Below, piece after piece: positions 1 to 64,000 of a stretch of DNA of 64,000 nt (its first letter is position 1; the number at the start of each line of letters is the position of its first letter). The notes under the pieces are model-generated. The model saw only the letters and a list, made by a program, of their open reading frames with translations. It searched no databases and had not been told where the DNA came from. The stretch spans positions 2,377,561 to 2,441,560 of the forward strand of contig CAWIUL010000011.1 in assembly GCA_963839305.1 (NCBI GenBank), given 5' to 3'. The position numbers and the translations under genes are program-made. Source of the DNA: an uncultured delta proteobacterium. GTDB taxonomy: Bacteria > Myxococcota_A > Polyangia > Polyangiales > Polyangiaceae.

Positions 1-2283
1 CGCGAGGTAGAGCGCGCGGAAGTTCTTCGGATCGGCCTTGAGCGCCGAGTCGAGCGACGCGCGCGCGTTCTGCTCGTCCTCTTCGCGCACGTAGGCGATC
101 GTGAGATCGACGAGCGCGTTCGCGTCGCTCGGCGCCTTCTGCGCGGCGTCCTTCGCCTGCTCGAGCGTCTTGGTCATCCGCATGTCGGGGATGAACTGGC
201 CCTTGTAGCGCTCGAGCCGCTTGAGCTGCCACTCGCGGTAGCGCTTGTCGTAGTCGGCGGCGCTCACGCCGAAGGCGTTCTGGATCACGTCCGCGGTCGT
301 CTGGTTCTGGCCCCAGAGCTCGAGCGCCTTCACGACCTTCGGCATGCCGTACGTCTCGACGGTGAAGACCATCATCTGCGACGCCGCGTAGTACGCGACG
401 GTGATGTCCTCGGCGCTCTCGGCGTGCGTGAAGACGCGGTTCATGTTCACCGAGCCCGGGATGCGATCGTGCGTGAGCGCGACGTAGAGCTCGGGGTCCA
501 TCTCGCGCTGCCACTCGGGGCGGCGCGCGATGGTCTCGTACTCGGAGAGCCCCTCGGTGAACCAGCGCGGGACGTGGTTCTTCGAGAGCTGGATCGCGAA
601 GACGTGCCCGAGCTCGTGCCACAGCACGTTGCCCCAGTTGAACGGCTCCGCGCCGGGTCCCATCGCGGCGATCACGTGCCCGAAGCAGACGCCCTGGAGC
701 ATGCCGCCCGGGAGCCCGCTGATTCGCACGTTGAACTGCTCGCGCGCATTCTTGATCTTGCCGTTTTGACCTGGCTCGAACACTTCGATTTGAATGGGCT
801 GCGCTGGCACGTAGTTGTAGCGCGCCTTCATCGAGGCCCAGGCCTCGCCGAGCATGCGCGGCACGTAGCGGCGGAGCACGGGCTCGGTCTTCTTCAAATA
901 ACGAATCTTGAAGGGACCTTCGTCGATCAAATCGTAGTCTTTACCGAAGTTCGACTCGAACAAATCGAGCGTGTTGTAGACATAGACGTTGTACTTGTCC
1001 TTCGAGTACGCCTTGTTGAGCGCGAGGAGACCGTCCTGCTCGTCGCCGCGGCGCGTCTCCATGAGACCGAGCTGCGCCCACGCGAGGCCGTCCTCGGGAT
1101 CGACCTTCACGGCCTCCTTCATCATCGCGATGATGTCGTCGTAGCGGTGCTCCCACTCCGCATACTCGGCGACGGTCGAGTAGAACGTCGAGTACTCCTT
1201 GTTGCGGGAGAGCGTCTCCTTGCGCGCGTCCTCGTAGCCCTGGCAATCGTCGGCGAGGAAGCGCGTCGCGGCCTTGAGGCTCCAGAGGTCGAGGTCGTTC
1301 GGATCGACCGCGAACCCCGCGGCGATCTCGCTCTCCGCGGTCTTGATGTCCATGTCGTGGAGCGCGAGGCCCGCGCGGACCGCGTGCGCGCCGACGTGCT
1401 TCGGGTTCACGGCGAGCGCGTCCTTGATGAGCCCCTCGGCCGTGTCGAAGTCCATCGTCTGCGCGAGCTTGATCTTCGCCATGAAGACGAGCGCGTCGGG
1501 GTTCTTCGGCTCGAGCTTCAATACGGCGCGCATGTGGCGCTCGGCGCTCGCCATGTTGAACTTCTGGAGCACGAGGCCTGCGTGCCACATGTGCGCGCGG
1601 ATGTTTCGCGCGTCGTCCTTCTCGGCGGTGTTGTACGAGTCGTCCGCGTTGTGCCACGCGCGGAGGAGCTCCGTCGCGCGACCGACGAGCGCCATGCCGA
1701 CCGAGTCCTCGTCTTTGATGTTGTCCGCGCGATAGTCGTTCGGCAGCGTCATGAGCGGCACTTCGGCGTCGGTGCGCTTGCCCATCCCGATGAGCAGCTC
1801 ACCGAGGAGGACGCGCACCTCGCGCCCGCCCGCGCCGCTCGCGTTCTTGTTCGCCTCGAGGAGCTTGATCGCGTCCTCGCGCTTTCCCGTGTGAAAGAGG
1901 ATGTTCGCGCGGATCGCGGCGGCGTCGGCTGCGCGACCGGCGGAGACGAGCTGCGCCGAGGTCGCGTCGGCTTCCGTGTATTTTCCCTGCAACGCTTGGA
2001 CGCGCGCGAGCTCCGCGAGGGCGTCGCCGCGCGCGGCCCCGGAGATCGCCTTCAGCGCCTTCTCGGCCTCGGCGTAGTCGCCCTTGGCGAGCGCGTCCTT
2101 TCCGGCCGCGAGCGGCCCCGTCGCCGGAACGTACTGGCTCGGGCCGTGGGCGTGCGACGCCGAAGCCGACGCGGACCCGTTCGGCAGGAGGTGCCCGCCG
2201 CCAGCGCCGTGACGCGGTTGCGCGAACGCGGCGATGGGAAGGGCGACAGCGAGGGCGAAGAGGGCGACGTGGGATTTTCGCAC
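1..2283 (-). CDS. TPR-repeat protein with an HExxH zinc-metallopeptidase motif and an N-terminal signal peptide; the C-terminus runs off the window start
   Basis: The minus-strand frame is not in the ORF track because it is open to coordinate 1. A GTG start at 2283 gives 'VRKSHVALFALAVALPIAAFAQP', a signal-peptide-like N-terminus. The protein is long and plausible (>750 aa) with a 'WHELGHVF' HExxH motif and TPR-like helical repeats. The 632-aa plus-strand ORF at 424..2322 is its R/D/V-rich antisense. Confidence 0.7.
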   Translation of the reverse strand, partial: MRKSHVALFALAVALPIAAFAQPRHGAGGGHLLPNGSASASASHAHGPSQYVPATGPLAAGKDALAKGDYAEAEKALKAISGAARGDALAELARVQALQGKYTEADATSAQLVSAGRAADAAAIRANILFHTGKREDAIKLLEANKNASGAGGREVRVLLGELLIGMGKRTDAEVPLMTLPNDYRADNIKDEDSVGMALVGRATELLRAWHNADDSYNTAEKDDARNIRAHMWHAGLVLQKFNMASAERHMRAVLKLEPKNPDALVFMAKIKLAQTMDFDTAEGLIKDALAVNPKHVGAHAVRAGLALHDMDIKTAESEIAAGFAVDPNDLDLWSLKAATRFLADDCQGYEDARKETLSRNKEYSTFYSTVAEYAEWEHRYDDIIAMMKEAVKVDPEDGLAWAQLGLMETRRGDEQDGLLALNKAYSKDKYNVYVYNTLDLFESNFGKDYDLIDEGPFKIRYLKKTEPVLRRYVPRMLGEAWASMKARYNYVPAQPIQIEVFEPGQNGKIKNAREQFNVRISGLPGGMLQGVCFGHVIAAMGPGAEPFNWGNVLWHELGHVFAIQLSKNHVPRWFTEGLSEYETIARRPEWQREMDPELYVALTHDRIPGSVNMNRVFTHAESAEDITVAYYAASQMMVFTVETYGMPKVVKALELWGQNQTTADVIQNAFGVSAADYDKRYREWQLKRLERYKGQFIPDMRMTKTLEQAKDAAQKAPSDANALVDLTIAYVREEDEQNARASLDSALKADPKNFRALYLA

Positions 2284-2324
2284 GGCGTCAGTGTAGACGA
2301 GCCGCGGCCAATCGTCCTTTGACG

Positions 2325-2849
2325 TTAAACGCTGACCTCGTCCTTGCGGGGGCAGACCTCGCCCCGCTCGTCGAGCACGAGCACCATCTCCACCGCGTCT
2401 TCCCCGTCCTGGTAGTAGCGCTTTCGGATGCCCATCGCGAAGAAGGCGCAGTCCCGGTAGAGGCGGATCGCCGGCGTGTTCGAGCGGCGCACCTCGAGCA
2501 GGACGTGGCGGATGGCGTGCTCGCGCGCGTACGCGAGGGCTTGCTGCATGAGGGCGCGGCCGTACCCGCGGCGGCGGAGCTCGGGGTGCGTCGCGACGTC
2601 GAGGACGTGGAGCTCGTCGGCGACGTGCCACGCGAGCAGGAACGCGACCGTGTTCGGTCCGCCTTGCTTGGCGCGCGCGACCCAGAGGCGAGCCCAGGGG
2701 CGCGCGAGCTCCTCGCGGATCTGCGACGCGTCGAGGCGACCGCGCGACTTCACGACGTCACTGAGGCGCGGTTGTGACTCGCGGAACGACGCGTTCTCGA
2801 TCGCGAGCACGTCCGCGACGTCCGCCTCGGTCATGCGCTCGACGATCAT
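2325..2849 (-). CDS. rimI: GNAT-family N-acetyltransferase, RimI-like (ribosomal-protein-alanine acetyltransferase)
   Basis: The ORF at 2325..2921 contains 'MIVERMTEADVADVLAIENASF...YGRALMQQALAYAREHAIRHVLLEVRRSNTPAIRLYRDCAFFAMGIRKRYY', which carries GNAT motifs. I chose the internal Met (MIVERM) as start. Confidence 0.65.
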   Translation of the reverse strand: MIVERMTEADVADVLAIENASFRESQPRLSDVVKSRGRLDASQIREELARPWARLWVARAKQGGPNTVAFLLAWHVADELHVLDVATHPELRRRGYGRALMQQALAYAREHAIRHVLLEVRRSNTPAIRLYRDCAFFAMGIRKRYYQDGEDAVEMVLVLDERGEVCPRKDEVSV

Positions 2850-2874
2850 CTGGGCCCGCGAAGTATAGGGACGA

Positions 2875-4893
2875 TCACGGCACGGCGGAAGGCTGCGCGA
2901 CCTTCGCCAGGGCGCGCGCACGAGGTGCGAGCGCGTGCGCGTCGAGCGCGAGGCGCACCGTGCCGTCGCCGCGCACGATCGCGCCCGCGAACGGGCCCAT
3001 CGCCGCGACGAGCGGCGTCAGCGGCCGAACGAGGAGCTCCTCGATCGCGAGCGTCGCGTCGACGCTGATCTGGGCGCGAGCGTCGTCGTCCGACACCGCA
3101 AGCTCGAGGCACATCGCGCCAGGCGCGCTCGCGCCCGTGCCGATGCACGCGGCGAGGTGCGGCGCCGCGTCGCTCTCGGTGCGCTTCACCGAGGCGACGT
3201 CCGCGGCGAGGAGCGCGTACGTCTCGCCGCCCGCCTCGACCCAGAGCACCTTCGCGAAGCCGCTCTCGACGGGAACCTCGACGGCCGCGCTCAGGCCTTC
3301 GCCCTTTCGGCTCGATAGGTGCACGCGCCCGCCGAGCTTTTGAACGGAGGCGTGCGCGATGTCGAGGCCGATGCCGCGACCCGCGAGGAGATCGCTCGTG
3401 TCGCGCGTCGAAAAGCCTGGAAGAAAGAGGAGCGCGAGGAGCGTGTCCTCGTCGGTGCGCGCGGCGAGCGCCTTCGTGAGCATGCCGCTCTCGACGGCGC
3501 GCCGTCGCACGTCGGCCACGTCCGCGCCCGCGCCGTCGTCGGAGATCGTGATGCGGAGGCGCCCCGCGGATTTCCGCGCGACGAACTGGATCGTGCCCTC
3601 GCGCGCCTTTCCCGCGGCCTCGCGCTCTTCGGGCGGCTCGATGCCGTGCGCCACGGCGTTACGTGCAATATGCAAACATGGGTCGACGAGCGCCTCGGCG
3701 AGCCGTCGATCGACCATCTCGTCGCCGCCGGTCTCGACCACGATCACTTCGCGCCCACTGCGGCGCGCCTCGGCCTCGACGGCGACCGTGAGCCGCGAGA
3801 AGAGATGACGCAGCGGCGTCTGACGCATCGCCGAGAGCTCGCGCTTCGCCGTGGTCTCCGCCTCGCGCAGCGCGATCTCGGGGCGGCGCACGGACGCCGC
3901 GGCCTCCTCGAGCCTCTCGCCGACGACCGCGAGCGAGTCGGCCACGGTGCGAATGCGCGAGAGCGCCGCAGCGGGCGCTCCCCACGGGCGCGGAGGACCG
4001 ATGAGCCGGAGGGCCTCGGCGAGATCGGCGCGTAGCCCGCGCATCTCGGCGCCGCGCTCGAGGAGCGCGCTCGCGGACTGCGCCATCGCCTCGCGCGCGA
4101 CCGACACGGACGTCGTGCGATCGAGCAGCGTGTCGACGGAGTGGAGCGCGACGCGGATCGTCGCGTCGTCGACGATCGACGAGCGAGGCGCTTCGGACTC
4201 GGTGGGCGGGCGCGACGATTTCGTCTCCGGCATCCGCGCGGCGACCGCGCGAAGGGAGATGAGCGCGCTCGGCGGATCGTCGACCAAACCGCCGAGAACG
4301 CCGCGCCACCGCGCGAGCTCGGCGAGCGCCGCCTTCGCCGCGTCGCGACCGCTCGACCCGCCGCGCAAGCGCTCCTCGAGGCCGTGACAGAACCACGCCA
4401 TCGGCTCGTCTCCGACCGAGCTCGCCGCGCCCTTGATCGTGTGGACTTGCCTGTACGCGAGCGCGATCGCGTCGAGCGGGCCGAGCGAGCCGCCGAGCGC
4501 CTCGTCGATGCTCGCGAGTCGATCGCCGAGCTCGGCGAAGTACTGCACGCGGATCGACGGATCGATCGCGCGCGGCGCGAGCGACGTTGGCGGGACTGGC
4601 CACACCACGAGACCCTCGGACGCAGGCTCGCCCGCGAGGAGCTTCTCCTCCGCCTGGCGCATGATCCTCGCCGCGTCGCGCGCGGCGCTGTCCTCGCCCG
4701 AGGTCAGCTTGCGCTCGAGGCGCGTGATCTCTTGCGCGAGCGCCGTCTCGCCCGCGAGCCCGAGCGAGCCCTTCAGCGCGTGGAGCGCGCGCTGCGCCTC
4801 TTGGAGCTCGAGCGGATCATGCTCGAGCGCGGGCAAATGCCGCGCGATTTCGACGAGGAGAAGCCGCGCGAGCTCGGGATCGCCCACCGTCAC
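2875..4893 (-). CDS. cheA: CheA-type chemotaxis histidine kinase with two N-terminal HPt (P1) domains, an HATPase domain and a CheW-like C-terminal domain
   Basis: The 672-aa intact ORF has HPt motifs 'HALKGSLGLAG' and 'HTIKGAASSVG', and an ATP-binding region 'HIARNAVAHGIE...GRGIGLDI'. The C-terminal domain is CheW-like. The GTG start overlaps the stop of the upstream MCP gene (GTGA). Confidence 0.85.
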   Translation of the reverse strand: MTVGDPELARLLLVEIARHLPALEHDPLELQEAQRALHALKGSLGLAGETALAQEITRLERKLTSGEDSAARDAARIMRQAEEKLLAGEPASEGLVVWPVPPTSLAPRAIDPSIRVQYFAELGDRLASIDEALGGSLGPLDAIALAYRQVHTIKGAASSVGDEPMAWFCHGLEERLRGGSSGRDAAKAALAELARWRGVLGGLVDDPPSALISLRAVAARMPETKSSRPPTESEAPRSSIVDDATIRVALHSVDTLLDRTTSVSVAREAMAQSASALLERGAEMRGLRADLAEALRLIGPPRPWGAPAAALSRIRTVADSLAVVGERLEEAAASVRRPEIALREAETTAKRELSAMRQTPLRHLFSRLTVAVEAEARRSGREVIVVETGGDEMVDRRLAEALVDPCLHIARNAVAHGIEPPEEREAAGKAREGTIQFVARKSAGRLRITISDDGAGADVADVRRRAVESGMLTKALAARTDEDTLLALLFLPGFSTRDTSDLLAGRGIGLDIAHASVQKLGGRVHLSSRKGEGLSAAVEVPVESGFAKVLWVEAGGETYALLAADVASVKRTESDAAPHLAACIGTGASAPGAMCLELAVSDDDARAQISVDATLAIEELLVRPLTPLVAAMGPFAGAIVRGDGTVRLALDAHALAPRARALAKVAQPSAVP

Positions 4894-5678
4894 TCCTTCG
4901 GTTGCGGCTCGTCCGCCTCCTCGTCGACGAACAGCGAGCGCACGAGCGGCTCGAGCATCGGACGGAGCGCGGTCGTGAGGAGCGCGCGCGGCACGCGACC
5001 GCTGAGCGCGCCAAGCGCGGTGACGAGCGCGCGCGCGTGATCGGTGGCTTGGGCGATCGCCTGCGCGGTCTCGGGATCGCTCCCCGTCGCGGTGCGAAGG
5101 CGCTCCCCGAGCTCGACGAGCGCGCGCCCCGACTCGCTCGCGGACGCCGCCGCCGAGGAGGCCTGCTGCGTCACGTCCGCGCCGTGTCCGCGCGCGTCGT
5201 CGAAGCGCGCCTGGAGCCCAGCGATCTCACGCGAGCACTCGGAGAGCGAGCGGCCGATCTCGCGTGTGGTCTCGGCGCCGCGCTCGGCCTGCGAGCGAAC
5301 CTCTTCGCTCACGAGCGAGAGCGGCTTGCCCGCGGTCTCGCCGAGACGCGCGCCCTCGAGCCCGGTGTTGAGCGCGACGATGTTGAGGCGCTCGAACGAC
5401 TCGCCAAGGCGCGAGAGGTGGCGCTGCAAGTCCTCGGTGCGCGCGACGAGCCCGCGGACCTCGTCGGATCCGGCGTCGAGCGTCGCGCGCTGCTTCGCCG
5501 TGCTCGACGCCGCGCGCTCCGCCGATTGTGCGGCTTGCGTCGCGGCTTCTTGCGCGCGTCCGTGCGCCGCCCAGAGCGCGCCCTCTTCGGTGATCGAGCG
5601 CGCGGTCCCCTTCGCGCTCGCGTCGCTGCGGCGCCAAAGCCGAAAGAAACGATTCTTCTGCTGACGTGACTCGGCCAT
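4890..5678 (-). CDS. Soluble methyl-accepting chemotaxis protein: MCP signalling domain only, with no transmembrane segment
   Basis: The frame of ORF 4890..5837 from Met at 5678 ('MAESRQQKNRFF...') has coiled-coil composition rich in Ala, Ser, Glu and Arg. It includes an MCP highly-conserved-domain-like stretch ('NIVALNTGLEGARLGETAGKPLSLVSEEVRSQAE'). It sits between cheW and cheA. Confidence 0.65.
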   Translation of the reverse strand: MAESRQQKNRFFRLWRRSDASAKGTARSITEEGALWAAHGRAQEAATQAAQSAERAASSTAKQRATLDAGSDEVRGLVARTEDLQRHLSRLGESFERLNIVALNTGLEGARLGETAGKPLSLVSEEVRSQAERGAETTREIGRSLSECSREIAGLQARFDDARGHGADVTQQASSAAASASESGRALVELGERLRTATGSDPETAQAIAQATDHARALVTALGALSGRVPRALLTTALRPMLEPLVRSLFVDEEADEPQPKE

Positions 5679-5686
5679 GATCCGCC

Positions 5687-6088
5687 TCAGCCTTCCCCTG
5701 CGATGGTCCAGCGCGCGCTCTGCAAGCTCGCGAACGTCGCCGTGAGGTCGAGCGATCGAACGGGCGCGCCGTTCGCGACCACCGCGCCCTCCGCGCTCGG
5801 ATCGGCGTCGAACGTCCCCGTCGCGACGACCTCGCACCCGACGATGCCGACCGGCTCACCGAGGTATCGGCACACGATCAGCGGCGAGTCCGCGCGCACG
5901 TCCTCGGCGACCGACACGACGGGCACGATCTCTCCGCCCGTGTACGCGATCCCGAGCATCGATTTCGGCGCGCCAGGCACGCGCGAGATGAGCGGGCGCG
6001 GGGCGACGCGCGACACCACCGACGCCGGCAAGAACCGAAGCGCGCCCTCGTGACGAACGACCACGCCGCCTCGCTTGGGCCCGGGCAT
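5687..6088 (-). CDS. cheW: CheW chemotaxis coupling protein
   Basis: The C-terminal 134 aa of ORF frame 5687..7453 read 'MPGPKRGGVVVRHEGALRFLPASVVSRVAPRPLISRVPGAPKSMLGIAYTGGEIVPVVSVAED...'. This has a CheW fold signature. The ATG at 6088 overlaps the stop of the upstream receiver gene (TGATG). Confidence 0.8.
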   Translation of the reverse strand: MPGPKRGGVVVRHEGALRFLPASVVSRVAPRPLISRVPGAPKSMLGIAYTGGEIVPVVSVAEDVRADSPLIVCRYLGEPVGIVGCEVVATGTFDADPSAEGAVVANGAPVRSLDLTATFASLQSARWTIAGEG

Positions 6089-7506
6089 CAGGCCGCCTTT
6101 CGCCGCACGAGCCGAGCCTCGATGAGCTGGAACAAGATGCGGCACGCGTCGAAGCTCGAGAGGTGGCTCGCGGCGATCACCTCGCGCACGGTGCGCTCGC
6201 CGTCGATCGCTTCGAGCACGGATTTCTCGGCGCGCGCGAGCTTCGTGTCGCCGCCCATCGAGTCGACCGACGCGGGGTCCGGCATGAGGACCTGATCGAA
6301 GCTCCCGAGGCGCGCCTCGATGACGCGCCACTCGTCGACGCGCCGGAAGCCTTCCATCACGATCGATGCGACGGGCATCGCGAGGCGCGCGCGCTCGGCG
6401 AGCTGCGACGTGGAGCGCTGCTTGAACTCGAAGCGACCCGCTTGCCAGCGGAGGAGCTCGTAGATGAGCTCGCTCGATTGGCGCGTGAGCGCCTCTTTGA
6501 GCTGCGCCTCGTTGACGTGGCCCGCCTCGACGAGCATGTCGCCGAGGAGCTTCGTCGGCTTCGACGAAGACGGGCCGCTCGACGGCGGAAGGAGCGAGCT
6601 TCGCACGAGCTCTTCGATCTGGTCCTCGGTCACGAGCCCCTCTTCCAGGAAGAAGCGCCCGAGACGGAACTCGTCGCCCGCGCCGCGCGACTGCACGAGG
6701 TCGACGAGGCCGCCGCGCATGTGGATCGTGACCTCGCTCTCGGCGTTCCAGATGACGAGCGTGCCGGTCTGCGCTTCCATCTGGAGGAGCTGCAAGACGG
6801 CGCCGATCGGGATCGCGCCCAGGTTTCCGGCGAGCACGACCGCGTTCTTGTCTCCCAGATCGACGGCGTGGACGGAGCGCGCGAGCTGCGAGATCTGCTC
6901 GGGCCCGATCTTCGAGGTGAGCGCCTCCATGATGCGGCCTTCGTCGCCGATCGCGCTCGTGGGGAGCTTCGCTACGAGCGGCGCGAGCACGTTGCCGAGC
7001 TGCGCGGCGAAGTCCGCCGTCGCGCGCGCGCGCATCGCGGTCTCCTCGCGCATCGCGGGCGAGCGCGTCGAGAGCGGGATGTCGGTCTCGTCGAGCACGA
7101 GCGGCGGCGCGCTGACGACCTGACCCGCGGCGACGCGCTTGAGCGCGTTCTCCACCGCGGCGACGAGCGCCTGCGCGTCGAACGGCTTCGTGATCGCGTC
7201 GATCGCCCCCGTCTGCTGGACGAACTGCTCGCGGATGCGATCCGTCTTCGCGCTCATGAGGAGCACGGGCAGGCGCTTCCATTCCTCGCGCGCGCGGATG
7301 GCGCGGCAGAACTGGAAGCCGTTCATCTTCGGCATCACGAAGTCGAGCAGCACGAGATCGAACGGCGTCTCCGCGCTCGTCAGCGCCTCGACGGCGAACT
7401 GTCCGTCGGACGCGGGCGAGGGCTCGAAGCCATGGCGCTCGAGGATGCCGCACACGACCCGGCGGATCGTGTTGCTGTCGTCGACGACGAGAATGCGGGC
7501 ACCCAT
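6088..7506 (-). CDS. Response regulator receiver domain fused to a DUF4388 domain
   Basis: The 472-aa intact ORF begins 'MGARILVVDDSNTIRRVVCGILERHGFEP...DLVLLDFVMPKMNGFQFCRAI...LLMSAKTD', a CheY-like receiver. The C-terminal half matches the DUF4388 type that is common in Myxococcota. Confidence 0.8.
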   Translation of the reverse strand: MGARILVVDDSNTIRRVVCGILERHGFEPSPASDGQFAVEALTSAETPFDLVLLDFVMPKMNGFQFCRAIRAREEWKRLPVLLMSAKTDRIREQFVQQTGAIDAITKPFDAQALVAAVENALKRVAAGQVVSAPPLVLDETDIPLSTRSPAMREETAMRARATADFAAQLGNVLAPLVAKLPTSAIGDEGRIMEALTSKIGPEQISQLARSVHAVDLGDKNAVVLAGNLGAIPIGAVLQLLQMEAQTGTLVIWNAESEVTIHMRGGLVDLVQSRGAGDEFRLGRFFLEEGLVTEDQIEELVRSSLLPPSSGPSSSKPTKLLGDMLVEAGHVNEAQLKEALTRQSSELIYELLRWQAGRFEFKQRSTSQLAERARLAMPVASIVMEGFRRVDEWRVIEARLGSFDQVLMPDPASVDSMGGDTKLARAEKSVLEAIDGERTVREVIAASHLSSFDACRILFQLIEARLVRRKAA

Positions 7507-7571
7507 GTCTCCTGCTCCGCGGCTTCGCCGCGATGGCTTAGTTTTGGCAAATCTACTACAGCCCCACCCCC

Positions 7572-9002
7572 GTGGACTTGCTCGTTTCCGGAGGGACGAT
7601 CGTCACCTGCGACGGCGCGAATCGCGTGATTCAGGGCGATTTGCTCGTTCGCGCGGGTCGAATCGTCGCGATCGGCGACGCAGCGCGGCGAGCGGCGCTC
7701 CGTCCTGCCCGCGTCCTCGACGCGCGCGGGTGCGCCGTGATTCCGGGCCTCGTGCAGGCCCACGTGCACCTTTGCCAGGTGCTCTTCCGAGGAATGGCGG
7801 ACGATTTGCCGCTCCTCGAGTGGCTGAAGAGTCGCATCTGGCCGCTCGAAGCGGCGCACGACGAAAAGAGCGCACGCGCGAGCGCCGAGCTCGGCCTCCT
7901 CGAGGCGATGCGCGCCGGCACCACGACCATCCTCGACATGGGCACGGTGCGAGCCCACGACGCGATCGTGGACGCGTGCGTTCGCGCGGGCGTCCGCGCG
8001 ATCAGCGGCAAGACGATGATGGACATCGGCGAAGACGTGCCGAAGGGTCTCCGCGAGTCGACGCGAGCGAGCCTCGACGAGAGCGATCGCCTCTTGCGCG
8101 ACTGGGACGGCCACGCCGGCGGTCGCATCCGCTACGCGTACGCGCCGCGGTTCATCCTCTCGTGCAGCGAGAAGCTCGTGCGCGGCGCGGCGGAGCGCGC
8201 GAAGGATCACGACGCCATCGTGCACTCGCACGTCGCCGAGCACCCGAGCGAGCGCGCCGCGGTGCGCGCAGCGCTCGGACGCGACGACATCGACGTCCTT
8301 CGTGAGTGGGGCGTGAGCGGCCCGCGCGCCGTCCTCGCGCACGGCGTCCAGCTCACCGACGACGAAGCGCGCGCGGTCGCGCGCGACGGCACGCGCATCG
8401 TCCACTGTCCGAGCGCGAACCTGAAGCTCGGCTCGGGCATCGCGCGCGTCGCGGAGCTCGACGCGCTCGGCGTTCAGCTCGCGCTCGGCTGCGACGGCGC
8501 GCCCTGCAACAACAACCTCGATCCGTGGCAGGAGCTCCGGCACGCGGCGCTCCTCGCGAAATGGCGCACCGCGCCGACCGCGCTCCCCGCGGCCCGCGCG
8601 GTTCGACTCGCGACAATCGACGGCGCGCGCGCCCTCGGCCTCGACTCCGAGATCGGCTCGCTCGAGGTCGGCAAGCGCGCGGACCTCGCCGTCGTCCGCG
8701 TCGACCGCGAGCACGAGGAGCCCGGCGGCGACGTCTTCTCGCGCCTCGTCTACGCCGCGAAATCGAGCGACGTCGAGCACGTCCTCGTCGACGGCGAGCT
8801 CGTCGTGAAGCACGGCGAGCACACGCTGCTCGACGGCGACTCGGTCCGCGCACACGCGCGCGCCGAGGCCCGCAAGCTCGTCGCGCCGCGCAAGCTGTGC
8901 GCCCGCGCGCGCCTTCAGCCGGGGCGCAGGCACCGGAGCCGCCAGCGAATACAGGCACGCGAGCCAGCGCGACGTACGGGGCTGAGCAGATCGACGACCT
9001 GA
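7572..9002 (+). CDS. Amidohydrolase-family deaminase (MtaD-like MTA/SAH deaminase, chlorohydrolase family)
   Basis: The 476-aa ORF has metal-binding motifs 'QAHVHLCQ', 'IVHSHVAEH' and 'LALGCDGAPCNNNLD'. The last ~40 aa are R-rich, so the true stop may be earlier or the tail may be read-through. Confidence 0.75.
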   Translation: MDLLVSGGTIVTCDGANRVIQGDLLVRAGRIVAIGDAARRAALRPARVLDARGCAVIPGLVQAHVHLCQVLFRGMADDLPLLEWLKSRIWPLEAAHDEKSARASAELGLLEAMRAGTTTILDMGTVRAHDAIVDACVRAGVRAISGKTMMDIGEDVPKGLRESTRASLDESDRLLRDWDGHAGGRIRYAYAPRFILSCSEKLVRGAAERAKDHDAIVHSHVAEHPSERAAVRAALGRDDIDVLREWGVSGPRAVLAHGVQLTDDEARAVARDGTRIVHCPSANLKLGSGIARVAELDALGVQLALGCDGAPCNNNLDPWQELRHAALLAKWRTAPTALPAARAVRLATIDGARALGLDSEIGSLEVGKRADLAVVRVDREHEEPGGDVFSRLVYAAKSSDVEHVLVDGELVVKHGEHTLLDGDSVRAHARAEARKLVAPRKLCARARLQPGRRHRSRQRIQAREPARRTGLSRSTT

Positions 9003-9185
9003 GCGTGATGCACACGCGGAACGGTCACCGTCACCGATCGCCGTCGGAGACAGCGTCATCGGCGTGATGAAGGACGTCACAAGCCATGCGAGCGGTGCTG
9101 GGATCGCGACGGGAGGGTCGCAGCATGTGAACGTCGCACTGGACGGACGGCGCGATGGATGAGGAGTATGGAGGCGCCGTTTGAG

Positions 9186-9521
9186 CTAGCGCACCTTGAC
9201 GATGAAGTAGCGCAGCACGTCCGCGTCGGAACCGTTGCGCAGCGCGAGCGTCGTTCCGAGCGGGAGGCGCACGACGACGCCAGGCGACAGCGGGATCGAC
9301 TGCTCGCCGACGCGCGCGTGACCGCGCCCCTCGGTGACGATCACGATCTCCGCGCACTCTTGCTGCACGTGCGCGCCCACCGTGCCGCCCGCGTCGAGCT
9401 CGCACCCGAGCACGCAATCGAAGGGCGGGAGCGGGCCATCGAGCATGCTCCACACGCGCACCTCGCCGGTCCCACCGAAGAGATCCCGGCGGCGATCCGG
9501 CTCACCGCGTCCGATCCACAT
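9186..9521 (-). CDS. Cupin-domain protein (small)
   Basis: Internal Met 'MWIGRGEPDRRRDLFGGTGEVRVWSML...AEIVIVTEGRGHARVGEQSIPLSPGVVVRLPLGTTLALRNGSDADVLRYFIVKV' has a cupin beta-barrel signature. Upstream ORF residues are Pro/Arg-rich translation of a G-rich spacer. Confidence 0.45.
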   Translation of the reverse strand: MWIGRGEPDRRRDLFGGTGEVRVWSMLDGPLPPFDCVLGCELDAGGTVGAHVQQECAEIVIVTEGRGHARVGEQSIPLSPGVVVRLPLGTTLALRNGSDADVLRYFIVKVR

Positions 9522-9524
9522 GCC

Positions 9525-9665
9525 GAGCAGTTTTGTTGGTTGTGTCGCGGGGCGGGGGGGCGTGGTTGGCGCGGGGTTTGAGCGGTGGGGTGGGTGTGTT
9601 GAGCGTGCCTGGCCGCTGGGGGGCGGCGAGCGTTGTTGTGCTGGCAGCGCGTGCGAGCGGGTCGA
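9525..9665. repeat. G-rich, GT-rich low-complexity tract with multiple G3-G7 runs
   Basis: The plus-strand sequence is 'ttttgttggttgtgtcgcggggcgggggggcgtggttggcgcggggtttgagcggtggggtgggtgtgttgagcg...gctggggggcggcgag'. It lies between the msrB remnant and the cupin gene. Confidence 0.5.
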
Positions 9666-9694
9666 AGAGCGCGCGAACGCGCCGTAGCCTTCCG

Positions 9695-10070
9695 CCTGAG
9701 CTTGCGACCGGATGAACGCACGACGCCGATTCATGCAGTAGCGAAGCCCGGTGGCTCGGGCGTCGTCGAAACGTGGCCAAGGTGCGAGTCGCGCTCGACG
9801 AACGCATTCGTGCGCTTCATCGAGCTGTTGTCGTTCTTCGTCGTCACCGCCGAGGATCGATGGCTTCGCAAGCTCGGCCAACCCGTGCCCGACTCGAACT
9901 TGTCGTCGAGCTGAAGAGCGGCTGCCCCGTCACGACATCGACGTAGATGCCCGGCTCGTGGTTGTTCCAATACTCGTTACGAAACGGCGGCTCCGTCGCG
10001 TCGTGCTGCGTGACCTCGTATTGAAGCGGCGTCAGCGCCCTCTCGATCTCGGCAGCGGACGGCTTCGTGT
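9695..10070 (-). pseudogene. msrB: Peptide-methionine (R)-S-oxide reductase MsrB, split over at least 3 frames
   Basis: The reverse-complement reads '[37 protein letters not shown]' (frame A). Frame B gives '[12 protein letters not shown]', frame C 'SHLGHV' and frame D 'FDDARATGLRYCMN'. Together these cover the full MsrB signature, including the catalytic RYC. Confidence 0.7.
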
Positions 10071-10299
10071 ACGACGTGCGGGGTGCGTCGTTGGCAACGG
10101 CGGGGGCTGATGCGGTGCGACAAGCTGCGATCGATGACGATCTGCGAGGGCGATGGCTCTCATGCAGGGGATACGCTCACGACGCGTCGGTTTCGCTCAT
10201 TGAACGGTCGGTCAGGTCGCTGGGCTGGCGCGGCGTTGCTCTGGGAAGTGCCGCCGCGGCTCATGGAAGAGAGCACACACAATCGAACGGTCACGCCGA

Positions 10300-11700
10300 G
10301 CCCGAGTCCGCGCTCCCGCTCGCATACACCTTTCATCCCACCCATGAGGAGCTGCTCGCGGAGGGCAAGAGCCTGCGCGACAAGTGCCCGCGCACGTCGC
10401 ACGCGGTCTGGAAGCAGCCGCCACGATCGCGCCCGATCCGCTGCTGCCTCTGGAGGAATCGAACAAGGGACGCATCCCGCAGCTGGTGCCGATTCGCTAC
10501 GGCCGCATGATGCAGTCGCCGTTCACGTTCTATCGCGGGGCGGCGCTCGAACATGGCGGCGGACCTGGCCGCGACGCCGGCGAGCGGCCTGCGCGTGCAG
10601 GCGTGCGGCGACGCTCATCTGATGAATTTCGGCGCGTACGCCACCCCCGAACGCCGCGTGATCTTCGACATCAACGACCTGGACGAGACGCTCCCGGCGC
10701 CCTGGGAATGGGACGTGAAGCGCCTGGCCGCCAGCTTCGTGCTCGCCTGCCGCGACAACGGCTTCAGCGAAGACGACGCGCGCGACGCGGTGCTGACGTG
10801 CGTGCGCTCGTATCGCGAGCACATGGCGGAATACAGCGAGATGCGGGTGCTGGACGTGTGGTACGCGAGCATCGACGTCGAAGAAGCTGCTCGCGACGAT
10901 CGAGGACGAAGAAGCCCGCAAGCGCATTCAGAAGCGCCTGGCGAAGGCGCGGGCACGCAGCGTGCTGGAACACGAGTTTCCCGAGCTCGTCACCATCGAG
11001 CGGCCTGACGCCGACGATCAAGGAGAACCCGCCGCTGATCTATCACTCGCGCGAGAGCAGGGGTCACGAGGAGTTCATGGACGCCGTCCAGAAGGCCTTT
11101 GCCGCCTACCGGGAAACCTTGCAGGAAGACCGGCGCATGCTCCTGGACCGCTTCAAGCTCATGGACATCGCCATCAAGGTGGTCGGCGTCGGCAGCGTCG
11201 GGACCGTACTGTGGCATCATGCTGCTGATGGCGAGCGAGCACGATCCGCTGTTCCTGCAGGTGCAAGGAGGCGCGCCCTTCGGTGCTCGAAGCCGTACGC
11301 GGGCAAGAGCGCGCTACGCCAACCACGGCCAGCGCGTCGTGCATCGGCTGCCGGCTGATGCAATCGGCCAGCGATCTCTTCCTCGGCTGGACCGAGGGCC
11401 GTCGGGCCGGCATTTCTACATCCGTCAGCTCAAGGACATGAAGATCAAGCCGATGGTCGAGGTTTTCACGCCGAGCGTCATGCTGCAGTATGCCGAGTTG
11501 TGCGGCTGGACGCTGGCCCACGCCCACGCCCGCTCCGGCGAGCCGGCGAAGATCAGCGGCTACCTGGGCAAGAGCGACAAGTTCGACGAGGCCATCGCCG
11601 ATTTCTGATCGCCTACGCCGACCAGAGCGAACGCGATCACGCGGGCTCAAAGAGCCGTGAAGGCCGGAAAGCTCCAGGTGATTGTGGAGGACACGAGCTC
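10300..11700 (+). pseudogene. DUF2252-family protein, at least 5 frameshifts
   Basis: Consecutive family-typical segments sit in different frames: 'LVPIRYGRMMQSPFTFYRGAA', 'MAADLAATPASGLRVQACGDAHLMNFG...ETLPAPWEWDVKRLAAS', 'IKENPPLIYHSRESRGHEEFMDAV...VGVGSVGT', 'ASEHDPLFLQV...HFYIRQLKDMKIK...ISGYLGKSDKFDEAIADF' and 'AYADQSERDH'. Confidence 0.65.
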
Positions 11701-12517
11701 CGTCACCGTCCTCACGGGCTTCCTCGGCGCGGGAGAGACACGCTGCTGAATCGCATCTCGAACGCGACACCGCTTGCGCGTGGCCGTCGTGAACGACGTC
11801 GCGATGCACGACGACTTGATCGCATTGGTCGAGCAGGCGCTGCTCGACCCGAACGGCCGAGCACGTGCTGCTCGAAGCGAGAAGCGGCGTGGCCGACCCG
11901 AGGGGTATTCGCGCGACCTTCGCCGATGCCGGCCTCCGCGAGCGCTTCGGCTCGACGGCATCGTGTGCGTCGTCGACGCCGAGCAGTTGCTCGCGTTCCC
12001 GGAGCAGATGGAGCTCAAACTTGGCAAATCGCGACCGCAGATTTGCTCGTCTCGACAAGGTCGACTTGGTGCCGCCCGAGCAGATTGTGAAGATCGATCT
12101 CTGGCTCGATGCGCACTTCCATCGATATCGCATGATCACATCGGTGCGAGGTCGGGTTCCGCTCGACGTTCTCCTCTCGAGCGGGCGCTTCGATCGCGAG
12201 CGCACGACGGGCGCGCGACCCCCGCACGACGACTCGTTCAGCACGTTCAGCTACGAGACCCCGCGCCCGCTCTCGCTCGAGGCGCTGAGCAAGCCGCCTC
12301 GAAGCTGCCGGCGAACATCTACCGCTGCAAAGGGCAAGTGCACACGTCCGACGCGCCCGAGCGGCGCACGGTGCTCCACGTGGTTGGCAAGCGCGTGGAC
12401 ATCGCGACGGGCGAGGCGTGGAGCGGCGCCACGCCGAGCACGCGCATCGTGGTCATCGGCGCGAAGGGGGTGGATGACGACGCGTTGAACGAGACCTTCG
12501 ACGCGTGCACTGCGTGA
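11657..12517 (+). pseudogene. CobW/HypB/UreG-family (COG0523) GTPase, at least 3 frameshifts including one in the P-loop
   Basis: 'VTVLTGFLGAG[e]T..TLLNRI' reads as a P-loop with a 1-nt deletion. 'LDGIVCVVDAEQL' and the CobW C-terminal domain 'IYRCKGQVHTSDAPERRTVLHVVGKRVDIATGEAWSG...VVIGAKGVDDDALNETFDAC' follow. Confidence 0.6.
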
Positions 12518-12629
12518 TCGCCTCTGCTGTTTCACCGCCGGCAAGAACTGCGGGTCGGGTGAACGGCGCGCATGGCGCCCGAAAGCCAAGGCGAATTCGG
12601 GCAGCAACGCGCGACCTGGCGTGCCGGTT

Positions 12630-13773
12630 GCTCTCTCGTCCCAGTCATGAGCAGCGAAGCGGCGAGCAGGCATCTGCATCACGACTTCCTCGCTCTCGAT
12701 GGACTGGCCGTGGCGACGCGTGGGTGCTGGTCGCCATCGTTTGGCTGCCGCTGGCCGTGCTCTCGGCGGTGTCTGGTCGCTTGGTGGGCGGCGTGGCCGT
12801 ACCGCTCCTGTTCGACGTCGACGCCGACGTCAAATTCCTGTTTGCTCTCCCGCTCCTGATTGCAGCGGAGCCGCTCGTTCATCGCCGAATCAGCGACGTG
12901 GTCGAGGAGATCCTGAACGCGGCCTCGTCGCGCCGAGGGACGAGCCACGGTACGAAAAGTTGGTCGCTTGGGCGACGCGCCTTCGCAACTCGACGGTCGT
13001 CGAAGTCGGGCTAATCATCGTCGCGCTCGGCGGATATTCGGTTTGGCGCGCGGGGCCGAGCTTGCACGTCGCGAATTGGTACTCCACGAGCCAGGGAACG
13101 GCCGGTTTCACCCCGGCCGGTTACTGGTACGTGTTCGTCAGCTTGCCCATCGCTCGCTTCGTCTTGTTGCGTTGGTATTTCCGTATCCTCGTTTGGTACT
13201 TGTTCTGTGGAGGCTCTCGCTGACTGGAGCTGAAGCTCGACGGCCTCCACCCCGACCGCGCCGGCGGCCTCGGATTCCTCGGGCACACGCTCAAGGCCAT
13301 GGCGCCGATGCTCGTCGTCCAGAGCGCCTTCTCGGCGGGCGTCATCGGCAACCACATCGTGCACGAGGGCGCAAAGCTGCCCGACTTCAAGTTCGACATC
13401 GCTGGGCTCCTCTTCTTCTTGCTGCTTCAACCCGTGCTGCCTCTGACGTTCTTCTTCCTGCAGATGGCGCGCGCCAAGCGGGCGACGAAGTTCGAGCTTG
13501 CCCGGTTGGCGACTCGTTACTCGCGCGACTTCCAGGAGAAGTGGCTCTCGCACCGACCACCGAGCGACGAGGCGCTGCTCGGCACTCCGGACATCCAATC
13601 GCTGGCCGATCTCGCGACAGCTACGGAGTGGTCCACTCGATGCGGCCGATCCCGTTGATCCGCGGCAGCTTCTTCCGCTCGCGTTCATCGTGGCGATTCC
13701 GCTGTTTCCACTCGCGCTGACGATGGTCCCCCTCGACGAGCTGTTGCGCGGGATCGTCAAGCTGCTCGTGTAG
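12630..13773 (+). pseudogene. Hypothetical polytopic membrane protein, fragmented over at least 4 frames
   Basis: Hydrophobic segments 'WVLVAIVWLPLAVLSAVSGRLVGGVAVPLLF', 'VVEVGLIIVALGGYSVW...YWYVFVSLPIARFVLLRWYFRILVWYLF', 'MAPMLVVQSAFSAGVIGNHIV...LLFFLLLQPVLPLTFFFLQ' and 'LAFIVAIPLFPLALTMVPL' are in alternating frames. I could not assign a family. Confidence 0.35.
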
Positions 13774-13785
13774 CGAGGCCCGCGC

Positions 13786-14653
13786 ATGGATCTGTTCGCG
13801 AAATTTCGACGGCCTTCTCTTAACAACGGCGATGCTCGGCGTCGGGCTCCAGGTGGGCAGCGCCGACATTCGGTCGACGCTCGCGTCGCGCAGCCTGCTC
13901 GTGCGCTCGCTCGTCGTGAACTTCGTGCTCGTTCCCGCCCTCGGCATCCTCATCGTGCGGCTCGTCCCGATGCCTTCGGACACCGCCGCAGGGTTTCTGC
14001 TTCTGGCGCTCGCGCCTGGCGGCATGAGCGCTCTGCAGTTCACGAGCCGAAGCAAGGGAGCTCTCCTCTACGCGGGCGCGCTCTCCTTCATTCTCTCGCT
14101 TTTGTCGGTCTTCGTGTCTCCGGCGATCGCCGGACTTTTGTTGCCGACCAAGTCATCGGTGCCGTTCCCGCGCCTCATCGCGATTCTGCTTTTGTTCGTT
14201 CTTCTCCCGCTCGTTGTCGGAATGGGCGTTCGACAGAAGTCTCCGAAGCTCTCGGAGAAGCTCGCGAAGCCGACCGCCACGCATCGCCACGATCTCGTTC
14301 ATCGCGTTCGTGCTTCACACGATGGTCATACGCAAGAGCGCCATCGCTTTGCACGGATCTGCCGTCATCGGCGCGATGCTCGCGTTCATCGTCGGCGCGA
14401 TGGCGATCGGCTGGGCCCTCGGCGGGCCGGACAAGGAGACCCGCAAAGTGCTGGCGGCGGCCTCGAGCATGCGCAACGCCGCGCTGTGCTCCTCATCGCA
14501 TCGAGGGACTTCCCCGGCACGAACGTCGACGCGGCGGTCGTGGCGTTCGGCGCGTTGATGGTCCCGCCGAACATGCTGTTCGCGCTCTACTCCGCGATCG
14601 GCGTCGACGCGACGAGCGCGGCTACAGCCGCGCAACGCCAAGCCAGAGATTAG
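13786..14653 (+). pseudogene. Bile-acid:sodium symporter (BASS/SBF) family transporter, at least 2 frameshifts
   Basis: 'LGVGLQVGSADIRSTLASRSLLVRSLVVNFVLVPALGILIV...LLLALAPGGMSALQFTS' fits the BASS pattern. It then shifts to 'IATISFIAFVLHTMVIRKSAIALHGSAVIGAMLAFIVGAMAIGWALGGPDKETRKVLAAASSMRNAAL' and again to '...VVAFGALMVPPNMLFALYSAIG'. Confidence 0.55.
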
Positions 14654-17189
14654 GTGATCGAGCGCCCCTCGGCGTCCTCGATCTGCGTGAGGACGACCGC
14701 GAGCGCGTCCTTCGCGCGCTCGAGCGCAGCCCGGTCCTGCTCCCACTTCGCGAACGCCTTCTCGGCGCGCGCCATCTCGCGCGCGTGCGCGCTCTTCGTC
14801 TCGGAGAGCTCCGCGCGAAGCGCCGCGGTCTCGGCCTCGAGCACGACGATGCGGTCCTTGGCGGTCGCGAGATCCTTCTCGAGACCGTCGCGCGCTTGCG
14901 TGAGCTCGCTGACTCGACGCTCGAGATCCGCGATGCGCGACGCGGCCTCTTCGGCTTGCGCGTTCTTCGCCTCGCTGAGCTGCGCCATGTCCGCGCGGAG
15001 CGCGCCGACGGCTTCGTCTCGCGCCCTCTCGATGTCCGCGACCCGCGCGTCGCGCTCGCGCTGCGCCGTCGCGATGCCTTCTTCGCGCGCCTGCTCGGCC
15101 GCGGCGAGCTTCTCGTCGCGATCACGTAGGGCCGCGGCGACCTTCTCGTCGCGATCGTGCTCGGCGGCGGCGATCTTCTCCGCGCCGTCGCGCAGGACCG
15201 CGGCGACCTTCTCGTCGCGATCGCGCTCGGCGGCCGCCACCTTTTCGTCGCGATCCTGGGGCGCCGCAGCGACCTTCTGCTCGCCGTCGCGGAGGGCCGC
15301 GCCGACCTTCTCGTCGCGATCCTGCTCGGCAGCGGCGACCTTCTGCTCGCCGTCGCGGAGGGCCGCGCCGACCTTCTCGTCGCGATCCTGCTCGGCGGCG
15401 GCGACCTTCTCGTCGCGATCGCGCACGGCCGCGGCGACCTCTTCGACGCGACGCTGCTCGGCGGCCTGGAGCTCCGCTGCGCGCTTCGCCTCGAGCTCCG
15501 CCTCTCGCGACGCGAGCTGCGCGGCGGCGGCGTTCCTCGCCTCTTCGAGCTCCTCTTCGTGCTTCGCCTGCGCGAGCGCGACCTCGCTCGCGTGGCGCGC
15601 GGCGATGCCGTCTTTCTCTTGCGAGTGCTCGTTGCGGAGCTTCGACATCTCGTCTTGGTGCGCGCGGTGTAGCGCGCCGAGCCGTGAGTCGTGCTCCGAT
15701 TTGAGCTCGCTCTCGCGCATCGCGAGCGCCTCTTGGAGATCCGACACGGCCTTCTGCTGCGCGGCCTCGAGCGTCGCGGATTTGTCCGCCGCCGCCGCTT
15801 CGAGCGCTGCTGCGCGCTCGGCCTGCTCCTTGGCGAGCGAGCTCTCGTGATCGGCCTTGGCCGCGGCCATCGCCGCTTCGTGGGCCGCGAGGTCCTCCGC
15901 CGCCTTGACGCGCGCGTCTTCGAGCTCGCGCGTGCGCGCGTCGAGCTCGCTCTGGGAGGTCGAGAGCTTCGTCTTCGTGTCGTTCAGCTCGTTGGTCCGC
16001 GACTCGAGCTCGGTCTGCGACTTCTGCAGCCGGTTCTTGAAATCCTCGGAGGCCTTCTTCGCCTGGTCTTTGTCGCGCAGGAGCGCTTCCGCTTTCTCCT
16101 TGCCCTCTTCGACCTCGCGAAGCGTGGAGATGACCTTGTCGTCGAGATCGGCCTTCTGCCGCTCGAACGAGAGCGCGCGCTCGCGAGCCTCGACGATGTC
16201 CTTGTCCTTCTTCCCGAGCTGCTCCTTCAGCGCGAGGAGCTCCTTGTCCTTCTTGTTGAGCGCCTCGCGAAGATCGAGGAACTCGCGGCTCGAGACGCCG
16301 CCCTTCGAGCCTGCGGTGGCGAGCTTCTGTCGAAGCTCGTCCATCTGCTCGTCCATCTTCTTCTGCTCGGCCTCCATGCGCGAGTCGAAGTCGGCGCGGA
16401 GCTGCGCGGCCTCTTCGCGCGCCTTCATCAGCTCTTTCTCGAGCTCCGCGACGCGGCCGTCGTCGACGATCGCGGGGGGCGGCGGCGCGACGCTCTTCTT
16501 CTTCGGTTGCTCGGAGATCTCGGCGACCGTGCTCGTTCCGTTTCCGTTCGCGGACGCCGCGGGCGCGCGGGCCGGTCATCTTCCCGAACCCGCCCTCGAT
16601 GAACGCGTCGATGTCGTCGTCGACGTTCTTCAGCTTCGCGGGCGCTTCGCTCGGCATGCGCTTCGGCGCGGTGGAAGCGCGCTTCGGCGGCGGCGGCGGC
16701 GCAGCGGCCTCTTCACGCTCCACGACGAGCGTGCCCTCTTCTTCGATGTCGATGCTCGAGATCTCGTCGTCGATGACGATCCCCTCGCTGTCGTCGGCGC
16801 TGCCGCGCCGCCACCGAGCTGGATGAACTGGTTGATGTGCTGCAGCAGCTCGCCGAACGCGATCGGCTTGTGCACGTAGTCCTCGGCGCGCGTTCGGAGC
16901 TTCTTGTGCTGCTCGAACGTCTCGTCGCTGGACTCCGTCGACATGATGATCAGCGGGACGTCCTTGAGCTTCCCGTCTTTCTTCAGCTTGTTGCAGACGG
17001 AGAAGCCGTTCATCCGCGGCAGCTCGATCGACAAGAGGATCAGATCGGGTTTGCTCGCCCGCCGCTTGCTGCAAGCCCAGCGTTGCCGTCATCGACGACG
17101 GTCGTTTCGCATCCGAGCTTCGCGAGCTCGCTTCGGAGCTCGCCGGCGAAGGCCGCGTCACTCTCGAACACAAGCACTTTGGTCGACAT
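14650..17189 (-). pseudogene. FrzS-like protein: N-terminal CheY-like (pseudo)receiver domain plus a very long coiled coil with hendecad repeats, at least 3 frameshifts
   Basis: The ATG at 17189 gives 'MSTKVLVFESDAAFAGELRSELAKLGCETTVVDDGNAGL', which continues (shifted) to '..KPDLILLSIELPRMNGFSVCNKLKKDGKLKDVPLIIMSTESSDETFEQHKKLRTRAEDYVHKPIAFGELLQHINQFIQLGG'. This is close to the M. xanthus FrzS N-terminus. A linker then joins in-frame, after another shift, to the 592-aa coiled-coil ORF 14650..16428 ('...EQPKKKSVAPPPPAIVDDGRVAELEKELMKAREEAAQL...'). Confidence 0.65.
15139..15450. repeat. Tandem array of a 66-bp (22-codon) unit inside the FrzS-like coiled coil; two adjacent copies differ by 1 nt
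   Basis: Copy 15271..15336 and copy 15337..15402 ('gaccttctgctcgccgtcgcggagggccgcgccgaccttctcgtcgcgatcctgctcggc[a/g]gcggc') are flanked by diverged copies. They encode repeated 'DRDEKVGAALRDGEQKVAAAEQ'. Confidence 0.8.
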
Positions 17190-17209
17190 TTGAGGGCTTC
17201 GAGAAGCGG

Positions 17210-17852
17210 CTACACGAGAAAGTGCTCTTCACGCGCATTCGCTTTTTCGTCGTGCCCGCTCTGGCCGAAGCGCGGTCCAGCTCGGCGAGCACGTCGCGCA
17301 CCGGGACACCGCGGTGCCGCAGCGCGACCATCAGGTGGTAGACGACGTCCGCCGCCTCGCTGACGACGCGCGCGTCGGCCTCCGCGTCGACGGCGCGCGC
17401 GAGCTCGTCCGCTTCTTCCCGCAGCTTCGCGCCGATTTTCAGCGCGCCGCCGTCGTAGAGGCTCTTCGTGTAGCTCTTCTCGCCCGTGCTCGTTCTTCCG
17501 CGCCTCGAGCACGGACTCGAGCCTCAGCAAGAGCGGCGACGCGCGCGCCGTCGCCGGAAAAGCACGTCTCGCTTCCCGGTGTGGCACGTCGGGCCGCGGG
17601 CCTGGCCGAGGTAGAGCGCCGCGTCCTCGTCGCAGTCGAGCGCGCACCTCGCGCACGTCGATCGCGTTGCCGCTCGTCTCCCCTTTCACCCACGGCGCGT
17701 TTCGCGAGCGCGAGAAGAAGGTCGCGTGCCCTGTCGTTCTTCGTGCGCTCGAGCGCCGCTTCGTCCGCGTACGCGAGCATGCGCACCTCGCCCGTCAGAT
17801 CGTCCTGCACCACGACCGGCATCGAGATCCATGCGTCGAACTCGAACTTCAT
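17210..17852 (-). pseudogene. hisIE: Bifunctional phosphoribosyl-AMP cyclohydrolase / phosphoribosyl-ATP pyrophosphatase HisIE, at least 3 frameshifts
   Basis: The HisI part reads 'MKFEFDAWISMPVVVQDDLTGEVRMLAYADEAALERT' then shifts to 'KGETSGNAIDVREVR' and 'CHTG'. The HisE part reads 'LESVLEARKNE...' and 'AADVVYHLMVALRHRGVPVRDVLAELDR' in other frames. Confidence 0.6.
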
Positions 17853-17870
17853 GCGATGGGGTCATGCTAC

Positions 17871-18917
17871 ACCGCTCGAAAATCGATGGAGCTCGCGTTC
17901 GCCTCGCCCCGAAAGCTGCCGAAGGCCCGAGATCTTCGCGGCCGCGTGGTCGTGCTCGACGTCGCCTTCGCGTCGGAGGCCGTCGGGCGGAGGCTTCGAA
18001 AAGCTCACGCAGCCCGTTCATCGACGGCCTCGGCGCGCGCCTCGGCGGCGTGGGTCGATCACCACGACACGTCCTGCCACGCCAGATACGCGGGCGATCC
18101 CGCTTCGTCCTCTCGACCAAGGCCGAGCACGGCGCCTGCCCCGAGATGGTCACGCCGGAGCTCGTCGCGCGCGTCGGCGCAGGTGGACACGATCGTCTGC
18201 CACAACGACTTCGACGGCCTCTGCAGCGCCGCCAAGTGGATGCGCGGAGGCATCGAGCCCTACCCCGGCGCCGACGACGACGCGCGCGCGATCGACACGC
18301 GCATCGGCACGCCGGGCCCGCACCGCGACGCCGCATCGACCGCGCGCTCCGCGCGCGCCCGCGCGACACCGCGCTCTTCGGCGCTCGATCGTCCGGCACC
18401 TCGCGACGGCCTCGCCGACGCCTCGCTCTGGGGCCCGATCGACGCGGCCGGCGGCGAGCTCGCCGCGATCGAGACCGAGACCCGCGCGCATCGCCGAGGG
18501 CTACGACCGCTCGACCTTTCGGCGTCGACGCGCCGCCCGCACGCGTCGCGTTCGTCGACGCGACCGAAGCGCCACGGCCGCTACGACAAGACGCTGCTCC
18601 TGCTCATCGGCCAGGAGCGCGCGCCGATCGCGGTCGGTGCTCGACGGGGACACGCGTCACGCTCGCCGCCCGTTCGACAGCGGCATGAATTTCCTCGCGA
18701 TTCTCGGGTCTTTCCGGCGGAATGCCGACGCTCGTCTCGATCCCGAAAGACCGGCTCGAGCGAGGCGCATCGCGCTCGGCTCGGCGTCGGAGCGGCCGAC
18801 GCTCGCCGAAGACGCATGATTCGCAAGGCGGCACCCAACCGATGCGGCAGCCGACCATTCGCTGTAAAGATGTACCGCGCTGATGCGCGATTTGTCGACC
18901 TCAGTTCCTACGGTTGA
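17871..18917 (+). pseudogene. DHH-family phosphoesterase (NrnA-like), fragmented
   Basis: 'VDTIVCHNDFDGLCSAAKWMRGG' reads as DHH motif I/II (H-N-D-x-D-G). 'WVDHHD' is a DHH motif and 'GAGGHDR' may be the GGGH motif of DHHA1, in different frames. The call is low-confidence. Confidence 0.3.
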
Positions 18918-18972
18918 CGATTTCACTCGGCGCCGTGGTACTGGACGTTTCACTTTCTGAACGAGGGAGCTC

Positions 18973-20029
18973 GTGACGGTGGCGCAGTGCTTTCGCGACG
19001 CAGCCCGATTTCGAAGAGCAGGGTGGGTGAGAGCGAATGGCCGCAAAAGCCTGGCGGCGAGCGACGTCGCAGCAGAAGAGCCGGTCGACGAGATCTTCTT
19101 CCAGAACGACGCCGTCTCGCTGTGCCTGCTGATCCACCGGCGCGCGAAGACGATGCGCGTGATCGATTTCCGCGCCGGGCCCGACGCAACGCGAAGCGCA
19201 TGTTCGTGCTGTCGCTCGCGCAGCGCGAAGGCGTCGAGAAGGTCTACACGCTCGTCGAGCGCGACGAGGTCGCGACGTGGATGAAGCTCGGCTTCGCCCG
19301 CGAGGGCGAACATCCCCGGCTTCTACAAGCGCAGCGACGCGTTCCTGCTCGGCTGCTCGCGTGCCGACGCCGACGCGCCGCACGGCGAGCCGCTGCAGAG
19401 CGAGATGCGCATCGCGCTCGCGCCGCGCACGAGCGACCTCGACGTCGTCGAGGACGACGACGACGAGCGCCGCCGATCGACGCGCGCGCGCACGAGTTCG
19501 CGGAGAAGACGATCGTGCACGCGAAGAAGCCGCCAAGGAGCTCGCCGGCAAGGCGCTCCCGTCGTGAAGATCGCGCCGGTGCGCGAGAGCGACGCGAAGA
19601 AGGCGCGTCGCGGCTGCGCTCGAAGGCGGGCCGCGCGCTGACGGCGTTCGAGCCGTTCGGTCGCGACGTCGAGCGGCGCTACTTCTCGGTCACGGGCCGC
19701 GGCGGCTTCGAGCTCGTCGCGTCGACCGAGTCGCAGGCGTGCTTCGGCAACGCGTTCCTCGAGCTGCTCACCGCGCCCGAAGACCGACGGCGGAGCGCCT
19801 CGCGACGGTCGGCGTCGCTGCGCGCGCTCTGCGACAAGCTGCTCGCCGAAGGCGTCGTGAGCTGCTTCTCGCTCGCGCCGAGCGACGACGTCGCGCTCGC
19901 GACGGCGTTCGTCTTCAACGGCTTCCGCCGGACGGGTCTCCTGCAGAACCACATGGTGGTCGGCGGCGCGCGCAAGGACGCGATCATCTGGTCGCGCAGC
20001 TCGCGAACCCCGCCGACGAGTCCACGTGA
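18973..20029 (+). pseudogene. Hypothetical protein with two GNAT-like acetyltransferase halves, at least 3 frameshifts
   Basis: The segments are 'VIDFRAGPDA..MFVLSLAQREGVEKVYTLVERDEVATWMKLGFAREGEHP', 'GFYKRSDAFLLGC' and 'ALTAFEPFGRDVERRYFSVTGRGGFELVASTESQACFGNAFLELLTAPED...CDKLLAEGVVSCFSLAPSDDVALATAFVFNGFRRTGLLQNHMVVGGARKDAIIW'. The family assignment is uncertain. Confidence 0.3.
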
Positions 20030-20185
20030 CGAGCGCACGCCGCGCCTTGCGGCCATACAGTACTCGTGGGATAATCCACTTTTACTGTCATTGGCGGTGG
20101 CGACCATGATGAGGCGTCGATCGCGCGTGGGTGTTCTTCTTCGCGCTCGTCGTGGCGAGTCGCCGCCGCGTGCGGCGTCGACCGG

Positions 20186-22309
20186 ATGACGACTTCAGCA
20201 GCCCGGACGGTGGCGGCTACGGGCCCCGACGGAACGATCCGCTTCGGCGACGGCGGGCTTCGGCGATGGCCAGTCGGCGCGCTCGACGATCACGCCCGCG
20301 AACTCGACGGTGAACGCGGCTACGGCTCCCCGGCGCCGTTCCAGTTCACGGCCAACGACGACGACGCGCCCGTCTCGCCGGCGTGGTCGATCGATCGCGG
20401 CGAGATCGGGACGATCGACATCTCGCGGCGTCTTCACGCCGCCGGCAACCTCGGCGGCAAGGCGACGATCACCGCGACCGCCGGCAACGGCGCGAAGGGC
20501 GCGACGACGGTGACGGTCGTCGTCACGTCGTGCAGAACGGCGATCCGAACGCGGGCGACGCGGGCGGCGGCGCGGGCGGCGCGGCGGCGTCGGCGGCGAA
20601 GGGCCCGGCGCGGCGGTGATCGCGGGAACGCATGGCGACGCTGCAACGGCACGCCGACGACGGATCCCGGGCTCGCGTTGCTCTATCCGTACGACCAGAC
20701 GGTGTGGCCGCGCGGCTTCCTCGCGCCGCTCCTCCAGTGGCAAGCCGGCGCGCAGGGCGACTACGACGCGGTCTACATCCACCTGCACAGAACGCGTTCG
20801 ACTACGAGGGCATCTTCGCGAAGACCGCGGCGCCGTTCATCCACCACCCGATCCCGCAGGCCGCATGGAAGCGCTGGCGGACTCGAACGCGGGCGAGAAC
20901 GTGACGGTCACGCTCGTCTTCTCGCGGGCGGCGTCGCGTACGGACCGATCACCGAGACGTGGAAGATCGCGCAGGGGCCGCTCAAGGGCACCGTCTATTA
21001 CAACTCGTACGGCACCAAGCTCGCGAAGAACTACTGCGCGCGGACGGCCGAGCACATCGTTCGGCGGCGCGACGCTCGCCATCACGGCGGCGTCGACCGA
21101 CCCGGTGCTCGTCGCCGGGCAACCGGGAGCAGTCCGCAGTGCCGCGTCTGCCACTCGGTCGCGGCCGACGGCTCGATGCTCGTCACCGAGCACGGCGACG
21201 ACTACAGCGACGACCAGCGCCTACGCGCTCAAGAACGGCAACGCCGAGACGGCCATGAGCCCCGGCGGACGGCCGCTTCGCCTTGGCCGGCGCTGTACCC
21301 GAACGGCACGTTCGTCTTCACGCAACGCGGCGCCGCTCGTCGCCGGCGTCGACGACACGGCCCGAGCGCGCTCTACGTGGTGCCGCGCGGCACGGCCATC
21401 GCCACGACCGGGCTTCCGGCCGGGCTTCGCGCGGGCACGCCGGCGTTCTCGCCCGACGGCAAGCACGTCGCGTTCAACTGGTACGGCGGCGCGGCGGGCG
21501 CGGACGGCGAAGTCGCTGGCGACGATGGACTTCGCGCCAGACTCGAACACGTTCATCGCGACCACCAGACGCTCGACACGCCGGCGTCGGGCACCGCGGA
21601 TCTGTATCCGGCTTCTTGCCGACGAACGACGCGCGTCGTCTTCGAGCACGAGACCGCGAACGACCGCGAGCTCGGCGGCGCACGCGCGCGACACGGCGTG
21701 CGCGCGCGGCGAGCTCTGGTGGGTCGACCTCACGACCCACAGCCGGCGTCACGCGCTCGACAAGCTCAACGGCAAGGGCTACCTGCCGACTCGGCGCGAA
21801 CGACCACGACGACGACGCGACGCTCAACTACGAGCCGACGGTGAACCCCGTCCCCTCGGGCGGCTACGCGTGGGTCGTCTTCACGAGCCGGCGCCTCTAC
21901 GGCAACGTCGCGACCATCAACCCGTTCTGGAGCGACCCGCGCTTCCACGACATCTCGCACGACGCCCACGCCGAAGAAGCTGTGGGTCGCGGCGATCGAC
22001 CTCAACGCGCGCGCCGGGCACCGATCCGAGCCACCCGGCGTTCTACCTGCCCGGCGCAGGAGCTCCTCGCCGGCAACTCGCGCGGCTACTGGGTCGTCGA
22101 TCCGTGCAAGCAGGACGGCACGAGCTGCGAGACCGGCGACGAGTGCTGCGGCGGCTACTGCCGCCGCGGGCGACGGCGGCCTCGTACTGCCAACCGCCGA
22201 CGGGTGGCTGCGCGCAGGAGTTCGAGAAGTGCACGACGACGGCGACTGCTGCGGCGGCGCTCAACCTTCGTGCATCAACGGGCGGTGCGCTCTCGCAAAT
22301 CCGAACTAG
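20186..22309 (+). pseudogene. Large secreted protein with a PD40/TolB-like beta-propeller signature and a Cys-rich C-terminal tail, at least 10 frameshifts
   Basis: Plausible segments alternate among all three plus-strand frames: 'APFQFTANDDDAPVSPAWSIDRGEIGTIDIS...ATITATAGNGAKGATTVTVVVTS', 'LLYPYDQTVWPRGFLAPLLQWQAGAQGDYDAVYIHLH', 'YGPITETWKIAQGPLKGTVYYNSYGTKLAKNYC', 'QCRVCHSVAADGSMLVTEHGDDYS', 'AFSPDGKHVAFNWYGG', 'TLNYEPTVNPVPSGGYAWVVFTSRRLYGNVATINPFWSDPRFHD' and 'YWVVDPCKQDGTSCETGDECCGGYC'. Confidence 0.45.
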
Positions 22310-22336
22310 CTTCACGCCCGAGCTTCCAGGCTACCG

Positions 22337-22853
22337 TTACGAACTCGTGCGCTTCGAGATCGTCCATGAGCTCGACATTCCGCTCGACGCCCTCGAGCTC
22401 GCGGTGATTTCTCCCGACTGTTCTGGGAGCTGAAGCTCGGCTCGCGAACATGGAGGACGATCACCAGAAGGAGCACCACCTCGAAGGCGGAGTCTTGATC
22501 GCGTGTTGGCTTCCAGGCGAACGTGAAGATCCCGTGCCCTGTTCGCGGACAAAGTCGTCACACGAGAGATGCTCTCGTGGGACGAGAGCACGACGTACGA
22601 TCCTGAAAGGCACGAAGCCGAATGGAGCGTCGAGCCCAACGTGAAGCCCGAATGGAAGAAATATTTCCAAGCAGAGGGCAAGTACCGCCTGTCGACGGAC
22701 GGACAGGGAAAGACGAAACGCACGGTCGAGGGCGAGCTTCTGTTGCGCGTTCCGATCGTGCACAAGCTCGGGGAACGCGCCATCCTCGGCGAAGTGCGTC
22801 GGATGTTCGACGCGGAAGCGGAAACGCTCCGCGACATGGCGACGCTCGTCTAG
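22337..22853 (+). pseudogene. Small SRPBCC-like (DUF2505-like) hypothetical protein, frameshifted, in a locally lower-GC segment
   Basis: The C-terminal 94-aa ORF 22569..22853 ('...WSVEPNVKPEWKKYFQAEGKYRLSTDGQGKTKRTVEGELLLRVPIVHKLGERAILGEVRRMFDAEAETLRDMATLV') has normal composition. The N-terminal part ('YRYELVRFEIVHELDIPLDALELAV') is in another frame. Confidence 0.3.
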
Positions 22854-22860
22854 GACACCA

Positions 22861-25398
22861 TGAAAAATCGCTTGCCGGCTGCGCGTTCGTGCTGTCGATG
22901 TTGGTCGTGAGCGGCGCGCGCGCCGATGCGCCAGAGCCGCAGCGCGCGACGCGCCTCGACTCGTTCGGGCGAAGCGCCGCGAGCGAGGACGGCGCCGAGG
23001 CGATCCGGATCAATCCGGCGAACCTCGGTTGGACCCCTGCGTGGGAGCTTCGCTACGACGGCGTTTATTGTGAGGGCACGAGAAGATCAACTGCGGCCAC
23101 GCGCTCGAAGCCTCGACGCCGCTCTGGTTCGGGTTCGCGACCGGCGCGCGCGTCGACTACGTGCTCACGCCGAGCACGGCCGATCCGATCTATCGCAGGT
23201 CGAGCTACACGTGGCTCACGTGGGCGCTCGGCGTGGAAACCTCGGCGACACGTTCTCGTTCGGCGGGTCGCTCCAGGGCGCGCTCTCGGGCGACGCGCTC
23301 TTCAACGGGCTCTTCGGCGTCACGCCGGCGCGAGCTTCCGACCCGATCCGCACCTCGGGCTCTCGTTCGTCGCGCAGGATTTGAACCGACCGAAGACGAC
23401 GCCGCTGCCGAACGGGCAGCCGGTGCTCGATCGCAGCTACACGCTCGCGGTGGCGTTTCGTCCGACGGGCAAGCGCGGCTTCGAGATCGGCGTCGACATG
23501 CGATACCTCGAGGGCGCGGACGATGCCGGCGGCGATCTGTGGCTCCCGCGCGCGACGGTCGCGATCGACATCCCGGCGTCGGTCGCGCGCGCGGCGACTT
23601 CGAGATCTCGCACCTCGCGAACGACGCGCGGCGCGGCGTCGTCGGCGAGCGCGCGGCTCGAGGTCTCGTTCGGGACGTCACCGCGGGCGGCGGCGCGCTC
23701 TTCGGCAACGGCCTCGGCGGCCACGAGCGTCGGCGAGTACGCCACGCGTCTCGTATCAGGGCGTACACCAGCCGGGCGTGCCCCTCCCTGAAGCGCGCGG
23801 TGTCGATCCGCATCGAGAGGACGCCGGGCACGCGCGACCACGTCGCGCTCTTGCGCAAGCTCTGGCGCCTCGCGGAGGACGCGCGACGTCGCGCGGTCGT
23901 CCTCGTGATGCGCACCGAGCCGGCGGCGTCGTTCGCGCACGCCGAGGAGCTCGCCGACGCGTTCCGCGTGCTCCGCGCGCGCGGCAAGAAGGTCCTCTGC
24001 CGCTTCGAGGACAGCGGGCCGAAGGCGCTCTACGTCTGCGCGAACGCCGACCGCATCGTCGTGAACCCCGCGGGCGGCATCCGCTACTCGGGCCTCAGGA
24101 CGCAGTACTTCTACCTCGCGCGGCTTGCTCGACGAAGCTCGGCATCAAGGCCGAGTTCGTGCGCATCGGCGCGCACAAGAGCGCGCCCGAGCAGTTCACG
24201 AACGAGCACGCGAGCGACGTCGCGCGCGCCGACCACGAGGACTTCCTCCGCCAGGTCGAGGCGGTCTTCGTGCAGAACCTCGCGCATCGACCGCCACATG
24301 CCCGAGGAGCGCATGCGCGCGGCGACCGCGCAAGGGTCCGTTCATCGCGAGCGAGGCGCAGCGAAGCGGGGTTCGTCGACGGCTTCGCGTTCGACGACGA
24401 GATCGAGCGCGTCGACGCAGCGAGCTGGTCGGGCACGCACGTGTCGGCTACGAGAAGTTCGAGGACGCGACCCGAAGGGCCCGACGACGTTCGGCTCGCG
24501 CGAACAAGGTCGCGATCCTCTACGTCGACGGCGACATGGTCGACGGCCGCTCGCAGCACGATCCCGCTCCTCGACATGCGAGCTCGTCGGCTCGTACACG
24601 ATCGCCGAGACGGTCGAAGAAGCTGCGCGACGACCCGAGCATCAAGGCGGTCGTCCTGCGCATCGAGAGCCCCGGCGGCTCGTCGATGGCGGCGGACGTG
24701 ATGTGGCGCGAGCTGCAGCTCCTCGCGCGAGAAGAAGCCGCTCATCGTCTGGATGGGCAGCGTCGCCGCGAGCGGCGGCTACTACATCGCCGCGCCGGCA
24801 AGGACGATCTTCGCGCTGCCGCTGACGATCACCGGATCGATCGGCATCTTCTACGGCAAGGCCGACGTGAGCGGGCTCCTCGCGAAGATCGGCGTCAGCA
24901 TCGAGACGTACAAGACCGACGCCGCGCGCGGACGCGGAGTCGCTCTTCCGCGCCGTTCACCGAGGACGAGAGAAGCGAGCTCGCAGCACAAGGTGCACCA
25001 GTTCTACGACGTGTTCCTCGACCGCGTCGCGCGAGGGCCGCCACATGACGAAGGAAGAGGTCGACGCGGTCGGCCAGGGGCGCGTGTGGATGGGGCAGCA
25101 GGCGCTCGAGCAACAGCTCGTCGACAAGATGGGCGGCCTCCGCGAGGCGCTCGAGGCGGCGCGCGCGCTCGCGGGGCTGCCGACGACGCGCCGATCGTCG
25201 AGTACCCGGCATGGAGCCCACGCTTGCTCGAGATCGCGCTCGGCCTGAATCAAGGTCGCACGCGATCTCGATCGAAGGGCTGCCCGTGCAGGTGCGGGAC
25301 ATCGCGCGCGCGATCGCGCCGATGGCGGTCTACACGCGGGATGTGCCGCTCGCGCGCACCGAGTGGGTGCCGCTCGACGAGAACCCCGCGAAGGAGTG
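22861..25398 (+). pseudogene. sppA: Signal peptide peptidase SppA (protease IV, long 67K form with two S49 domains), about 8 or more frameshifts
   Basis: There is an N-terminal signal/TM segment. The segments 'VLVMRTEPAASFAHAEELADAFRVLRARGKKVLCRFEDSGPKALYVCANADRIVVNPAGGIRYSGL', 'VAILYVDGDMVDGRS', 'IKAVVLRIESPGGSSMAADVMWRELQLLA', 'WMGSVAASGGYYIAAPARTIFALPLTITGSIGIFYGKADVSGLLAKIGVSIETYKTDA' and 'MTKEEVDAVGQGRVWMGQQALEQQLVDKMGGLREALEAARALAGLP' are spread over three frames. Confidence 0.7.
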
Positions 25399-25402
25399 AG
25401 GA

Positions 25403-25804
25403 TCACTTCGGCGTGACGCCGAATCGTTCTTCGAGCGCCGCGACGCGCGCGTCGAGCTCGTCGAGCTTCTCGCGTCGAACGAGCTGGAGCTTCATGTCGA
25501 TGAGCTCGAGCTTGAGCGTCTGGATGTCCTTGGAGCTTTGACGAACGACGTCCTCCAGGAGCGCGATTCGCGCGGTAAGTCTTGCCTCGAGCGAGTCGAT
25601 CTTTCGCTCGAGCTGCTCGCGCGTGGACGTGAGCGCCTCGGCGAGGCCTCGCACGTGCGACTCGACGCGCTCGACGGACGCGCCCACAGCGCGAATGTTG
25701 TCGCTCAGCACCACGAAAGCGTGCTCGAGGTCCGTCTTCGTCACGAGCGTTTGAAGGTGCGCTTCGAGCTCTTTTCGGGTCACGAAGTCCGAACCAGTGG
25801 ACAT
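25403..25804 (-). CDS. Small coiled-coil protein (DUF1640/XhlA-like), intact
   Basis: The ATG at 25804 gives 'MSTGSDFVTRKELEAHLQTLVTKTDLEHAFVVLSDNIRAVGASVERVESHVRGLAEALTSTREQLERKIDSLEARLTARIALLEDVVRQSSKDIQTLKLELIDMKLQLVRREKLDELDARVAALEERFGVTPK'. It is convergent with sppA. Confidence 0.5.
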   Translation of the reverse strand: MSTGSDFVTRKELEAHLQTLVTKTDLEHAFVVLSDNIRAVGASVERVESHVRGLAEALTSTREQLERKIDSLEARLTARIALLEDVVRQSSKDIQTLKLELIDMKLQLVRREKLDELDARVAALEERFGVTPK

Positions 25805-25862
25805 GCTCTCTCCTAAATCCGCGACCGCGCGTCCGCAACGCTCGACCGCGGCTGTGGACAAT

Positions 25863-26770
25863 TCACGCAACGTGCCGCGCGAATCCACCGAGAAACACGC
25901 TCCGTCGACCTGGCCTCGCCAGGCACGCGCCTGGCGCTGGGCCAGTCACGCGCGGCGGAGCGTGATTCGACGATCGCCGGCGCGACGCCGAGGCGCATCG
26001 GCGGGCCCGTCGTGCCGAGACCGGGGTGCACGTAGAGCGTCGCCGCCCGCTCGGTAGAGCCGAGGTGGTAGTGGTGCGCGAGCGTGCGAGGCGAGCCTCG
26101 CGCGCGAGGAACGGCACCGCGATCTGGCCGCCGTGGGTGTGCCCGCTCAGCGTGAGGTCGACGTCCTCGCTTCGCGGCCGCTGCGGAAGCTCGTCGGGAT
26201 CGTGCGCGAGGAGCACCGTGGGCGCGCCGTCGGGGCGCGCTCGCGCAGCGCGCGCGTCGAGGTCGTCGCGGCGCGTCCACGTGTCGTCGATGGCTGCAAG
26301 ATACACGCGTTCCGCCGCCGCTCGAGCACGCCCCTCGTTGCGCAGCACGCGGACGCCGCGCTGGCGCAGGAGCGAGATGAGCGGCTCGCCGTCGCCGAAG
26401 TAGTCGTGGTTGCCCATCGAGACGAAGACGCCGTCCTTCGCGCGCGAGCGCGCCGAGCGACGTGCGCGATGTCCTCGTGGAACGCGGTGCCGCTCGTCAC
26501 CATGTCGCCGGTGACGACGGCGAGGTCCGGCGCGCGCGCGTTCGCCGCGCGCGCCCAGCGCTCGCCCCACGACTGCGGCGTGAGCGCGCCGATGTGCAGA
26601 TCGGAGAGGTGCGCGATGCGGTAGCCGTCGAAGCGCGCGTCGAGGCCCTCGCATCGCGAACGTCGACTCCTTGACGAGGAACCAGCGGCGGCGAGACGAG
26701 GATGCCGTACGCCGCGACGAGCGCGAGCCCGATCGACGTACGTCCGCGATGTACGCCCCCGGGACCGGAT
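25863..26770 (-). pseudogene. Membrane-anchored metallophosphoesterase (calcineurin-like, YkuE-like), at least 2 frameshifts
   Basis: 'RFDGYRIAHLSDLHIGALTPQSWGERWARAANARAPDLAVVTGDMV' then shifts to 'VFVSMGNHDYFGDGEPLISLLRQRGVRVLRNEG...LLAHDPDELPQ...LTLSGHTHGGQIAVPF' and then to 'YHLGSTERAATLYVHPGLGT'. There is an N-terminal TM segment, 'IGLALVAAYGILVSPP'. Confidence 0.6.
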
Positions 26771-27559
26771 CGGCGCGCCGCGAACGACATCCACGACGGG
26801 CGACGATCGCGACGACGAAGATCGAGGCGACGATCGTGAAGACGCACGCGCACCAGTGGACGAAGTACGGGATGTCGACGAGCGAGACGAGAGCGGCCCG
26901 CGCGCGGCGACGTCGACCAGCGCGCGCGCGAGCGCGCCCGACGAAGAGGACGCCGCACGCCGATACACGAGCACGATCGCGCCGACGAGCGCACGGCGAG
27001 CCGAGGTGCGCGGGCGACCGCGACGGCGCGCGACTGCGACCGCGGGCGCGAACTGCGAGACGTCGTGATCGCGAGGAGGACGCGGCAGGAAGCGCGACAT
27101 GCGCGGCCGGCGGCCGATCGCGCGCGTGGCGGCGCGCGGCGGAGGCGCGCTCGACTCGGCGCGGGGATCGTGGCGCTCGACATCGGACGTGCGCTCAGGG
27201 CAGCAGCACCTTCGATGACCGCGCCGTCGTCGCAGACCGCGCGGACGAGGCGCGAGCCCGCCCAGATCGCGACGACGTTCGGCGTGATGCCGACAGTCGC
27301 CGCGTCATGCGCAGCCACCCGCTGCCGTGCGGCGGAGCACGCGCGCCTGCGCGCGCCGGCCCAGCTCGCGCCGTCGCTCGCCGACGAAGAGCGCGAGCAG
27401 GTCGCGCGTGGTCTGCACCGCCTCGAGCTGCGCGTCGAGCGCGGGCGTGAGCGAGAGCGCGTGGCCGCCGGCGCCGACCGTGACCGCGCCGCCGTCGGGC
27501 GAGCGCGCGATCGCCGTGGAGATGCCCGGCGCAGAGCGTGCCGACGATCCGCGATGCCG

Positions 27560-29390
27560 TCATGTCGAGGCGGACGAGCGACGCCATCGTCGCCGCACGC
27601 GACGAACGTCCCGAAGATGAGGCGCGTGACCGCGCGGAGGCGCGTCGTGCACGGCGACGTCCTCCACGAGCGTGATGCGGCCGGCCTTCGAACTGCGCGA
27701 CGCGCCGACGTGCTGCCGGCCTGCGCGCGCTGGCGCTGCGACGGGGCGCTCGCCGACGAGCGTCGAGCGACGCCGGCGTCGTCCACGTGACCGCCGTGGA
27801 ACGTCGACCTCCGCGATCGGGCACCGGCCAGCACCTCGAACGCGCCGATCGCGCTGAGACGCACGAGCAGCCCGCCCGTGCCGAAGAGGAGCGCCTCGCC
27901 CCGCGGCAGGCCACGACGCCGCGGATGCGACGCGCGTCGAAGCCAGGCGGCAGAGCGATGCCGATCCACGTGCCCGCGCTCCCAGCGCGCGACGCCGTTC
28001 GGCGCCGACGCCGATCGCGGACGCTCGCGTCCTCCGCGAACGCCGCCGCGCGCACCATGCCGGGCTTGATCGCTCGGCGTGGCCACGCGCCAAAGCCAGA
28101 GGCCGGATCGGACGTGTCGCCGCGGGGACGCCGGGTACGGCGGGCTCGGCGGAGCTCGCTTGCGGCGACACGGCGACGGGCATGTGCGGGATCGGCGACG
28201 GCGCAGACGGCCGCGTCTTGCTCGCCGCGAGCATCACCGGCAAGTTGCGCGGACGCTCGAACGCGGGACGATCGCCGGAACTTGGCCGCGGCAGGAGCGA
28301 CGCGGCCACGTTCGACACGACGCGGGGACGGTCTCCGCGAACGGGAGCGCGCGCGAGGCGGGCGGCGGCGTCGACGCGCTTCTCTCCGCGGCCGCTTTCG
28401 AGGATCGGCTCGATCGCGCGAGAAGAACTCCTTCACCGTCTCGTGGCGCGCGTCCGGATCGGCGGCGAGCGCGCGGCTGATGCTGCGTGTCGAGGACGCG
28501 CGATCAGGTCGGCGCGCGATCGCGAGCTCGGGCGGCGAGCGACTCGCGCGTCTTCGCGAGCTGCGGGCGCGGCCCGTTCAGGATGCGCGTGACGATGAGC
28601 AGCGGGTTCTCGCCCTCGCGGTACGGGAACGCCGGCTTGCCGGTGAGCATCTCGACGACGATCGCCGCGAGCGAGAACACGTCGGTGCGCGGCGCTGACG
28701 CGCTGGTTGCCCTGCTCGTACTGCTCCGGCGGCGCGTAGCCGAGCGACGCGCCCGCGAGCGTCGCCGTGCGCTGCAGGTTCACGTCGACGAGCTTCACGA
28801 GGCCGAAGTCGGTGACCTTCGCGACCTCGCCGCCCGCTTCGTTCGCGAGCAGGATGTTCGACGGCTTGAGATCGCGGTGAACGACCTTCTGCGCGTGCAC
28901 GACCTCGAGCGCCTGCGAGACCTGGCGCATGATGCGGCGCGCGCGCTCGACCGGCAGGCCGCGCCCGGGCGTCTGCGTCGAGCACCTGCTCGAGCGTCGG
29001 CCCGTTGACGTACTCGAGCACGGTGAACGGCAGCGTGATCGACTCGCCGCCGACGGCGACGTGATCACCGCGATCGCGTGATCGAAGAACCGAACGATGT
29101 GCGGGTTCGGCTGCGCCTGCTGCGAGAGCATGCGCAGCACGTCCGCCTCGCGCTGGAAGCGGTGGAGCGCCTCCGTCGTTGACCGCGTCGGGGCGCAGCA
29201 CCTTGACGATGACGACGAAGCCCGCCCGGCTCGTCCCAGTTCGCGCGTGAAGACCCAACCCTGGCCGCCCTCGCCGATGCGCTCGCGGATGTGGTACGTG
29301 AACCCGCCCGCTCCGCGCGGACTGCCGACGACCGGTCTCGGATGAGGCTGGCGCGGGTCAGACGCGATCGGGAGCCTCGCGGGTCGTTGG
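27560..29390 (-). pseudogene. Eukaryotic-type Ser/Thr protein kinase with a long low-complexity C-terminal region, at least 3 frameshifts
   Basis: The kinase subdomains 'YHIRERIGEGGQGWVF', 'VVIVKVLRP', 'FTVLEYVNGPTLEQVL', 'VVHRDLKPSNILLANEAGGEVAKVTDFGLVKLV', 'GYAPPEQYEQGNQ' and 'SDVFSLAAIVVEM' sit in different frames. Confidence 0.65.
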
Positions 29391-29419
29391 CCCGCCAGCA
29401 AGGCCGCCGTCAGCCTCTC

Positions 29420-29740
29420 GAGGAGCTTGAGCAGAGTCTCTTTGTTGGTGACGCCGACGTGCTGGCCTTTACCTCACCCGCCCTTGAAGACCATCACCGT
29501 GGGAACGCCGCGGATGCCGTACTTCTGACGTGATGCCCGGCGCAGTCGTCGATGTCGAGCTTGCCGACCTTGTACTTGCCGACGTTCTCGTCCGCGATCT
29601 TCTCGACGACCGGCGCGAGCATGCTTGCAGGGGCCGCACCACGTGGCGGTGAAGTCGACGAGCACGGGCGCGTCCGCGCGGAGCACCTCGCTGTCGAAAT
29701 TCGCATCCGAGATCGTGACGACGTTGCTACTGCCAGCCAT
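29420..29740 (-). pseudogene. trxA: Thioredoxin, 2 frameshifts
   Basis: '[39 protein letters not shown]' shifts to '[26 protein letters not shown]' and then to '[16 protein letters not shown]'. Confidence 0.7.
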
Positions 29741-29773
29741 TGAATTCTCCTCTCGAGAGTCTCCGTAAGTTAC

Positions 29774-30865
29774 TCACGGGCGGGGCGAAAATCCAGAAGC
29801 GCCCGGCCCTCCGTCCAGGCTCGCTGGTCTTTCGGGTAGGGATCTGGGTGCTGGAGCGAAGGCGGAGGCGAGGATCGCGCGGGCTGCGCGGGTCATTTCG
29901 GTGGCCGGCGCCGACACCGAGGCGTCCAGCGTCGGACCGTGGGTCTCGAGCCGCACCGCGTCGAGAATGCCGGAAATCCCCGCGAAACGCGCTGCCGGCT
30001 CTCCCGCGAGCGTTTTGCGTCGGCGGTCGAGGAAGTCCCGAAGCGTCTCGCAGGCCGCGTCCGTCTCGCATTCGAGCTCGGCGAAGACGTCCAGCTGCTC
30101 GTCGCGAGACGCGACGGAGAGCGCGACGGCGCGGACCGAAGGATCGCGTTCATCGTCGCCGTCTTTGATTCCGAGGACGCGGCTTCGTCGGCCATGTCGT
30201 TCTTGAGCCGGTCGCGCAACGATTTCGGCAGGACGGCCGTGGCGACGAGGATCGCCGCGCCGTGCGCGCGCGCGATCGCCTCCTTGCGAAGCGCGGCGTG
30301 CTCCGAGTCCGACTCGGCGCGCGGCGAGGCTCCGTCGAGCGCGCCTTGCATCGTCGCGAGGTAATCCCCGCGCGCGACGAGGAGCGGAGAGCCGTCGCGG
30401 TATGCGATCTTCGGACGCGTCGCCTCGCTCAGGATGCCTTCCTGCTCGAGCACGGTCCACGAGCCCCTTTGCGTGAAGCGCGGCGTCGCGCTGCGGATGC
30501 TCATGACGCGCTCGGCGCACTTGGCGAGATCGGCCTCGGCGAGGTCGTGCGTGATCGCGACGCCGAAGACGCCGTCGGGCTTCTCGGGGACGCCGATCGC
30601 GATCGACTTGGCGTGCGCGAGCGGATCGAAGCCGCACTCCTGCGAGACGTCGTTCACTTCCCGCAGCGCGGAGAGCTCGTGCGCGAGCGGAGACTCGCGC
30701 AGCTTCACGAGGTCGAGCGTCGCGAACAAAACGCGCCTTGCGGGATCGCCGACGACGCAGTGCGATCGCGCGCGGCAGGCGCGAGGAAGAACGCGCCCGC
30801 GATCGAGAGCGCGAGCACGACCGCGAGGACGAGCACGTTGCGTTGACGCGTCGTCAGCTTCTTCA
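29774..30865 (-). pseudogene. Hypothetical secreted protein (signal peptide), 2 frameshifts
   Basis: The ATG at 30865 gives 'MKKLTTRQRNVLVLAVVLALSIAGAFFLAPAA'. The body is '...LFATLDLVKLRESPLAHELSALREVNDVSQECGFDPLAHAKSIAIGVPEKPDGVFGVAITHDLAEADLAKCAERVMSIRSATPRFTQRGSWTVLEQEG...' with a shifted C-terminus 'LDVFAELECETDAACETLRDFLDRRRKTLAGEP'. Confidence 0.45.
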
Positions 30866-30940
30866 TCGCCTAGCCGCGCAGCCTAACATCACGAAGCCCG
30901 GAATCTTGACGCCACAACGGAAGAAGCGGACTCTTTCGCC

Positions 30941-31198
30941 ATGCTCGTGGTCCTGGGCATCGCCGCGATGGTCGTGGTCGTCATCGGCGTGGTCGTCGTG
31001 ATGGCGCTCGCGCGAAAACAGGTCGAGCGAGACGAGGCGCCGGCGAGCGAGAAAGGCGATTTCGTCGCGCCCGTCAGCTCGGGGGCTTATCGCTTCCGTC
31101 AACCGGACGAGTCGCCCGAGGACTTCAAAGCACGCGTCGCTCGAGAGAACGAGGAGATCGCTTCGAGCGGTCGTGGAGAGCAACCGCAGACGAAGTGA
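30941..31198 (+). CDS. Small membrane protein (85 aa, one TM helix), intact
   Basis: 'MLVVLGIAAMVVVVIGVVVVMALARKQVERDEAPASEKGDFVAPVSSGAYRFRQPDESPEDFKARVARENEEIASSGRGEQPQTK' has high GC3 and no composition bias. Confidence 0.45.
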   Translation: MLVVLGIAAMVVVVIGVVVVMALARKQVERDEAPASEKGDFVAPVSSGAYRFRQPDESPEDFKARVARENEEIASSGRGEQPQTK

Positions 31199-32204
31199 CG
31201 CGCTTGCGTGACTCGTGGCGCAGGATTTCGAGCGCCTCGACGGCCATGCGAACCGCGAGCGGACCGAGGAGCGCGCCCCACGCGCCGAACGCGGCTATGC
31301 CGCCGATCATCGAGACGAGCACGACGAGCATCGGGAGCTGGAGGTGCCCGAACCGCGCGAGCAGCGGGCGCACGAAGTTGTCGATGAGGCTGATCACGAC
31401 CGCGCCCATGAACCCGATCGCAGTCGCGCGCGCGTAGTCGCCCGTGACGGCGAGCTCGATCGCGAGCGGGATCCACACGAGGCCGGTGCCTATGGCGGGG
31501 ACGAAGGACGCGACCGCCGTGAGCGGCCCGAGCAGCCACGCGCGCGGGACGCCGAGCGCGACGTACGTGATCGTCGCGGTGGTGCCTTGAACGAGCGCGG
31601 TACCACCGCCGCTCACGATGATGCCGCGACCGGTCTCGTGGAACGCGCGCGCGAGGCGCGTGAACGCGCGGTGCGGGATCGGCGCGTGCGCGAGCATCCA
31701 CCGGTAGCTCTTAGGCCGTGCGCCGTGAACGAGTAGAGCGCGGTGACGAAGACGACGAGCCAGAGGAGCACCCACATCGAGACCTGGGCGACGGCCAGGC
31801 CCGCGCGCCACGTGTTCGCCGGGATAGCGCGTCGCGAGGTGGAGCCAGTCGCGGAACGTGTTCGTGTGCGAGCCGTCGCCGCCGAGGAGCACCGCCGAGA
31901 TCGGCTCTTGGCCTTCGTATGCGGCGCGGAGGCGGAAGAGGAGGTCGTGCACGCCGTCGATGACGCCGACGGTGAGCGCGATGACGGGCGCGAGGACGAC
32001 GACGACGAGGAGCGAGACGATGACCGCGGCGCCGCGACGCTGGCCGCGGAGGATCCGCTGGAAGCGGTGGACCACCGGCTGAAGCAGCGCGGCGACCCAC
32101 GCGGCCAGCACGAGCGGCGACCAGAACGGCGCGATCGTGATCGCCGCGGCGATCGCGAGCGCGAGCGTCACGAGGCGAAGCGTCGATCGCGGCACGTCCG
32201 TCAT
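31125..32204 (-). pseudogene. AI-2E family transporter (PerM/YhhT, UPF0118), 2 compensating frameshifts within about 100 nt
   Basis: The 359-aa ORF has the typical TM topology. A local stretch '[15 protein letters not shown]..' is out of frame, while the alternate frame reads '[32 protein letters not shown]'. Confidence 0.6.
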
Positions 32205-32370
32205 GCGACCATCAACAAGGGAAAATCGTGCCGACCCGCGCGGCGGCGATTACGGCCGAAGCTTTCGCGTCCCGCGCGCGCCTCCTGCGGTCGCGCTGCA
32301 AACGATGCGGCCGCGCTTCAGCCGTTTCGTCGCGTAAAGCACAGGTACGCGCCTTGCGACTCGAAATGCG

Positions 32371-33082
32371 ATGGAAGCGGTCCTCCGCGCGCGAAGCCTG
32401 ACGAAGGTCTACCGGATGGGCGAGGTCGACGTCGTCGCGCTCCGCGGGGTCGACCTCGACCTCTACGAGGGCGAGTTCGTCGTGCTGCTCGGCGCGTCGG
32501 GCAGCGGCAAATCGACGCTGCTCAACATCCTCGGCGGGCTCGACGTGCCGACCAGCGGCGACGTGCACTACCGCGATCACGATCTCACGCTCGCCGACGA
32601 GGCCGCGCTCACGCGCTACCGGCGCGAGCACGTCGGCTTCGTCTTCCAGTTCTACAACCTGATCCCGAGCCTCACCGCGCGCGAGAACGTCGCGCTCGTC
32701 ACCGAGATCGCGCGAGACGCCGATGGCGCCGACGAGGCGCTCGACGCTCGTCGGGCTCGGCGAGCGCATGGATCACTTCCCCTCGCAGCTCTCGGGCGGC
32801 GAGCAGCAGCGCGTCGCGATCGCGCGCGCGGTCGCGAAGCGGCCCGACATCCTCTTGTGCGACGAGCCGACCGGCGCGCTCGACTTCCGCACCGGGCGGC
32901 TCGTGCTCGACGTGCTCGAGCAGCGTGAACCGCGAGCTCGGCACGACGACCGCGATCATCACGCACAACGCGCCGATCGCGCGCATGGCCGATCGCGTCA
33001 TCACGATCTCGCGACGGACGCATCAGGAGCGTCGAGCGGAACGCGCGGCGCAAGATCGCGCGCGAGGAGCTGCGAGTGGTGA
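32371..33082 (+). pseudogene. ABC transporter ATP-binding protein (MacB/LolD/DevA-like), about 3 frameshifts
   Basis: The Walker A motif is in '[23 protein letters not shown]'. The signature motif is in '[36 protein letters not shown]' and the H-loop in '[21 protein letters not shown]', in shifted frames. A candidate TGA stop overlaps the GTG of the permease (GTGA). Confidence 0.6.
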
Positions 33083-35460
33083 GCGCGCTCGACAAGAAGC
33101 TCTTTCGCGATCTGCTGCGCCTGCGCGGGCAGGCGCTCACGATCGCGCTCGTCGTCGCGTGCGGCATCGCCGGGCTACGTGACGCTGCAGAGCACGGCGT
33201 ATCGTCGCTCGCTGCGCGCGCGGCGACGCTACTACGAGGCGACGCGCTTCGCCGACGTGTTCGTCGCACTTGAAGCGCGCGCCGAACGAGGTCGCGGCGC
33301 GCGTCGCGGCGATCCCCGGCGTCGCCGTCGTCGGAGACGCGGGTCGTCGACGCAGTGCTGCTGCCCCTCGAGGACATGCCGGAGCCCGCCGTCGGGAAGG
33401 TCGTGACCGTTGCCGGCGAGCGGGCGGCCCGCGCTCTGCGACATCGTGCCTGCGCGAGGGGCGCATGCCGATCGCACGGGCGCGCCGACGAGGCGTCGTG
33501 CTCTCGAGACCTTCGCCGACGCGCACCACCTCGAGCCCGGGCGAGCACGATCCCCGTGGTGATCAACGGCGTGCTGCGCGACGTGCGCGTCGTCGGCATC
33601 GCGCTCTCGCCCGAGTACGTCTTCGCGACGCACCGGCGAGGAGCTCGCCGACGATGCGTCGCTTCGGCGTCCTGTGGATGGATCGCGACGCGATCGCGCC
33701 GGCGTTCGAGCTCGACGGCGCGTTCGACGACGTCGTCGTGCGCCTCGAGCCCGGCGCGAGCGACGCGGCGGTGATCGAGTCGCTCGATCGCATCCTCGAG
33801 CCCTACGGCGGGCTCGGCGCCGTCACGCGCAAGACGCAGCCGTCGGCGCTTCATGTCGTCGCAAGAGCTCGATCAGCTCCGCGCGCTCGCGACGCTCGTG
33901 CCGATCATCTTCCTCGCGTCGCGGCGTTCCTGGTCAACGTCGTCCTCTCGCGCGTCGTCGGGCTCCAGCGCGGCAGATCGCGACGCTCAAGGCGCTCGGC
34001 TACACGAACGGCGAGATCGGCCTTCACTTCGGCAAGCTCGTCGCCGTGATCGCGCTCGCTCGGCACGGCGCCTCGGCGTGGGGCTCGGCGTCTGGCTCGG
34101 GCGCGGCATGCTCGATCTCTATCGACCGTACTTCGAGTTCCCGGACATGACGTATCACCTCGACCTCGGCGTCACCGCGACGGGCGTGGTCGTGAGCCTC
34201 GCCGCTGCGTTCGTCGGCGCGTTCCTCGCGGTGCGCAAGGTCGTGCGGCTCGCCCCCGCGGAGGCGATGCAGCCCGAGCCGCCGCCGACCTACGCGCCGT
34301 CGATCTTCGAGCGGCTCGGGGTCGATCGCGTGCTCGGGGGGCTCGGGCGAATGGTGCTGCGCGAGCTCACGCGCCGCCCGCTCCGCACGCGCTCTCGGTC
34401 GCGGGCCTCGCGCTCGCCGTCATGGGCCTCGTCACTTCGCGCTTCGGCTACGACGCGGTCGACGCGTTCGAGCTCGATGCTCTTCGAGACGGCGCAACGC
34501 GACGACCTCGCCGTCACGTTCCGCAACCCCGCGCCGGACGACGCCGCGCGCGAGATCGCGCACTTGCCCGGGGTGCTCACGACCGAGCGCCTGCGCGTGG
34601 TCCCCGTGCGCGCGCGCATGGGCCCGCGCTTCCGCGACGTGGCGCTCGTCGGCCATCCCGAGGGCGCGCAGCTCCGGCGCGTCTTCGCGTGGCCGCCGAA
34701 GGAGGCGGTCGTGCCGGACGAGGGCGTCATGCTCACGACGAAGCTCGCCGAGATCCTCGACGTGCGGCTCGGCGACGACGTCGCGCTCGAGGTGCTCGAG
34801 GGCGATCGGCGCGTCGTCCACGTCCCCGTCGTCGCGCTCGCGGACGAGGTCTTCGGCCTTCAGGTCCACGCGAGCGAACGCACGCTCCACCGCTTGCTCG
34901 ACGAGCGCGAGGGCGACGACGACCATCGCCGCGCGGATCGACGCGAGCAAGGAGCCGACGATCGAGCGAGCGCTTCGCGACATGCCGAACGTCGCGAGCG
35001 TCGTGCGCCGGCGCGACGATGCGCGACGAGTTCCATTCGCAATGGGCGAGACGATGTGGACCGAGTCGCTCATCCTCACGCTCTTCTCGATCGTGATCGC
35101 CGTGGGCGTCGTCTACAACAACGCGCGCATCGCGCTCTCGATGCGCGCGCGCGACCTCGCGAGCCTGCGCGTCCTCGGCTTCACGCGGCGCGAGATCTCG
35201 ACCGTGCTCCTCGGCGAGCTCGCGACCAACGTCGCGCTCGCGGTCGCTTCCGGGGCTCGTGCTCGGCTGGCTCGTGCTCACGCGCGGAATGCCGCGAATG
35301 GTCGACCCCGAGCTGATGCGGTACCCGGCGCTCACGTCGGACAAGACGTTCGCGCTCGCGGTCGCTCGTGCTCTTCGCCTCGGCGCTCGCGACGGCGCTC
35401 GCCGTGCGGCGCAGGTTGGACAAGCTCGATTTGATCGAAGTGTTGAAGACGAGGGAGTGA
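33076..35460 (+). pseudogene. ABC transporter permease with two FtsX domains (MacB/DevC-like), at least 6 frameshifts
   Basis: '[33 protein letters not shown]', '...IAALKALGYTNGEIGLHFGKLVAV...', 'MTYHLDLGVTATGVVVSLAAAFVGAFLAVRKVVRLAPAEAM' and 'TMWTESLILTLFSIVIAVGVVYNNARIALSMRARDLASLRVLGFTRREISTVLLGELATNVALAV..' lie in different frames. Confidence 0.55.
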
Positions 35461-35461
35461 C

Positions 35462-36666
35462 GATGGCCAAGCGAAACGGACGACGATGGGTGCGACGCGC
35501 GACTCGCGGCGGCGTTCGTCGTCGTGGTCGCGGCGCTCCTCGTGGTCGTGTGGATGCCCAAGCCGCTCCCGGTCGAGACCGCCCGCGTCGCGCGCGGCCC
35601 CATGCGCGTCACGGTCGACGAGACGGCGAAGTCGCGCGTGCGGGATCGCTACGTCATCAGCGCGCCGCTCTCGGGCGATCTGCTGCGCGTCGAGCTCCAC
35701 GCGGGCGACGCGATCGAACGCAGCGCCGTGCTCGCTCGCATCGTCCCCACGGCGCCGCCGCTGCTCGACGCGCGCGCGCGCCTCGAAGCAGGCAGCAGGC
35801 TCGCGGCGGCGCTGGCGACGCAGAAACAGGCCTCGGCGACGAAGGCCCGCGCCGACGTCGCGTTCGAGCACGCGCAGAAGAACGCGGCGGACGCGCAGCG
35901 ACTCTTCGACACGAAGGCCATCAGCGAGACCGAGCGGCGCAACTCCGAGCTCGACGAGCGCCTGAAGCGCCAAGAGGTCGCGTCGGCGAGCTTCGCCGTT
36001 CAAGTCGCCGACAACGAGGTCGAGCTCGCGCGCGCCGCCATGTTGCGCGTCGCGCCGAGCAGCGGCTCCGAGCAGCTCGACGTGACCGCGCCCGGAAGCG
36101 GCGTCGTCCTCCACGTGATGCGCGAGAGCGCCGGGTTCATCCAGGCCGGCACGCCGCTCGTCGAGGTCGGCGATCGTCACAACCTCGAGATCGTGTGCGA
36201 CGTCCTCACGAGCGACGCGGTCACGGTGAAGCCGGGCGCCAGGGTGTATTTCGAGCGCTGGGGCGGCGGGCGCCCGCTCGAGGGCCACGTGCGGCTCGTC
36301 GAGCCCGCGGCCTTCACGCGCATCTCGGCGCTCGGCGTCGAAGAGCAGCGCGCGCCGGTGATCATCAATCTCGACTCGCCGCCCGCGGAGTGGGCCGCGC
36401 TCGGCGACGGTTACCGCCTCGACGCGCACGTCGTCGTCTGGGAGAACCCCGACGTGCGCACGGCGCCTTCGAGCGCGGTGTTTCGCTCGGAGGGCGCGTG
36501 GGCCGTCTACGCGGTGCGCGACGGTCGCGCGCGCCTCACGCGCGTCGAGGTGGGACGACGAAACGACACGACCGTCGAGGTCACGGGCGGCCTCGGAGAC
36601 GGCGACGTCGTCGTCATGCACCCGAGCGATCGCCTCGTGAACGACACGCGCGTCGTCACGCGCTAG
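35462..36666 (+). pseudogene. HlyD-family periplasmic adaptor / membrane-fusion protein (MacA/DevB-like); one frameshift near the N-terminus, otherwise intact
   Basis: The ATG at 35462 gives 'MAKRNGRRWVRR', which shifts into the 380-aa ORF 35524..36666 ('VAALLVVVWMPKPLP...ARVARGPMRVTVDETAKSRVRDRYVISAPLSGDLLRV...'). It follows the permease by 1 nt. Confidence 0.65.
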
Positions 36667-36667
36667 T

Positions 36668-37177
36668 TCAAACCGACAGCCGCTCCTTCACGACGGTCCC
36701 GTCGTCGGCGAGGCCCGTGAGCTGCACGTAGTCGACGCCGAAGAGCTTGATCTTCACGAACACGCTCGAGATGCGCGCGGAGACGCCGTTGATGGTCGTG
36801 CTCGCGCTCGCGACGCATTTCCCGCCCTCGGCCCGCGTGTGGATCGTGATCGTGCGCGCCGGGAGACCTCGAAGGACGACCCGAACACCGTCGCGATCGA
36901 CGTCTTGCTTCTCGATTCCGAACGCGCGCTCTTCGCCTCGCGAGAGCGCCTCGGTCGCGTCCGGGCTCTTCTCGAGCATGCGCCAATACGCATGAACCGG
37001 CGCAGCGCCCACGGGCACGCACGTGTCGTCCACCGCGACCGCGTAGTGCACCTGGTTCTTGTTGGTGCTCTTCACGATGGATAGCGCGCTCTCGATCTCG
37101 GAAGACTGCGCGGCCTTCGTCGTGGGAGAGGCGAGCAAAAACGCAGCGGCGAGCGCGGTCGTGAGGATGTGTCTCAT
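36668..37177 (-). CDS. DUF4833-like secreted protein, intact
   Basis: The internal Met at 37177 gives 'MRHILTTALAAAFLLASPTTKAAQSSEIESALSIVKSTNKNQVHYAVAVDDTCVPVGAAPVHAYWRMLEKSPDATEALSRGEERAFGIEKQDVDRDGVRVVLRGLPARTITIHTRAEGGKCVAS...'. It has a signal peptide and lower GC. Its stop is 1 nt from the HlyD stop. Confidence 0.55.
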   Translation of the reverse strand: MRHILTTALAAAFLLASPTTKAAQSSEIESALSIVKSTNKNQVHYAVAVDDTCVPVGAAPVHAYWRMLEKSPDATEALSRGEERAFGIEKQDVDRDGVRVVLRGLPARTITIHTRAEGGKCVASASTTINGVSARISSVFVKIKLFGVDYVQLTGLADDGTVVKERLSV

Positions 37178-37266
37178 GGGCTCCGGAGAAGTTACGGCGC
37201 GGGGGTGCGTGCGCCAGGTGGGCTCGACGGTATTGGAACGACGTGGAACGGCTGCGCCGCACGGTT

Positions 37267-37917
37267 TCAACCGAGCAGCAGCGTGATCTCTTCCGAAGGC
37301 CGAGCCACGCGCGCGTCGTCGAGATCGAAGAACGCGACTCGCGAACGCGCGACATCGAGGATGGCGCAGCACGGCGCGGAGTCCAGCGCGAGCGTTCCCG
37401 GATTCACGAACACGAGATCGCCGAAGCGCCGAACCATGCGCTCGTGCGTGTGGCCGCCCACCGCGAGCGTGAAGCGCCCCTCGCGAAGGAGGGCGGCGAG
37501 GGCGTCGTTGCTCTCGAGCGCGTAGCCGTCGTCGTCGGGTCCGAGGCGCTGCATGTCGTCTTCGCCGACGCCGTGGCAGAGCAGCATGAGGCCCTTCGGC
37601 GTCGCGATCTCGCGCACCGTGGGGAGCGACTCGAGCAGCGTGACCGAAGCGCCGGCGAGCGCGTCGCGCGTGTGGGCGCGCGGCAGCGAGCGCATCGTGC
37701 CCGCGAGGAGCCAGCGTTCGTGATTTCCGCGAACACCGAGCGCACCAGCCGACGCGAGCAGCTCGCAGCACCGATCCACGTCGCCGTCTCCGTCGACGAC
37801 GTCACCGACGAAGAGCACGCGATCGACGTGCTCGTCCTCGAAGAGCTCGAGCGCCGTCGCGAGGCGCTCGTCCTCCGCGTGGATGTCTCCGAGGAGCCCG
37901 AAGCGCGCGGCCGTCAT
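37267..37917 (-). CDS. Metallophosphoesterase (YfcE/MPP family), intact
   Basis: 'MTAARFGLLGDIHAEDERLATALELF...VLFVGDVVDGDGDVDRCCELL...GVRGNHERW...LLCHGVGEDDM...AVGGHTHERMVRR..VFVNPGTLA' has the calcineurin-like motifs GDxH, GDxxD, GNHE and GH. Confidence 0.75.
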   Translation of the reverse strand: MTAARFGLLGDIHAEDERLATALELFEDEHVDRVLFVGDVVDGDGDVDRCCELLASAGALGVRGNHERWLLAGTMRSLPRAHTRDALAGASVTLLESLPTVREIATPKGLMLLCHGVGEDDMQRLGPDDDGYALESNDALAALLREGRFTLAVGGHTHERMVRRFGDLVFVNPGTLALDSAPCCAILDVARSRVAFFDLDDARVARPSEEITLLLG

Positions 37918-39276
37918 ACGGCGTCGCTCGCGCTCGCCATCTCGAAGTCGTCGCAGCAGATCATCGGCACGCGCATCACCTCACCCGAAGCGGGGACGCG
38001 ATAGGTCTGCGCCGTCATCGCGACGACGCGCGTGAGCATCTTCACGGGCGACTCGTTGAATCGAAAGTTTCTCACGGGGCGCGTGACACGACCATCTTCG
38101 ATCAAGAAGAGCCCGTCTCGCGTGAGCCCGGTGACGAGGATCTGCTTCGGATCGAGCCAGCGCGTGTACCAGAAGCGCGTGACGAGGAGCCCGCGACGAA
38201 CCCCCGCGACGAGGGCGGACGGCGAGCGGCCGAAGGCCGTCGCCGCAGACTCGGACGCGGACGGCGCGGTCGGCTCCGACGACGTGAGGTGCCACGTCGC
38301 GTGCGCGCCGGTCTCGGGGCGCTTGGCCTGCTTCGCCCAGAAACGTGTATAATACAATTGATTGAGCTTGCCGCCGTCGATCCACGTCGTCGGCAGGAGC
38401 GGCACGCCGTCGCCGTCCCACGGACAACCCGGCGTCGCGGGGTCGAGCGGGTCCGAGCGCAGCGTGACGCGCGGGTCGAAGATCGCGTCGCCGACGCGAC
38501 GGCCCGAGAAGAACGAGCGCCCCTGATCGGCGGCGCGCGCGTCGAGCGCCTCGATGAGGAACTCGAGCAAGTCGCCGACCGCGGCGGGCTCGAGGACGAC
38601 CGTGTAGCGCCCTGGGTCGAGCTTCGTCGGCGAGCGAGAGCGCTCGGCCCGGTCGGCCGCGGCCGTCGCGAGCGACGCGGCGTCGAGATCGCGCGCGCGC
38701 GTCCCTTCGGCGCCGGCCCACCCCGAGCCCGTGCCGTCGCGCGTTCGCATGGTGGTGGTCATCTGCGCGCGGGTCGAGGCGTGCTCGGCGCGGAGGCCCG
38801 CGCTCGTCGCGAGCGTCGCCCGCGTCGCGTGCGTCTCGACGAAGCCCGCGGCCGTGAGCGACGCCGAGTCCGCGCTCGAGGATCGCCGCGCGCGCCGCGG
38901 CCGCGCGCCCTTTCGCGTCCTGCCTCGCGGTGTCCTCGTCCCAAGCGCGTGCATTCTGCACGTATCGTTGCGGGCCGAGCGGCGGGAGCCACTCGGGGTC
39001 CTCCGGCGCGACGCGCGCGAGCTCCGCGGTGCGCGAGACGAGCTCCGCGAGCGACGCGTCGTCGACCTGGTTGGTCGCCGACTGCGCGTGGCGCCTCCCA
39101 AACGCGAGCTCGAGGCGCGCCTCGGTCGAGCTCACCTCGCCCGCGGTCGTGATCTCGGTCGCGGCGAAGCGCACGTGCCCCACATCGGTCTCGCGCACGG
39201 ACGCGATCGCGTCCGCGCCGAGCTTCGCAGCGTGCGACAAGACGCGATCGGCGATCGAGAAACCGCGCGCGCTCAC
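37914..39276 (-). pseudogene. pmbA: PmbA/TldD-family metalloprotease modulator (PmbA-like), 1 frameshift
   Basis: The GTG at 39276 overlaps the tldD stop (GTGA). The N-terminal frame reads 'VSARGFSIADRVLSHAAKLGADAIASVRETDVGHVRFAATEITTAGEV...'. The C-terminal frame reads '...GRYTVVLEPAAVGDLLEFL...GLLVTRFWYTRWLDPKQILVTGLTRDGLFLIEDGRVTRPVRNFRFNESPVKML'. The shift is at about 38.7 kb. Confidence 0.7.
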
Positions 39277-40844
39277 GCCTTGTCCTTTCGCTTGGTGTTG
39301 ATCACGTTCACGCCGCGAAACCGCGCGGGCGGACACCCATGGCTCACCGGGTTCGACTGCGCGGGCTCGCCCTTGCCGTCGACGAGCGAGCCGTGGAGCG
39401 TGAAGTGCTTCTTTCCGCCGAGCGCGTCGCACGCGTGCCAGAACTCGATGGTGTTCGACTGGTACGCCACGTCGCGCAGCGCGCCCGCGATCTTGCCGTT
39501 CTTGATCGCGTGGAACGTTTGTCCGCCGAACTGGAAGTTATAGCGCTGATGGTCGATCGACCACGAGCCGTCGCCGCTCACGAGCACGCCGTCGTCGGTC
39601 GAGGCGATGATGTCCTCGAGCGACACGTCCTTCTCGCTCGGCTCGAGCGACACGTTCGGCATGCGCTGAAACGGGATCGACGCGTAGTCCTCGGCATACG
39701 AGCACCCGCGCGAGCGCTTCTCGCCGATCCACGAGGCTTGGTCGCGTGTCGTCTGGAACGCCGCGAGCTTGCCCTTGTCGACGAGTCGCCATTTTTGGGT
39801 TTGCTCGCCGTCGTCGTCGTAGCCGCACGTCGCGAGGCCGCCGGGCGTGGTTTTATCCGCGTAGAACGAGAGGTCCTCGCGCGCGTACTCGAGCTTGCCG
39901 ATTTGATCCGGCGACGCGAAGCTCGTGCCCGCGAAGTTCGCCTCGTAACCGAGCGCGCGATCGAGCTCGGTGGAGTGGCCGATCGACTCGTGGATGACGA
40001 GCCACAGGTTGCTCGGCGCGAGGACGAGGTCACGCTTTCCCGGGGCGACCGACGGCGCGTGGAGCTTCTCGACCGCGTCCTCCGCGATCTTGCGCGCGTC
40101 GTTCTTGAGCGATGCGCGCGCGACGTGCTCCCAACCGGCCTGCATCGGCGAGAGCTCGTGCGAGCGCGTCACGAACTCGCCCGTCGCGTCGTCGGTCGCG
40201 GTGACCGTGTAGCGCGCCTCGACGCGCACGATGCGCTGCTCGATGAGCGAGCCCTCGGTCGAGGCGAACGTCTTGTCCTCCGAGAGGACGCGCGTCGCCC
40301 CATCCATGTATTTTGCACCTTTCACGGCGCGCGCCACGCTCCACACGTCGCGCAGGAGCGCGGCCTTCTCGGCGACCGTGATCGAGAACGGGTCGATGGC
40401 GACGGGCGTCGCCCAACGATCTCGATAGCGCCCGACGGGCGCGAGGATGATCGGCCGCTTGCGAGGTCCGGCGTCGGCGCGCGCGATCGCGACGGCGCGC
40501 TCGGCGGCGCGCGCGGCGCTCTCCTCGTCGACGTCGCCCGTCGCGGCGAAGCCCCACGATTGCGTCGCGCCGCCCTCGCCCGCGGTCACGACGAGCACGC
40601 GGACGCCGATGCCGTAGCTCACGTCGTCGCGCACCTCGACCACGTGATCCTCGCGCGTCGCGACGCCCTGATCGCGTCGCTTGACGACGCGCGCATCGGC
40701 GTACGTCGCGCCCGCGCGCTTCGCCGCTTCGAGCGCGCGACCGAGCACGTCCTCGACGCGCACCGGCGGCGCGACCGGCGCTCGCGGCGGCGTGCACGCG
40801 GCGACCGCGGTGAGGGCGAGGAACTCTCGTCGCGAGGCCTTCAT
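39273..40844 (-). CDS. tldD: TldD-family metalloprotease with a twin-arginine signal and a lipobox (exported)
   Basis: The intact ORF begins 'MKASRREFLALTAVAAC' (RR motif, hydrophobic core, VAAC lipobox). The TldD body has '...LVIHESIGHSTELD...' and a C-terminal 'GxC' metal-site region. Confidence 0.8.
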   Translation of the reverse strand: MKASRREFLALTAVAACTPPRAPVAPPVRVEDVLGRALEAAKRAGATYADARVVKRRDQGVATREDHVVEVRDDVSYGIGVRVLVVTAGEGGATQSWGFAATGDVDEESAARAAERAVAIARADAGPRKRPIILAPVGRYRDRWATPVAIDPFSITVAEKAALLRDVWSVARAVKGAKYMDGATRVLSEDKTFASTEGSLIEQRIVRVEARYTVTATDDATGEFVTRSHELSPMQAGWEHVARASLKNDARKIAEDAVEKLHAPSVAPGKRDLVLAPSNLWLVIHESIGHSTELDRALGYEANFAGTSFASPDQIGKLEYAREDLSFYADKTTPGGLATCGYDDDGEQTQKWRLVDKGKLAAFQTTRDQASWIGEKRSRGCSYAEDYASIPFQRMPNVSLEPSEKDVSLEDIIASTDDGVLVSGDGSWSIDHQRYNFQFGGQTFHAIKNGKIAGALRDVAYQSNTIEFWHACDALGGKKHFTLHGSLVDGKGEPAQSNPVSHGCPPARFRGVNVINTKRKDKA

Positions 40845-40958
40845 GTTCTGGGTCTCGGGCCATGTCCGCCACATGGACACAGCGACGAGCGCGCGCTCCA
40901 GTGGCTCGACGCTCGCACGATCGAGATCTCGCACCGCGACGACGACATGGTGGGGACC

Positions 40959-43900
40959 CTAAAACAAACCGATCGCAAAGTTGATCGCGCCGATGTCCTC
41001 GAACGACTGCTGGTTCAAGTTGAGCCCCGCGTCGAGCGCGATCGGGCCGACGGGGGTCTGCACGCGGATGCCGGTGCCGAGCGCGGCGCGGAGCGCGAAG
41101 CCGTGCGTGAACGGATAGGACGCGTCCTGCCAGAGGTTGCCGGTGTCGAAGAAGATGACCGTCTCGAACGGGCCCGTGATCGGGATGCGAAGCTCCGCGC
41201 GCGGGTTGACGAGCAGGTTGCCGCCGCGGATGGCGACCTGGTTCGGCTGGATCTTCCCGGCGTTGATCTGATCGACGGCGTCCTGCGGCATCATGCTGTC
41301 TTGTTGGAAGCTGCGCATCGAGTCGATGCCGCCCATGAAGTAGAAGCGGTCCGGATACGTCGTCGAGCTCGGGTTGAGCTGGATGATGCCGCCGACGCGC
41401 AGGATCGCCGCGAACGTGATCTTGAGGAACGGCAAGGGGACGTACCCGGAGAACGTGCTCGTGAGCTTGAGGAAGTGGCCGGGCTGCGACGCGACGCCTT
41501 GCGGAGGCGCGACGGGTTTGTTGAGCGGCGGCGGGATGACGTCGCACGTCGCGCAGATGATCTCGTTCGACGGAACGTCGCCCACGGGGAACCAGTTCAC
41601 GTGCTCGGCGGTGACGTTGAGATACGTGCCCTTGTGCGCGTTGAACGCGTTGTCGCGGCGATCCCACGACCACAAGAGGCGCTGCGAGAAGACGAGGCTC
41701 TGTCCCGCGGGCGCGCGGAGCAGGCGCTGAACGTCTAGGTTGTTTCCGGCCAGCGCGGCGGCCTCGGCGGGCGTCTGGTTGTTGAAGACGTTGAGGTTGT
41801 TGTATTCGGCGGTCGGCGTGAGCGCGAGCGCGTGCTGTTTGTGCACGCGCCAGTAGAGCGTCGGAAGCGCCGCGGCCTTGCCGATGATGAAGTACCGCTC
41901 GACGTCCTGGAGGTACACGCCGTCGAGGTTCGCGCGAACGTCGGGGCCTAGACCAACGTCCGGGAATCCGAGCGAGAGCGTCACGCGATAAGCGATGCGC
42001 TCGGCGACGCTGAGCTTCTGGAAGTTCTCGACGATCGTCGGGTCGGAGATGAGAAAATCCGGCAGGTACGAGACGCGCGCGCGGATGACCGCGCTGATCG
42101 CGCTGCCGAAGAGGTTCGTGTAGCCGTACTCGAGCGAGGCGCGCGCGCCCTCACCCGTCGAGAAGCCGAGCGACGGCTCGATGTACTGCGTCGGCTTCTC
42201 GGTGACCGTGATGATGACCGTCTTCTGGCGCTGCGGGACCTGCGCGTCCTGGAGGACGACGCTGACGCTCGAGAACACGTTGAGCGTCGCGATGCGCTCC
42301 TGCGTCTTTCGCACCTCGCCCATGCGATACGGCTCGCCGACCTTGAGCGCGACGCGCCGACGAATGACCGACTCGTTGGTGACCGCGTTTCCCTGGATGA
42401 CGATCTGCGAGACGATGACGCGCTCGCCCTCGTTGACGTCGAAGCGCGCGCGCGCCTGCGTGTTGTCGAGCGATTGCTGGATGTCGTACTTCGCGTCCGC
42501 GTAGAAGAAGCCGTCCTCGCGATAACGATCGACGATGCGTCGTCGCGCTTCGTCGATCTTGAGCGCGCTGACGGGCTTCCCGAGCTCGAGCGCGGCCGCG
42601 GCCGCGAGCTCGGTCTCGCTGATCGATTTGCGCGCCGAAGAACGCGAGGTCGTGGAGCGTCGTGCGCGGCCCGAGCTTCACCGGGACGCGCAGCTTCACG
42701 TGCGGCTCGCACTCGACGCCGCGGATCGCGTCGGGCACGCACGTGAAGCTCGGATCGAGCGGCGCGACCTGGACCGGCAGCCCGCTGCGGTCGTACGTGC
42801 ACGCGTCGGGGAGCGGCTGCGTGAACGGCATGGGGACGCAGCGGCCGGGCGGCGACTTCGGATCGCACCGCGCGCCGCATGACCTGCACGGGCCCGACGA
42901 GCGCGCTCAAGAAGCCCTCGTTTCGATAGAGCTCCTGCACGTGCGCGATGCCTTTGTCGTACGTCTCGGGCGAGAACGTCGCGCTCGGCTCGAGATCGAT
43001 CGGCGACGACGCGCGTCCCCGCGCCCCGCCGAGATCCTTGTCGACGACGCGCGGATCGGGATCGCGCGATCAAATCCGCGCCGGGGAGATCCTCGTCGAG
43101 GAAGCTATCGAGCTCGCGACCGATCGCGCTCGCCGAGCTCGGGCCGCCGCCGCTGAGGTTCTTGATCGCGTCGTTGCGAACGCACGGATATTGCCGCTGA
43201 ACGACGCCGACGCGCTCTCCCTCGCGCACGTGGAAGACGATGAACCGCGAGGGCTCCTCGCCCTTGCCGCGCAAATCGAAGGCGATCTGCGCGTCGAGGA
43301 ACCCGCGCGCGACGTAGAACCTCCGGAGCTTCTCGGCGAGGTGCTGCTCGCCCGTGTCGGGGTCGGTGTCGAGGCCGAGCGCGGTCTGGAGCGCGTCAGC
43401 GTCGTAGTGCACGTTGCCGTCGAAGCGCGTGAAGTAGCGCGGGCCGCTGTCGATGCGCACGCGGAGCGTGATGACCGATCCGTTCGGGTAACGCGCGAGC
43501 ACGAGGTCGTGCTTCACCCCGGCGTCGTAGTAGCCGGCCGTTCGCAGGCGGTTCTCGAGCGCGACGTCCGCTTGCTGGAGCGCTCCCTCGTCGACGCGAT
43601 CTCCTTCGTCGACCTCGTAGGGCTTGGTGTACGGCGCGAGGTCCTCCGCGCGCGCGCCGAACGGATAAAAGACGCGGCGCCCGATCTTTTGCGGCCTGCC
43701 GGCGTTGACGTCGACGAGCAACGAAATGCGCGTCGGCGAGTCGGTTTGGCGCGTCGAGAAGTCGACCTGCGCCTGCGGGTAGCCGTGGTGGGCGAACATC
43801 ACCTCGATGCGCCGCTTGCGGGTGCCGACGTCGCTCCCGAGGATTTCGCCGCCCTCCTCGAGCTGCGCCTCGCGGAGGATCTCCTCGCGGTCGAGTGGCG

Positions 43901-44336
43901 CGCCGTGCGTGTCGACGCGGAGCGCGTCGATGACGCGACGAGGAACGGCGTGAACGCGGATGCGCACGCCGTCGCCCTCGGGGATCATGTTCACCTTCGC
44001 CGTGCCGTAGAGCCCCGTGCGCGTCGCCTCGAGGAGCGCGGCGCGCGCCATGTCGGCGCGGAACGGATCGCCGAGGTGGATCGAGCGAAGGATGGGCGGC
44101 TTGATGTCGTCCCACGGATCCTCGTCTTGCACGACCTCCGCCGCGTGGACGGGCTTGCCCTCGAACGCGCTCAAATCCGGCGGCGGCGCGGGCACGCTCG
44201 CCTGCGGCGCGCTCAGCTGCGGCATCTCGGGCAGCGTGATCGGCGTGACGCTGATCGGCGCGCCGGCGCGCGCGACCGCATCCACGAGGAGCGCGGCGGC
44301 GAAGAGCGCGCCGCCCAACCAGCTATTTGAACTCAA
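40959..44336 (-). pseudogene. Omp85-family outer-membrane protein (BamA/TamA-like: POTRA domains plus a C-terminal 16-strand barrel), at least 3 frameshifts
   Basis: The N-terminal ORF 42696..44336 has a signal peptide and POTRA-like repeats. The C-terminal ORF 40959..42323 ends '...GAINFAIGLF', a beta-barrel signature. The middle segments are in other frames ('QVAPLDPSFTCVPDAIRGVECEPHVKLRVPVKLGPRTTLHDL'). Confidence 0.7.
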
Positions 44337-47300
44337 CTCTCCACCGCAAGTCGACGCCTAGGTTCCCGACTGCGCTGGATGTTACGTCATTGTTCACGTT
44401 GTCGTACGAACCGAGAATGCTGAAATTCTGGCCCAATCGCCATCGAATGTTGGCGTAGAGCTCGCGTTGGTCCGAGGCGAGGGTGGTCGCGACGTTCGCG
44501 CTCACGTCCTTCGTGATGCGCTTGCTGACCATGACCGTCGGCTCCGTGCGGCCCGAGTGCGGCGAGTACGAGCTGCCGAACTTGAAGTCGTCGATGATCG
44601 GGATGGCCTTCTTCACCTGCTCGTTCGCGCCCGTGATCGTCGAGAGCGCCTCGAGCGCGATGCCTGCGCCGAGCGTGCCCGCCTGGATCTGGTCGGCCTC
44701 GGCGCGCGTGATGCCGATCGAGAGGAGCAGGATGATGTCCTCCTGCGAGAGCGGTGGATCGCTCGTGAGCTCGATTTTGAGGTTGTCCGTGTCGCCGGAC
44801 GCGTGGAGCGAGATGCGCCAGAGGTTACCCGTCGTGCTGCCCGAGGAGCTCGCGCCCGAGGTCGTCTGCGCCGACGTGCGCCGGTATTCGGTCATCGCTT
44901 GGATGTCGACGTGCGCCGAGATGCGCGTCGCGTCGTCGAAGCGAATCACGGCCTGCTGGATGTCGAACACGCTGTTGCCGAACGGCAGGCGAAGGTGACC
45001 GCCGGAGAGCGCGTGCATGTCGCCGCGGAGGCCGAAGCGCTGGTTCGTGCCGGTCACGTTGAGCGCGTTGTCGAGCTGGATTTGCGCGTCGACGACGTTG
45101 TTCTTGATGCGAAGCGGCGTCTTCGCGCGGACGCGGAGGTCCATCGTGACCGCGTCTTGTGACGGGTCGTAGGTCTCGATCTCGGTGCGCTTGGCGGCGC
45201 CGAGCGAGCCGAGGTCGCCCACCATGTTGATCGGACGCGTGTACTCGACCGAGGCGATCGTGACGTCGCCAGTGAGGTGCGGGAGCTTGCGTTTGTCGAG
45301 GCCGCTGTCCTCGATCGCGAGCGCGAGATCCGCGTCGAGCCCGGCGCTGATGCCCTCGGCGGGCGCGAAGCGCACGTTGCGCGCGCCGAGCGTGAGCTCG
45401 ACGTTGCCGAGCCCGAGGTTTCGGATCGGAACGCGGCCGCCGAGCGAGAGCGTGCCGCCCGCGAATTTCGCGACGCCGCGCGCGACGCGGATCTCCGACG
45501 CGTCCGCGCGCAGGTCGATCTCGAGATCGTTCACCGGCGACGGGAGCCCGCGCACGAGGAGCTCCGTCGCGCGCACCTTCGCGTCGCCTTCGAGGAGCGG
45601 GTCCGCGACGCGCCCCGTGAGCCGCACCGAGCCCGAGAACGAGCCCGTCGCGCGATCGAGCTTCGGGACGACGCCCGCGAGCACGGACAAATCCACCGGC
45701 GCGAGATCCGCGCGCACGTCGAGCGTCGGATCCCCGAACGGGTCGCGCACGTCGCCTTGCATCGTGATCGCGCCGCTCACGCCCGGCGCCGACAAATCGA
45801 GCTCGAGGGGCGGGAGCGTCACCTTGTTGCCCGCGAGCACGATCGGCGCGCCCGTCGGCTTCAGCACGAGCTTCTTGCCGTCGTCGTCGATCGCGAGCGA
45901 CCTCGGCACGAAGCGCGCGGACGCGGCCGCGTAGTCGCCTTGCTTCACGTGGTCGATCGTCACGTCGCCGGTGAGCTCGCCCTTGAGCTTCGAGAGCGTG
46001 CCCTCCGAGATGCCCGCGGCTTTGACGAGCGACTCGATCGCGAGCTTCTGGACCTTCAGGTCGCCCGAGAATTCCATCTGCCGCGCGCGGGTCGCCGTGA
46101 CGCGATCGAGGTGCACCTGGCCGCCGAAGAGATCGCCCGAGACGATGTAGCTCCCGTGCGAAGAGGTGTCGGCGATGTACGCGGCCTTGTCGAACGGCCC
46201 GCCGAGCGGGCCCCCGCAGTGCGTCTTTCCGATGACGTTCGGCTTGCCGGCGAGCTGCGTCATCGTGACGTGCAGCTTCGAGGCGCCGAGATCTCCGCTT
46301 CGCACGTGGATGGGCGAGACGTCGACGTCCGCGTCGGCCGTGAACGCGTCGATCGTGCCGCTCACCTGCGCGAGTCCGGAGACGCTGCCCTCGAGCTCGG
46401 GCCCGAGCGTCCCGAGCGTCTGAAGGCGCGAGAGCGGCACGCCCTCGAGCACGACGTTGCCGTGGAGGATGCCGCCCGGCTTGATGGACGCCGACCCGAG
46501 GAGCGACCCGAACGTCGCGCCGTCCTTCTCGCGCCGCACTTTGTGGAGCGTGAACGCGTGCACGTCGAGATCGGCGCCCTGGAAGCCGGCGGCGCGGTCG
46601 CGCCATCGCAGATCCGAGATCCGCGTCGCCGTCGTCGAACTTCTCGCCGTAGAGCTCCACGTTCGACAGGTGCGGGCTCGCGTGGAGCGAGATGAATCCG
46701 CCCCCACACTCGTCCTCGCGTCCGCCGAGCGCGAAGTGGAACGTCGTGTCGCCCGCGAGATCGCCGTCGATGCCGTCGAAGCGCGGGTCGTCGGCGAGCG
46801 AGAAGACGTCGAGCAGGTCGCGCAGGTTGAGCCGCTGCGCGAGCACGTTCGCGTCCATGCGCATCGAGGCGCTGCCGCCGAACTCGACCTTCCCCGAGGG
46901 CATCTCGTAGGTGCTCTTGTTCTTCTGCGCCTTGACGTTCTTGAGCGTGAGGACCTGCGTCTCGCCCGGCTCGACCTCGGCGTGCACCGACGTGATGTTG
47001 CCGAACGGCATGCCCGCGATCGCGAAGCCGTCGATGCGACCGTCGCCGCTCACCTTGGGGTTGCTCATCGACGTGCCCACGTCGACCTTCACGTCCGCGG
47101 TGCCGGCGATCGGAATGCCCGCGAGCGGCGTGATGTCCGCGAGGCCCACGTGCGCGTGACCGACCTCGACGCGGAGCTCGTTCGCGAACCCGAGGAGCAC
47201 GAAGCCGCCGTCGATGTGCGAGTGCGCGAGATCGGCGTGGGCGTTCTTGAACTGCACCGAGTCGGGCCTCACGGCGAGGTGCGCGCCGAGCTTGGCCTCG

Positions 47301-48730
47301 GTGAAGCCGATGAGGCGCTGCCGCGTCGGGTCCTTCACCCATTTGTCCCAGACGGCGAAGTTCTTCGTCGTCGCCGTGAAGTCGCCGTCGAGCTTGAGCG
47401 GGTCGAGCTTGCCCGAAAAATTGGGCATGTGGATGTCGACGACGTCCCAGCCCACGTGCGGGTGCTCCGCGACGCCGAGCGCGACCATGAGCGCCGCGAA
47501 ATCGACGTTCTCGATGTCCGCCGCGGCGCCGAGCGTCTTCGCGAGCGGCTCGACGTGAACGTCCTTGAGGTGAACGGTGCCGCCCGCGAGCTGCACGATC
47601 GTCTTCGGGCTCTTGATGACGTTGTCACGCATCGTGAGCTCGGAGTCGAAGTAGTCCGCGAAGCGATAGCGGTCGACGCGGATGCCACCCGCGGTGACCC
47701 TTCCGCTCACCTCGGGCATCTGCATCGTCGAGGTGAAGCGAACGTCCGCGTCGACGCCGACCCAGCCCTCGACGTCGGGTAGCTTCGCGAGGCGCGTGGC
47801 CGCGCCGACGGGGACGCGCGCGCGCACGTGGCCGCTCAAATCGGGGAGCTCGCCGTCCTTCGGGAGCTTCACGCGCGCGTGGCTCAGCTCGAGCTCGACG
47901 CGGCGCTGGTCGTTCGGAGCGAGCTTGCACGGTGGCGTCGTGAGCTTCCCGGGGTCGAGGTCGGCGGCCCCGGTGAGCTCGAACCTGCGCACGGTGACGT
48001 CGTCCGGCGTCACGCGCACGCGCGCGTCGAGCGTACAGATCGCGTCCTCGTCGAACGCGCGACCGGTCTCGGTGTCGCGCTCGCGGATGACGTAGCTCTC
48101 CCCTGCGCGGAGCGCGATCTCGAGCGACGAGCCGCGGTCGGTGTCGTCCGTCTGCACGTCGAGATCGAGCTCGTTCGCCTTGACGTGGACGTCGTCGATC
48201 GTGAGGTCCACCTCGCCGTCGGTGATCGCGAACGCGTCGAACGGGAGGTGAATCGGGCCCGTCTGCTTCTTCGTCTCCTGCGGCTTGAGCGCGAGGTTCT
48301 GGAGCTTGCCGTCCTTGATGACGAGGCGCGCGCGCGGCGCGTCGATGTCGATCTGGTCGATGAGCAGCTTGCCGCTCATCAGCGCGAAGAACCGCGGGTG
48401 CACCGTGGCTCGGCGAGCCGTCAGCGCCGGACCGCCCCCGTCGGACGACTCGATCTGCACGTTCGCGAGCTCGAGCGAGAGCGGCCAGACGTGCATCCGC
48501 ACGTCGAAGCGGGCCACGATGCCCTGATCGCGGAGCGCCTTCGCCGTCTCCTTCATCGCCCAGTCACGGGCGTAGGCCGAGCGGATGAACCCGACCGCGA
48601 CGAACGGCAGCACCCCCGCGATGGCCAAAATGACCGACAAAACACGCGCGAGCGCCCGCCCCACCTTGGGGCGCTTTCGCCGCCGGGGCACCGGCGGGAG
48701 GCTCGATTCAGCGTGGGTCAAACGGGGCAT
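44323..48730 (-). pseudogene. tamB: TamB/AsmA-family translocation-and-assembly-module protein (about 1468 aa, N-terminal TM anchor, C-terminal DUF490), 1 frameshift near 46.6 kb
   Basis: The first ~790 aa of ORF 44825..48730 are plausible and then turn R-rich. ORF 44323..46707 picks up at 'ISDLRWRDRAAGFQGADLDVHAFTLHKV' and runs to 'GVDLRWRVEFK'. It overlaps the Omp85 start by 14 nt. Confidence 0.75.
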
Positions 48731-48748
48731 GGGACGGGCGTTCGAGCG

Positions 48749-48770
48749 TTGGACGAACGACGCCGTCCAA
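48749..48770. promoter_or_regulatory. Perfect palindrome TTGGACG-N8-CGTCCAA in the divergent intergenic region between tamB and the SpoU methyltransferase; candidate operator
   Basis: The sequence 'ttggacgaacgacgccgtccaa' is followed by an AT-richer stretch, 'gtctttggtaaattctttacatgcg'. Confidence 0.25.
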
Positions 48771-48820
48771 AAGCGTAGCTCTGTAAGCCAAGTACGCCCA
48801 GTCTTTGGTAAATTCTTTAC

Positions 48821-49525
48821 ATGCGAAGGAGTACGGTGGGGGTCGTCGACGCGGACGCGTTAATCCCGCGAAGAATCGCGCGTCTCGAGCAGTACGACCC
48901 CGAGCGGGTGATTCGGATCCTCGAGCCGCTGGTCCTCGATCGGCGTCGCGAGCGGCTCCTTTCGGTGATCAACGCGCGGCTCGGGAGCGTGACGGTCGTC
49001 TTCGACGCGCCCCACGATCCTTTCAACGGGGCCGCGGTCGTGCGGTCTTGCGAGGCCTTCGGGGTGCAGACGGTCCACGTCGTCGAGCGGAGCGAGCCGT
49101 TCCTCACCGCGGGGTCGGTCGCGCGCGGCGCGCAGAAATGGGTCGACGTCGTCACCCACCACGAGGTCGCGAGCGCCGTCCGTGCGGCGCGTGAAGCGAA
49201 CATGGAGCTCGTCGGAACGCACCCCGAGGGCGAGCTTCTGCCCGACGATCTCGCGGCGATCCCGCGCTTCGCGCTCGTCCTCGGAAACGAGCGCGACGGC
49301 ATCGCCGAGGAGCTCGCGGCCGCGTGCACGAAGCGCGTGCGGGTGCCGATGCGCGGCTTCATCGACAGCCTCAACGTGAGCGTCACAGCGGCAATCTTGC
49401 TCGAGCGCGCGACTCGCGCGCGGCCCGGAGACCTCTTGGAGAGCGAGCGCCGTCGGCTCTACGCTCGAGGTCTTTACTTTTCCGTGCAGAAAGCCGATAG
49501 CGTACTTACGCTGAGCGACGCATGA
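48821..49525 (+). CDS. SpoU/TrmH-family RNA 2'-O-methyltransferase
   Basis: The 234-aa ORF has SPOUT motifs: '[30 protein letters not shown]' and '[43 protein letters not shown]'. Confidence 0.75.
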
Positions 49526-50064
49526 GCGACGATAGGCCGGAAAACAACGAGCAAAACCAGGACGGCGAGCCGACGCAAGCCGAGGTGTCCGAGCTGCCCG
49601 TGCAGAGCGAGCTCGAGAAGGCGCAAGAGGAAGCGGCGAAGCTCAAGGACATGCTCGTCCGCACCGCCGCCGACTTCGACAACTTCCGCAAGCGCACGCG
49701 CCGCGAGCTCGACGACGCGCGACGCGGCGGCCGCGAAGACCTGCTGAAGGATCTGCTTCCGGTGTTCGACAACCTCGAGCGCGCCATCCAGAGCTCGCTC
49801 AAGGCGACGGACGTGAAGGCCGTCTCGGACGGGCTCGCGATGATCCTCAAGCAGTTCGAGTCGACGCTCGGCCGCACGGGAATCGTGCGCGTGCCGACCG
49901 TCGGCGTGATGTTCGATCCCTCGCTACACGAGGCGATTCAGCAGCTCGAGACCGACGAGCACCCGCCCGGCACGGTCGTGGCGGAGGTGCAGCCGGGGTA
50001 CAAAGAGGGCGACCGCCTCGTCCGCGCGGCCATGGTCGTGGTCGCGAAGCCGAAGTCGAGCTAG
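49522..50064 (+). CDS. grpE: Nucleotide exchange factor GrpE
   Basis: '...[51 protein letters not shown]...[13 protein letters not shown]' matches GrpE. The ATG overlaps the upstream stop (ATGA). Confidence 0.85.
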
Positions 50065-50104
50065 TTCCCGGCTCCGCCCGGGTGGTACTCTCGCTCTTCG
50101 AAGA

Positions 50105-51964
50105 ATGGGGAAAGTGATCGGGATCGACCTCGGCACGACCAACTCGTGCGTCGCGGTCGTGGAAGCAGCTGGCGCTCAGGGCAAGCTCGACGTGCGCATC
50201 ATTCCGAACGCGGAGGGCGCGCGCACCACGCCGTCGGTCGTCGGCTTCCCCGTGAGCGGCGAGCGTCTGGTCGGCCAGACGGCGAAGCGCCAAGCGGTCA
50301 CGAACGCGACGAACACGGTCTACGCGGTGAAGCGCTTGATGGGCCGCAAGTTCAAGGACGAAGAGGTCCAGCGTCAGCTCAAGCTCGCTCCTTACAAGAT
50401 CATCGAAGCGCCGAACGGCGACGCGTGGGTCGCGGTCAGCGGGCGCGAGATGTCTCCGCCGGAGGTCTCGTCGTTCATCCTCTCGAAGATGAAGGAGATC
50501 GCCGAGGCCTTCCTCGGTGAAGGCGTGACCGACGCGGTCGTCACGGTCCCCGCGTATTTCGATGACGCCCAACGTCAGGCAACGAAGGACGCGGGCCGGA
50601 TCGCGGGCCTCGACGTCAAGCGCATCATCAACGAGCCGACGGCGGCGGCGCTCGCGTACGGCCTCGAGAAGAAGCAGATGGAGCGCGTCGCGGTCTACGA
50701 CCTCGGCGGAGGCACGTTCGACATCTCGGTCCTCGAGATCCAGAACGGCGTCTTCTCCGTCAAGGCGACGAACGGCGACACGCACCTCGGCGGCGAGGAT
50801 TTCGATCAGCGATTGATCGACGCGATCGCCGACCTCTTCCAAAAAGAGAACGACGTCGATCTGCGCAAGGACCGGATGGCGCTCCAGCGCCTGAAGGAGG
50901 CCGCGGAGAAGGCGAAGCACGAGCTCTCGTCGTCGCTCGAGACCGAGGTCAACCTCCCGTTCATCGCGACGAGCGCGAAGGGCGAGCCGCTCCACGTCGT
51001 GAAGACGCTCACGCGCTCGGAGCTCGAGCTGCTCGTGCAAGACCTCGTCGACGCGACGCTCGAGCCCTGCAAGAAGGCGCTCACGGACGCGAAGCTCACG
51101 CCGCACGACATCCACAACGTGGTGCTCGTCGGCGGCATGACGCGCATGCCCGCCGTGCAGCGCGCCGTGAAGGAGTTCTTCGGCAAGGACCCGCACAAGG
51201 GCGTGAACCCGGACGAGGTCGTCGCCGCGGGTGCTGCGCTCCAAGGCGCCGCGCTCCAAGGCGAGGGCAACGTCGAGGTGCTCCTGCTCGACGTGACGCC
51301 GCTCTCGCTCGGCGTCGAGACGGGCGGCGGCGTCTTCACCGCGCTCATCCCGCGCAACACGACCATCCCGACGGAGAAGAGCGAGATCTTCACGACGAGC
51401 GTCGACAACCAGAGCTTCGTGCCCATCCACGTGCTCCAAGGCGAGCGCAAGATGGCGCTCGACAACCGCTCGCTCACGAAGTTCGAGCTCACCGGTATCC
51501 CGCCGGCGCCGCGCGGCGTGCCGAAGGTTCAGGTCACGTTCAAGATCGACGCGAACGGCGTCGTGAGCATCGAAGCGAAGGACCTCGGCACGGGCCGCGC
51601 GCAGACGATCCGCGTCACCGCGACGAGCGGTCTGTCGACGGAAGACGTCGACCGCCTCGTCAACGAAGGCGAGAAGTTCCGCCAAGCCGACGACATGCGC
51701 CGCGAGCTCGCCGAGCTGAAGAACCAGGCCGAGACCCTCCTCTACACGACCGGCGCCGCGCTCGACGGCTACGCCGACCTCGTCGAAGTCGAGGTCCTCG
51801 ACAGCGCAAAGCAGCAAGCAACGCACCTGCGCGAGCTCCTCGACGCCGGCAGCGACATCTCGGCGATCCGCGAAGCTCATCAGACGCTCGAGGCGATGGT
51901 GTTCGCGATCGCAGAGAAGATGTACGGAACATCCGAGGGCGAAGAGGAACCGCCGCCGGCGTAG
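50105..51964 (+). CDS. dnaK: Molecular chaperone DnaK (Hsp70)
   Basis: The 619-aa ORF begins '[18 protein letters not shown]' and has '[14 protein letters not shown]' and '[21 protein letters not shown]'. No dnaJ follows in the window. Confidence 0.95.
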
Positions 51965-52003
51965 CGAGCACGCCCACGCTCCCCGCGGTGCTATATTGAA
52001 TCC

Positions 52004-53263
52004 ATGAGCGCCTCGGCGATGACCGACTCCGATCGAGCGGGACACCTCATCTACGATTGGAACGAGGTGGACCGCCGCGGACGCCTCATCCCGAAGGGTG
52101 TCTCGTTCTTCGACGAGACGCTCCGCGACGGCCTCCAGAACCCCTCGGTGCGCGATCCGTCGATCGAGGCGAAGCTCGAGATCCTCCATTTGATGGACGA
52201 CCTCGGCATCGACGAGGCGGACATCGGCCTTCCGGGGTCGAGCAAGCGCGCGTTCGAGGACGTCCTCCGCCTGTGCAAAGAGGTCGTCGACTGCAAGATG
52301 AAGATCCGCATCGCGTGCGCGGGTCGGACCGTCGTGAGCGACATCACGCCGATGGTCGAGATCTCGCAGCGCGCGGGCATTCCCGTCGAGGTGTACGCGT
52401 TCATCGGGTCGTCGCCGATTCGACAGTTCGCCGAGGATTGGGACGCGGAGAGCATCGCGAAGAAATCCGCCGAGGCGATCGACGTCGCGGTGAAGGCCGG
52501 GTTGCCGGTCGCGTACGTCACCGAAGACACGACGCGCTCGCGCCCCGAGGTGCTCTCGACGCTCTTCAAGACCGCGATCGATCACGGCGCGACGCGCCTT
52601 TGCCTCTCGGACACGGTCGGCCACGCGACGCCCGACGGCGTGCGCAACTTGATCCGCTTCACGCAGAGCATCATCGCGGGCACGGGCGCGAAGAACATCG
52701 GCATCGACTGGCACGGTCACAACGATCGCGGGCTCGCGCTCGAGAACGCGCTCTGGGCGCTCGAGTTCGGCGCGGATCGCGTGCACGGCACCGCGCTCGG
52801 CATCGGCGAGCGCGTGGGCAACGCGCAGATGGAGCTCATCCTCCTCAACATGAAGCTCCTCGGCCTGCTCGATCGCGATCTGACGAAGCTGATGGACTAC
52901 TGCCGCGCGGTCGCGGACGCGGTCGGGTGGAACGTCGCGCTCAACTACCCGCTCGTCGGTCGCGACGCGTTCCGCACGGCGACGGGCGTGCACGCCGCGG
53001 CGATCATCAAGGCCATGGCGAAGGGCGACGCATGGCTCGCGGACCGCATCTACAGCGGCGTCCCCGCGGGCATGTTCGGTCGCAAGCAAGAGATCCTCAT
53101 CGGCTTCATGAGCGGCGCGTCGAACGTGAGCTACTACCTGCGCGAGCGCGGAATGGAGCCCGACGACGCGCTCGTCAAAGAAATCCTCGCGGCAGCCAAG
53201 GCGCTCGATCACATCATGACCGACGAGGAAGTGATGGCCGTGGTGAAGCGCGTCCGCGGGTGA
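52004..53263 (+). CDS. LeuA-family DRE-TIM metallolyase (2-isopropylmalate / citramalate / homocitrate synthase-like), short form without the C-terminal regulatory domain
   Basis: 'FFDETLRDGLQN', 'HGHNDRGLALENALWALEFGADRVHGTALGIGERVGNAQME' (HxH plus catalytic core); 419 aa. Confidence 0.65.
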   Translation: MSASAMTDSDRAGHLIYDWNEVDRRGRLIPKGVSFFDETLRDGLQNPSVRDPSIEAKLEILHLMDDLGIDEADIGLPGSSKRAFEDVLRLCKEVVDCKMKIRIACAGRTVVSDITPMVEISQRAGIPVEVYAFIGSSPIRQFAEDWDAESIAKKSAEAIDVAVKAGLPVAYVTEDTTRSRPEVLSTLFKTAIDHGATRLCLSDTVGHATPDGVRNLIRFTQSIIAGTGAKNIGIDWHGHNDRGLALENALWALEFGADRVHGTALGIGERVGNAQMELILLNMKLLGLLDRDLTKLMDYCRAVADAVGWNVALNYPLVGRDAFRTATGVHAAAIIKAMAKGDAWLADRIYSGVPAGMFGRKQEILIGFMSGASNVSYYLRERGMEPDDALVKEILAAAKALDHIMTDEEVMAVVKRVRG

Positions 53264-53267
53264 CCCT

Positions 53268-54080
53268 GTGACGGCGGGCGTTCGAATCCACTGGGAGTCG
53301 CGCGGCGAAGAGCGCGGGCCTGCGGTCGTCTTGGTGCAGGGCCTCGGCCTGTCGTCTCGCTTCTGGTTCGATCAACCCGAGCGCCTCTTGAAGGCGGGCG
53401 TTCGGCGCGTCATCACGCTCGACAACCGCGGCACGGGGCGGAGCGACAAGCCGCGACGCCCGTACCGTCTTCCGCAGATGGCCGATGACGTCGCGCGCGT
53501 GATCCGCGAGGCCGAGGCCGGACCCGCGATCGTGGTCGGCATTTCGATGGGCGGGATGATCGCGCAGCACACGGCGATGCGTCACCCGAAGGACGTGGGC
53601 GCGCTCGTGCTCCTCGCGACGACGCCGGGTCACCCGCACGGGAAGCTTCCCGCGCCGAGCACGCTCGGATGGCTCTTGCGCGCGCCGCTCCAGCGCCGCG
53701 ATCCCGACGCGGTGCGAAAGTTCAATCGCCTGCTCCTCCCCGAGCACGAGCTCGATCGCGCGCACGTCCACCTCGCACGCTGGCCCGAGGCGCTCGCGCA
53801 CGATCCGCTCTCGATGCAGACGTTCGCGCGGCACTTCTTCGCGGTCATGACGAACTGGACGGGCGCCGCGGTCGAGCGCATCGAGCAGCCCACGATCGTG
53901 GTGCACGGCGAGGACGACATCCTCGTTCCACCGGAGAACGGCGAGCGGCTCGCGAGGCTCATCCCGCACGCGGAGCTCGTGATGCTCCCGCGCGTCGCGC
54001 ACGCGGTCTCGCTGCTCGAGCCCGACGTCATCGTGCGCGCGATCGAGCGCCTCGGCGAGCGCGTGAAGGCGGTCGCGTGA
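53268..54080 (+). CDS. Alpha/beta hydrolase-fold protein
   Basis: GTG start, then 'PAVVLVQGLGLSSRFW', a nucleophile elbow 'GISMGGMIAQ' and '...VHGEDDILVP...HAV'. Confidence 0.7.
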   Translation: MTAGVRIHWESRGEERGPAVVLVQGLGLSSRFWFDQPERLLKAGVRRVITLDNRGTGRSDKPRRPYRLPQMADDVARVIREAEAGPAIVVGISMGGMIAQHTAMRHPKDVGALVLLATTPGHPHGKLPAPSTLGWLLRAPLQRRDPDAVRKFNRLLLPEHELDRAHVHLARWPEALAHDPLSMQTFARHFFAVMTNWTGAAVERIEQPTIVVHGEDDILVPPENGERLARLIPHAELVMLPRVAHAVSLLEPDVIVRAIERLGERVKAVA

Positions 54081-54547
54081 AGCTCGCGGCGCTCTTGCTC
54101 GCGTGCTCGGCGTGCACGATGGGACCGAAGCTCGTGAGCGTGCCGATGGCGACGTCCGCGACGATCGCGCCGCTCACGACGCTGCCGGGGCTCGAGTCTC
54201 CCGACGACGTCGAGGGCGCGACGCCCGAAGAGCTCACCGGGACGTGGACCGGGCGCGCCTACCAGACCGGCAACAAATCGTGGCCGGTCACGGTGACGTT
54301 CGAGAAGCGCGGGAGCGACGTCGTCGGTCACGCGCAGTACCAAGATCAGCGCTGCCGCGCGGACTGGACGCTCCGATCCGCGGAGCCGCACCGCTGGTCG
54401 GGCGAAGAGGACGTGAAGATCGACCCGTTCAGCCGATGCCCGAACCACGCGCGGATCACACTCGAAATCGAGGAGGACGAGATGACCTGGCGCTGGATTG
54501 GCTCGGGCGGGACCGCGCAAGCGACGCTCACGCGCGCGCAACCTTAG
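54077..54547 (+). CDS. Hypothetical lipoprotein
   Basis: The GTG start overlaps the upstream stop (GTGA). 'VKLAALLLACSACTMG' is a lipobox. The 156-aa protein has plausible composition. Confidence 0.5.
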   Translation: MKLAALLLACSACTMGPKLVSVPMATSATIAPLTTLPGLESPDDVEGATPEELTGTWTGRAYQTGNKSWPVTVTFEKRGSDVVGHAQYQDQRCRADWTLRSAEPHRWSGEEDVKIDPFSRCPNHARITLEIEEDEMTWRWIGSGGTAQATLTRAQP

Positions 54548-54570
54548 CCGCGCGCGGCCGATGGGGCCGT

Positions 54571-55170
54571 GTGCTGCTCTCCATCCTCGGACCGAATCGC
54601 TGCGCCGCGTGCGACGAGCCCGCGCGCGAAGACGCAGTCTTCTGCGCGGGCTGCGCGCTCGCGGTCGAACGCGTCGACGACGAGCGCGCGCCGTTCGCCT
54701 ACGGCGGCCCCATCGCCGCGGCGATCACGCGCTTCAAGTACCGGCCCGTTCCCGAGCTCGGGCGGCCACTCGGCGCGCTGCTCGCAAGCGAAGCCTCGAA
54801 GCGCCGCTTCGACGACGTCGATTGCGTGATCCCCGTTCCGCTCCACCCGACGCGCCTCTTCGAGCGCGGGTTCAATCAGGCGGTCCTCCTCGCGCGTCCC
54901 GTCGCACGAGCCCTCGGCGTTCCGCTCTTCGCGCGGGCGCTCGAGCGAACGCGCCCGACGGAGAAACAAGCCGAGCTCGACCGCACGGCGAGGCAGCTCA
55001 ACGTCGAAGGGGCATTTCGTGCGCGGCGCCCGAATCTCGGGCGCGTCTTGCTCGTCGACGACGTCCGCACGACCGGCGCGACGCAGAACGCCTGTGCCAT
55101 AACGCTACGTGCGGCGGGGTGCTCACACGTACGCTGTTGGGTGCTCGCGGTCGCCGGCGCTGTCACATAA
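54571..55170 (+). CDS. comF: ComF/GntX-family phosphoribosyltransferase-domain protein
   Basis: GTG start; an N-terminal zinc finger 'CAACDEP....CAGC'; a PRTase motif 'VLLVDDVRTTGAT'. Confidence 0.65.
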   Translation: MLLSILGPNRCAACDEPAREDAVFCAGCALAVERVDDERAPFAYGGPIAAAITRFKYRPVPELGRPLGALLASEASKRRFDDVDCVIPVPLHPTRLFERGFNQAVLLARPVARALGVPLFARALERTRPTEKQAELDRTARQLNVEGAFRARRPNLGRVLLVDDVRTTGATQNACAITLRAAGCSHVRCWVLAVAGAVT

Positions 55171-55223
55171 GGCGCGCGAGGCTTTCGCCAGGGTGATAGC
55201 CTTGAGTCCTCGAGTCGGCCGAC

Positions 55224-57863
55224 GTGAGCAACCTGACCGAATGGCGCTGGGCGGATCCCACCGGACAGCAACGTCTCGTCCGGGAAGACGAGCTGCGTGC
55301 TGCGCTTGCGAGCGGTGTCATCCCCTCGAACGCTCCCGTGTGGACGCGCGGGTGGACTGGTTGGAAGCCCGCGCACGACGTCCCCGAGCTCACGGGGAAA
55401 GCGACCACGAACGGCGTTTCAGGTGACGTTCCGCCGCCACCGAATTTCATCGTCGCCGCGCAGGCGGCCTTTGAAGGAAAGGCTCCCCCGCCGTCTGGTC
55501 CGGCGGAGCCGCCGCCCCCACCACGCTACGTCCCCACCGCAGCCAACACGCTGCCGCAGGTTCCGCTCGCTGCCGGGTCGGACACGAAGGTCGACGCGCC
55601 CGTCGTCATGAAGGTGGCTCCGCCCACGAAGACCATGCCGCTGGCGCCGAAGAAGAGCGCGCCGCCGCCCCTTCCCACGAGCGCGTCGAAACCCGCGCCG
55701 AAGAAGAGCATTCCGCCGCCGCTGCCTCCGGGAGCGCGCAGCAAGCCGAAGACCACGCCGCCGCCCGCGCCCGTCGCTCCCACGAAGACCGCGAAGACGG
55801 CGACCGCAGCCCTCGCGGCCTCCGCGCCGAAGCCCAAGACCGCCACACCGAGCAGCAATCTCCAGCAGCAGAGCATCTTCACCAAGACGCAACGTCCGCC
55901 TGCGGGCGTGGCGCCGCCGTCCGAGGCGCTCCCGGCTTCGGGCCCGGCCTCGAGCCGCATGACGCTGCAAATCGCGCCCGCGCCGCCGCCGATGCCCAAG
56001 CTCGATCCGATCCCGAGCGTGGTCGAGCCTCCGCCGAAGGAGCCGAGCAGCAAGTACCCGACGTTGATGATGTTCGGCGGCGACGGCGAGGACACGGCGC
56101 CGAGCGCGGCGACGGCCGCGAAGCCGAACGAAGAAGCTCCACCCATCGTGGTGCCGCCTCCCGAGCCGAGCGCCGTGACGAACGCCGTGACCCGTCCGCC
56201 GCCGTGGGGCGAAGGCGCGGTCGAGATGCAGACCATCCCGAAGTCGCCGCGGGTGCCGGGCGTCACGCAGCCCGAGCGCGCGTCGGAGGCTCCGCCGCGC
56301 CCGATGGAGCTGAGCTCTTCGGATCTCAGCTCGGAGGCGCGCATTCAGGTGGTGAAGGCGCCGCCGCTGGTGCCCGCCGAGCGACCGCACAAGACGATGG
56401 TCGGTATGGGTCCCGACGCGCTCGCCGAGAGTCGCGCGGCGCTCGAGCGCGTCGTGTCGCCTCCTCCGGCGCCATTGTCCGCGAGCGACGTGGCTTCGAC
56501 GACGAAATGGCCCGCGTCAGAAGCGGGCGAGCCGACCGAGCCCAAGCTCACGGCGCCGATCCCCGAGCCGAGCGGCGCAAAGCTCTACGACCTGCGCGAG
56601 CTCGCGCGCTCGCGCATGTCCGGCGTGAGCGCGGACGCGCAGCGCGTGTACGCGAATTTCCGCGAGCGCACGAAGGACAAACCGTGGGTGCTGGCCGCGA
56701 CCGGCGGCGGCGTCCTCTTGCTCTTCGTGCTCGTCGTCGCGATCGCCGTGAAGGCGATTTCTGGGCCGAGTAGCGTTTCTCCGACCGCCTCGAACTCGTC
56801 GAGCTCGTTCTTTCCGACCGCGCTCGCGGGAGGAACGACCACGGCGCCGACGCAGACGGCGAAGGGACCGCCGGCGCGTCCGATGGTTTGCTCCACGGCG
56901 GGCGCGGCGCGCATGGTCGCGCCCAAGGCGGTCGTCGCGAGCGGCGTCGAGGTCGTGTCGATGGGAAATCAGATCGCGCTCGGCTTCGCCGCGGCGCCGA
57001 AAGAGGCGACGCTCGAGCTCCTCGATGCGAATTCGCTCGCGTCCGCGAGCGCGCTCCACCTGCGCGCGAACGATCCCGTGCGCCGAGTCGTCGCGCTCGA
57101 CGCGACGAAGGCCGCGGTTGACGCGGATCACAAGGGCGACAAGCTCCAAGGGCGGCGCACGCTCCGCGGCGCGCAGGTGATCGACGTCGGCGCGTCCGAC
57201 GGCGGGCTCGCGTGGGCCCAGCACGGGAGCGACAAATCGATCAAGCTCTGGGCGCTCGCGAGCCCCGACGCGCCCATCGAAGCGCTACGCGGCGAGCCGC
57301 TCCACGACAACAAGGGTTGGGCGGTCGCGTTTCGTCACGCGGGCGCGATTTGGTTCGGCGCGTTTGGCGGGTCTCCGCCGGCGCCGCTCGCGGGGCTCGC
57401 GAAGATCGAGGGCCTCGGGCCGCAGATCGGCTCGCCCGCGCTCGCCGTGAGCGGCGATCGCGTGATGGTCGCGTGGGCCGATCGCGCAGCGACCACGGAT
57501 CCGTGGATGGTGCGCTACGCGATGTTCCATCCAGGCGACGAGTCGGCCGCGGCGAAGCCGTTCGCGCTTCCTCAAGGCGGCCTCGGCGAGCAAGCGATGT
57601 CGCCGAGCCTCGCGTCGCTCGGCGGAGGACGCTTTCTCCTCGTCTGGACCGAAGGTGCAGTCTCGAGCCACCAGGTTCGCGCGGTGGCGTTTGGAGAAAA
57701 CGGGGTCGTCGGCGACGCGTTCACTGCGTCGGCCGAGGGTGTCAACGCAGGACAGGGACAAGCCGCGGTCCTCGAGGGCGGGCGCGGCGTGATCGCATTC
57801 TTGGCGGGCAGCGGAAAGAGCTTCGAGATCGCCGCGACCCCCATTCAGTGCGTGGAGAAATAA
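55224..57863 (+). CDS. Bitopic membrane protein: N-terminal DUF4339 (GYF-like) domain, about 400 aa of Pro/Ala/Lys-rich disordered region, one TM helix and a C-terminal extracytoplasmic domain of about 360 aa
   Basis: The 879-aa intact ORF begins 'WRWADPTGQQRLVREDELRAALASGVIPSNAPVWTRGWTGWKPAHDVPEL', which fits the DUF4339 pattern. The TM helix is 'WVLAATGGGVLLLFVLVVAIAV'. Confidence 0.6.
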   Translation: MSNLTEWRWADPTGQQRLVREDELRAALASGVIPSNAPVWTRGWTGWKPAHDVPELTGKATTNGVSGDVPPPPNFIVAAQAAFEGKAPPPSGPAEPPPPPRYVPTAANTLPQVPLAAGSDTKVDAPVVMKVAPPTKTMPLAPKKSAPPPLPTSASKPAPKKSIPPPLPPGARSKPKTTPPPAPVAPTKTAKTATAALAASAPKPKTATPSSNLQQQSIFTKTQRPPAGVAPPSEALPASGPASSRMTLQIAPAPPPMPKLDPIPSVVEPPPKEPSSKYPTLMMFGGDGEDTAPSAATAAKPNEEAPPIVVPPPEPSAVTNAVTRPPPWGEGAVEMQTIPKSPRVPGVTQPERASEAPPRPMELSSSDLSSEARIQVVKAPPLVPAERPHKTMVGMGPDALAESRAALERVVSPPPAPLSASDVASTTKWPASEAGEPTEPKLTAPIPEPSGAKLYDLRELARSRMSGVSADAQRVYANFRERTKDKPWVLAATGGGVLLLFVLVVAIAVKAISGPSSVSPTASNSSSSFFPTALAGGTTTAPTQTAKGPPARPMVCSTAGAARMVAPKAVVASGVEVVSMGNQIALGFAAAPKEATLELLDANSLASASALHLRANDPVRRVVALDATKAAVDADHKGDKLQGRRTLRGAQVIDVGASDGGLAWAQHGSDKSIKLWALASPDAPIEALRGEPLHDNKGWAVAFRHAGAIWFGAFGGSPPAPLAGLAKIEGLGPQIGSPALAVSGDRVMVAWADRAATTDPWMVRYAMFHPGDESAAAKPFALPQGGLGEQAMSPSLASLGGGRFLLVWTEGAVSSHQVRAVAFGENGVVGDAFTASAEGVNAGQGQAAVLEGGRGVIAFLAGSGKSFEIAATPIQCVEK

Positions 57864-58718
57864 ATGCAAACTGCACGGAATTGGCTTGCCGCCTTTTGTG
57901 TGCTCGTCGTCGCGACGAGCTGCGCGCTCTTCGAGCCGCAATCCAGGATCAAGTCGGGGCAACTCTTCCAGACTGGCCAGACGCAATACGACGACTACTT
58001 CACCAAGGTGCACGCGCTCCAGGTCGAGGCGGCAGGGTGGCCGGACGACAAGAAGGCCGCGCGACGGAACCTCATCGACGCGCTGAAGATCGCGACGGAC
58101 GCGGTCGACGTGACGATCCTCCAATCCGCGCACGAGCGCATGGTCTCGATCGCCCACGTCGTCGGTCCGACGCGGCTCGATCTGCGCGAGGACGACGGCA
58201 AGGTCGTGCTCGCCTCCGAAGCGCGCGCCGACGCCTCGATGAAGGATTTCGTGAAGGCGCTCCAATCCACGCTCGACGGCGAGATGAAGCGCAAGCGCGC
58301 GCTGCGTGACGTCCCGCAGCGTTGCGACGAGCTCGCGAAGGCCGGGCGAGAGCTCGAGCCGCGCGTGAAGGCGGACTTCTTCCGCGAGGGCGGCACGAAG
58401 ATGGCCGACGTGCACGACGAGATCGCGGCGTCGTTCGACGTCCTCGAGCAAATCTCGAAGACGTCACGCCTCGAGCGACGCGAGACCGAGGACTTCATCG
58501 CCGACCTCGGGCGCGCGGTGCTCGCCGAGCCCGCCGAGTACAACCGCGGCGAAGGCGCGCCGCCTCCTCCGACCGTGAAGCCGCCGCCGGCGCAGACTTC
58601 GCATCCCAAGCCGCCGCCGATCGCCGCGAACACCAACGCGGCGCCAGTCGTGAAGCCCAAGCCGCCGCCCGCAAAGCCTGCGGGAGGTGGGGGAGGCGAC
58701 GAGGTGTTCAATCCGTAG
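57864..58718 (+). CDS. Hypothetical lipoprotein with a Pro-rich C-terminal tail
   Basis: The ATG overlaps the upstream stop (TAAATG). 'LVVATSCALF' is a lipobox. The 284-aa protein ends 'PPPPTVKPPPAQTSHPKPPPIA...'. Confidence 0.55.
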   Translation: MQTARNWLAAFCVLVVATSCALFEPQSRIKSGQLFQTGQTQYDDYFTKVHALQVEAAGWPDDKKAARRNLIDALKIATDAVDVTILQSAHERMVSIAHVVGPTRLDLREDDGKVVLASEARADASMKDFVKALQSTLDGEMKRKRALRDVPQRCDELAKAGRELEPRVKADFFREGGTKMADVHDEIAASFDVLEQISKTSRLERRETEDFIADLGRAVLAEPAEYNRGEGAPPPPTVKPPPAQTSHPKPPPIAANTNAAPVVKPKPPPAKPAGGGGGDEVFNP

Positions 58719-58721
58719 TAT

Positions 58722-59978
58722 GTGCGCCGGGGGTTTCAAATGAAGCGCGTTCTCTTTCTTGGTCTTCCGCTCTTGGTCTTGGCCCGCTGCAGCGGCAGCG
58801 ATCCAGGCCTCTTCGACGCCGGTGGGGACGGCTCGTCGAACACCGACGTCACCGTCGGCGACGTGACCACGCCTTGTCAGACCGGTCAGGCGCGCTGCAA
58901 CGGGACGTGCATCGACACGACGAGCGACCCGAAGAATTGCGGCGGATGCGGCGTCGCGTGCTCGGGCATGGAGGTCTGCACGGCCAGCGCCTGCGTCGGC
59001 TGCGACAAGGTCGACAACGACAAGGACGGATACAACGCCTGCGTCGACTGCAACGACAACGACCCGAACGTGAATCCGGGCGCGTTCGACGTCCCCGGCA
59101 ACAACGTGGACGACGACTGCAACGGCAAGGTCGACGACGTCATCGCGTGCGACGCGAACATCCAGAGCAACACGACGAACGCGGTCGATTTCGCGCACGC
59201 GATGGAGATGTGCGATCCGTGGGTCGTCACGGCGACGTTCCCGACGGTCGCGGACGACAAGGCGCACCAGGTCGCACCCGATTGGGGCGCGTTCAAGACG
59301 CAAGCGGGCACCAGCATGGCCGCGCTCTCGAACGGCATCGCCGCCGACGAGAACGACACCGGGTACGTCGCGCCGCAGACCGGCACGAGCTTCGGAAAGA
59401 TGGGGACCGCGTACCCGCTCACGCCGACGCAGTTCACGTGCGGCAACGGGACGATGAACGATCCCTCGACGGTCAACGACCTCACCGAGCTCACGATCTC
59501 GCTGAAGGTCCCGACGAACGCCAACTCCTTCCAGATCGACGTGAACTACCTCACGACCGACGCGCCCGAGTGGCTCTGCACGCAGTACGACGATCAAGCG
59601 CTCCTGCTGCTCGAGTCGAAGTCGCTCACGGGCGACATCCTCGTCGACACGACGGGACGCCACATGTCCGTCAACAGCCCCTACCTCGTGCTCAACGACG
59701 CGACGAGCCTCGCGGGCACCGGCATGGAGCTCCCCGCGCAGACCAATCAGCTCGCCGGCGGCGCGACGGGTTGGATGACGGTCACCGCGCCCGCGACGCC
59801 GGGCGACACCATCAAGCTCCGCTTCATCATCTTCGACACGAGCGACGCGATCTTCGACTCGCAGCTCCTCGCCGACCACTTCCGCTGGTCGACCACGAAG
59901 GTCTGCGGCTCGACGACGGTCGATCCGCTGTACGACGGCGGCGCGCCCGACGGCAGCAAGTCCGACGGCGGCTGCTGA
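58722..59978 (+). CDS. Cys-rich secreted lipoprotein with a MopE-like putative metal-binding motif
   Basis: The 418-aa protein has a signal 'LLVLARCSGS'. 'CQTGQARCNGTCIDTTSDPKNCGGCGVACSGMEVCTASACVGC' and 'DNDKDGYNACVDCNDNDPNVNPGAFDVPGNNVDDDCNGKVDD' fit the DxDxDG...DC.D...PGA.E.C.G.D.DC pattern. Confidence 0.6.
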   Translation: MRRGFQMKRVLFLGLPLLVLARCSGSDPGLFDAGGDGSSNTDVTVGDVTTPCQTGQARCNGTCIDTTSDPKNCGGCGVACSGMEVCTASACVGCDKVDNDKDGYNACVDCNDNDPNVNPGAFDVPGNNVDDDCNGKVDDVIACDANIQSNTTNAVDFAHAMEMCDPWVVTATFPTVADDKAHQVAPDWGAFKTQAGTSMAALSNGIAADENDTGYVAPQTGTSFGKMGTAYPLTPTQFTCGNGTMNDPSTVNDLTELTISLKVPTNANSFQIDVNYLTTDAPEWLCTQYDDQALLLLESKSLTGDILVDTTGRHMSVNSPYLVLNDATSLAGTGMELPAQTNQLAGGATGWMTVTAPATPGDTIKLRFIIFDTSDAIFDSQLLADHFRWSTTKVCGSTTVDPLYDGGAPDGSKSDGGC

Positions 59979-60019
59979 CTACACACTTGCCGCGTGTCGA
60001 CGACAACCGCTCCTAACTA

Positions 60020-60905
60020 GAACGCATTTCATAACCTCCTCAGAAGAAGCACGACACAGCGGAGCTTGATGAAGGCGAGGAAGTTCTTCGCCTTGTGCTC
60101 GAAGCGCGTGATGAGACGCCGTGAGCATTGGAGCCACGCGAAGAGTCGCTCGACGTGCCAGCGCCGCTTGTAGCGGCGAAGTTGGCGTCCGTCCTGCGTT
60201 TGGCTTTTGTGCGTCGGATGGTGCGGAGCGATCATCTCCACGCCCATCTTCTTCAGCTCGGCATCGAGCTTATTGCTGTCGTACGCGCGGTCACCAATCA
60301 GTCGTTGGGGGAGCTTTTTCTTGAGGAAGCTGGCGTTGAGTGTTTCGACGACGAGCTGCGTTTCATGGCGCTGACCACTCGCAATCCCGACGGCGATAGG
60401 AAGACCATGGCGGTCTGCCACTGCCATGATCTTGGTCGCTTTGCCGCGTCGAGTTTTCCCAACCAGAAGACCCCTTTTTTTGCGCCGGCATGACTGCCGT
60501 CGATGAATGCTTCCGTGAGATCGACCTTCCCGCGCTCATGAAGATCGCGCGCCAGCGCTGCGAGTATTCGATCGAGCACGCCCTCGCTCTCCCATTTCTG
60601 AAAGCGACGAAAGCACGTCGCATACGGTGGAAAGCGACCAGGCATGTCTGCCCACGGAGCTCCAGTGCGCAGCACCCAAAGAATGCCGTGCAAGACGTCG
60701 CGGGGATCGCGCCACGGCCGACCGCCTTTCGCCGTCGTGCGCCGTCGTTCCGGCCCTGGAACGAACCGCTTGATCGCTTCCCACTGCTCGTCCTTCAGGT
60801 CCATCGACGAAGGTACAAACACCTTTTTCGTCCGATGGAAATAGCGTCGCGAAAGATGGAGCGATGTCGATCACTTGCGCGCGCGACGGGTTATGAAATG
60901 CGTTC
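60020..60905 (-). mobile_element. IS5-family (IS427/IS1031 group) insertion sequence, 886 bp, with 17-bp perfect terminal inverted repeats and a TA target duplication inside CTAG; GC about 58%, against about 70% for the host
   Basis: The left end is 'GAACGCATTTCATAACC' (60020..60036). The right end is 'GGTTATGAAATGCGTTC' (60889..60905). The flanks reconstruct to ...aaC-TA-Gttcc (CTAG target, TA duplicated at 60018-19 and 60906-07). Confidence 0.85.
60029..60822 (-). CDS. IS5-family transposase OrfAB produced by a programmed -1 frameshift (orfA 60822..~60475 with a DUF4096-like N-terminus; orfB ..60029 with a DDE domain)
   Basis: orfA reads 'MDLKDEQWEAIKRFVPGP..GGRPWRDPRDVLHGILWVLRTGAPWADMPGRFPPYATCFRRFQKWESEGV'. 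The slippery run A7G (plus-strand T7 at 60475..60481) leads into orfB 'KKRGLLVGKTRRGKATKIMAVADRHGLPIAVGIASGQRHE...IGDRAYDS...RRWHVERLFAWLQ'. Confidence 0.8.
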
Positions 60906-62209
60906 TAGTTCCGCGCGTACTTCTCGGACGGGTACTTCGTCGCGGCCTGATCGAGGTGCGTCGCGACCATGTCGGCCGTGATCGTGATCGGGAGGAGATC
61001 GCGCGATCCGTCCGGGTACATGATCACGTACGCGGGGATGCCGTTGCGCTTGTCCTTCTCGAGGATCTTGTCGAGGAGCGCAGAGAGCTCTTCGTTCTCG
61101 TTGGTCATGTCGGCGCGCATCGGCAGGATGTTCGTCTTCACGAGCTTGCCGCGGACCGTGTCGGTCTCGAGGAACGCGTGCTCGTTCGCTTTGCACGACG
61201 CGCACCACTCGGCGGTGAAGTCGAGGAAGACGGGGCGCCCGCGCTTGTTCTCGGTCTCGATGCGCTTGCCGTCGTAGGGCGTCCACGCGATGTGGTTGTC
61301 GACGACGACGGGCGGATCGTTCGCGCCGGGCGTGACCGCGACGAGCGGGTCGGCCGCGATCGCCGCGGCAGGCTTCACGAACGAGATCGACATGTACCCC
61401 GCGAGCACCACGCCGCCGATCTGCACGCCGCGCACGATCCACCTGCGCGACGGCTCGGCCGCGACGCCGCCGTAGCGGTTGCCGAACCAGAGCGCGACGG
61501 CGAGGACGAGCAAGAAGATGAGGAACGAGTTCGACGACGCGGGTGTCACCTGCACCTGGAGCGTGCGGTAAAGCCAGATCGCCGTGCCGAAGAGCGCGAA
61601 GCCCATGACCGTCTTCACCGTCTCCATCCATCGGCCCGGGCGCGGGAGCACCCTCGAGAAGCCGGGGATGAGCGTGATCGCGAGGTACGGGAGCGCGAGG
61701 CCGAGGCCGATCATCGCGAAGACGAGGATGACCTGATACGCGGGGACCTCCGCGCCGAGCACGAAGGCGACCGCGGTGCCGAGGAAGGGCGCGGAGCAAG
61801 GCGTCGACATGAGCGCCGCGAAGAGGCCGTTGACGAACGAGCCGACGAACTTGTCGTCGTCGCCGCCCTCGGCGCCCGACGACATCGTGATCTCGAAGAC
61901 GCCGACCGCGTTCAGCGCGAACGCGAAGACGATCGCCGTCATCGTCGCGACGAACGCGGGGTGTTGGAACTGCATGCCCCAACCGAGGCGGTGACCCGAG
62001 GCCTTGACCACGACGACGAGGATCGCGAGCGCGACGAACAGGCTCATCGTGCCGAGCGTGTAGGCAAACCCATGCATCCTGCGCTTGTGGGCGTCGTGGC
62101 GCGCGTGATCGACGACGCTCATCGCCTTGAGCGCGAGCACCGGCAAGACGCACGGCATGACGTTCAGAATGAGACCCCCCAACAAGGCGAGAGCAAGAGT
62201 CGCGAGCAT
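60905..62209 (-). CDS. dsbD: DsbD/CcdA-family thiol:disulfide interchange protein (TM core plus a C-terminal thioredoxin domain; no N-terminal DsbD-alpha domain)
   Basis: The 434-aa intact ORF has 'MLATLALALLGGLILNVMPCVLPVL', a second Cys in 'STPCSAPFLG' and a thioredoxin domain 'FLDFTAEWCASCKANE'. Its TAG stop is the CTAG into which the IS inserted. Confidence 0.75.
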   Translation of the reverse strand: MLATLALALLGGLILNVMPCVLPVLALKAMSVVDHARHDAHKRRMHGFAYTLGTMSLFVALAILVVVVKASGHRLGWGMQFQHPAFVATMTAIVFAFALNAVGVFEITMSSGAEGGDDDKFVGSFVNGLFAALMSTPCSAPFLGTAVAFVLGAEVPAYQVILVFAMIGLGLALPYLAITLIPGFSRVLPRPGRWMETVKTVMGFALFGTAIWLYRTLQVQVTPASSNSFLIFLLVLAVALWFGNRYGGVAAEPSRRWIVRGVQIGGVVLAGYMSISFVKPAAAIAADPLVAVTPGANDPPVVVDNHIAWTPYDGKRIETENKRGRPVFLDFTAEWCASCKANEHAFLETDTVRGKLVKTNILPMRADMTNENEELSALLDKILEKDKRNGIPAYVIMYPDGSRDLLPITITADMVATHLDQAATKYPSEKYARN

Positions 62210-62315
62210 CGGTACCTCTACAGCTGAATGTGCAAGGCCGGTGCCTTGCGATCACGCAAACTCTAACATGTGAAAAGAGACAGGAAAGCCGAGGTGGGCG
62301 AGATTTGATCCTGGA

Positions 62316-63038
62316 TCACACGGCCATCTTGGCGATCGTTGCTTTCGCCATGGAAATTTCTGGCTCTAGCGCAATGACCATCGAGGTCGGCATCGACTCG
62401 GTGCGTCGGAGGAATGCTTCGAGGTACTGCTGTGCCGCGCGAAACTCTCGCGCCGCGTACGCGAGGTGACCGAGCACGAAGCGTCCATAGCCTTGTCCGG
62501 ACGGCGCGGCCGCGAGCTCGTCGATGAGCTTCTGCAAACCATCGGGGCGCTCGCCGCCCGCGATCCACACGAGCGCGAGCTGCGCGCGGTAGAGCGGCCT
62601 CTCGGTCGTGGCCCAGCGGAGCGCGCGCTCGAGCGACGAGGCCGACTCGTCGTAGCGCTGGGCGTGGAAGAGCAGCGTCGCGAGCGTCCAGTGGTGGAGG
62701 GAGCGACGCGACGCGGGGGCGCGACGCGCGGCGCTCCGAAGGTGCAGAACGGCAGCGTCGAGATCGCCCGCCGCGAATGCCGCGCGGGCGGCGTCGTGGA
62801 GCATGACGTCCGTGAGGACGCGCATCTCCGCGGCTGACTCGGCGATCTCGCGCGCGGCCGAGAAGCGCCGGGACTCGAAGAGCGCGAGGTAGAGCTGGCG
62901 CAGGAGCATCGCGTGCGTCGTGCGATCGATCGCCGCGCGCGACGCGAGCCCTCTCCGCGCGAGGCGCGCTCTCGCGGCCGGATCCTTGGCGGACATCGCG
63001 CGCTCTAGCAGCTCTTCCGGGCTCGCGTTCGCCACCAC
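62316..63038 (-). CDS. TPR-like helical-repeat hypothetical protein
   Basis: The 240-aa protein is Ala/Leu/Arg-rich with helical repeats: 'MVANASPEELLERAMSAKDPAARARLARRGLAS...'. The frame choice against the overlapping 260-aa ORF is moderately confident. Confidence 0.45.
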   Translation of the reverse strand: MVANASPEELLERAMSAKDPAARARLARRGLASRAAIDRTTHAMLLRQLYLALFESRRFSAAREIAESAAEMRVLTDVMLHDAARAAFAAGDLDAAVLHLRSAARRAPASRRSLHHWTLATLLFHAQRYDESASSLERALRWATTERPLYRAQLALVWIAGGERPDGLQKLIDELAAAPSGQGYGRFVLGHLAYAAREFRAAQQYLEAFLRRTESMPTSMVIALEPEISMAKATIAKMAV

Positions 63039-63070
63039 GGGTCAATATATCGTGCTAACTCTCGGGCCGG

Positions 63071-63352
63071 ATGCGCTTCGGAATCGCCCTCGCCTCCCTC
63101 GTTTTGCTCGCAGCCTGCGGCCGCCACGCGACCCAGGCCGACTGCGAAATCATCATGGATCGCATGGTGGTCGTGAAGCTGAAGCAAAAGAACATCACCG
63201 ACGCGGAGAGCATCCAGAAGATGCAGGCCGATCTCCGCCGCGACGCGCAGTCGGATTTTCCGAGCTGCGTGGGTCGACGCATCACCGACTCGGCGATCGC
63301 GTGCGTGAAGAAGGCCGAGACGCAGGAAGCCATCGTCAAGTGTCTCCGGTAG
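63071..63352 (+). CDS. Small Cys4 lipoprotein (paralog A)
   Basis: 'MRFGIALASLVLLAACGRHATQADCEIIMDRMVVVKLKQKN...DFPSCVGRRITDSAIACVKKAETQEAIVKCLR' has a LAAC lipobox. Its GC is lower than its surroundings. Confidence 0.55.
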   Translation: MRFGIALASLVLLAACGRHATQADCEIIMDRMVVVKLKQKNITDAESIQKMQADLRRDAQSDFPSCVGRRITDSAIACVKKAETQEAIVKCLR

Positions 63353-63363
63353 GGCGCGTCCTC

Positions 63364-63633
63364 TTGTTCGTCGTCCTCGCGACGCTCGGCTGCAAGAAGA
63401 AGGTCACGTCGGCGCAGTGCGAGGCGATCCTCGACCGCTACGCCGAGCTCGTCGTGAAGGAGAAGATGCCCGACGCGTCCGCCGAGGCGATCGCGACGGA
63501 GCGCGCGCGCGAGAAGAGCGAGGCGCACGGGGACGACGCGTTCAAGAACTGCGCGGCCGAGGTCGAGAGCGACGACTACGCGTGCGCGATGCGCGCGAAG
63601 ACGCCCGACGCGCTGGAGAAGTGCTTGGAGTAG
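63364..63633 (+). CDS. Small Cys4 lipoprotein (paralog B, tandem to A)
   Basis: TTG start, then 'LFVVLATLGCKKKVTSAQCEAILDRYAELVVKEKMPDASAEAIATERAREKSEAHGDDAFKNCAAEVESDDYACAMRAKTPDALEKCLE'. The Cys spacing and the QxDCExI..R / ..KCL motifs match paralog A. Confidence 0.5.
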   Translation: MFVVLATLGCKKKVTSAQCEAILDRYAELVVKEKMPDASAEAIATERAREKSEAHGDDAFKNCAAEVESDDYACAMRAKTPDALEKCLE

Positions 63634-63643
63634 CTACGAGTAG

Positions 63644-63958
63644 CTACGGGACCGTGTGCACGGCGCGGCCGCGATACTTCCACTTGCCGTCTTCGTGCGC
63701 GGGCTCGGGTTCGACGCCCCACACGATGTCGCCGCCGAGCTTGCAGACCTGGTCTTTCAGCTCGCGCAGACAATCGTCTTTCGACGTCGCGCTCTGGTCG
63801 TCGCAGCTCGCCGACACGGGGCCGATGTTCTCGGTCTTCATCGTCGGCGCCTGCTGGAAGACTTGGACCTCGCAGCCCGTGGCGCGCGAGGGGAACTTCG
63901 AATTGCCGCCGCCGCCGCCACAAGCGACGAGGCACATCACGAGGACGATCTCCTTCAT
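63644..63958 (-). CDS. Small lipoprotein with 5 Cys
   Basis: 'MKEIVLVMCLVACGGGGGNSKFPSRATGCEVQVFQQAPTMKTENIGPVSASCDDQSATSKDDCLRELKDQVCKLGGDIVWGVEPEPAHEDGKWKYRGRAVHTVP' has a VAC lipobox. Confidence 0.55.
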   Translation of the reverse strand: MKEIVLVMCLVACGGGGGNSKFPSRATGCEVQVFQQAPTMKTENIGPVSASCDDQSATSKDDCLRELKDQVCKLGGDIVWGVEPEPAHEDGKWKYRGRAVHTVP

Positions 63959-64000
63959 GCGCGCGCTTCCTTCACCATCGCGGCTTCGGCCGCGGAGCCC

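Follow-up and report, generated by a model that had tools for sequence, protein, structure and literature searches.

Frameshifts without decay: a 27-kb gene patch from an uncultured delta proteobacterium that probably reflects local long-read consensus error

A stretch of 64,000 nucleotides from an uncultured delta proteobacterium (GCA_963839305.1 CAWIUL010000011.1:2377561-2441560; the window hereafter) raises the question of why nearly every gene over ~27 kb should be broken by frameshifts, when its neighbours on both sides are read in single frames. The original prediction, made from the sequence, placed such a block at 9600-36000 and preferred local indel sequencing or assembly error to real gene decay. 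Here we describe the extent of the block, the spectrum of its indels and the behaviour of its stop codons and amino acid changes, and weigh on these grounds the possible origins of the frameshifts.

Extent and gene content of the frameshifted patch

Frame segmentation, alignment to orthologues and Pfam matches across junctions delimit a patch at 8886..35475 in which about 25 genes are disrupted by indels of +/-1 (rarely +/-2) nt. The predicted location was thus correct, with edges that are now set at ~8886, the end of mtaD, and ~35475. In a Viterbi segmentation based on codon usage, the frame switches every 50-500 nt over ~8.9-35.5 kb against segments of 700-2300 nt elsewhere, and the codon-usage periodicity is wholly retained in the original frames across the patch. 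Homology-guided, frameshift-aware alignment of the patch genes to intact orthologues on syntenic metagenome contigs revealed 163 shifts over 16.6 kb, a denser disruption than had been claimed. Mapping to orthologues accounts for at least 175 events in total, a count limited to relatives with identities of at least 50% (mostly at least 60%) since the aligner over-calls shifts at identities of 35% or less (12 false calls in a clean MCP gene against L012), and ~35 more events are visible only as frame switches. Frame hops had been described every 100-400 nt, but in the densest part of the patch the shifts stand 65-100 nt apart, because many of them form compensating runs. The main features of the patch are as follows.

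10301..11692, + strand: DUF2252 gene; 13 shifts, each backed by at least two of three orthologues (L002, L009, L049)
14653..16550, - strand: coiled-coil part of a frzS-like gene, an island in which alignment to L087 over 1.9 kb shows no shift
16551..17198, - strand: frzS-like gene, receiver domain and linker; 4 shifts (~16570, 16793, 17050, 17075)
17240..17841, - strand: hisIE; 6 shifts; Pfam PRA-CH and PRA-PH
20106..22306, + strand: PD40/Big_2 protein gene; 33 shifts in alignment to P0001, P0007 and L105
22793..25381, + strand: sppA (860-aa type); 28 shifts against orthologues L092, L107 and L086, a second relative backing each
27208..29317, - strand: Ser/Thr kinase gene; 34 shifts against the 716-aa L127 orthologue; Pkinase match
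29417..29743, - strand: trxA; three 1-nt insertions (~29620, 29538, 29522)
29868..32205, - strand: shift-poor stretch with a 333-aa hypothetical protein and an AI-2E transporter; 4-5 shifts in 2.3 kb
32366..35475, + strand: genes for a MacB-like ABC ATPase and an FtsX permease; the frame switches at least 22 times; Pfam ABC_tran and FtsX

The switches of the MacB-like and FtsX genes were counted from the Viterbi segmentation alone, because no close orthologue turned up to align them with. After frame-hopping, Pfam matches span the junctions for SelR (msrB), CobW, SBF (BASS), PRA-CH/PRA-PH (hisIE), Response_reg (frzS-like), Peptidase_S49 (sppA), Metallophos, Pkinase, Thioredoxin, AI-2E_transport, ABC_tran, FtsX, HlyD and Cupin_2. 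The DUF2252 match reaches E=3.6e-89 across 5 joined segments, and the PD40/Big_2 matches are marginal, slightly under gathering scores. Family labels previously given to msrB, DUF2252, cobW, BASS, hisIE, sppA and others are supported by these matches, with the exception of a 'DHH' gene, which was not confirmed.

Across nine unrelated genes at 17.2-29.7 kb, 138 shifts fall within 11.0 kb, and the resulting density of 12.5 per kb is homogeneous from gene to gene (chi-square 4.2, p=0.84), so that the rate is independent of gene identity or function: per base, the shifts strike hisIE, trxA, sppA, frzS and a kinase equally often. Local densities in patch genes range from 10 to 16 per kb. On either side of its shifts, the frzS-like receiver and linker region keeps 92-94% identity to L087 and L102. 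Shift-free or shift-poor islands occur inside the patch at 14653-16550, ~25.3-25.95 kb and 29.9-32.2 kb; the first of them would be free of shifts by chance at the local rate with P ~5e-11, and the last carries its shifts at ~30137 and 30727 in the 333-aa hypothetical protein and at ~31707 and 31814 in the AI-2E transporter. GC content was considered as a cause of the patch and its islands and rejected: the correlation is weak (rho 0.23-0.31), and the islands, including 14653-16550, do not differ in GC from the dirty parts.

Outside the patch the picture is that of ordinary coding DNA with a few isolated shifts.

1..8885, no strand assigned: left flank with che genes and mtaD, clean; alignment over 4.9 kb to L088/L097 orthologues (65-85% identity) gives 0 shifts
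35476..36663, + strand: HlyD-family gene in one frame, marking the right edge of the patch (Viterbi segmentation, Pfam)
38877, - strand: pmbA, isolated +1 insertion (alignment and nucleotide view)
42627, 42868 and 43061 (42627..43061), - strand: Omp85/BamA, three isolated +1 insertions (alignment and nucleotide view)
46612, - strand: tamB, isolated +1 insertion (alignment and nucleotide view)
46700..64000, no strand assigned: clean right flank; 0 shifts in 3.3 kb of SpoU, GrpE, DnaK and HMGL against L127, 83-95% identity

With the identical aligner and relatives both flanks proved as clean as expected, and at the patch rate the zero count on the left would have a probability of ~1e-27. At 54544 and 63349 the frame changes only because one gene gives way to the next. 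The few extra shifts anticipated in pmbA, Omp85 and tamB were also found (1, 3 and 1, respectively), and all five, at 38.9-46.6 kb, are +1. At Omp85 position 42627 a surplus C stands between GCG and AAA, with 15/15 bases after it and 13/15 before it matching L127.

Indel spectrum, stop codons and amino acid changes

The 163 shifts comprise 101 of +1, 45 of -1, 11 of +2 and 6 of -2, extra bases thus exceeding missing ones by about 2:1. An alignment to relatives had been proposed to see if every shift was a single-base indel, which holds for most of them but not for the +/-2 classes. Among 56 well-resolved insertions, 36 have an extra base unlike either neighbour, in the sense that none of the top-scoring candidates for the inserted base equals an adjacent one (for example, TCG turned into TCAG in trxA, or GCG|C|AAA in Omp85), which makes replication slippage unlikely. 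The order of +1 and -1 events is random, with no tendency to alternate (39 alternating vs 50 same, p=0.29), and no sequence context shared among the shift sites was found. Nor could RNA genes serve as additional witnesses of indels, as no tRNA genes and no Rfam matches occur in the window.

These features bear directly on the sub-mechanism first suggested, homopolymer-length miscalls of the 454, Ion Torrent or Nanopore R9 type left uncorrected. Such errors often give rise to frameshifts when assemblies are made from long reads or by flow-based sequencing (PMC9262707), and the frameshifted genes of those drafts resemble the ones reported here, except that our shifts lie off homopolymers. Shift sites are no nearer to runs of at least 4 or at least 5 than random positions are (16% in both cases, within +/-20 nt), there are only ~12 runs of at least 5 in the patch against at least 200 shifts, and patch and flanks have equal run-length spectra. 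Even the G6/C6 run at ~16.48 kb, where one shift had been located, is read through correctly and in frame (C6, 16474-16479). With insertions in the majority, and mostly of bases unlike both neighbours, the suggestion failed and homopolymer miscalls appear a very unlikely source of the patch.

A second possibility is that the genes are real pseudogenes, recently inactivated as a 27-kb block by genuine indel mutations. Spontaneous mutation in bacteria yields mostly substitutions, with a minority of indels concentrated in runs, and real gene decay, as in Mycobacterium leprae or in recently host-restricted bacteria, combines nonsense and missense changes, deletions and IS insertions under relaxed constraint. 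The patch is like such pseudogene-rich genomes in that many adjoining genes are disrupted and the orthologues of relatives are intact, but it differs from them in showing small indels only, at 1-1.6% per base, and no extra substitutions. The original prediction that no in-frame nonsense codons occur needs a small amendment, as trxA does contain one TGA (29474-29476). This sole in-frame stop results from a pair of indels, an extra T and, 5 nt further on, a lost base, and in a codon-by-codon comparison with L127 the undoing of the pair gives back GGEVKGQ. Consequently, no genuine nonsense codon exists in the 5,586 corrected codons of the patch, when ~23 stops would be expected at 5 substitutions per indel (P of none =2e-9). 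Likewise, in a relative-rate test the amino acid changes unique to the window number 23 in clean genes and 70 in patch genes, against 39 and 93, respectively, unique to the relative, with no excess of change in the window lineage. Nonsense or missense decay therefore does not accompany the shifts, as had been anticipated.

Some observations would nevertheless agree with inactivation: the indels stand in the deposited sequence, the loss would be lineage-specific given the intact genes of relatives, and the segments at 8.9-14.65 kb and 32.3-36.7 kb are accessory DNA missing in some relatives. Against it, up to 16 frameshifts per kb have accumulated with no true stop, amino acid sequence and codon periodicity have been kept, the indels are not slippage-like, lying outside runs and inserting bases unlike their neighbours, and genes as different as hisIE and a kinase share one rate. 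Altogether, pseudogenization seems as improbable as the homopolymer errors. Slightly less credible still is that the indels are real through some exceptional route, either an insertion-biased, non-slippage, indel-only mutational burst in a 27-kb segment of a free-living Polyangiales-like bacterium or an unknown correction mechanism, with codon usage and amino acid sequences otherwise untouched.

Comparison with relatives showed that the orthologues examined (L087, L088, L092, L127, P0001) are encoded in a single frame. The collections searched yielded no intact near-identical copy (at least 90%) of genes from the patch, the best matches being 61% for PD40, 80% in a six-block metagenome scan and 80% with a five-segment chimeric protein query. 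The DUF2252 family is widely but patchily distributed, and a scan of genome contigs gave its best matches in Planctomycetes (77-80%), with no close relative there.

Single-frame orthologues also weigh against a repair of the shifts at expression, either by programmed recoding or by RNA-level correction such as ribosomal frameshifting or insertion/deletion editing. Programmed ribosomal frameshifting, as known for prfB, dnaX and the transposases of the IS3 family, relies on one conserved slippery site per gene, common to orthologues. The genes of the patch share with these the encoding of a protein in two frames, but carry up to 34 unconserved sites each, in both directions. Apart from the fact that the original frames stay perfectly recognisable, nothing speaks for such a repair, and the 10-16 shifts per kb without common context, limited to one stretch whose adjoining genes need no correction, speak against it. 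We know of no such shift-correcting system in bacteria, and this explanation is by far the least plausible of all.

A local consensus error as the probable origin

The most probable origin of the patch, and one in which we have high confidence, is a technical artefact, that is, a poorly covered or unpolished consensus of single-molecule long reads with a PacBio-CLR-like error profile. In this we agree with the original preference for a local indel error over real decay, which has the best support, given the uniform rate, the 101:45 ratio of +1 to -1 shifts, the inserted bases mostly unlike their neighbours, the lack of true stops, the lack of amino acid excess and a 3.65-Mb public contig as the source; the verdict is inferred from mutation-spectrum arguments. 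Too few or unpolished long reads behind the consensus would have left a spurious extra or missing base at ~1-1.5% of positions, and the underlying genes would be unremarkable and intact, serving housekeeping and envelope functions in a Polyangiales-like bacterium. Two properties expected of such an artefact were found, namely a per-base rate independent of the gene, and indels in large excess over substitutions with insertions above deletions.

Published error profiles are in line with this origin. Raw PacBio RS II reads contain 8% insertions, 3.2% deletions and 1.7% substitutions, uniformly spread, and consensus-corrected PacBio reads retain ~1% error (PMC7671305). The fragmentation of genes by long-read errors is a recognised problem, and Kastor is among the tools aimed at it (PMC12007338). 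Assemblies with indel errors from PacBio CLR or ONT (PMC7671305; PMC12007338) resemble the patch in their conserved genes split by frameshifts, in the chimeric or truncated ORFs called from them, and in the roughly uniform placement and ~1% residual rate of errors in which insertions exceed deletions and both far exceed substitutions. They differ in that the errors reported here form one 27-kb patch plus five stragglers on an otherwise clean contig, with islands inside. The data behind the patch could be of PacBio-CLR type, or corrected but unpolished reads with ~1% residual error. To name a platform is a guess, in which ONT is disfavoured because there is no homopolymer or deletion bias. The mosaic of dirty and clean parts may have arisen where poorly covered long-read sequence bridges anchors of good accuracy or segments of better coverage. 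This is an ad hoc assumption on coverage or hybrid assembly, needed for the sharp internal islands (such as 1.9 kb without a shift), which composition leaves unexplained.

A different artefact, one of population heterogeneity, would arise if a polisher had merged the reads of two diverged strains into a collapsed consensus with mosaic indels. In this regard, the window may derive from a metagenome-assembled genome, its closest relatives all being MAG or metagenome contigs, a relative with 95% amino acid identity is present in a JGI metagenome, and the patch includes accessory segments. Mixed strains, however, should produce mainly substitution mosaics and in-frame differences, whereas substitutions are not elevated here and the observed changes are random single-base insertions at ~1%. 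Such a mixture is thus unlikely, if somewhat less so than pseudogenes or homopolymer errors.

If the patch is a local consensus error, the deposited contig has at least 200 spurious indels concentrated in one place, and any use of this genome to count pseudogenes, estimate completeness or analyse pangenomes or selection would be distorted. For biology the patch matters little, the genes being ordinary, and its practical importance concerns data quality. Moreover, a patch of this kind can be diagnosed without reads, from the ratio of indels to substitutions, the direction bias, the neighbour-base test and the relative-rate test against syntenic relatives. Chimeric ORFs from gene callers have already entered public protein collections, as exemplified by P0048, a public protein identical to the chimeric ORF 20186-21844 of the broken PD40/Big_2 gene. 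P0048 sits on the public NCBI/ENA contig of 3,654,228 bp, which places the indels in the deposited sequence, and the size of this contig suggests that it was built from long reads.

Frameshift mapping across the window

Since the GC content of the window is about 70%, plain ORF lists were uninformative, and the coding frames were followed by a Viterbi segmentation on codon usage trained with the clean genes. From ~8.9 to 35.5 kb (the patch), the coding frame was found to change every 50-500 nt, with segments of 700-2300 nt outside. Once joined, the frame-hopped segments gave Pfam matches spanning the junctions for SelR, DUF2252 (E=3.6e-89 over five segments), CobW, SBF, PRA-CH/PRA-PH, Response_reg, Peptidase_S49, Metallophos, Pkinase, Thioredoxin, AI-2E_transport, ABC_tran, FtsX, HlyD and Cupin_2, together with marginal matches for PD40 and Big_2, slightly under their gathering scores. 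These cross-junction matches confirmed the genes listed in the original prediction, with the exception of 'DHH'.

Shifts were mapped with a protein-to-DNA aligner written for this analysis, which permits changes of +/-1 and +/-2 nt, using as references orthologues from metagenome contigs of relatives (handles such as L087 and L127). Across 16.6 kb of patch genes it placed 163 shifts, almost all recovered again with a second or third relative, compared with none in 4.9 kb of left-flank control genes at 65-85% identity (one possible event lies at the extreme end of mtaD, 8886) and none in the right-flank controls SpoU, GrpE, DnaK and HMGL. In this way, the proposal that nearly all genes between clean flanks are broken by frameshifts was borne out and made more precise.

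Shifts mapped in genes of the patch
DUF2252: 13
membrane protein: 5
frzS-like: 4
hisIE: 6
p6: 12
p7: 12
PD40: 33
DUF2505: 4
SppA: 28
metallophosphoesterase: 19
kinase: 21 (34 at full length against L127)
trxA: 3
p333: 3

Between 17.2 and 29.7 kb the density reached 12.5 shifts per kb, statistically homogeneous across nine genes (p=0.84). To the right of the patch we mapped exactly five further events, each +1, in pmbA (38877), Omp85 (42627, 42868 and 43061) and tamB (46612), the genes for which a few extra shifts had been anticipated; TldD, a small metallophosphoesterase and DUF4833 were intact in the same alignments. Frame changes at 37917, 39274, 54544 and 63349 were rejected as shifts, being gene boundaries. 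Shift-free or shift-poor islands, which GC content does not explain, occur in or beside the patch:

14653-16550: island
~25.3-25.95 kb: island
29.9-32.2 kb: island
35476-36663: island

In the first of them, the frzS-like coiled coil (15043-15313, minus strand) contains additional in-frame repeats of DRDEKVAAAE type compared with L087, a real length polymorphism inside an error-free island.

Indel spectrum, stop codons and substitutions

Extra bases outnumbered missing ones by 101 to 45, and insertions and deletions followed each other in random order. Homopolymer errors had been offered as an example cause, but the shift sites lay no closer to homopolymers than did random positions, and patch and flanks had identical run-length spectra, so that homopolymer miscalling was rejected as the source. 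Among the 56 insertions scored (flanking alignment of at least 70% identity), 36 had no best-scoring candidate base equal to a neighbour. Codon-by-codon comparison with L127 illustrates the point: in Omp85, GCG-[C]-AAA, L127 is matched by 13 of the 15 bases preceding the additional C and by all 15 following it, and trxA reads TC[A]G in place of TCG.

The absence of in-frame nonsense codons held for genuine stops. The sole apparent one, a TGA at 29474-29476 in trxA, resolves to an inserted T plus a base missing 5 nt downstream, and once both indels are corrected the protein reads GGEVKGQ, identical to the relative. No hidden stops were found in the alignment gaps. Substitutions were examined in triplets of the window, a close relative (L087 or L088) and an outgroup (L097 and others), and a codon was counted only if both alignments read it alike and no shift lay within 12 nt of it. 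For the triplet with L087 and L097, amino-acid changes unique to the window against those unique to the relative numbered 23 versus 39 in clean genes and 70 versus 93 in patch genes; thus, neither class showed excess change on the window branch. As 2.8% of random substitutions in these frames create a stop, only 5 substitutions per indel would be expected to leave ~23 stops and ~10% extra amino-acid change, and the chance of observing at most one stop would be 2e-9.

Origin of the patch

Altogether, the process was indel-only, insertion-biased, context-free and gene-blind, at 1-1.6% per base, and restricted to a single patch within a multi-megabase contig. In raw PacBio RS II reads, insertions amount to 8%, deletions to 3.2% and substitutions to 1.7%, uniformly spread, and corrected reads still keep ~1% error (PMC7671305); gene fragmentation by such residual long-read errors is known (PMC12007338). 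Because the pattern has the look of residual single-molecule sequencing error, unlike that of homopolymer miscalling or of mutation plus selection, the latter also rejected as a source, the patch is very probably a part of the assembly that was badly covered or left unpolished. The indel spectrum and the substitution and stop tests therefore support the main reading of the original prediction, a local indel sequencing or assembly error, and on this reading the patch is not a real biological feature. The platform is tentatively inferred to be PacBio, and the clean islands would be better-covered or short-read-anchored segments.

When the reconstructed PD40 protein was used as a search query, the hits included P0048, a public protein of 552 aa letter-for-letter identical to the spurious window ORF 20186-21844 and recorded on a public 3,654,228-bp NCBI/ENA contig, which also carries the DnaK of the window (P0121). 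Therefore, the frameshifts are present in a public assembly. P0048 is a chimeric ORF in which the true PD40 frame alternates with a wrong one; errors of the patch have already spread into protein databases, and the patch is useful as a database-quality flag. At identities of 90% and higher this DnaK clusters with no other protein, and no further assembly of its species is available; no independent near-identical sequence of the patch was found in the collections searched.

Relatives and gene content

Six in-frame blocks used to scan metagenomes, plus one contig look-up, provided the syntenic relatives L087, L088, L092, L097, L107, L120 and L127, to which the clean genes show 81-95% amino-acid identity. 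In every one of them, each orthologue is one unbroken ORF. For a hypothetical lipoprotein (57864-58718), a homologue of 95% identity, P0123, lies on a syntenic contig of 4.6 kb from JGI metagenome 3300075153, where a close relative of the organism is therefore present.

The block at 8900-14650 (cupin, msrB, DUF2252, cobW, membrane protein and BASS transporter) is missing from the syntenic L087 and L088, in which the frzS-like gene directly adjoins mtaD, and is probably an accessory insertion of the window's lineage; the nearest DUF2252 matches are Planctomycetes MAGs. A second accessory segment, overlapping the patch, is the MacB-like ABC/FtsX/HlyD cluster (32366-36663), missing from L127 (17492-19087), in which the AI-2E transporter comes directly after DUF4833. 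The PD40/Big_2 gene (20106-22306) occurs in L087, L097 and L105 and is missing from L088 and L092, with p7 directly followed there by the DUF2505-like gene. The MtaD C-terminus (8880-9002) runs ~35 residues beyond the stop position common to all relatives, with a possible 7-aa duplication (RKLVAP/RKLCA); the first indel of the patch may have removed its stop.

In the right flank, the ORF at 60908-62251 (minus strand) turned out to be DsbD-like (DsbD_TM plus Thioredoxin_7), rather than an IS element. Just upstream of it, ~60.06-60.9 kb holds transposase-like remnants and lower GC. Two small adjacent paralogous lipoprotein-like genes at 63057-63619 share a conserved C..I.DR...V..K motif.

Follow-up and report, generated by a model that had tools for sequence, protein, structure and literature searches.

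The locus described here raises the question of whether a protease of the TldD/E type, regarded as a cytoplasmic enzyme that acts in microcin B17 maturation and CcdA degradation, can be exported, and whether both of its subunits travel together. The window (the whole stretch of 64,000 nucleotides that was analysed) contains a TldD-like gene whose product begins with a predicted export signal, followed by a PmbA-like gene whose product has none. The sequence-only reading of this DNA had proposed the two as a candidate hitch-hiker pair of the twin-arginine (Tat) pathway. The proposal is strengthened by sequence comparison: the signal is conserved, the partners are signal-less, the genes are coupled, and two reciprocal loci carry the signal on the other subunit. 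We consider it probable that the locus encodes a zinc peptidase distantly related to E. coli TldD/TldE and retargeted to the cell envelope, the whole heterodimer being exported via Tat with PmbA as the hitch-hiker. The features of the locus are as follows.

40845..40934, minus strand: upstream in-frame stretch with the alternative starts GTG 40934 and ATG 40874; coding status unsupported
39273..40844, minus strand: TldD-like metallopeptidase gene (523 aa), the catalytic subunit bearing the export signal
40794..40844, minus strand: predicted Tat-type lipoprotein signal peptide, MKASRREFLALTAVAA with cleavage before the following C, from direct sequence reading
40827-40832, minus strand: RR codons of the TldD-like gene, within the predicted signal peptide
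40794-40805, minus strand: lipobox VAAC of the TldD-like gene, at the end of the predicted signal peptide
40758..40793, minus strand: Pro-rich tether TPPRAPVAPPVR, from the predicted lipidated Cys17 to the first helix of the folded domain at about residue 30
39975..39992, minus strand: HESIGH zinc-binding/catalytic motif, residues 285-290 of the TldD-like protein
39273..39276, minus strand: GTGA overlap, the PmbA-like GTG start on the TldD-like TGA stop
38881..39276, minus strand, frame -2: N-terminal part of the PmbA/TldE-like gene (residues 1-132), without a signal peptide
38874..38880, minus strand: frameshift site in the PmbA-like gene, CTCGAGC, adjoining GATC
37914..38873, minus strand, frame -3: C-terminal part of the PmbA/TldE-like gene, without HExxxH
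37267..37917, minus strand: metallophosphoesterase gene (Pfam Metallophos_2, E 3e-17), without a signal peptide

The TldD-like protein

All three domains of the TldD/PmbA family, as defined by Pfam PF01523/PF19290/PF19289 (MEROPS M103), are above cutoff in the TldD-like protein (PmbA_TldD_1st, 2nd and 3rd), and phmmer matches it to E. coli TldD (5NJ5_A) with an E value of 1e-12. Its scores on the canonical TldD equivalog models NCBIfam NF008006 and NF040952 are below cutoff (54.3 vs 513 and 122.4 vs 635 bits, respectively). It is a member of the family but not a canonical TldD. Its HESIGH motif aligns with HEAVGH of E. coli, and H285, E286 and H290 are invariant in an alignment of 21 sequences (A1) that reaches down to 57% identity. 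The third zinc ligand of E. coli, Cys454, appears not to be conserved. In the phmmer alignment it lies opposite K491, beside a two-residue gap, and two residues from there is D489, which is invariant in the clade; Asp can stand in for the third-ligand Cys, for example in Gemmatimonas TldD (Ghilarov et al., PMC5810440). A TldD fold is borne out at the level of the AF2 model (pLDDT 83.5, pTM 0.81), whose top Foldseek matches are the TldD chains of 5NJC/5NJ5 (E 3.5e-33, TM 0.75/0.81). In the model, confidence falls below pLDDT 50 over residues 1-24, where a helix covers residues 5-14; a coil spans residues 15-29 and a helix residues 30-43. The Pro-rich tether rests on this coil and helix and on the alignment with relatives, which starts at VEDVLGRAL.

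Translated from ATG 40844, which lies in frame inside the minus-strand ORF 39273..40934, the product begins MKASRREFLALTAVAACTPPRAP. As the sequence-only reading had stated, its N-terminus (MKASRREFLALTAVAAC) holds a twin-arginine motif and, after it, the lipobox VAAC. Residues S4-R5-R6-E7-F8-L9 fit the S/T-R-R-x-F-L type, 13 uncharged residues (F8 to P20) come after E7, and V14-A15-A16-C17 matches the [LVI][ASTVI][GAS]C consensus quoted in PMC12462473. Alignment A1 shows no variation at R5 and R6; the RR motif is present in 102 and a lipobox-like Cys in 88 of the 120 nearest TldD homologues.

The PmbA-like partner and the third gene

The PmbA-like protein, translated from GTG 39276, begins MSARGFSIADRVLSHAAKLGADAIASVRETD, with no RR motif and no hydrophobic stretch at this N-terminus. 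Its position downstream of TldD, the GTGA overlap and the missing signal peptide had all been read correctly before, and the overlap implies translational coupling. The sole possible upstream extension, from GTG 39432 (MRRARRKEALHAPRLARRRQGRARAVEPGEPW), is rich in charged residues and would run into TldD coding sequence. The C-terminal part matches Pfam PmbA_TldD_3rd (E 3.9e-40) and the 2nd domain above cutoff, and has as its closest solved relative 1VPB (BT3649; E 1.9e-10). The N-terminal fragment alone has no Pfam match; homologues of the partner carry PF01523 in part. The reconstructed protein contains no HE...H motif and is therefore expected to be the non-catalytic partner.

The apparent operon has a third gene, for a metallophosphoesterase, whose start codon shares an ATGA with the stop codon of the PmbA-like gene. 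This synteny is confined to close relatives and is missing from 80 more distant loci. Since the metallophosphoesterase has no signal itself, sharing the operon is not in itself a sign of export. The gene context lends no support to a role in processing secreted peptides or bacteriocins, which had been suggested from the sequence.

Conservation of the signal and of the pair

The loci sampled came from Myxococcota, Ignavibacteriota/Chlorobiota, Bacteroidota, Acidobacteriota, Gemmatimonadota, Armatimonadota, Verrucomicrobiota and one gammaproteobacterial MAG. Among the 92 complete TldD-like N-termini (80 loci), RR followed by 12 or more uncharged residues occurs in 74, an R-K variant in 7, and RR with a shorter uncharged stretch in 8. 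A survey of RR signals that includes Myxococcota and Bacteroidota, as the sequence-only reading had suggested, thus finds an RR or R-K signal in about 89/92 across at least seven phyla. The clade itself spans at least seven phyla and, clustered at 90% identity, runs to thousands of clusters.

A PmbA-like gene lies immediately downstream of 87 of 95 TldD-like genes. In other genomes the two overlap by 4 nt (ATGA or GTGA) in 24 of the 87 pairs and are separated by 30 nt or less in 48 more (72/87 together). None of the 87 adjacent PmbA-like partners has a credible signal; two extensions were flagged, both overlapping the TldD reading frame. The 120 nearest PmbA homologues share the PmbA-like start position and none has a signal, and 149 of 150 PmbA cluster representatives are without one (1/150 has a signal). 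Three loci have a signal on neither subunit.

Two loci (L087/L088 and L089) show the reverse arrangement. Here the TldD-like gene (HESVGH) begins at the folded domain and has an in-frame stop 2-3 codons upstream, so that a signal is not possible, while the ATGA-coupled PmbA-like gene begins MNRRKFLETAAAMGGAC or MTMDRRQFLKSGAAAVGAAWGLSGC, with a Tat signal and a lipobox. Their proteins share 38% and 37% identity with those of the window pair. With 51% identity between them, the two loci are themselves relatives and may go back to one evolutionary event. No pair with signals on both subunits was found among the 87 TldD-signal pairs and the two reciprocal loci. Exactly one signal per pair, swapped in two loci, is the pattern that Tat hitch-hiking predicts.

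The alternative that survives best, which we regard as unlikely, is that the TldD-like lipoprotein is exported alone, as a monomer or homodimer, and that the PmbA-like protein remains cytoplasmic, perhaps homodimeric, with a role of its own. The PmbA-like protein does lack a signal, the crystal structures of PmbA/TldE are homodimeric (1VPB, 1VL4, 3QTD, 3TV9; PMC5810440), and an active homodimeric TldD has been reported for Sulfolobus in work cited within PMC5810440. In E. coli, however, the TldD homodimer is unstable, activity requires both subunits, and these form a heterodimeric sphere of about 65 A (PMC5810440). The pairing is also conserved and tightly coupled across phyla in the 87/95 cases above. 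In the reciprocal loci, separate export would strand the catalytic TldD in the cytoplasm and place the non-catalytic subunit outside, which makes little sense unless the two travel together.

The frameshift in the PmbA-like gene

As assembled, the PmbA-like gene is interrupted. Frame -2 matches the intact relative P0121 through '..AARAAI' (end 38881), and frame -3 takes up the match from 'ADSASLTAAGF' (start 38873); between them the 7 nt CTCGAGC stand in place of the expected 6. The sequence-only reading was right that there is exactly one frameshift, but placed it at about 38.7 kb, some 170 nt from its actual position at 38874-38880.

The frameshift could be real, in which case the partner is a pseudogene here and the TldD-like lipoprotein acts solo or is itself decaying. 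This is improbable. The deposited assembly does contain the frameshift and calls the PmbA-like gene as a 282-aa fragment (P0134). On the other hand, tblastn of P0121 gives 89% identity over residues 1-132 and about 88% in the second half, with no further stops. Five frameshifts occur across 3/6 neighbouring genes, four of them in the TamB-like and TamA-like genes within about 9 kb, and at least four of the five lie within 6 nt of a GATC, for which the chance is about 0.1 per site. Such clustering beside GATC indicates systematic sequencing error, and the pmbA frameshift is probably an assembly error rather than gene decay.

The export route and the start of the TldD-like gene

Hitch-hiking depends on the route. 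If the TldD N-terminus were an ordinary Sec lipoprotein signal with an incidental RR, TldD would leave the cytoplasm unfolded, and hitch-hiking would not be open to PmbA. The short h-region (about 10 residues) ending in a canonical lipobox would suit such a signal. Moreover, the Tat-signal HMM TIGR01409 gives the single TldD-like sequence a borderline score slightly under the cutoff (15.3 bits, E 0.019, vs 16.7), and Pfam TAT_signal (PF10518) has no match in this N-terminus. The TIGR01409 model spans 29 positions, relative to which the h-region here is shortened by the lipobox. We nevertheless judge a Sec signal very unlikely, because RR is invariant or nearly so across phyla together with the next F/L, whether or not a lipobox is present. 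In most relatives RRxFL is combined with an AxA-type end, and a Cys is absent; this marks Tat targeting rather than a Sec lipoprotein. A Cys equivalent to that of the lipobox occurs in only 2/79 signals from other phyla; by these sequences, the lipobox is particular to the lineage that the window comes from.

Least credible of all is that both proteins are cytoplasmic, TldD truly starting further upstream at the GTG or ATG, with an RR segment that is internal or else N-terminal and uncleaved. In-frame starts are indeed present at 40934 (GTG) and 40874 (ATG), and a clear Shine-Dalgarno sequence is absent before all three candidate starts. However, the upstream 30 residues are not conserved, and homologues are about 520 aa long (spanning 93-95% of the 553-aa ORF), with RR 2-10 residues from their own Met. 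In tblastn, similarity to relatives starts at 40832. A 523-aa product identical to that of the window is present in a public collection (3.65-Mb contig) and is the sole product on record for this gene. ATG 40844 is the start supported by these comparisons, and the upstream in-frame Met, which the sequence-only reading had named as the start that would weaken the signal call, is not supported. As Tat signals accept long n-regions, an upstream start would still leave the signal in place.

A proposed mechanism of co-export

Under the co-export reading, the catalytic TldD-like subunit would be made with a twin-arginine signal ending in a lipobox, and the signal-less PmbA/TldE-like subunit would be translated from the same mRNA through the GTGA overlap. 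Both would fold and bind zinc while still in the cytoplasm and there form the closed hollow shell that characterises the family, with a combined mass of about 104 kDa (55 + 49 kDa). The Tat translocase, whose genes in the source genome lie beyond the window, would then move the entire complex on TldD's single signal, with PmbA as the hitch-hiker. Lgt and signal peptidase II would lipidate and cleave at Cys17, leaving the protease tethered by the Pro-rich linker to a membrane that faces the periplasm. Like TldD/E, it would act there by trimming unfolded peptides from one end. We extrapolate heterodimer formation from a homologue with no more than about 22% identity to the window protein, and we infer likewise the Tat dependence, the lipidation, the co-export, the final membrane and the substrates.

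On a wider scale, we are inclined to think that the homologues constitute a large, unstudied clade of TldD/E-type 'pencil-sharpener' proteases in the cell envelope. Tat hitch-hiking would carry these out as hollow heterodimers assembled beforehand, with a single signal interchangeable between the subunits and, in Polyangia-type myxobacteria, a Tat-lipoprotein anchor. Our literature search found no paper on a Tat-targeted TldD/PmbA. If the reading is true, a closed protease shell without a redox cofactor would be a new class of Tat hitch-hiking cargo, and assembly in the cytoplasm would keep a promiscuous active site shut in before and during export. An uncharacterised periplasmic activity that trims unfolded peptides processively would then exist in many soil and sediment phyla. 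The natural swap of the signal between subunits offers a clean genetic test system for co-export.

Comparison with known systems

Export of a hitch-hiker through a signal-bearing partner subunit was reportedly described by Rodrigue et al. in 1999. According to PMC4273604 and PMC10924467, whichever subunits lack a signal are believed to bind the signal-bearing one before export. Like the NiFe hydrogenase small/large subunits, DmsAB and PaoABC, the window pair has a signal on one subunit only, is apparently co-transcribed and has a size within the Tat range, the cargo limit being about 150 kDa (PMC6708511). The known hitch-hikers are redox enzymes with complex cofactors, whereas the window pair would be a single-zinc protease shell; its carrier is a predicted lipoprotein, and its co-export is deduced from comparative genomics only.

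Tat-dependent lipoproteins are known from haloarchaea and actinobacteria, and their signals form a class in SignalP 6.0. The Tat/SPII class and the lipobox consensus have been described (PMC9287161, PMC2945643, PMC12462473), and the window protein shares their RR motif, short h-region and lipobox (VAAC). It differs in that its host is Gram-negative and Polyangiaceae-related, and in that the predicted cargo is a two-subunit complex.

With E. coli TldD/TldE (PmbA; M103; 5NJ5) the window pair shares the three-domain fold, HExxxH on TldD only and adjacent genes, and it is likewise expected to be a hollow heterodimer that admits unfolded peptides only (PMC5810440). In contrast to E. coli TldD, whose N-terminus is cytoplasmic, the window protein begins with a Tat signal, a lipobox and a Pro-rich tether, and the pair is predicted to reside in the cell envelope rather than in the cytoplasm.

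As a side observation, some Bacteroidota carry two or three of the pairs in tandem.

Predicted twin-arginine signal of the TldD-like protein

The TldD-like gene is read from the minus strand and runs directly into the PmbA-like gene:

40934-39273, minus strand: TldD-like open reading frame of 553 aa, with an in-frame ATG at 40844 giving a 523-aa protein
39273-39275 (TGA) and 39276-39274 (GTG), minus strand: TldD-like stop codon overlapping the PmbA-like start codon

Read from ATG 40844, the N-terminus of the 523-aa protein (MKASRREFLALTAVAACTPPRAPVAPPVRVEDVLG) contains both the twin-arginine (RR) motif and the VAAC lipobox described in the sequence-only reading. Residues S4-R5-R6-E7-F8-L9 fit the S/T-R-R-x-F-L consensus of Tat signals, an uncharged run of 13 residues extends from F8 to P20, and V14-A15-A16-C17 fits the lipobox consensus [LVI][ASTVI][GAS]C as quoted in PMC12462473. 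Between the lipobox and the first helix of the folded domain lies a proline-rich segment, residues 18-29. The confident part of the AlphaFold model begins at about residue 30; over residues 1-24 pLDDT is under 50, and a short helix is modelled at 5-14. The curated Tat-signal model TIGR01409 scores 15.3 bits (E 0.019) against a cutoff of 16.7 bits, and Pfam TAT_signal does not match the N-terminus. HMM support in this single sequence is borderline, and the case for a Tat signal therefore rests on conservation.

The RR motif is present in 102 of 120 near homologues (57-81% identical; source names, where given, are Polyangiaceae, Labilithrix and Myxococcales) and a lipobox-like cysteine in 88; most of the others are N-terminally truncated. 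Across 21 aligned TldD-like sequences, neither R5 nor R6 varies. A cross-phylum scan of one-genome-per-species contigs recovered 598 relatives, of which the best 80 loci were analysed. These belong to Myxococcota, Ignavibacteriota/Chlorobiota, Bacteroidota, Acidobacteriota, Gemmatimonadota, Armatimonadota, Verrucomicrobiota and one gammaproteobacterial MAG, and they encode 95 TldD-like ORFs, 92 of them with complete N-termini. Across phyla, RR or R-K is present in 89 of the 92.

Table. N-terminal types among 92 complete TldD-like N-termini from the best 80 loci (598 relatives recovered)
RR followed by at least 12 uncharged residues: 74/92
R-K variant (Bacteroidota): 7/92
RR-x-F-L with a shorter uncharged stretch: 8/92
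No extension, all Pyrinomonadaceae: 3/92

The three Pyrinomonadaceae MAG loci (L012, L014 and L017) encode TldD-like proteins about 51% identical to the window protein that start at the folded domain (MKDLADVALN...) without a signal; their partners likewise have none, and these pairs may have returned secondarily to the cytoplasm. In Bacteroidota and Gemmatimonadota, many loci (L051, L054, L058, L060, L066, L068, L069, L073 and L077) hold two or three TldD-like/PmbA-like pairs in tandem, with an RR signal on each TldD; several Bacteroidota copies have R-K instead of R-R, such as KRKDFL and NRKDFL.

At most one signal per pair

In the best 80 loci, a PmbA-like gene comes next on the same strand after 87 of the 95 TldD-like genes. 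A 4-nt ATGA/GTGA overlap joins 24 of these pairs, and the gap is at most 30 nt in 48 more. The GTGA overlap claimed for the window is confirmed by the two codons at 39276-39273, and the PmbA-like protein that starts there (MSARGFSIADRVLSHAAKLG) has no signal peptide, as was also claimed. A signal was found in none of its 120 nearest homologues. A hydrophobic upstream extension appears in only two of the 87 partners; each comes from a high-GC genome and arises by reading the 3' end of TldD in another frame.

A wider set of 150 PmbA-like representatives of 50%-identity clusters contained a single protein with a signal, P0380, whose N-terminus (MNRRKFLETAAAMGGACLVKACG) has its own Tat signal and lipobox. 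The same holds for P0391 from a Planctomycetes MAG (MTMDRRQFLKSGAAAVGAAWGLSGC), which is 51% identical to P0380. Upstream of each lies an ATGA-overlapped TldD-like gene with HESVGH, encoding 484 or 483 aa. In both, the coding sequence opens at the first helix of the folded domain and an in-frame stop lies 2-3 codons before it, leaving no room for a signal. Of these reciprocal subunits, the TldD-like protein is 38% identical to the window TldD-like protein and the PmbA-like protein 37% identical to P0121, an intact relative of the window PmbA-like protein.

In most pairs, then, only TldD carries a signal; rarely only PmbA does, a few pairs have none, and no pair has signals on both subunits. 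If a pre-formed complex is co-exported, a single signal per pair is expected, and either subunit may carry it. Separate export of the two subunits would need signals on both, so the one-signal pattern fits co-export. The PmbA-like subunit, lacking a signal, might instead remain in the cytoplasm; the evidence against such retention is the conserved coupling of the two genes and, most of all, the reciprocal loci.

Some signal-less homologues of P0380 (among P0414-P0507), a few labelled Acidiferrales/Terriglobia, have a Lys/Arg-rich N-terminal extension of 20-35 residues without a hydrophobic stretch.

Frameshifts in the window

The PmbA-like protein of the window is about 88% identical to the intact 441-aa P0121, and its gene is broken once. 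Frame -2 matches P0121 through '...AARAAI', ending at 38881, and frame -3 matches it from 'ADSASLTAAGF' to the stop at 37914. The single frameshift of the sequence-only reading stands, but its position, placed there at about 38.7 kb, moves to about 38.88 kb in the protein-to-DNA alignment of P0121 with the window. The deposited annotation has pmbA as a 282-aa fragment (P0134). When the intact proteins of two syntenic relatives (loci L081 and L082) were aligned against the window, frameshifts were also seen in upstream genes:

40959-47812, minus strand: TamB-like gene and large Omp85/POTRA (TamA-like) gene, next to the TldD-like gene on its upstream side; same arrangement in L081 and L082
~46615, minus strand: frameshift in the TamB-like gene
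~43065, ~42880 and ~42628, minus strand: three frameshifts in the TamA/Omp85-like gene
38874-38880, minus strand: frameshift in the PmbA-like gene, 7 nt (CTCGAGC) where two codons are expected
~36668-37177, minus strand: DUF4833-like protein with a Sec-type N-terminus (MRHILTTALAAAFLLASPTTKAAQS), after the metallophosphoesterase gene

Five frameshifts therefore fall within about 10 kb, in three of six syntenic genes, with good protein similarity on both sides of each; the TldD, metallophosphoesterase and DUF4833 reading frames are intact in the same comparison. GATC lies within 6 nt of four of the five sites (random expectation about 0.1 per site), and at the fifth it falls inside the positional uncertainty. 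Such clustering near GATC, with similarity continuing across each break, points to systematic sequencing or base-calling error and argues against pmbA being a real pseudogene. This pattern would be in keeping with long-read assembly and a methylated motif. CTCGAG was considered as the methylation motif and rejected, since it is not common to the five sites whereas GATC is.

The window PmbA-like protein also has a 12-residue in-frame insertion (SESAATAFGRSP) relative to P0121, at ~38215-38250 on the minus strand, in an Ala/Ser/Pro-rich loop.

Signal type and start codon

Beyond the lineage of the window, the signals end in an AxA-type site, not in cysteine, and a lipobox is found in only 2 of 79. 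The Tat signal is thus the older element, and the predicted lipid anchor was added to it in the lineage of the window. The TldD-like protein could alternatively be a Sec lipoprotein in which RR is incidental; retention of RRxFL in relatives without a lipobox speaks against it.

The sequence-only reading had held that an upstream start would weaken the signal, but a misplaced start and a cytoplasmic TldD-like protein are made unlikely by homologue length (the 120 best are about 520 aa, span 93-95% of the 553-aa ORF and have RR 2-10 residues after the annotated Met), by the onset at 40832 of similarity to relatives' proteins aligned to the window DNA, and by the recorded product, which is the 523-aa version starting MKASRR and not the 533-aa or 553-aa version. 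Even with the longer n-region of an upstream start, a Tat signal would be plausible.

Family, fold and zinc site

All three Pfam PmbA_TldD domains are found in the TldD-like protein, whose residues 285-290 read HESIGH. It matches E. coli TldD (5NJ5_A; E 1e-12), and its AlphaFold model (pLDDT 83.5, pTM 0.81) fits the TldD chains of 5NJC/5NJ5 (TM 0.75/0.81) better than the TldE chains. Its score is far under the canonical TldD equivalog cutoffs; it is a distant TldD relative, and public sources name the members of its clade no more precisely than 'TldD/PmbA family protein' or 'TldD protein'. The clade does not conserve Cys454, which in E. coli TldD is the third zinc ligand. Asp489, invariant and part of DGKGEP (region 39378-39380), lies two residues from the Cys454 position with an alignment gap between, matching the remark of Ghilarov et al. 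(PMC5810440) that Asp can replace Cys454, as in Gemmatimonas TldD. Further along, H502 is invariant and C504 nearly so. The reconstructed PmbA-like protein lacks the HExxxH motif; among solved structures its best relative is 1VPB, a PmbA-like protein from Bacteroides.

Proposed export of the assembled pair

E. coli TldD and TldE form an obligate heterodimer in which only TldD binds the metal, and a TldD homodimer is unstable; the complex forms a closed sphere (about 65 A) with a narrow channel that only unfolded peptides enter (PMC5810440). Tat moves folded proteins and complexes with a signal on one partner only (PMC10924467, PMC4273604), and its cargo limit is about 150 kDa (PMC6708511). The mature TldD-like (55.0 kDa) and PmbA-like (48.9 kDa) subunits together come to about 104 kDa. 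Coupled translation would supply the two subunits in equimolar amounts, the protease shell would assemble and bind zinc in the cytoplasm, Tat would export the assembled shell via the TldD signal, and Lgt, then LspA, would process the TldD-like subunit at Cys17. Assembly before export would also keep the promiscuous active site enclosed. A Lys at +2 is the mark of inner-membrane lipoproteins in M. xanthus (PMC3222651). The +2 residue here is Thr; if the rule carried over to this lineage, that would be a weak hint against inner-membrane retention.

Each of the three elements, TldD/PmbA proteins, Tat hitch-hiking and Tat lipoproteins, is already known. No paper on a Tat signal or export of TldD/PmbA was found in the full-text literature, whose coverage does not extend to the main family review.

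Gene neighbourhood

The TamB/TamA-like, metallophosphoesterase and DUF4833 genes flank the pair in close relatives only and are absent from 80 more distant loci; acidobacterial and other myxobacterial neighbourhoods of the pair are unrelated. A substrate clue from conserved neighbours was rejected, as the TldD/PmbA pair itself is the only conserved part, and so no function is inferred from neighbours. With no conserved neighbour pointing to substrates, the suggested role in bacteriocin processing is without support. A scan for promoters and terminators found no promoter-like site; its single find was a weak hairpin where the Omp85 gene ends. In L081 and L082, Omp85 and TldD are separated by a small Mpo1-like gene on the opposite strand, for which the window, with only 115 nt between the two genes, has no match. 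The order metallophosphoesterase then DUF4833-like is kept in close relatives only.
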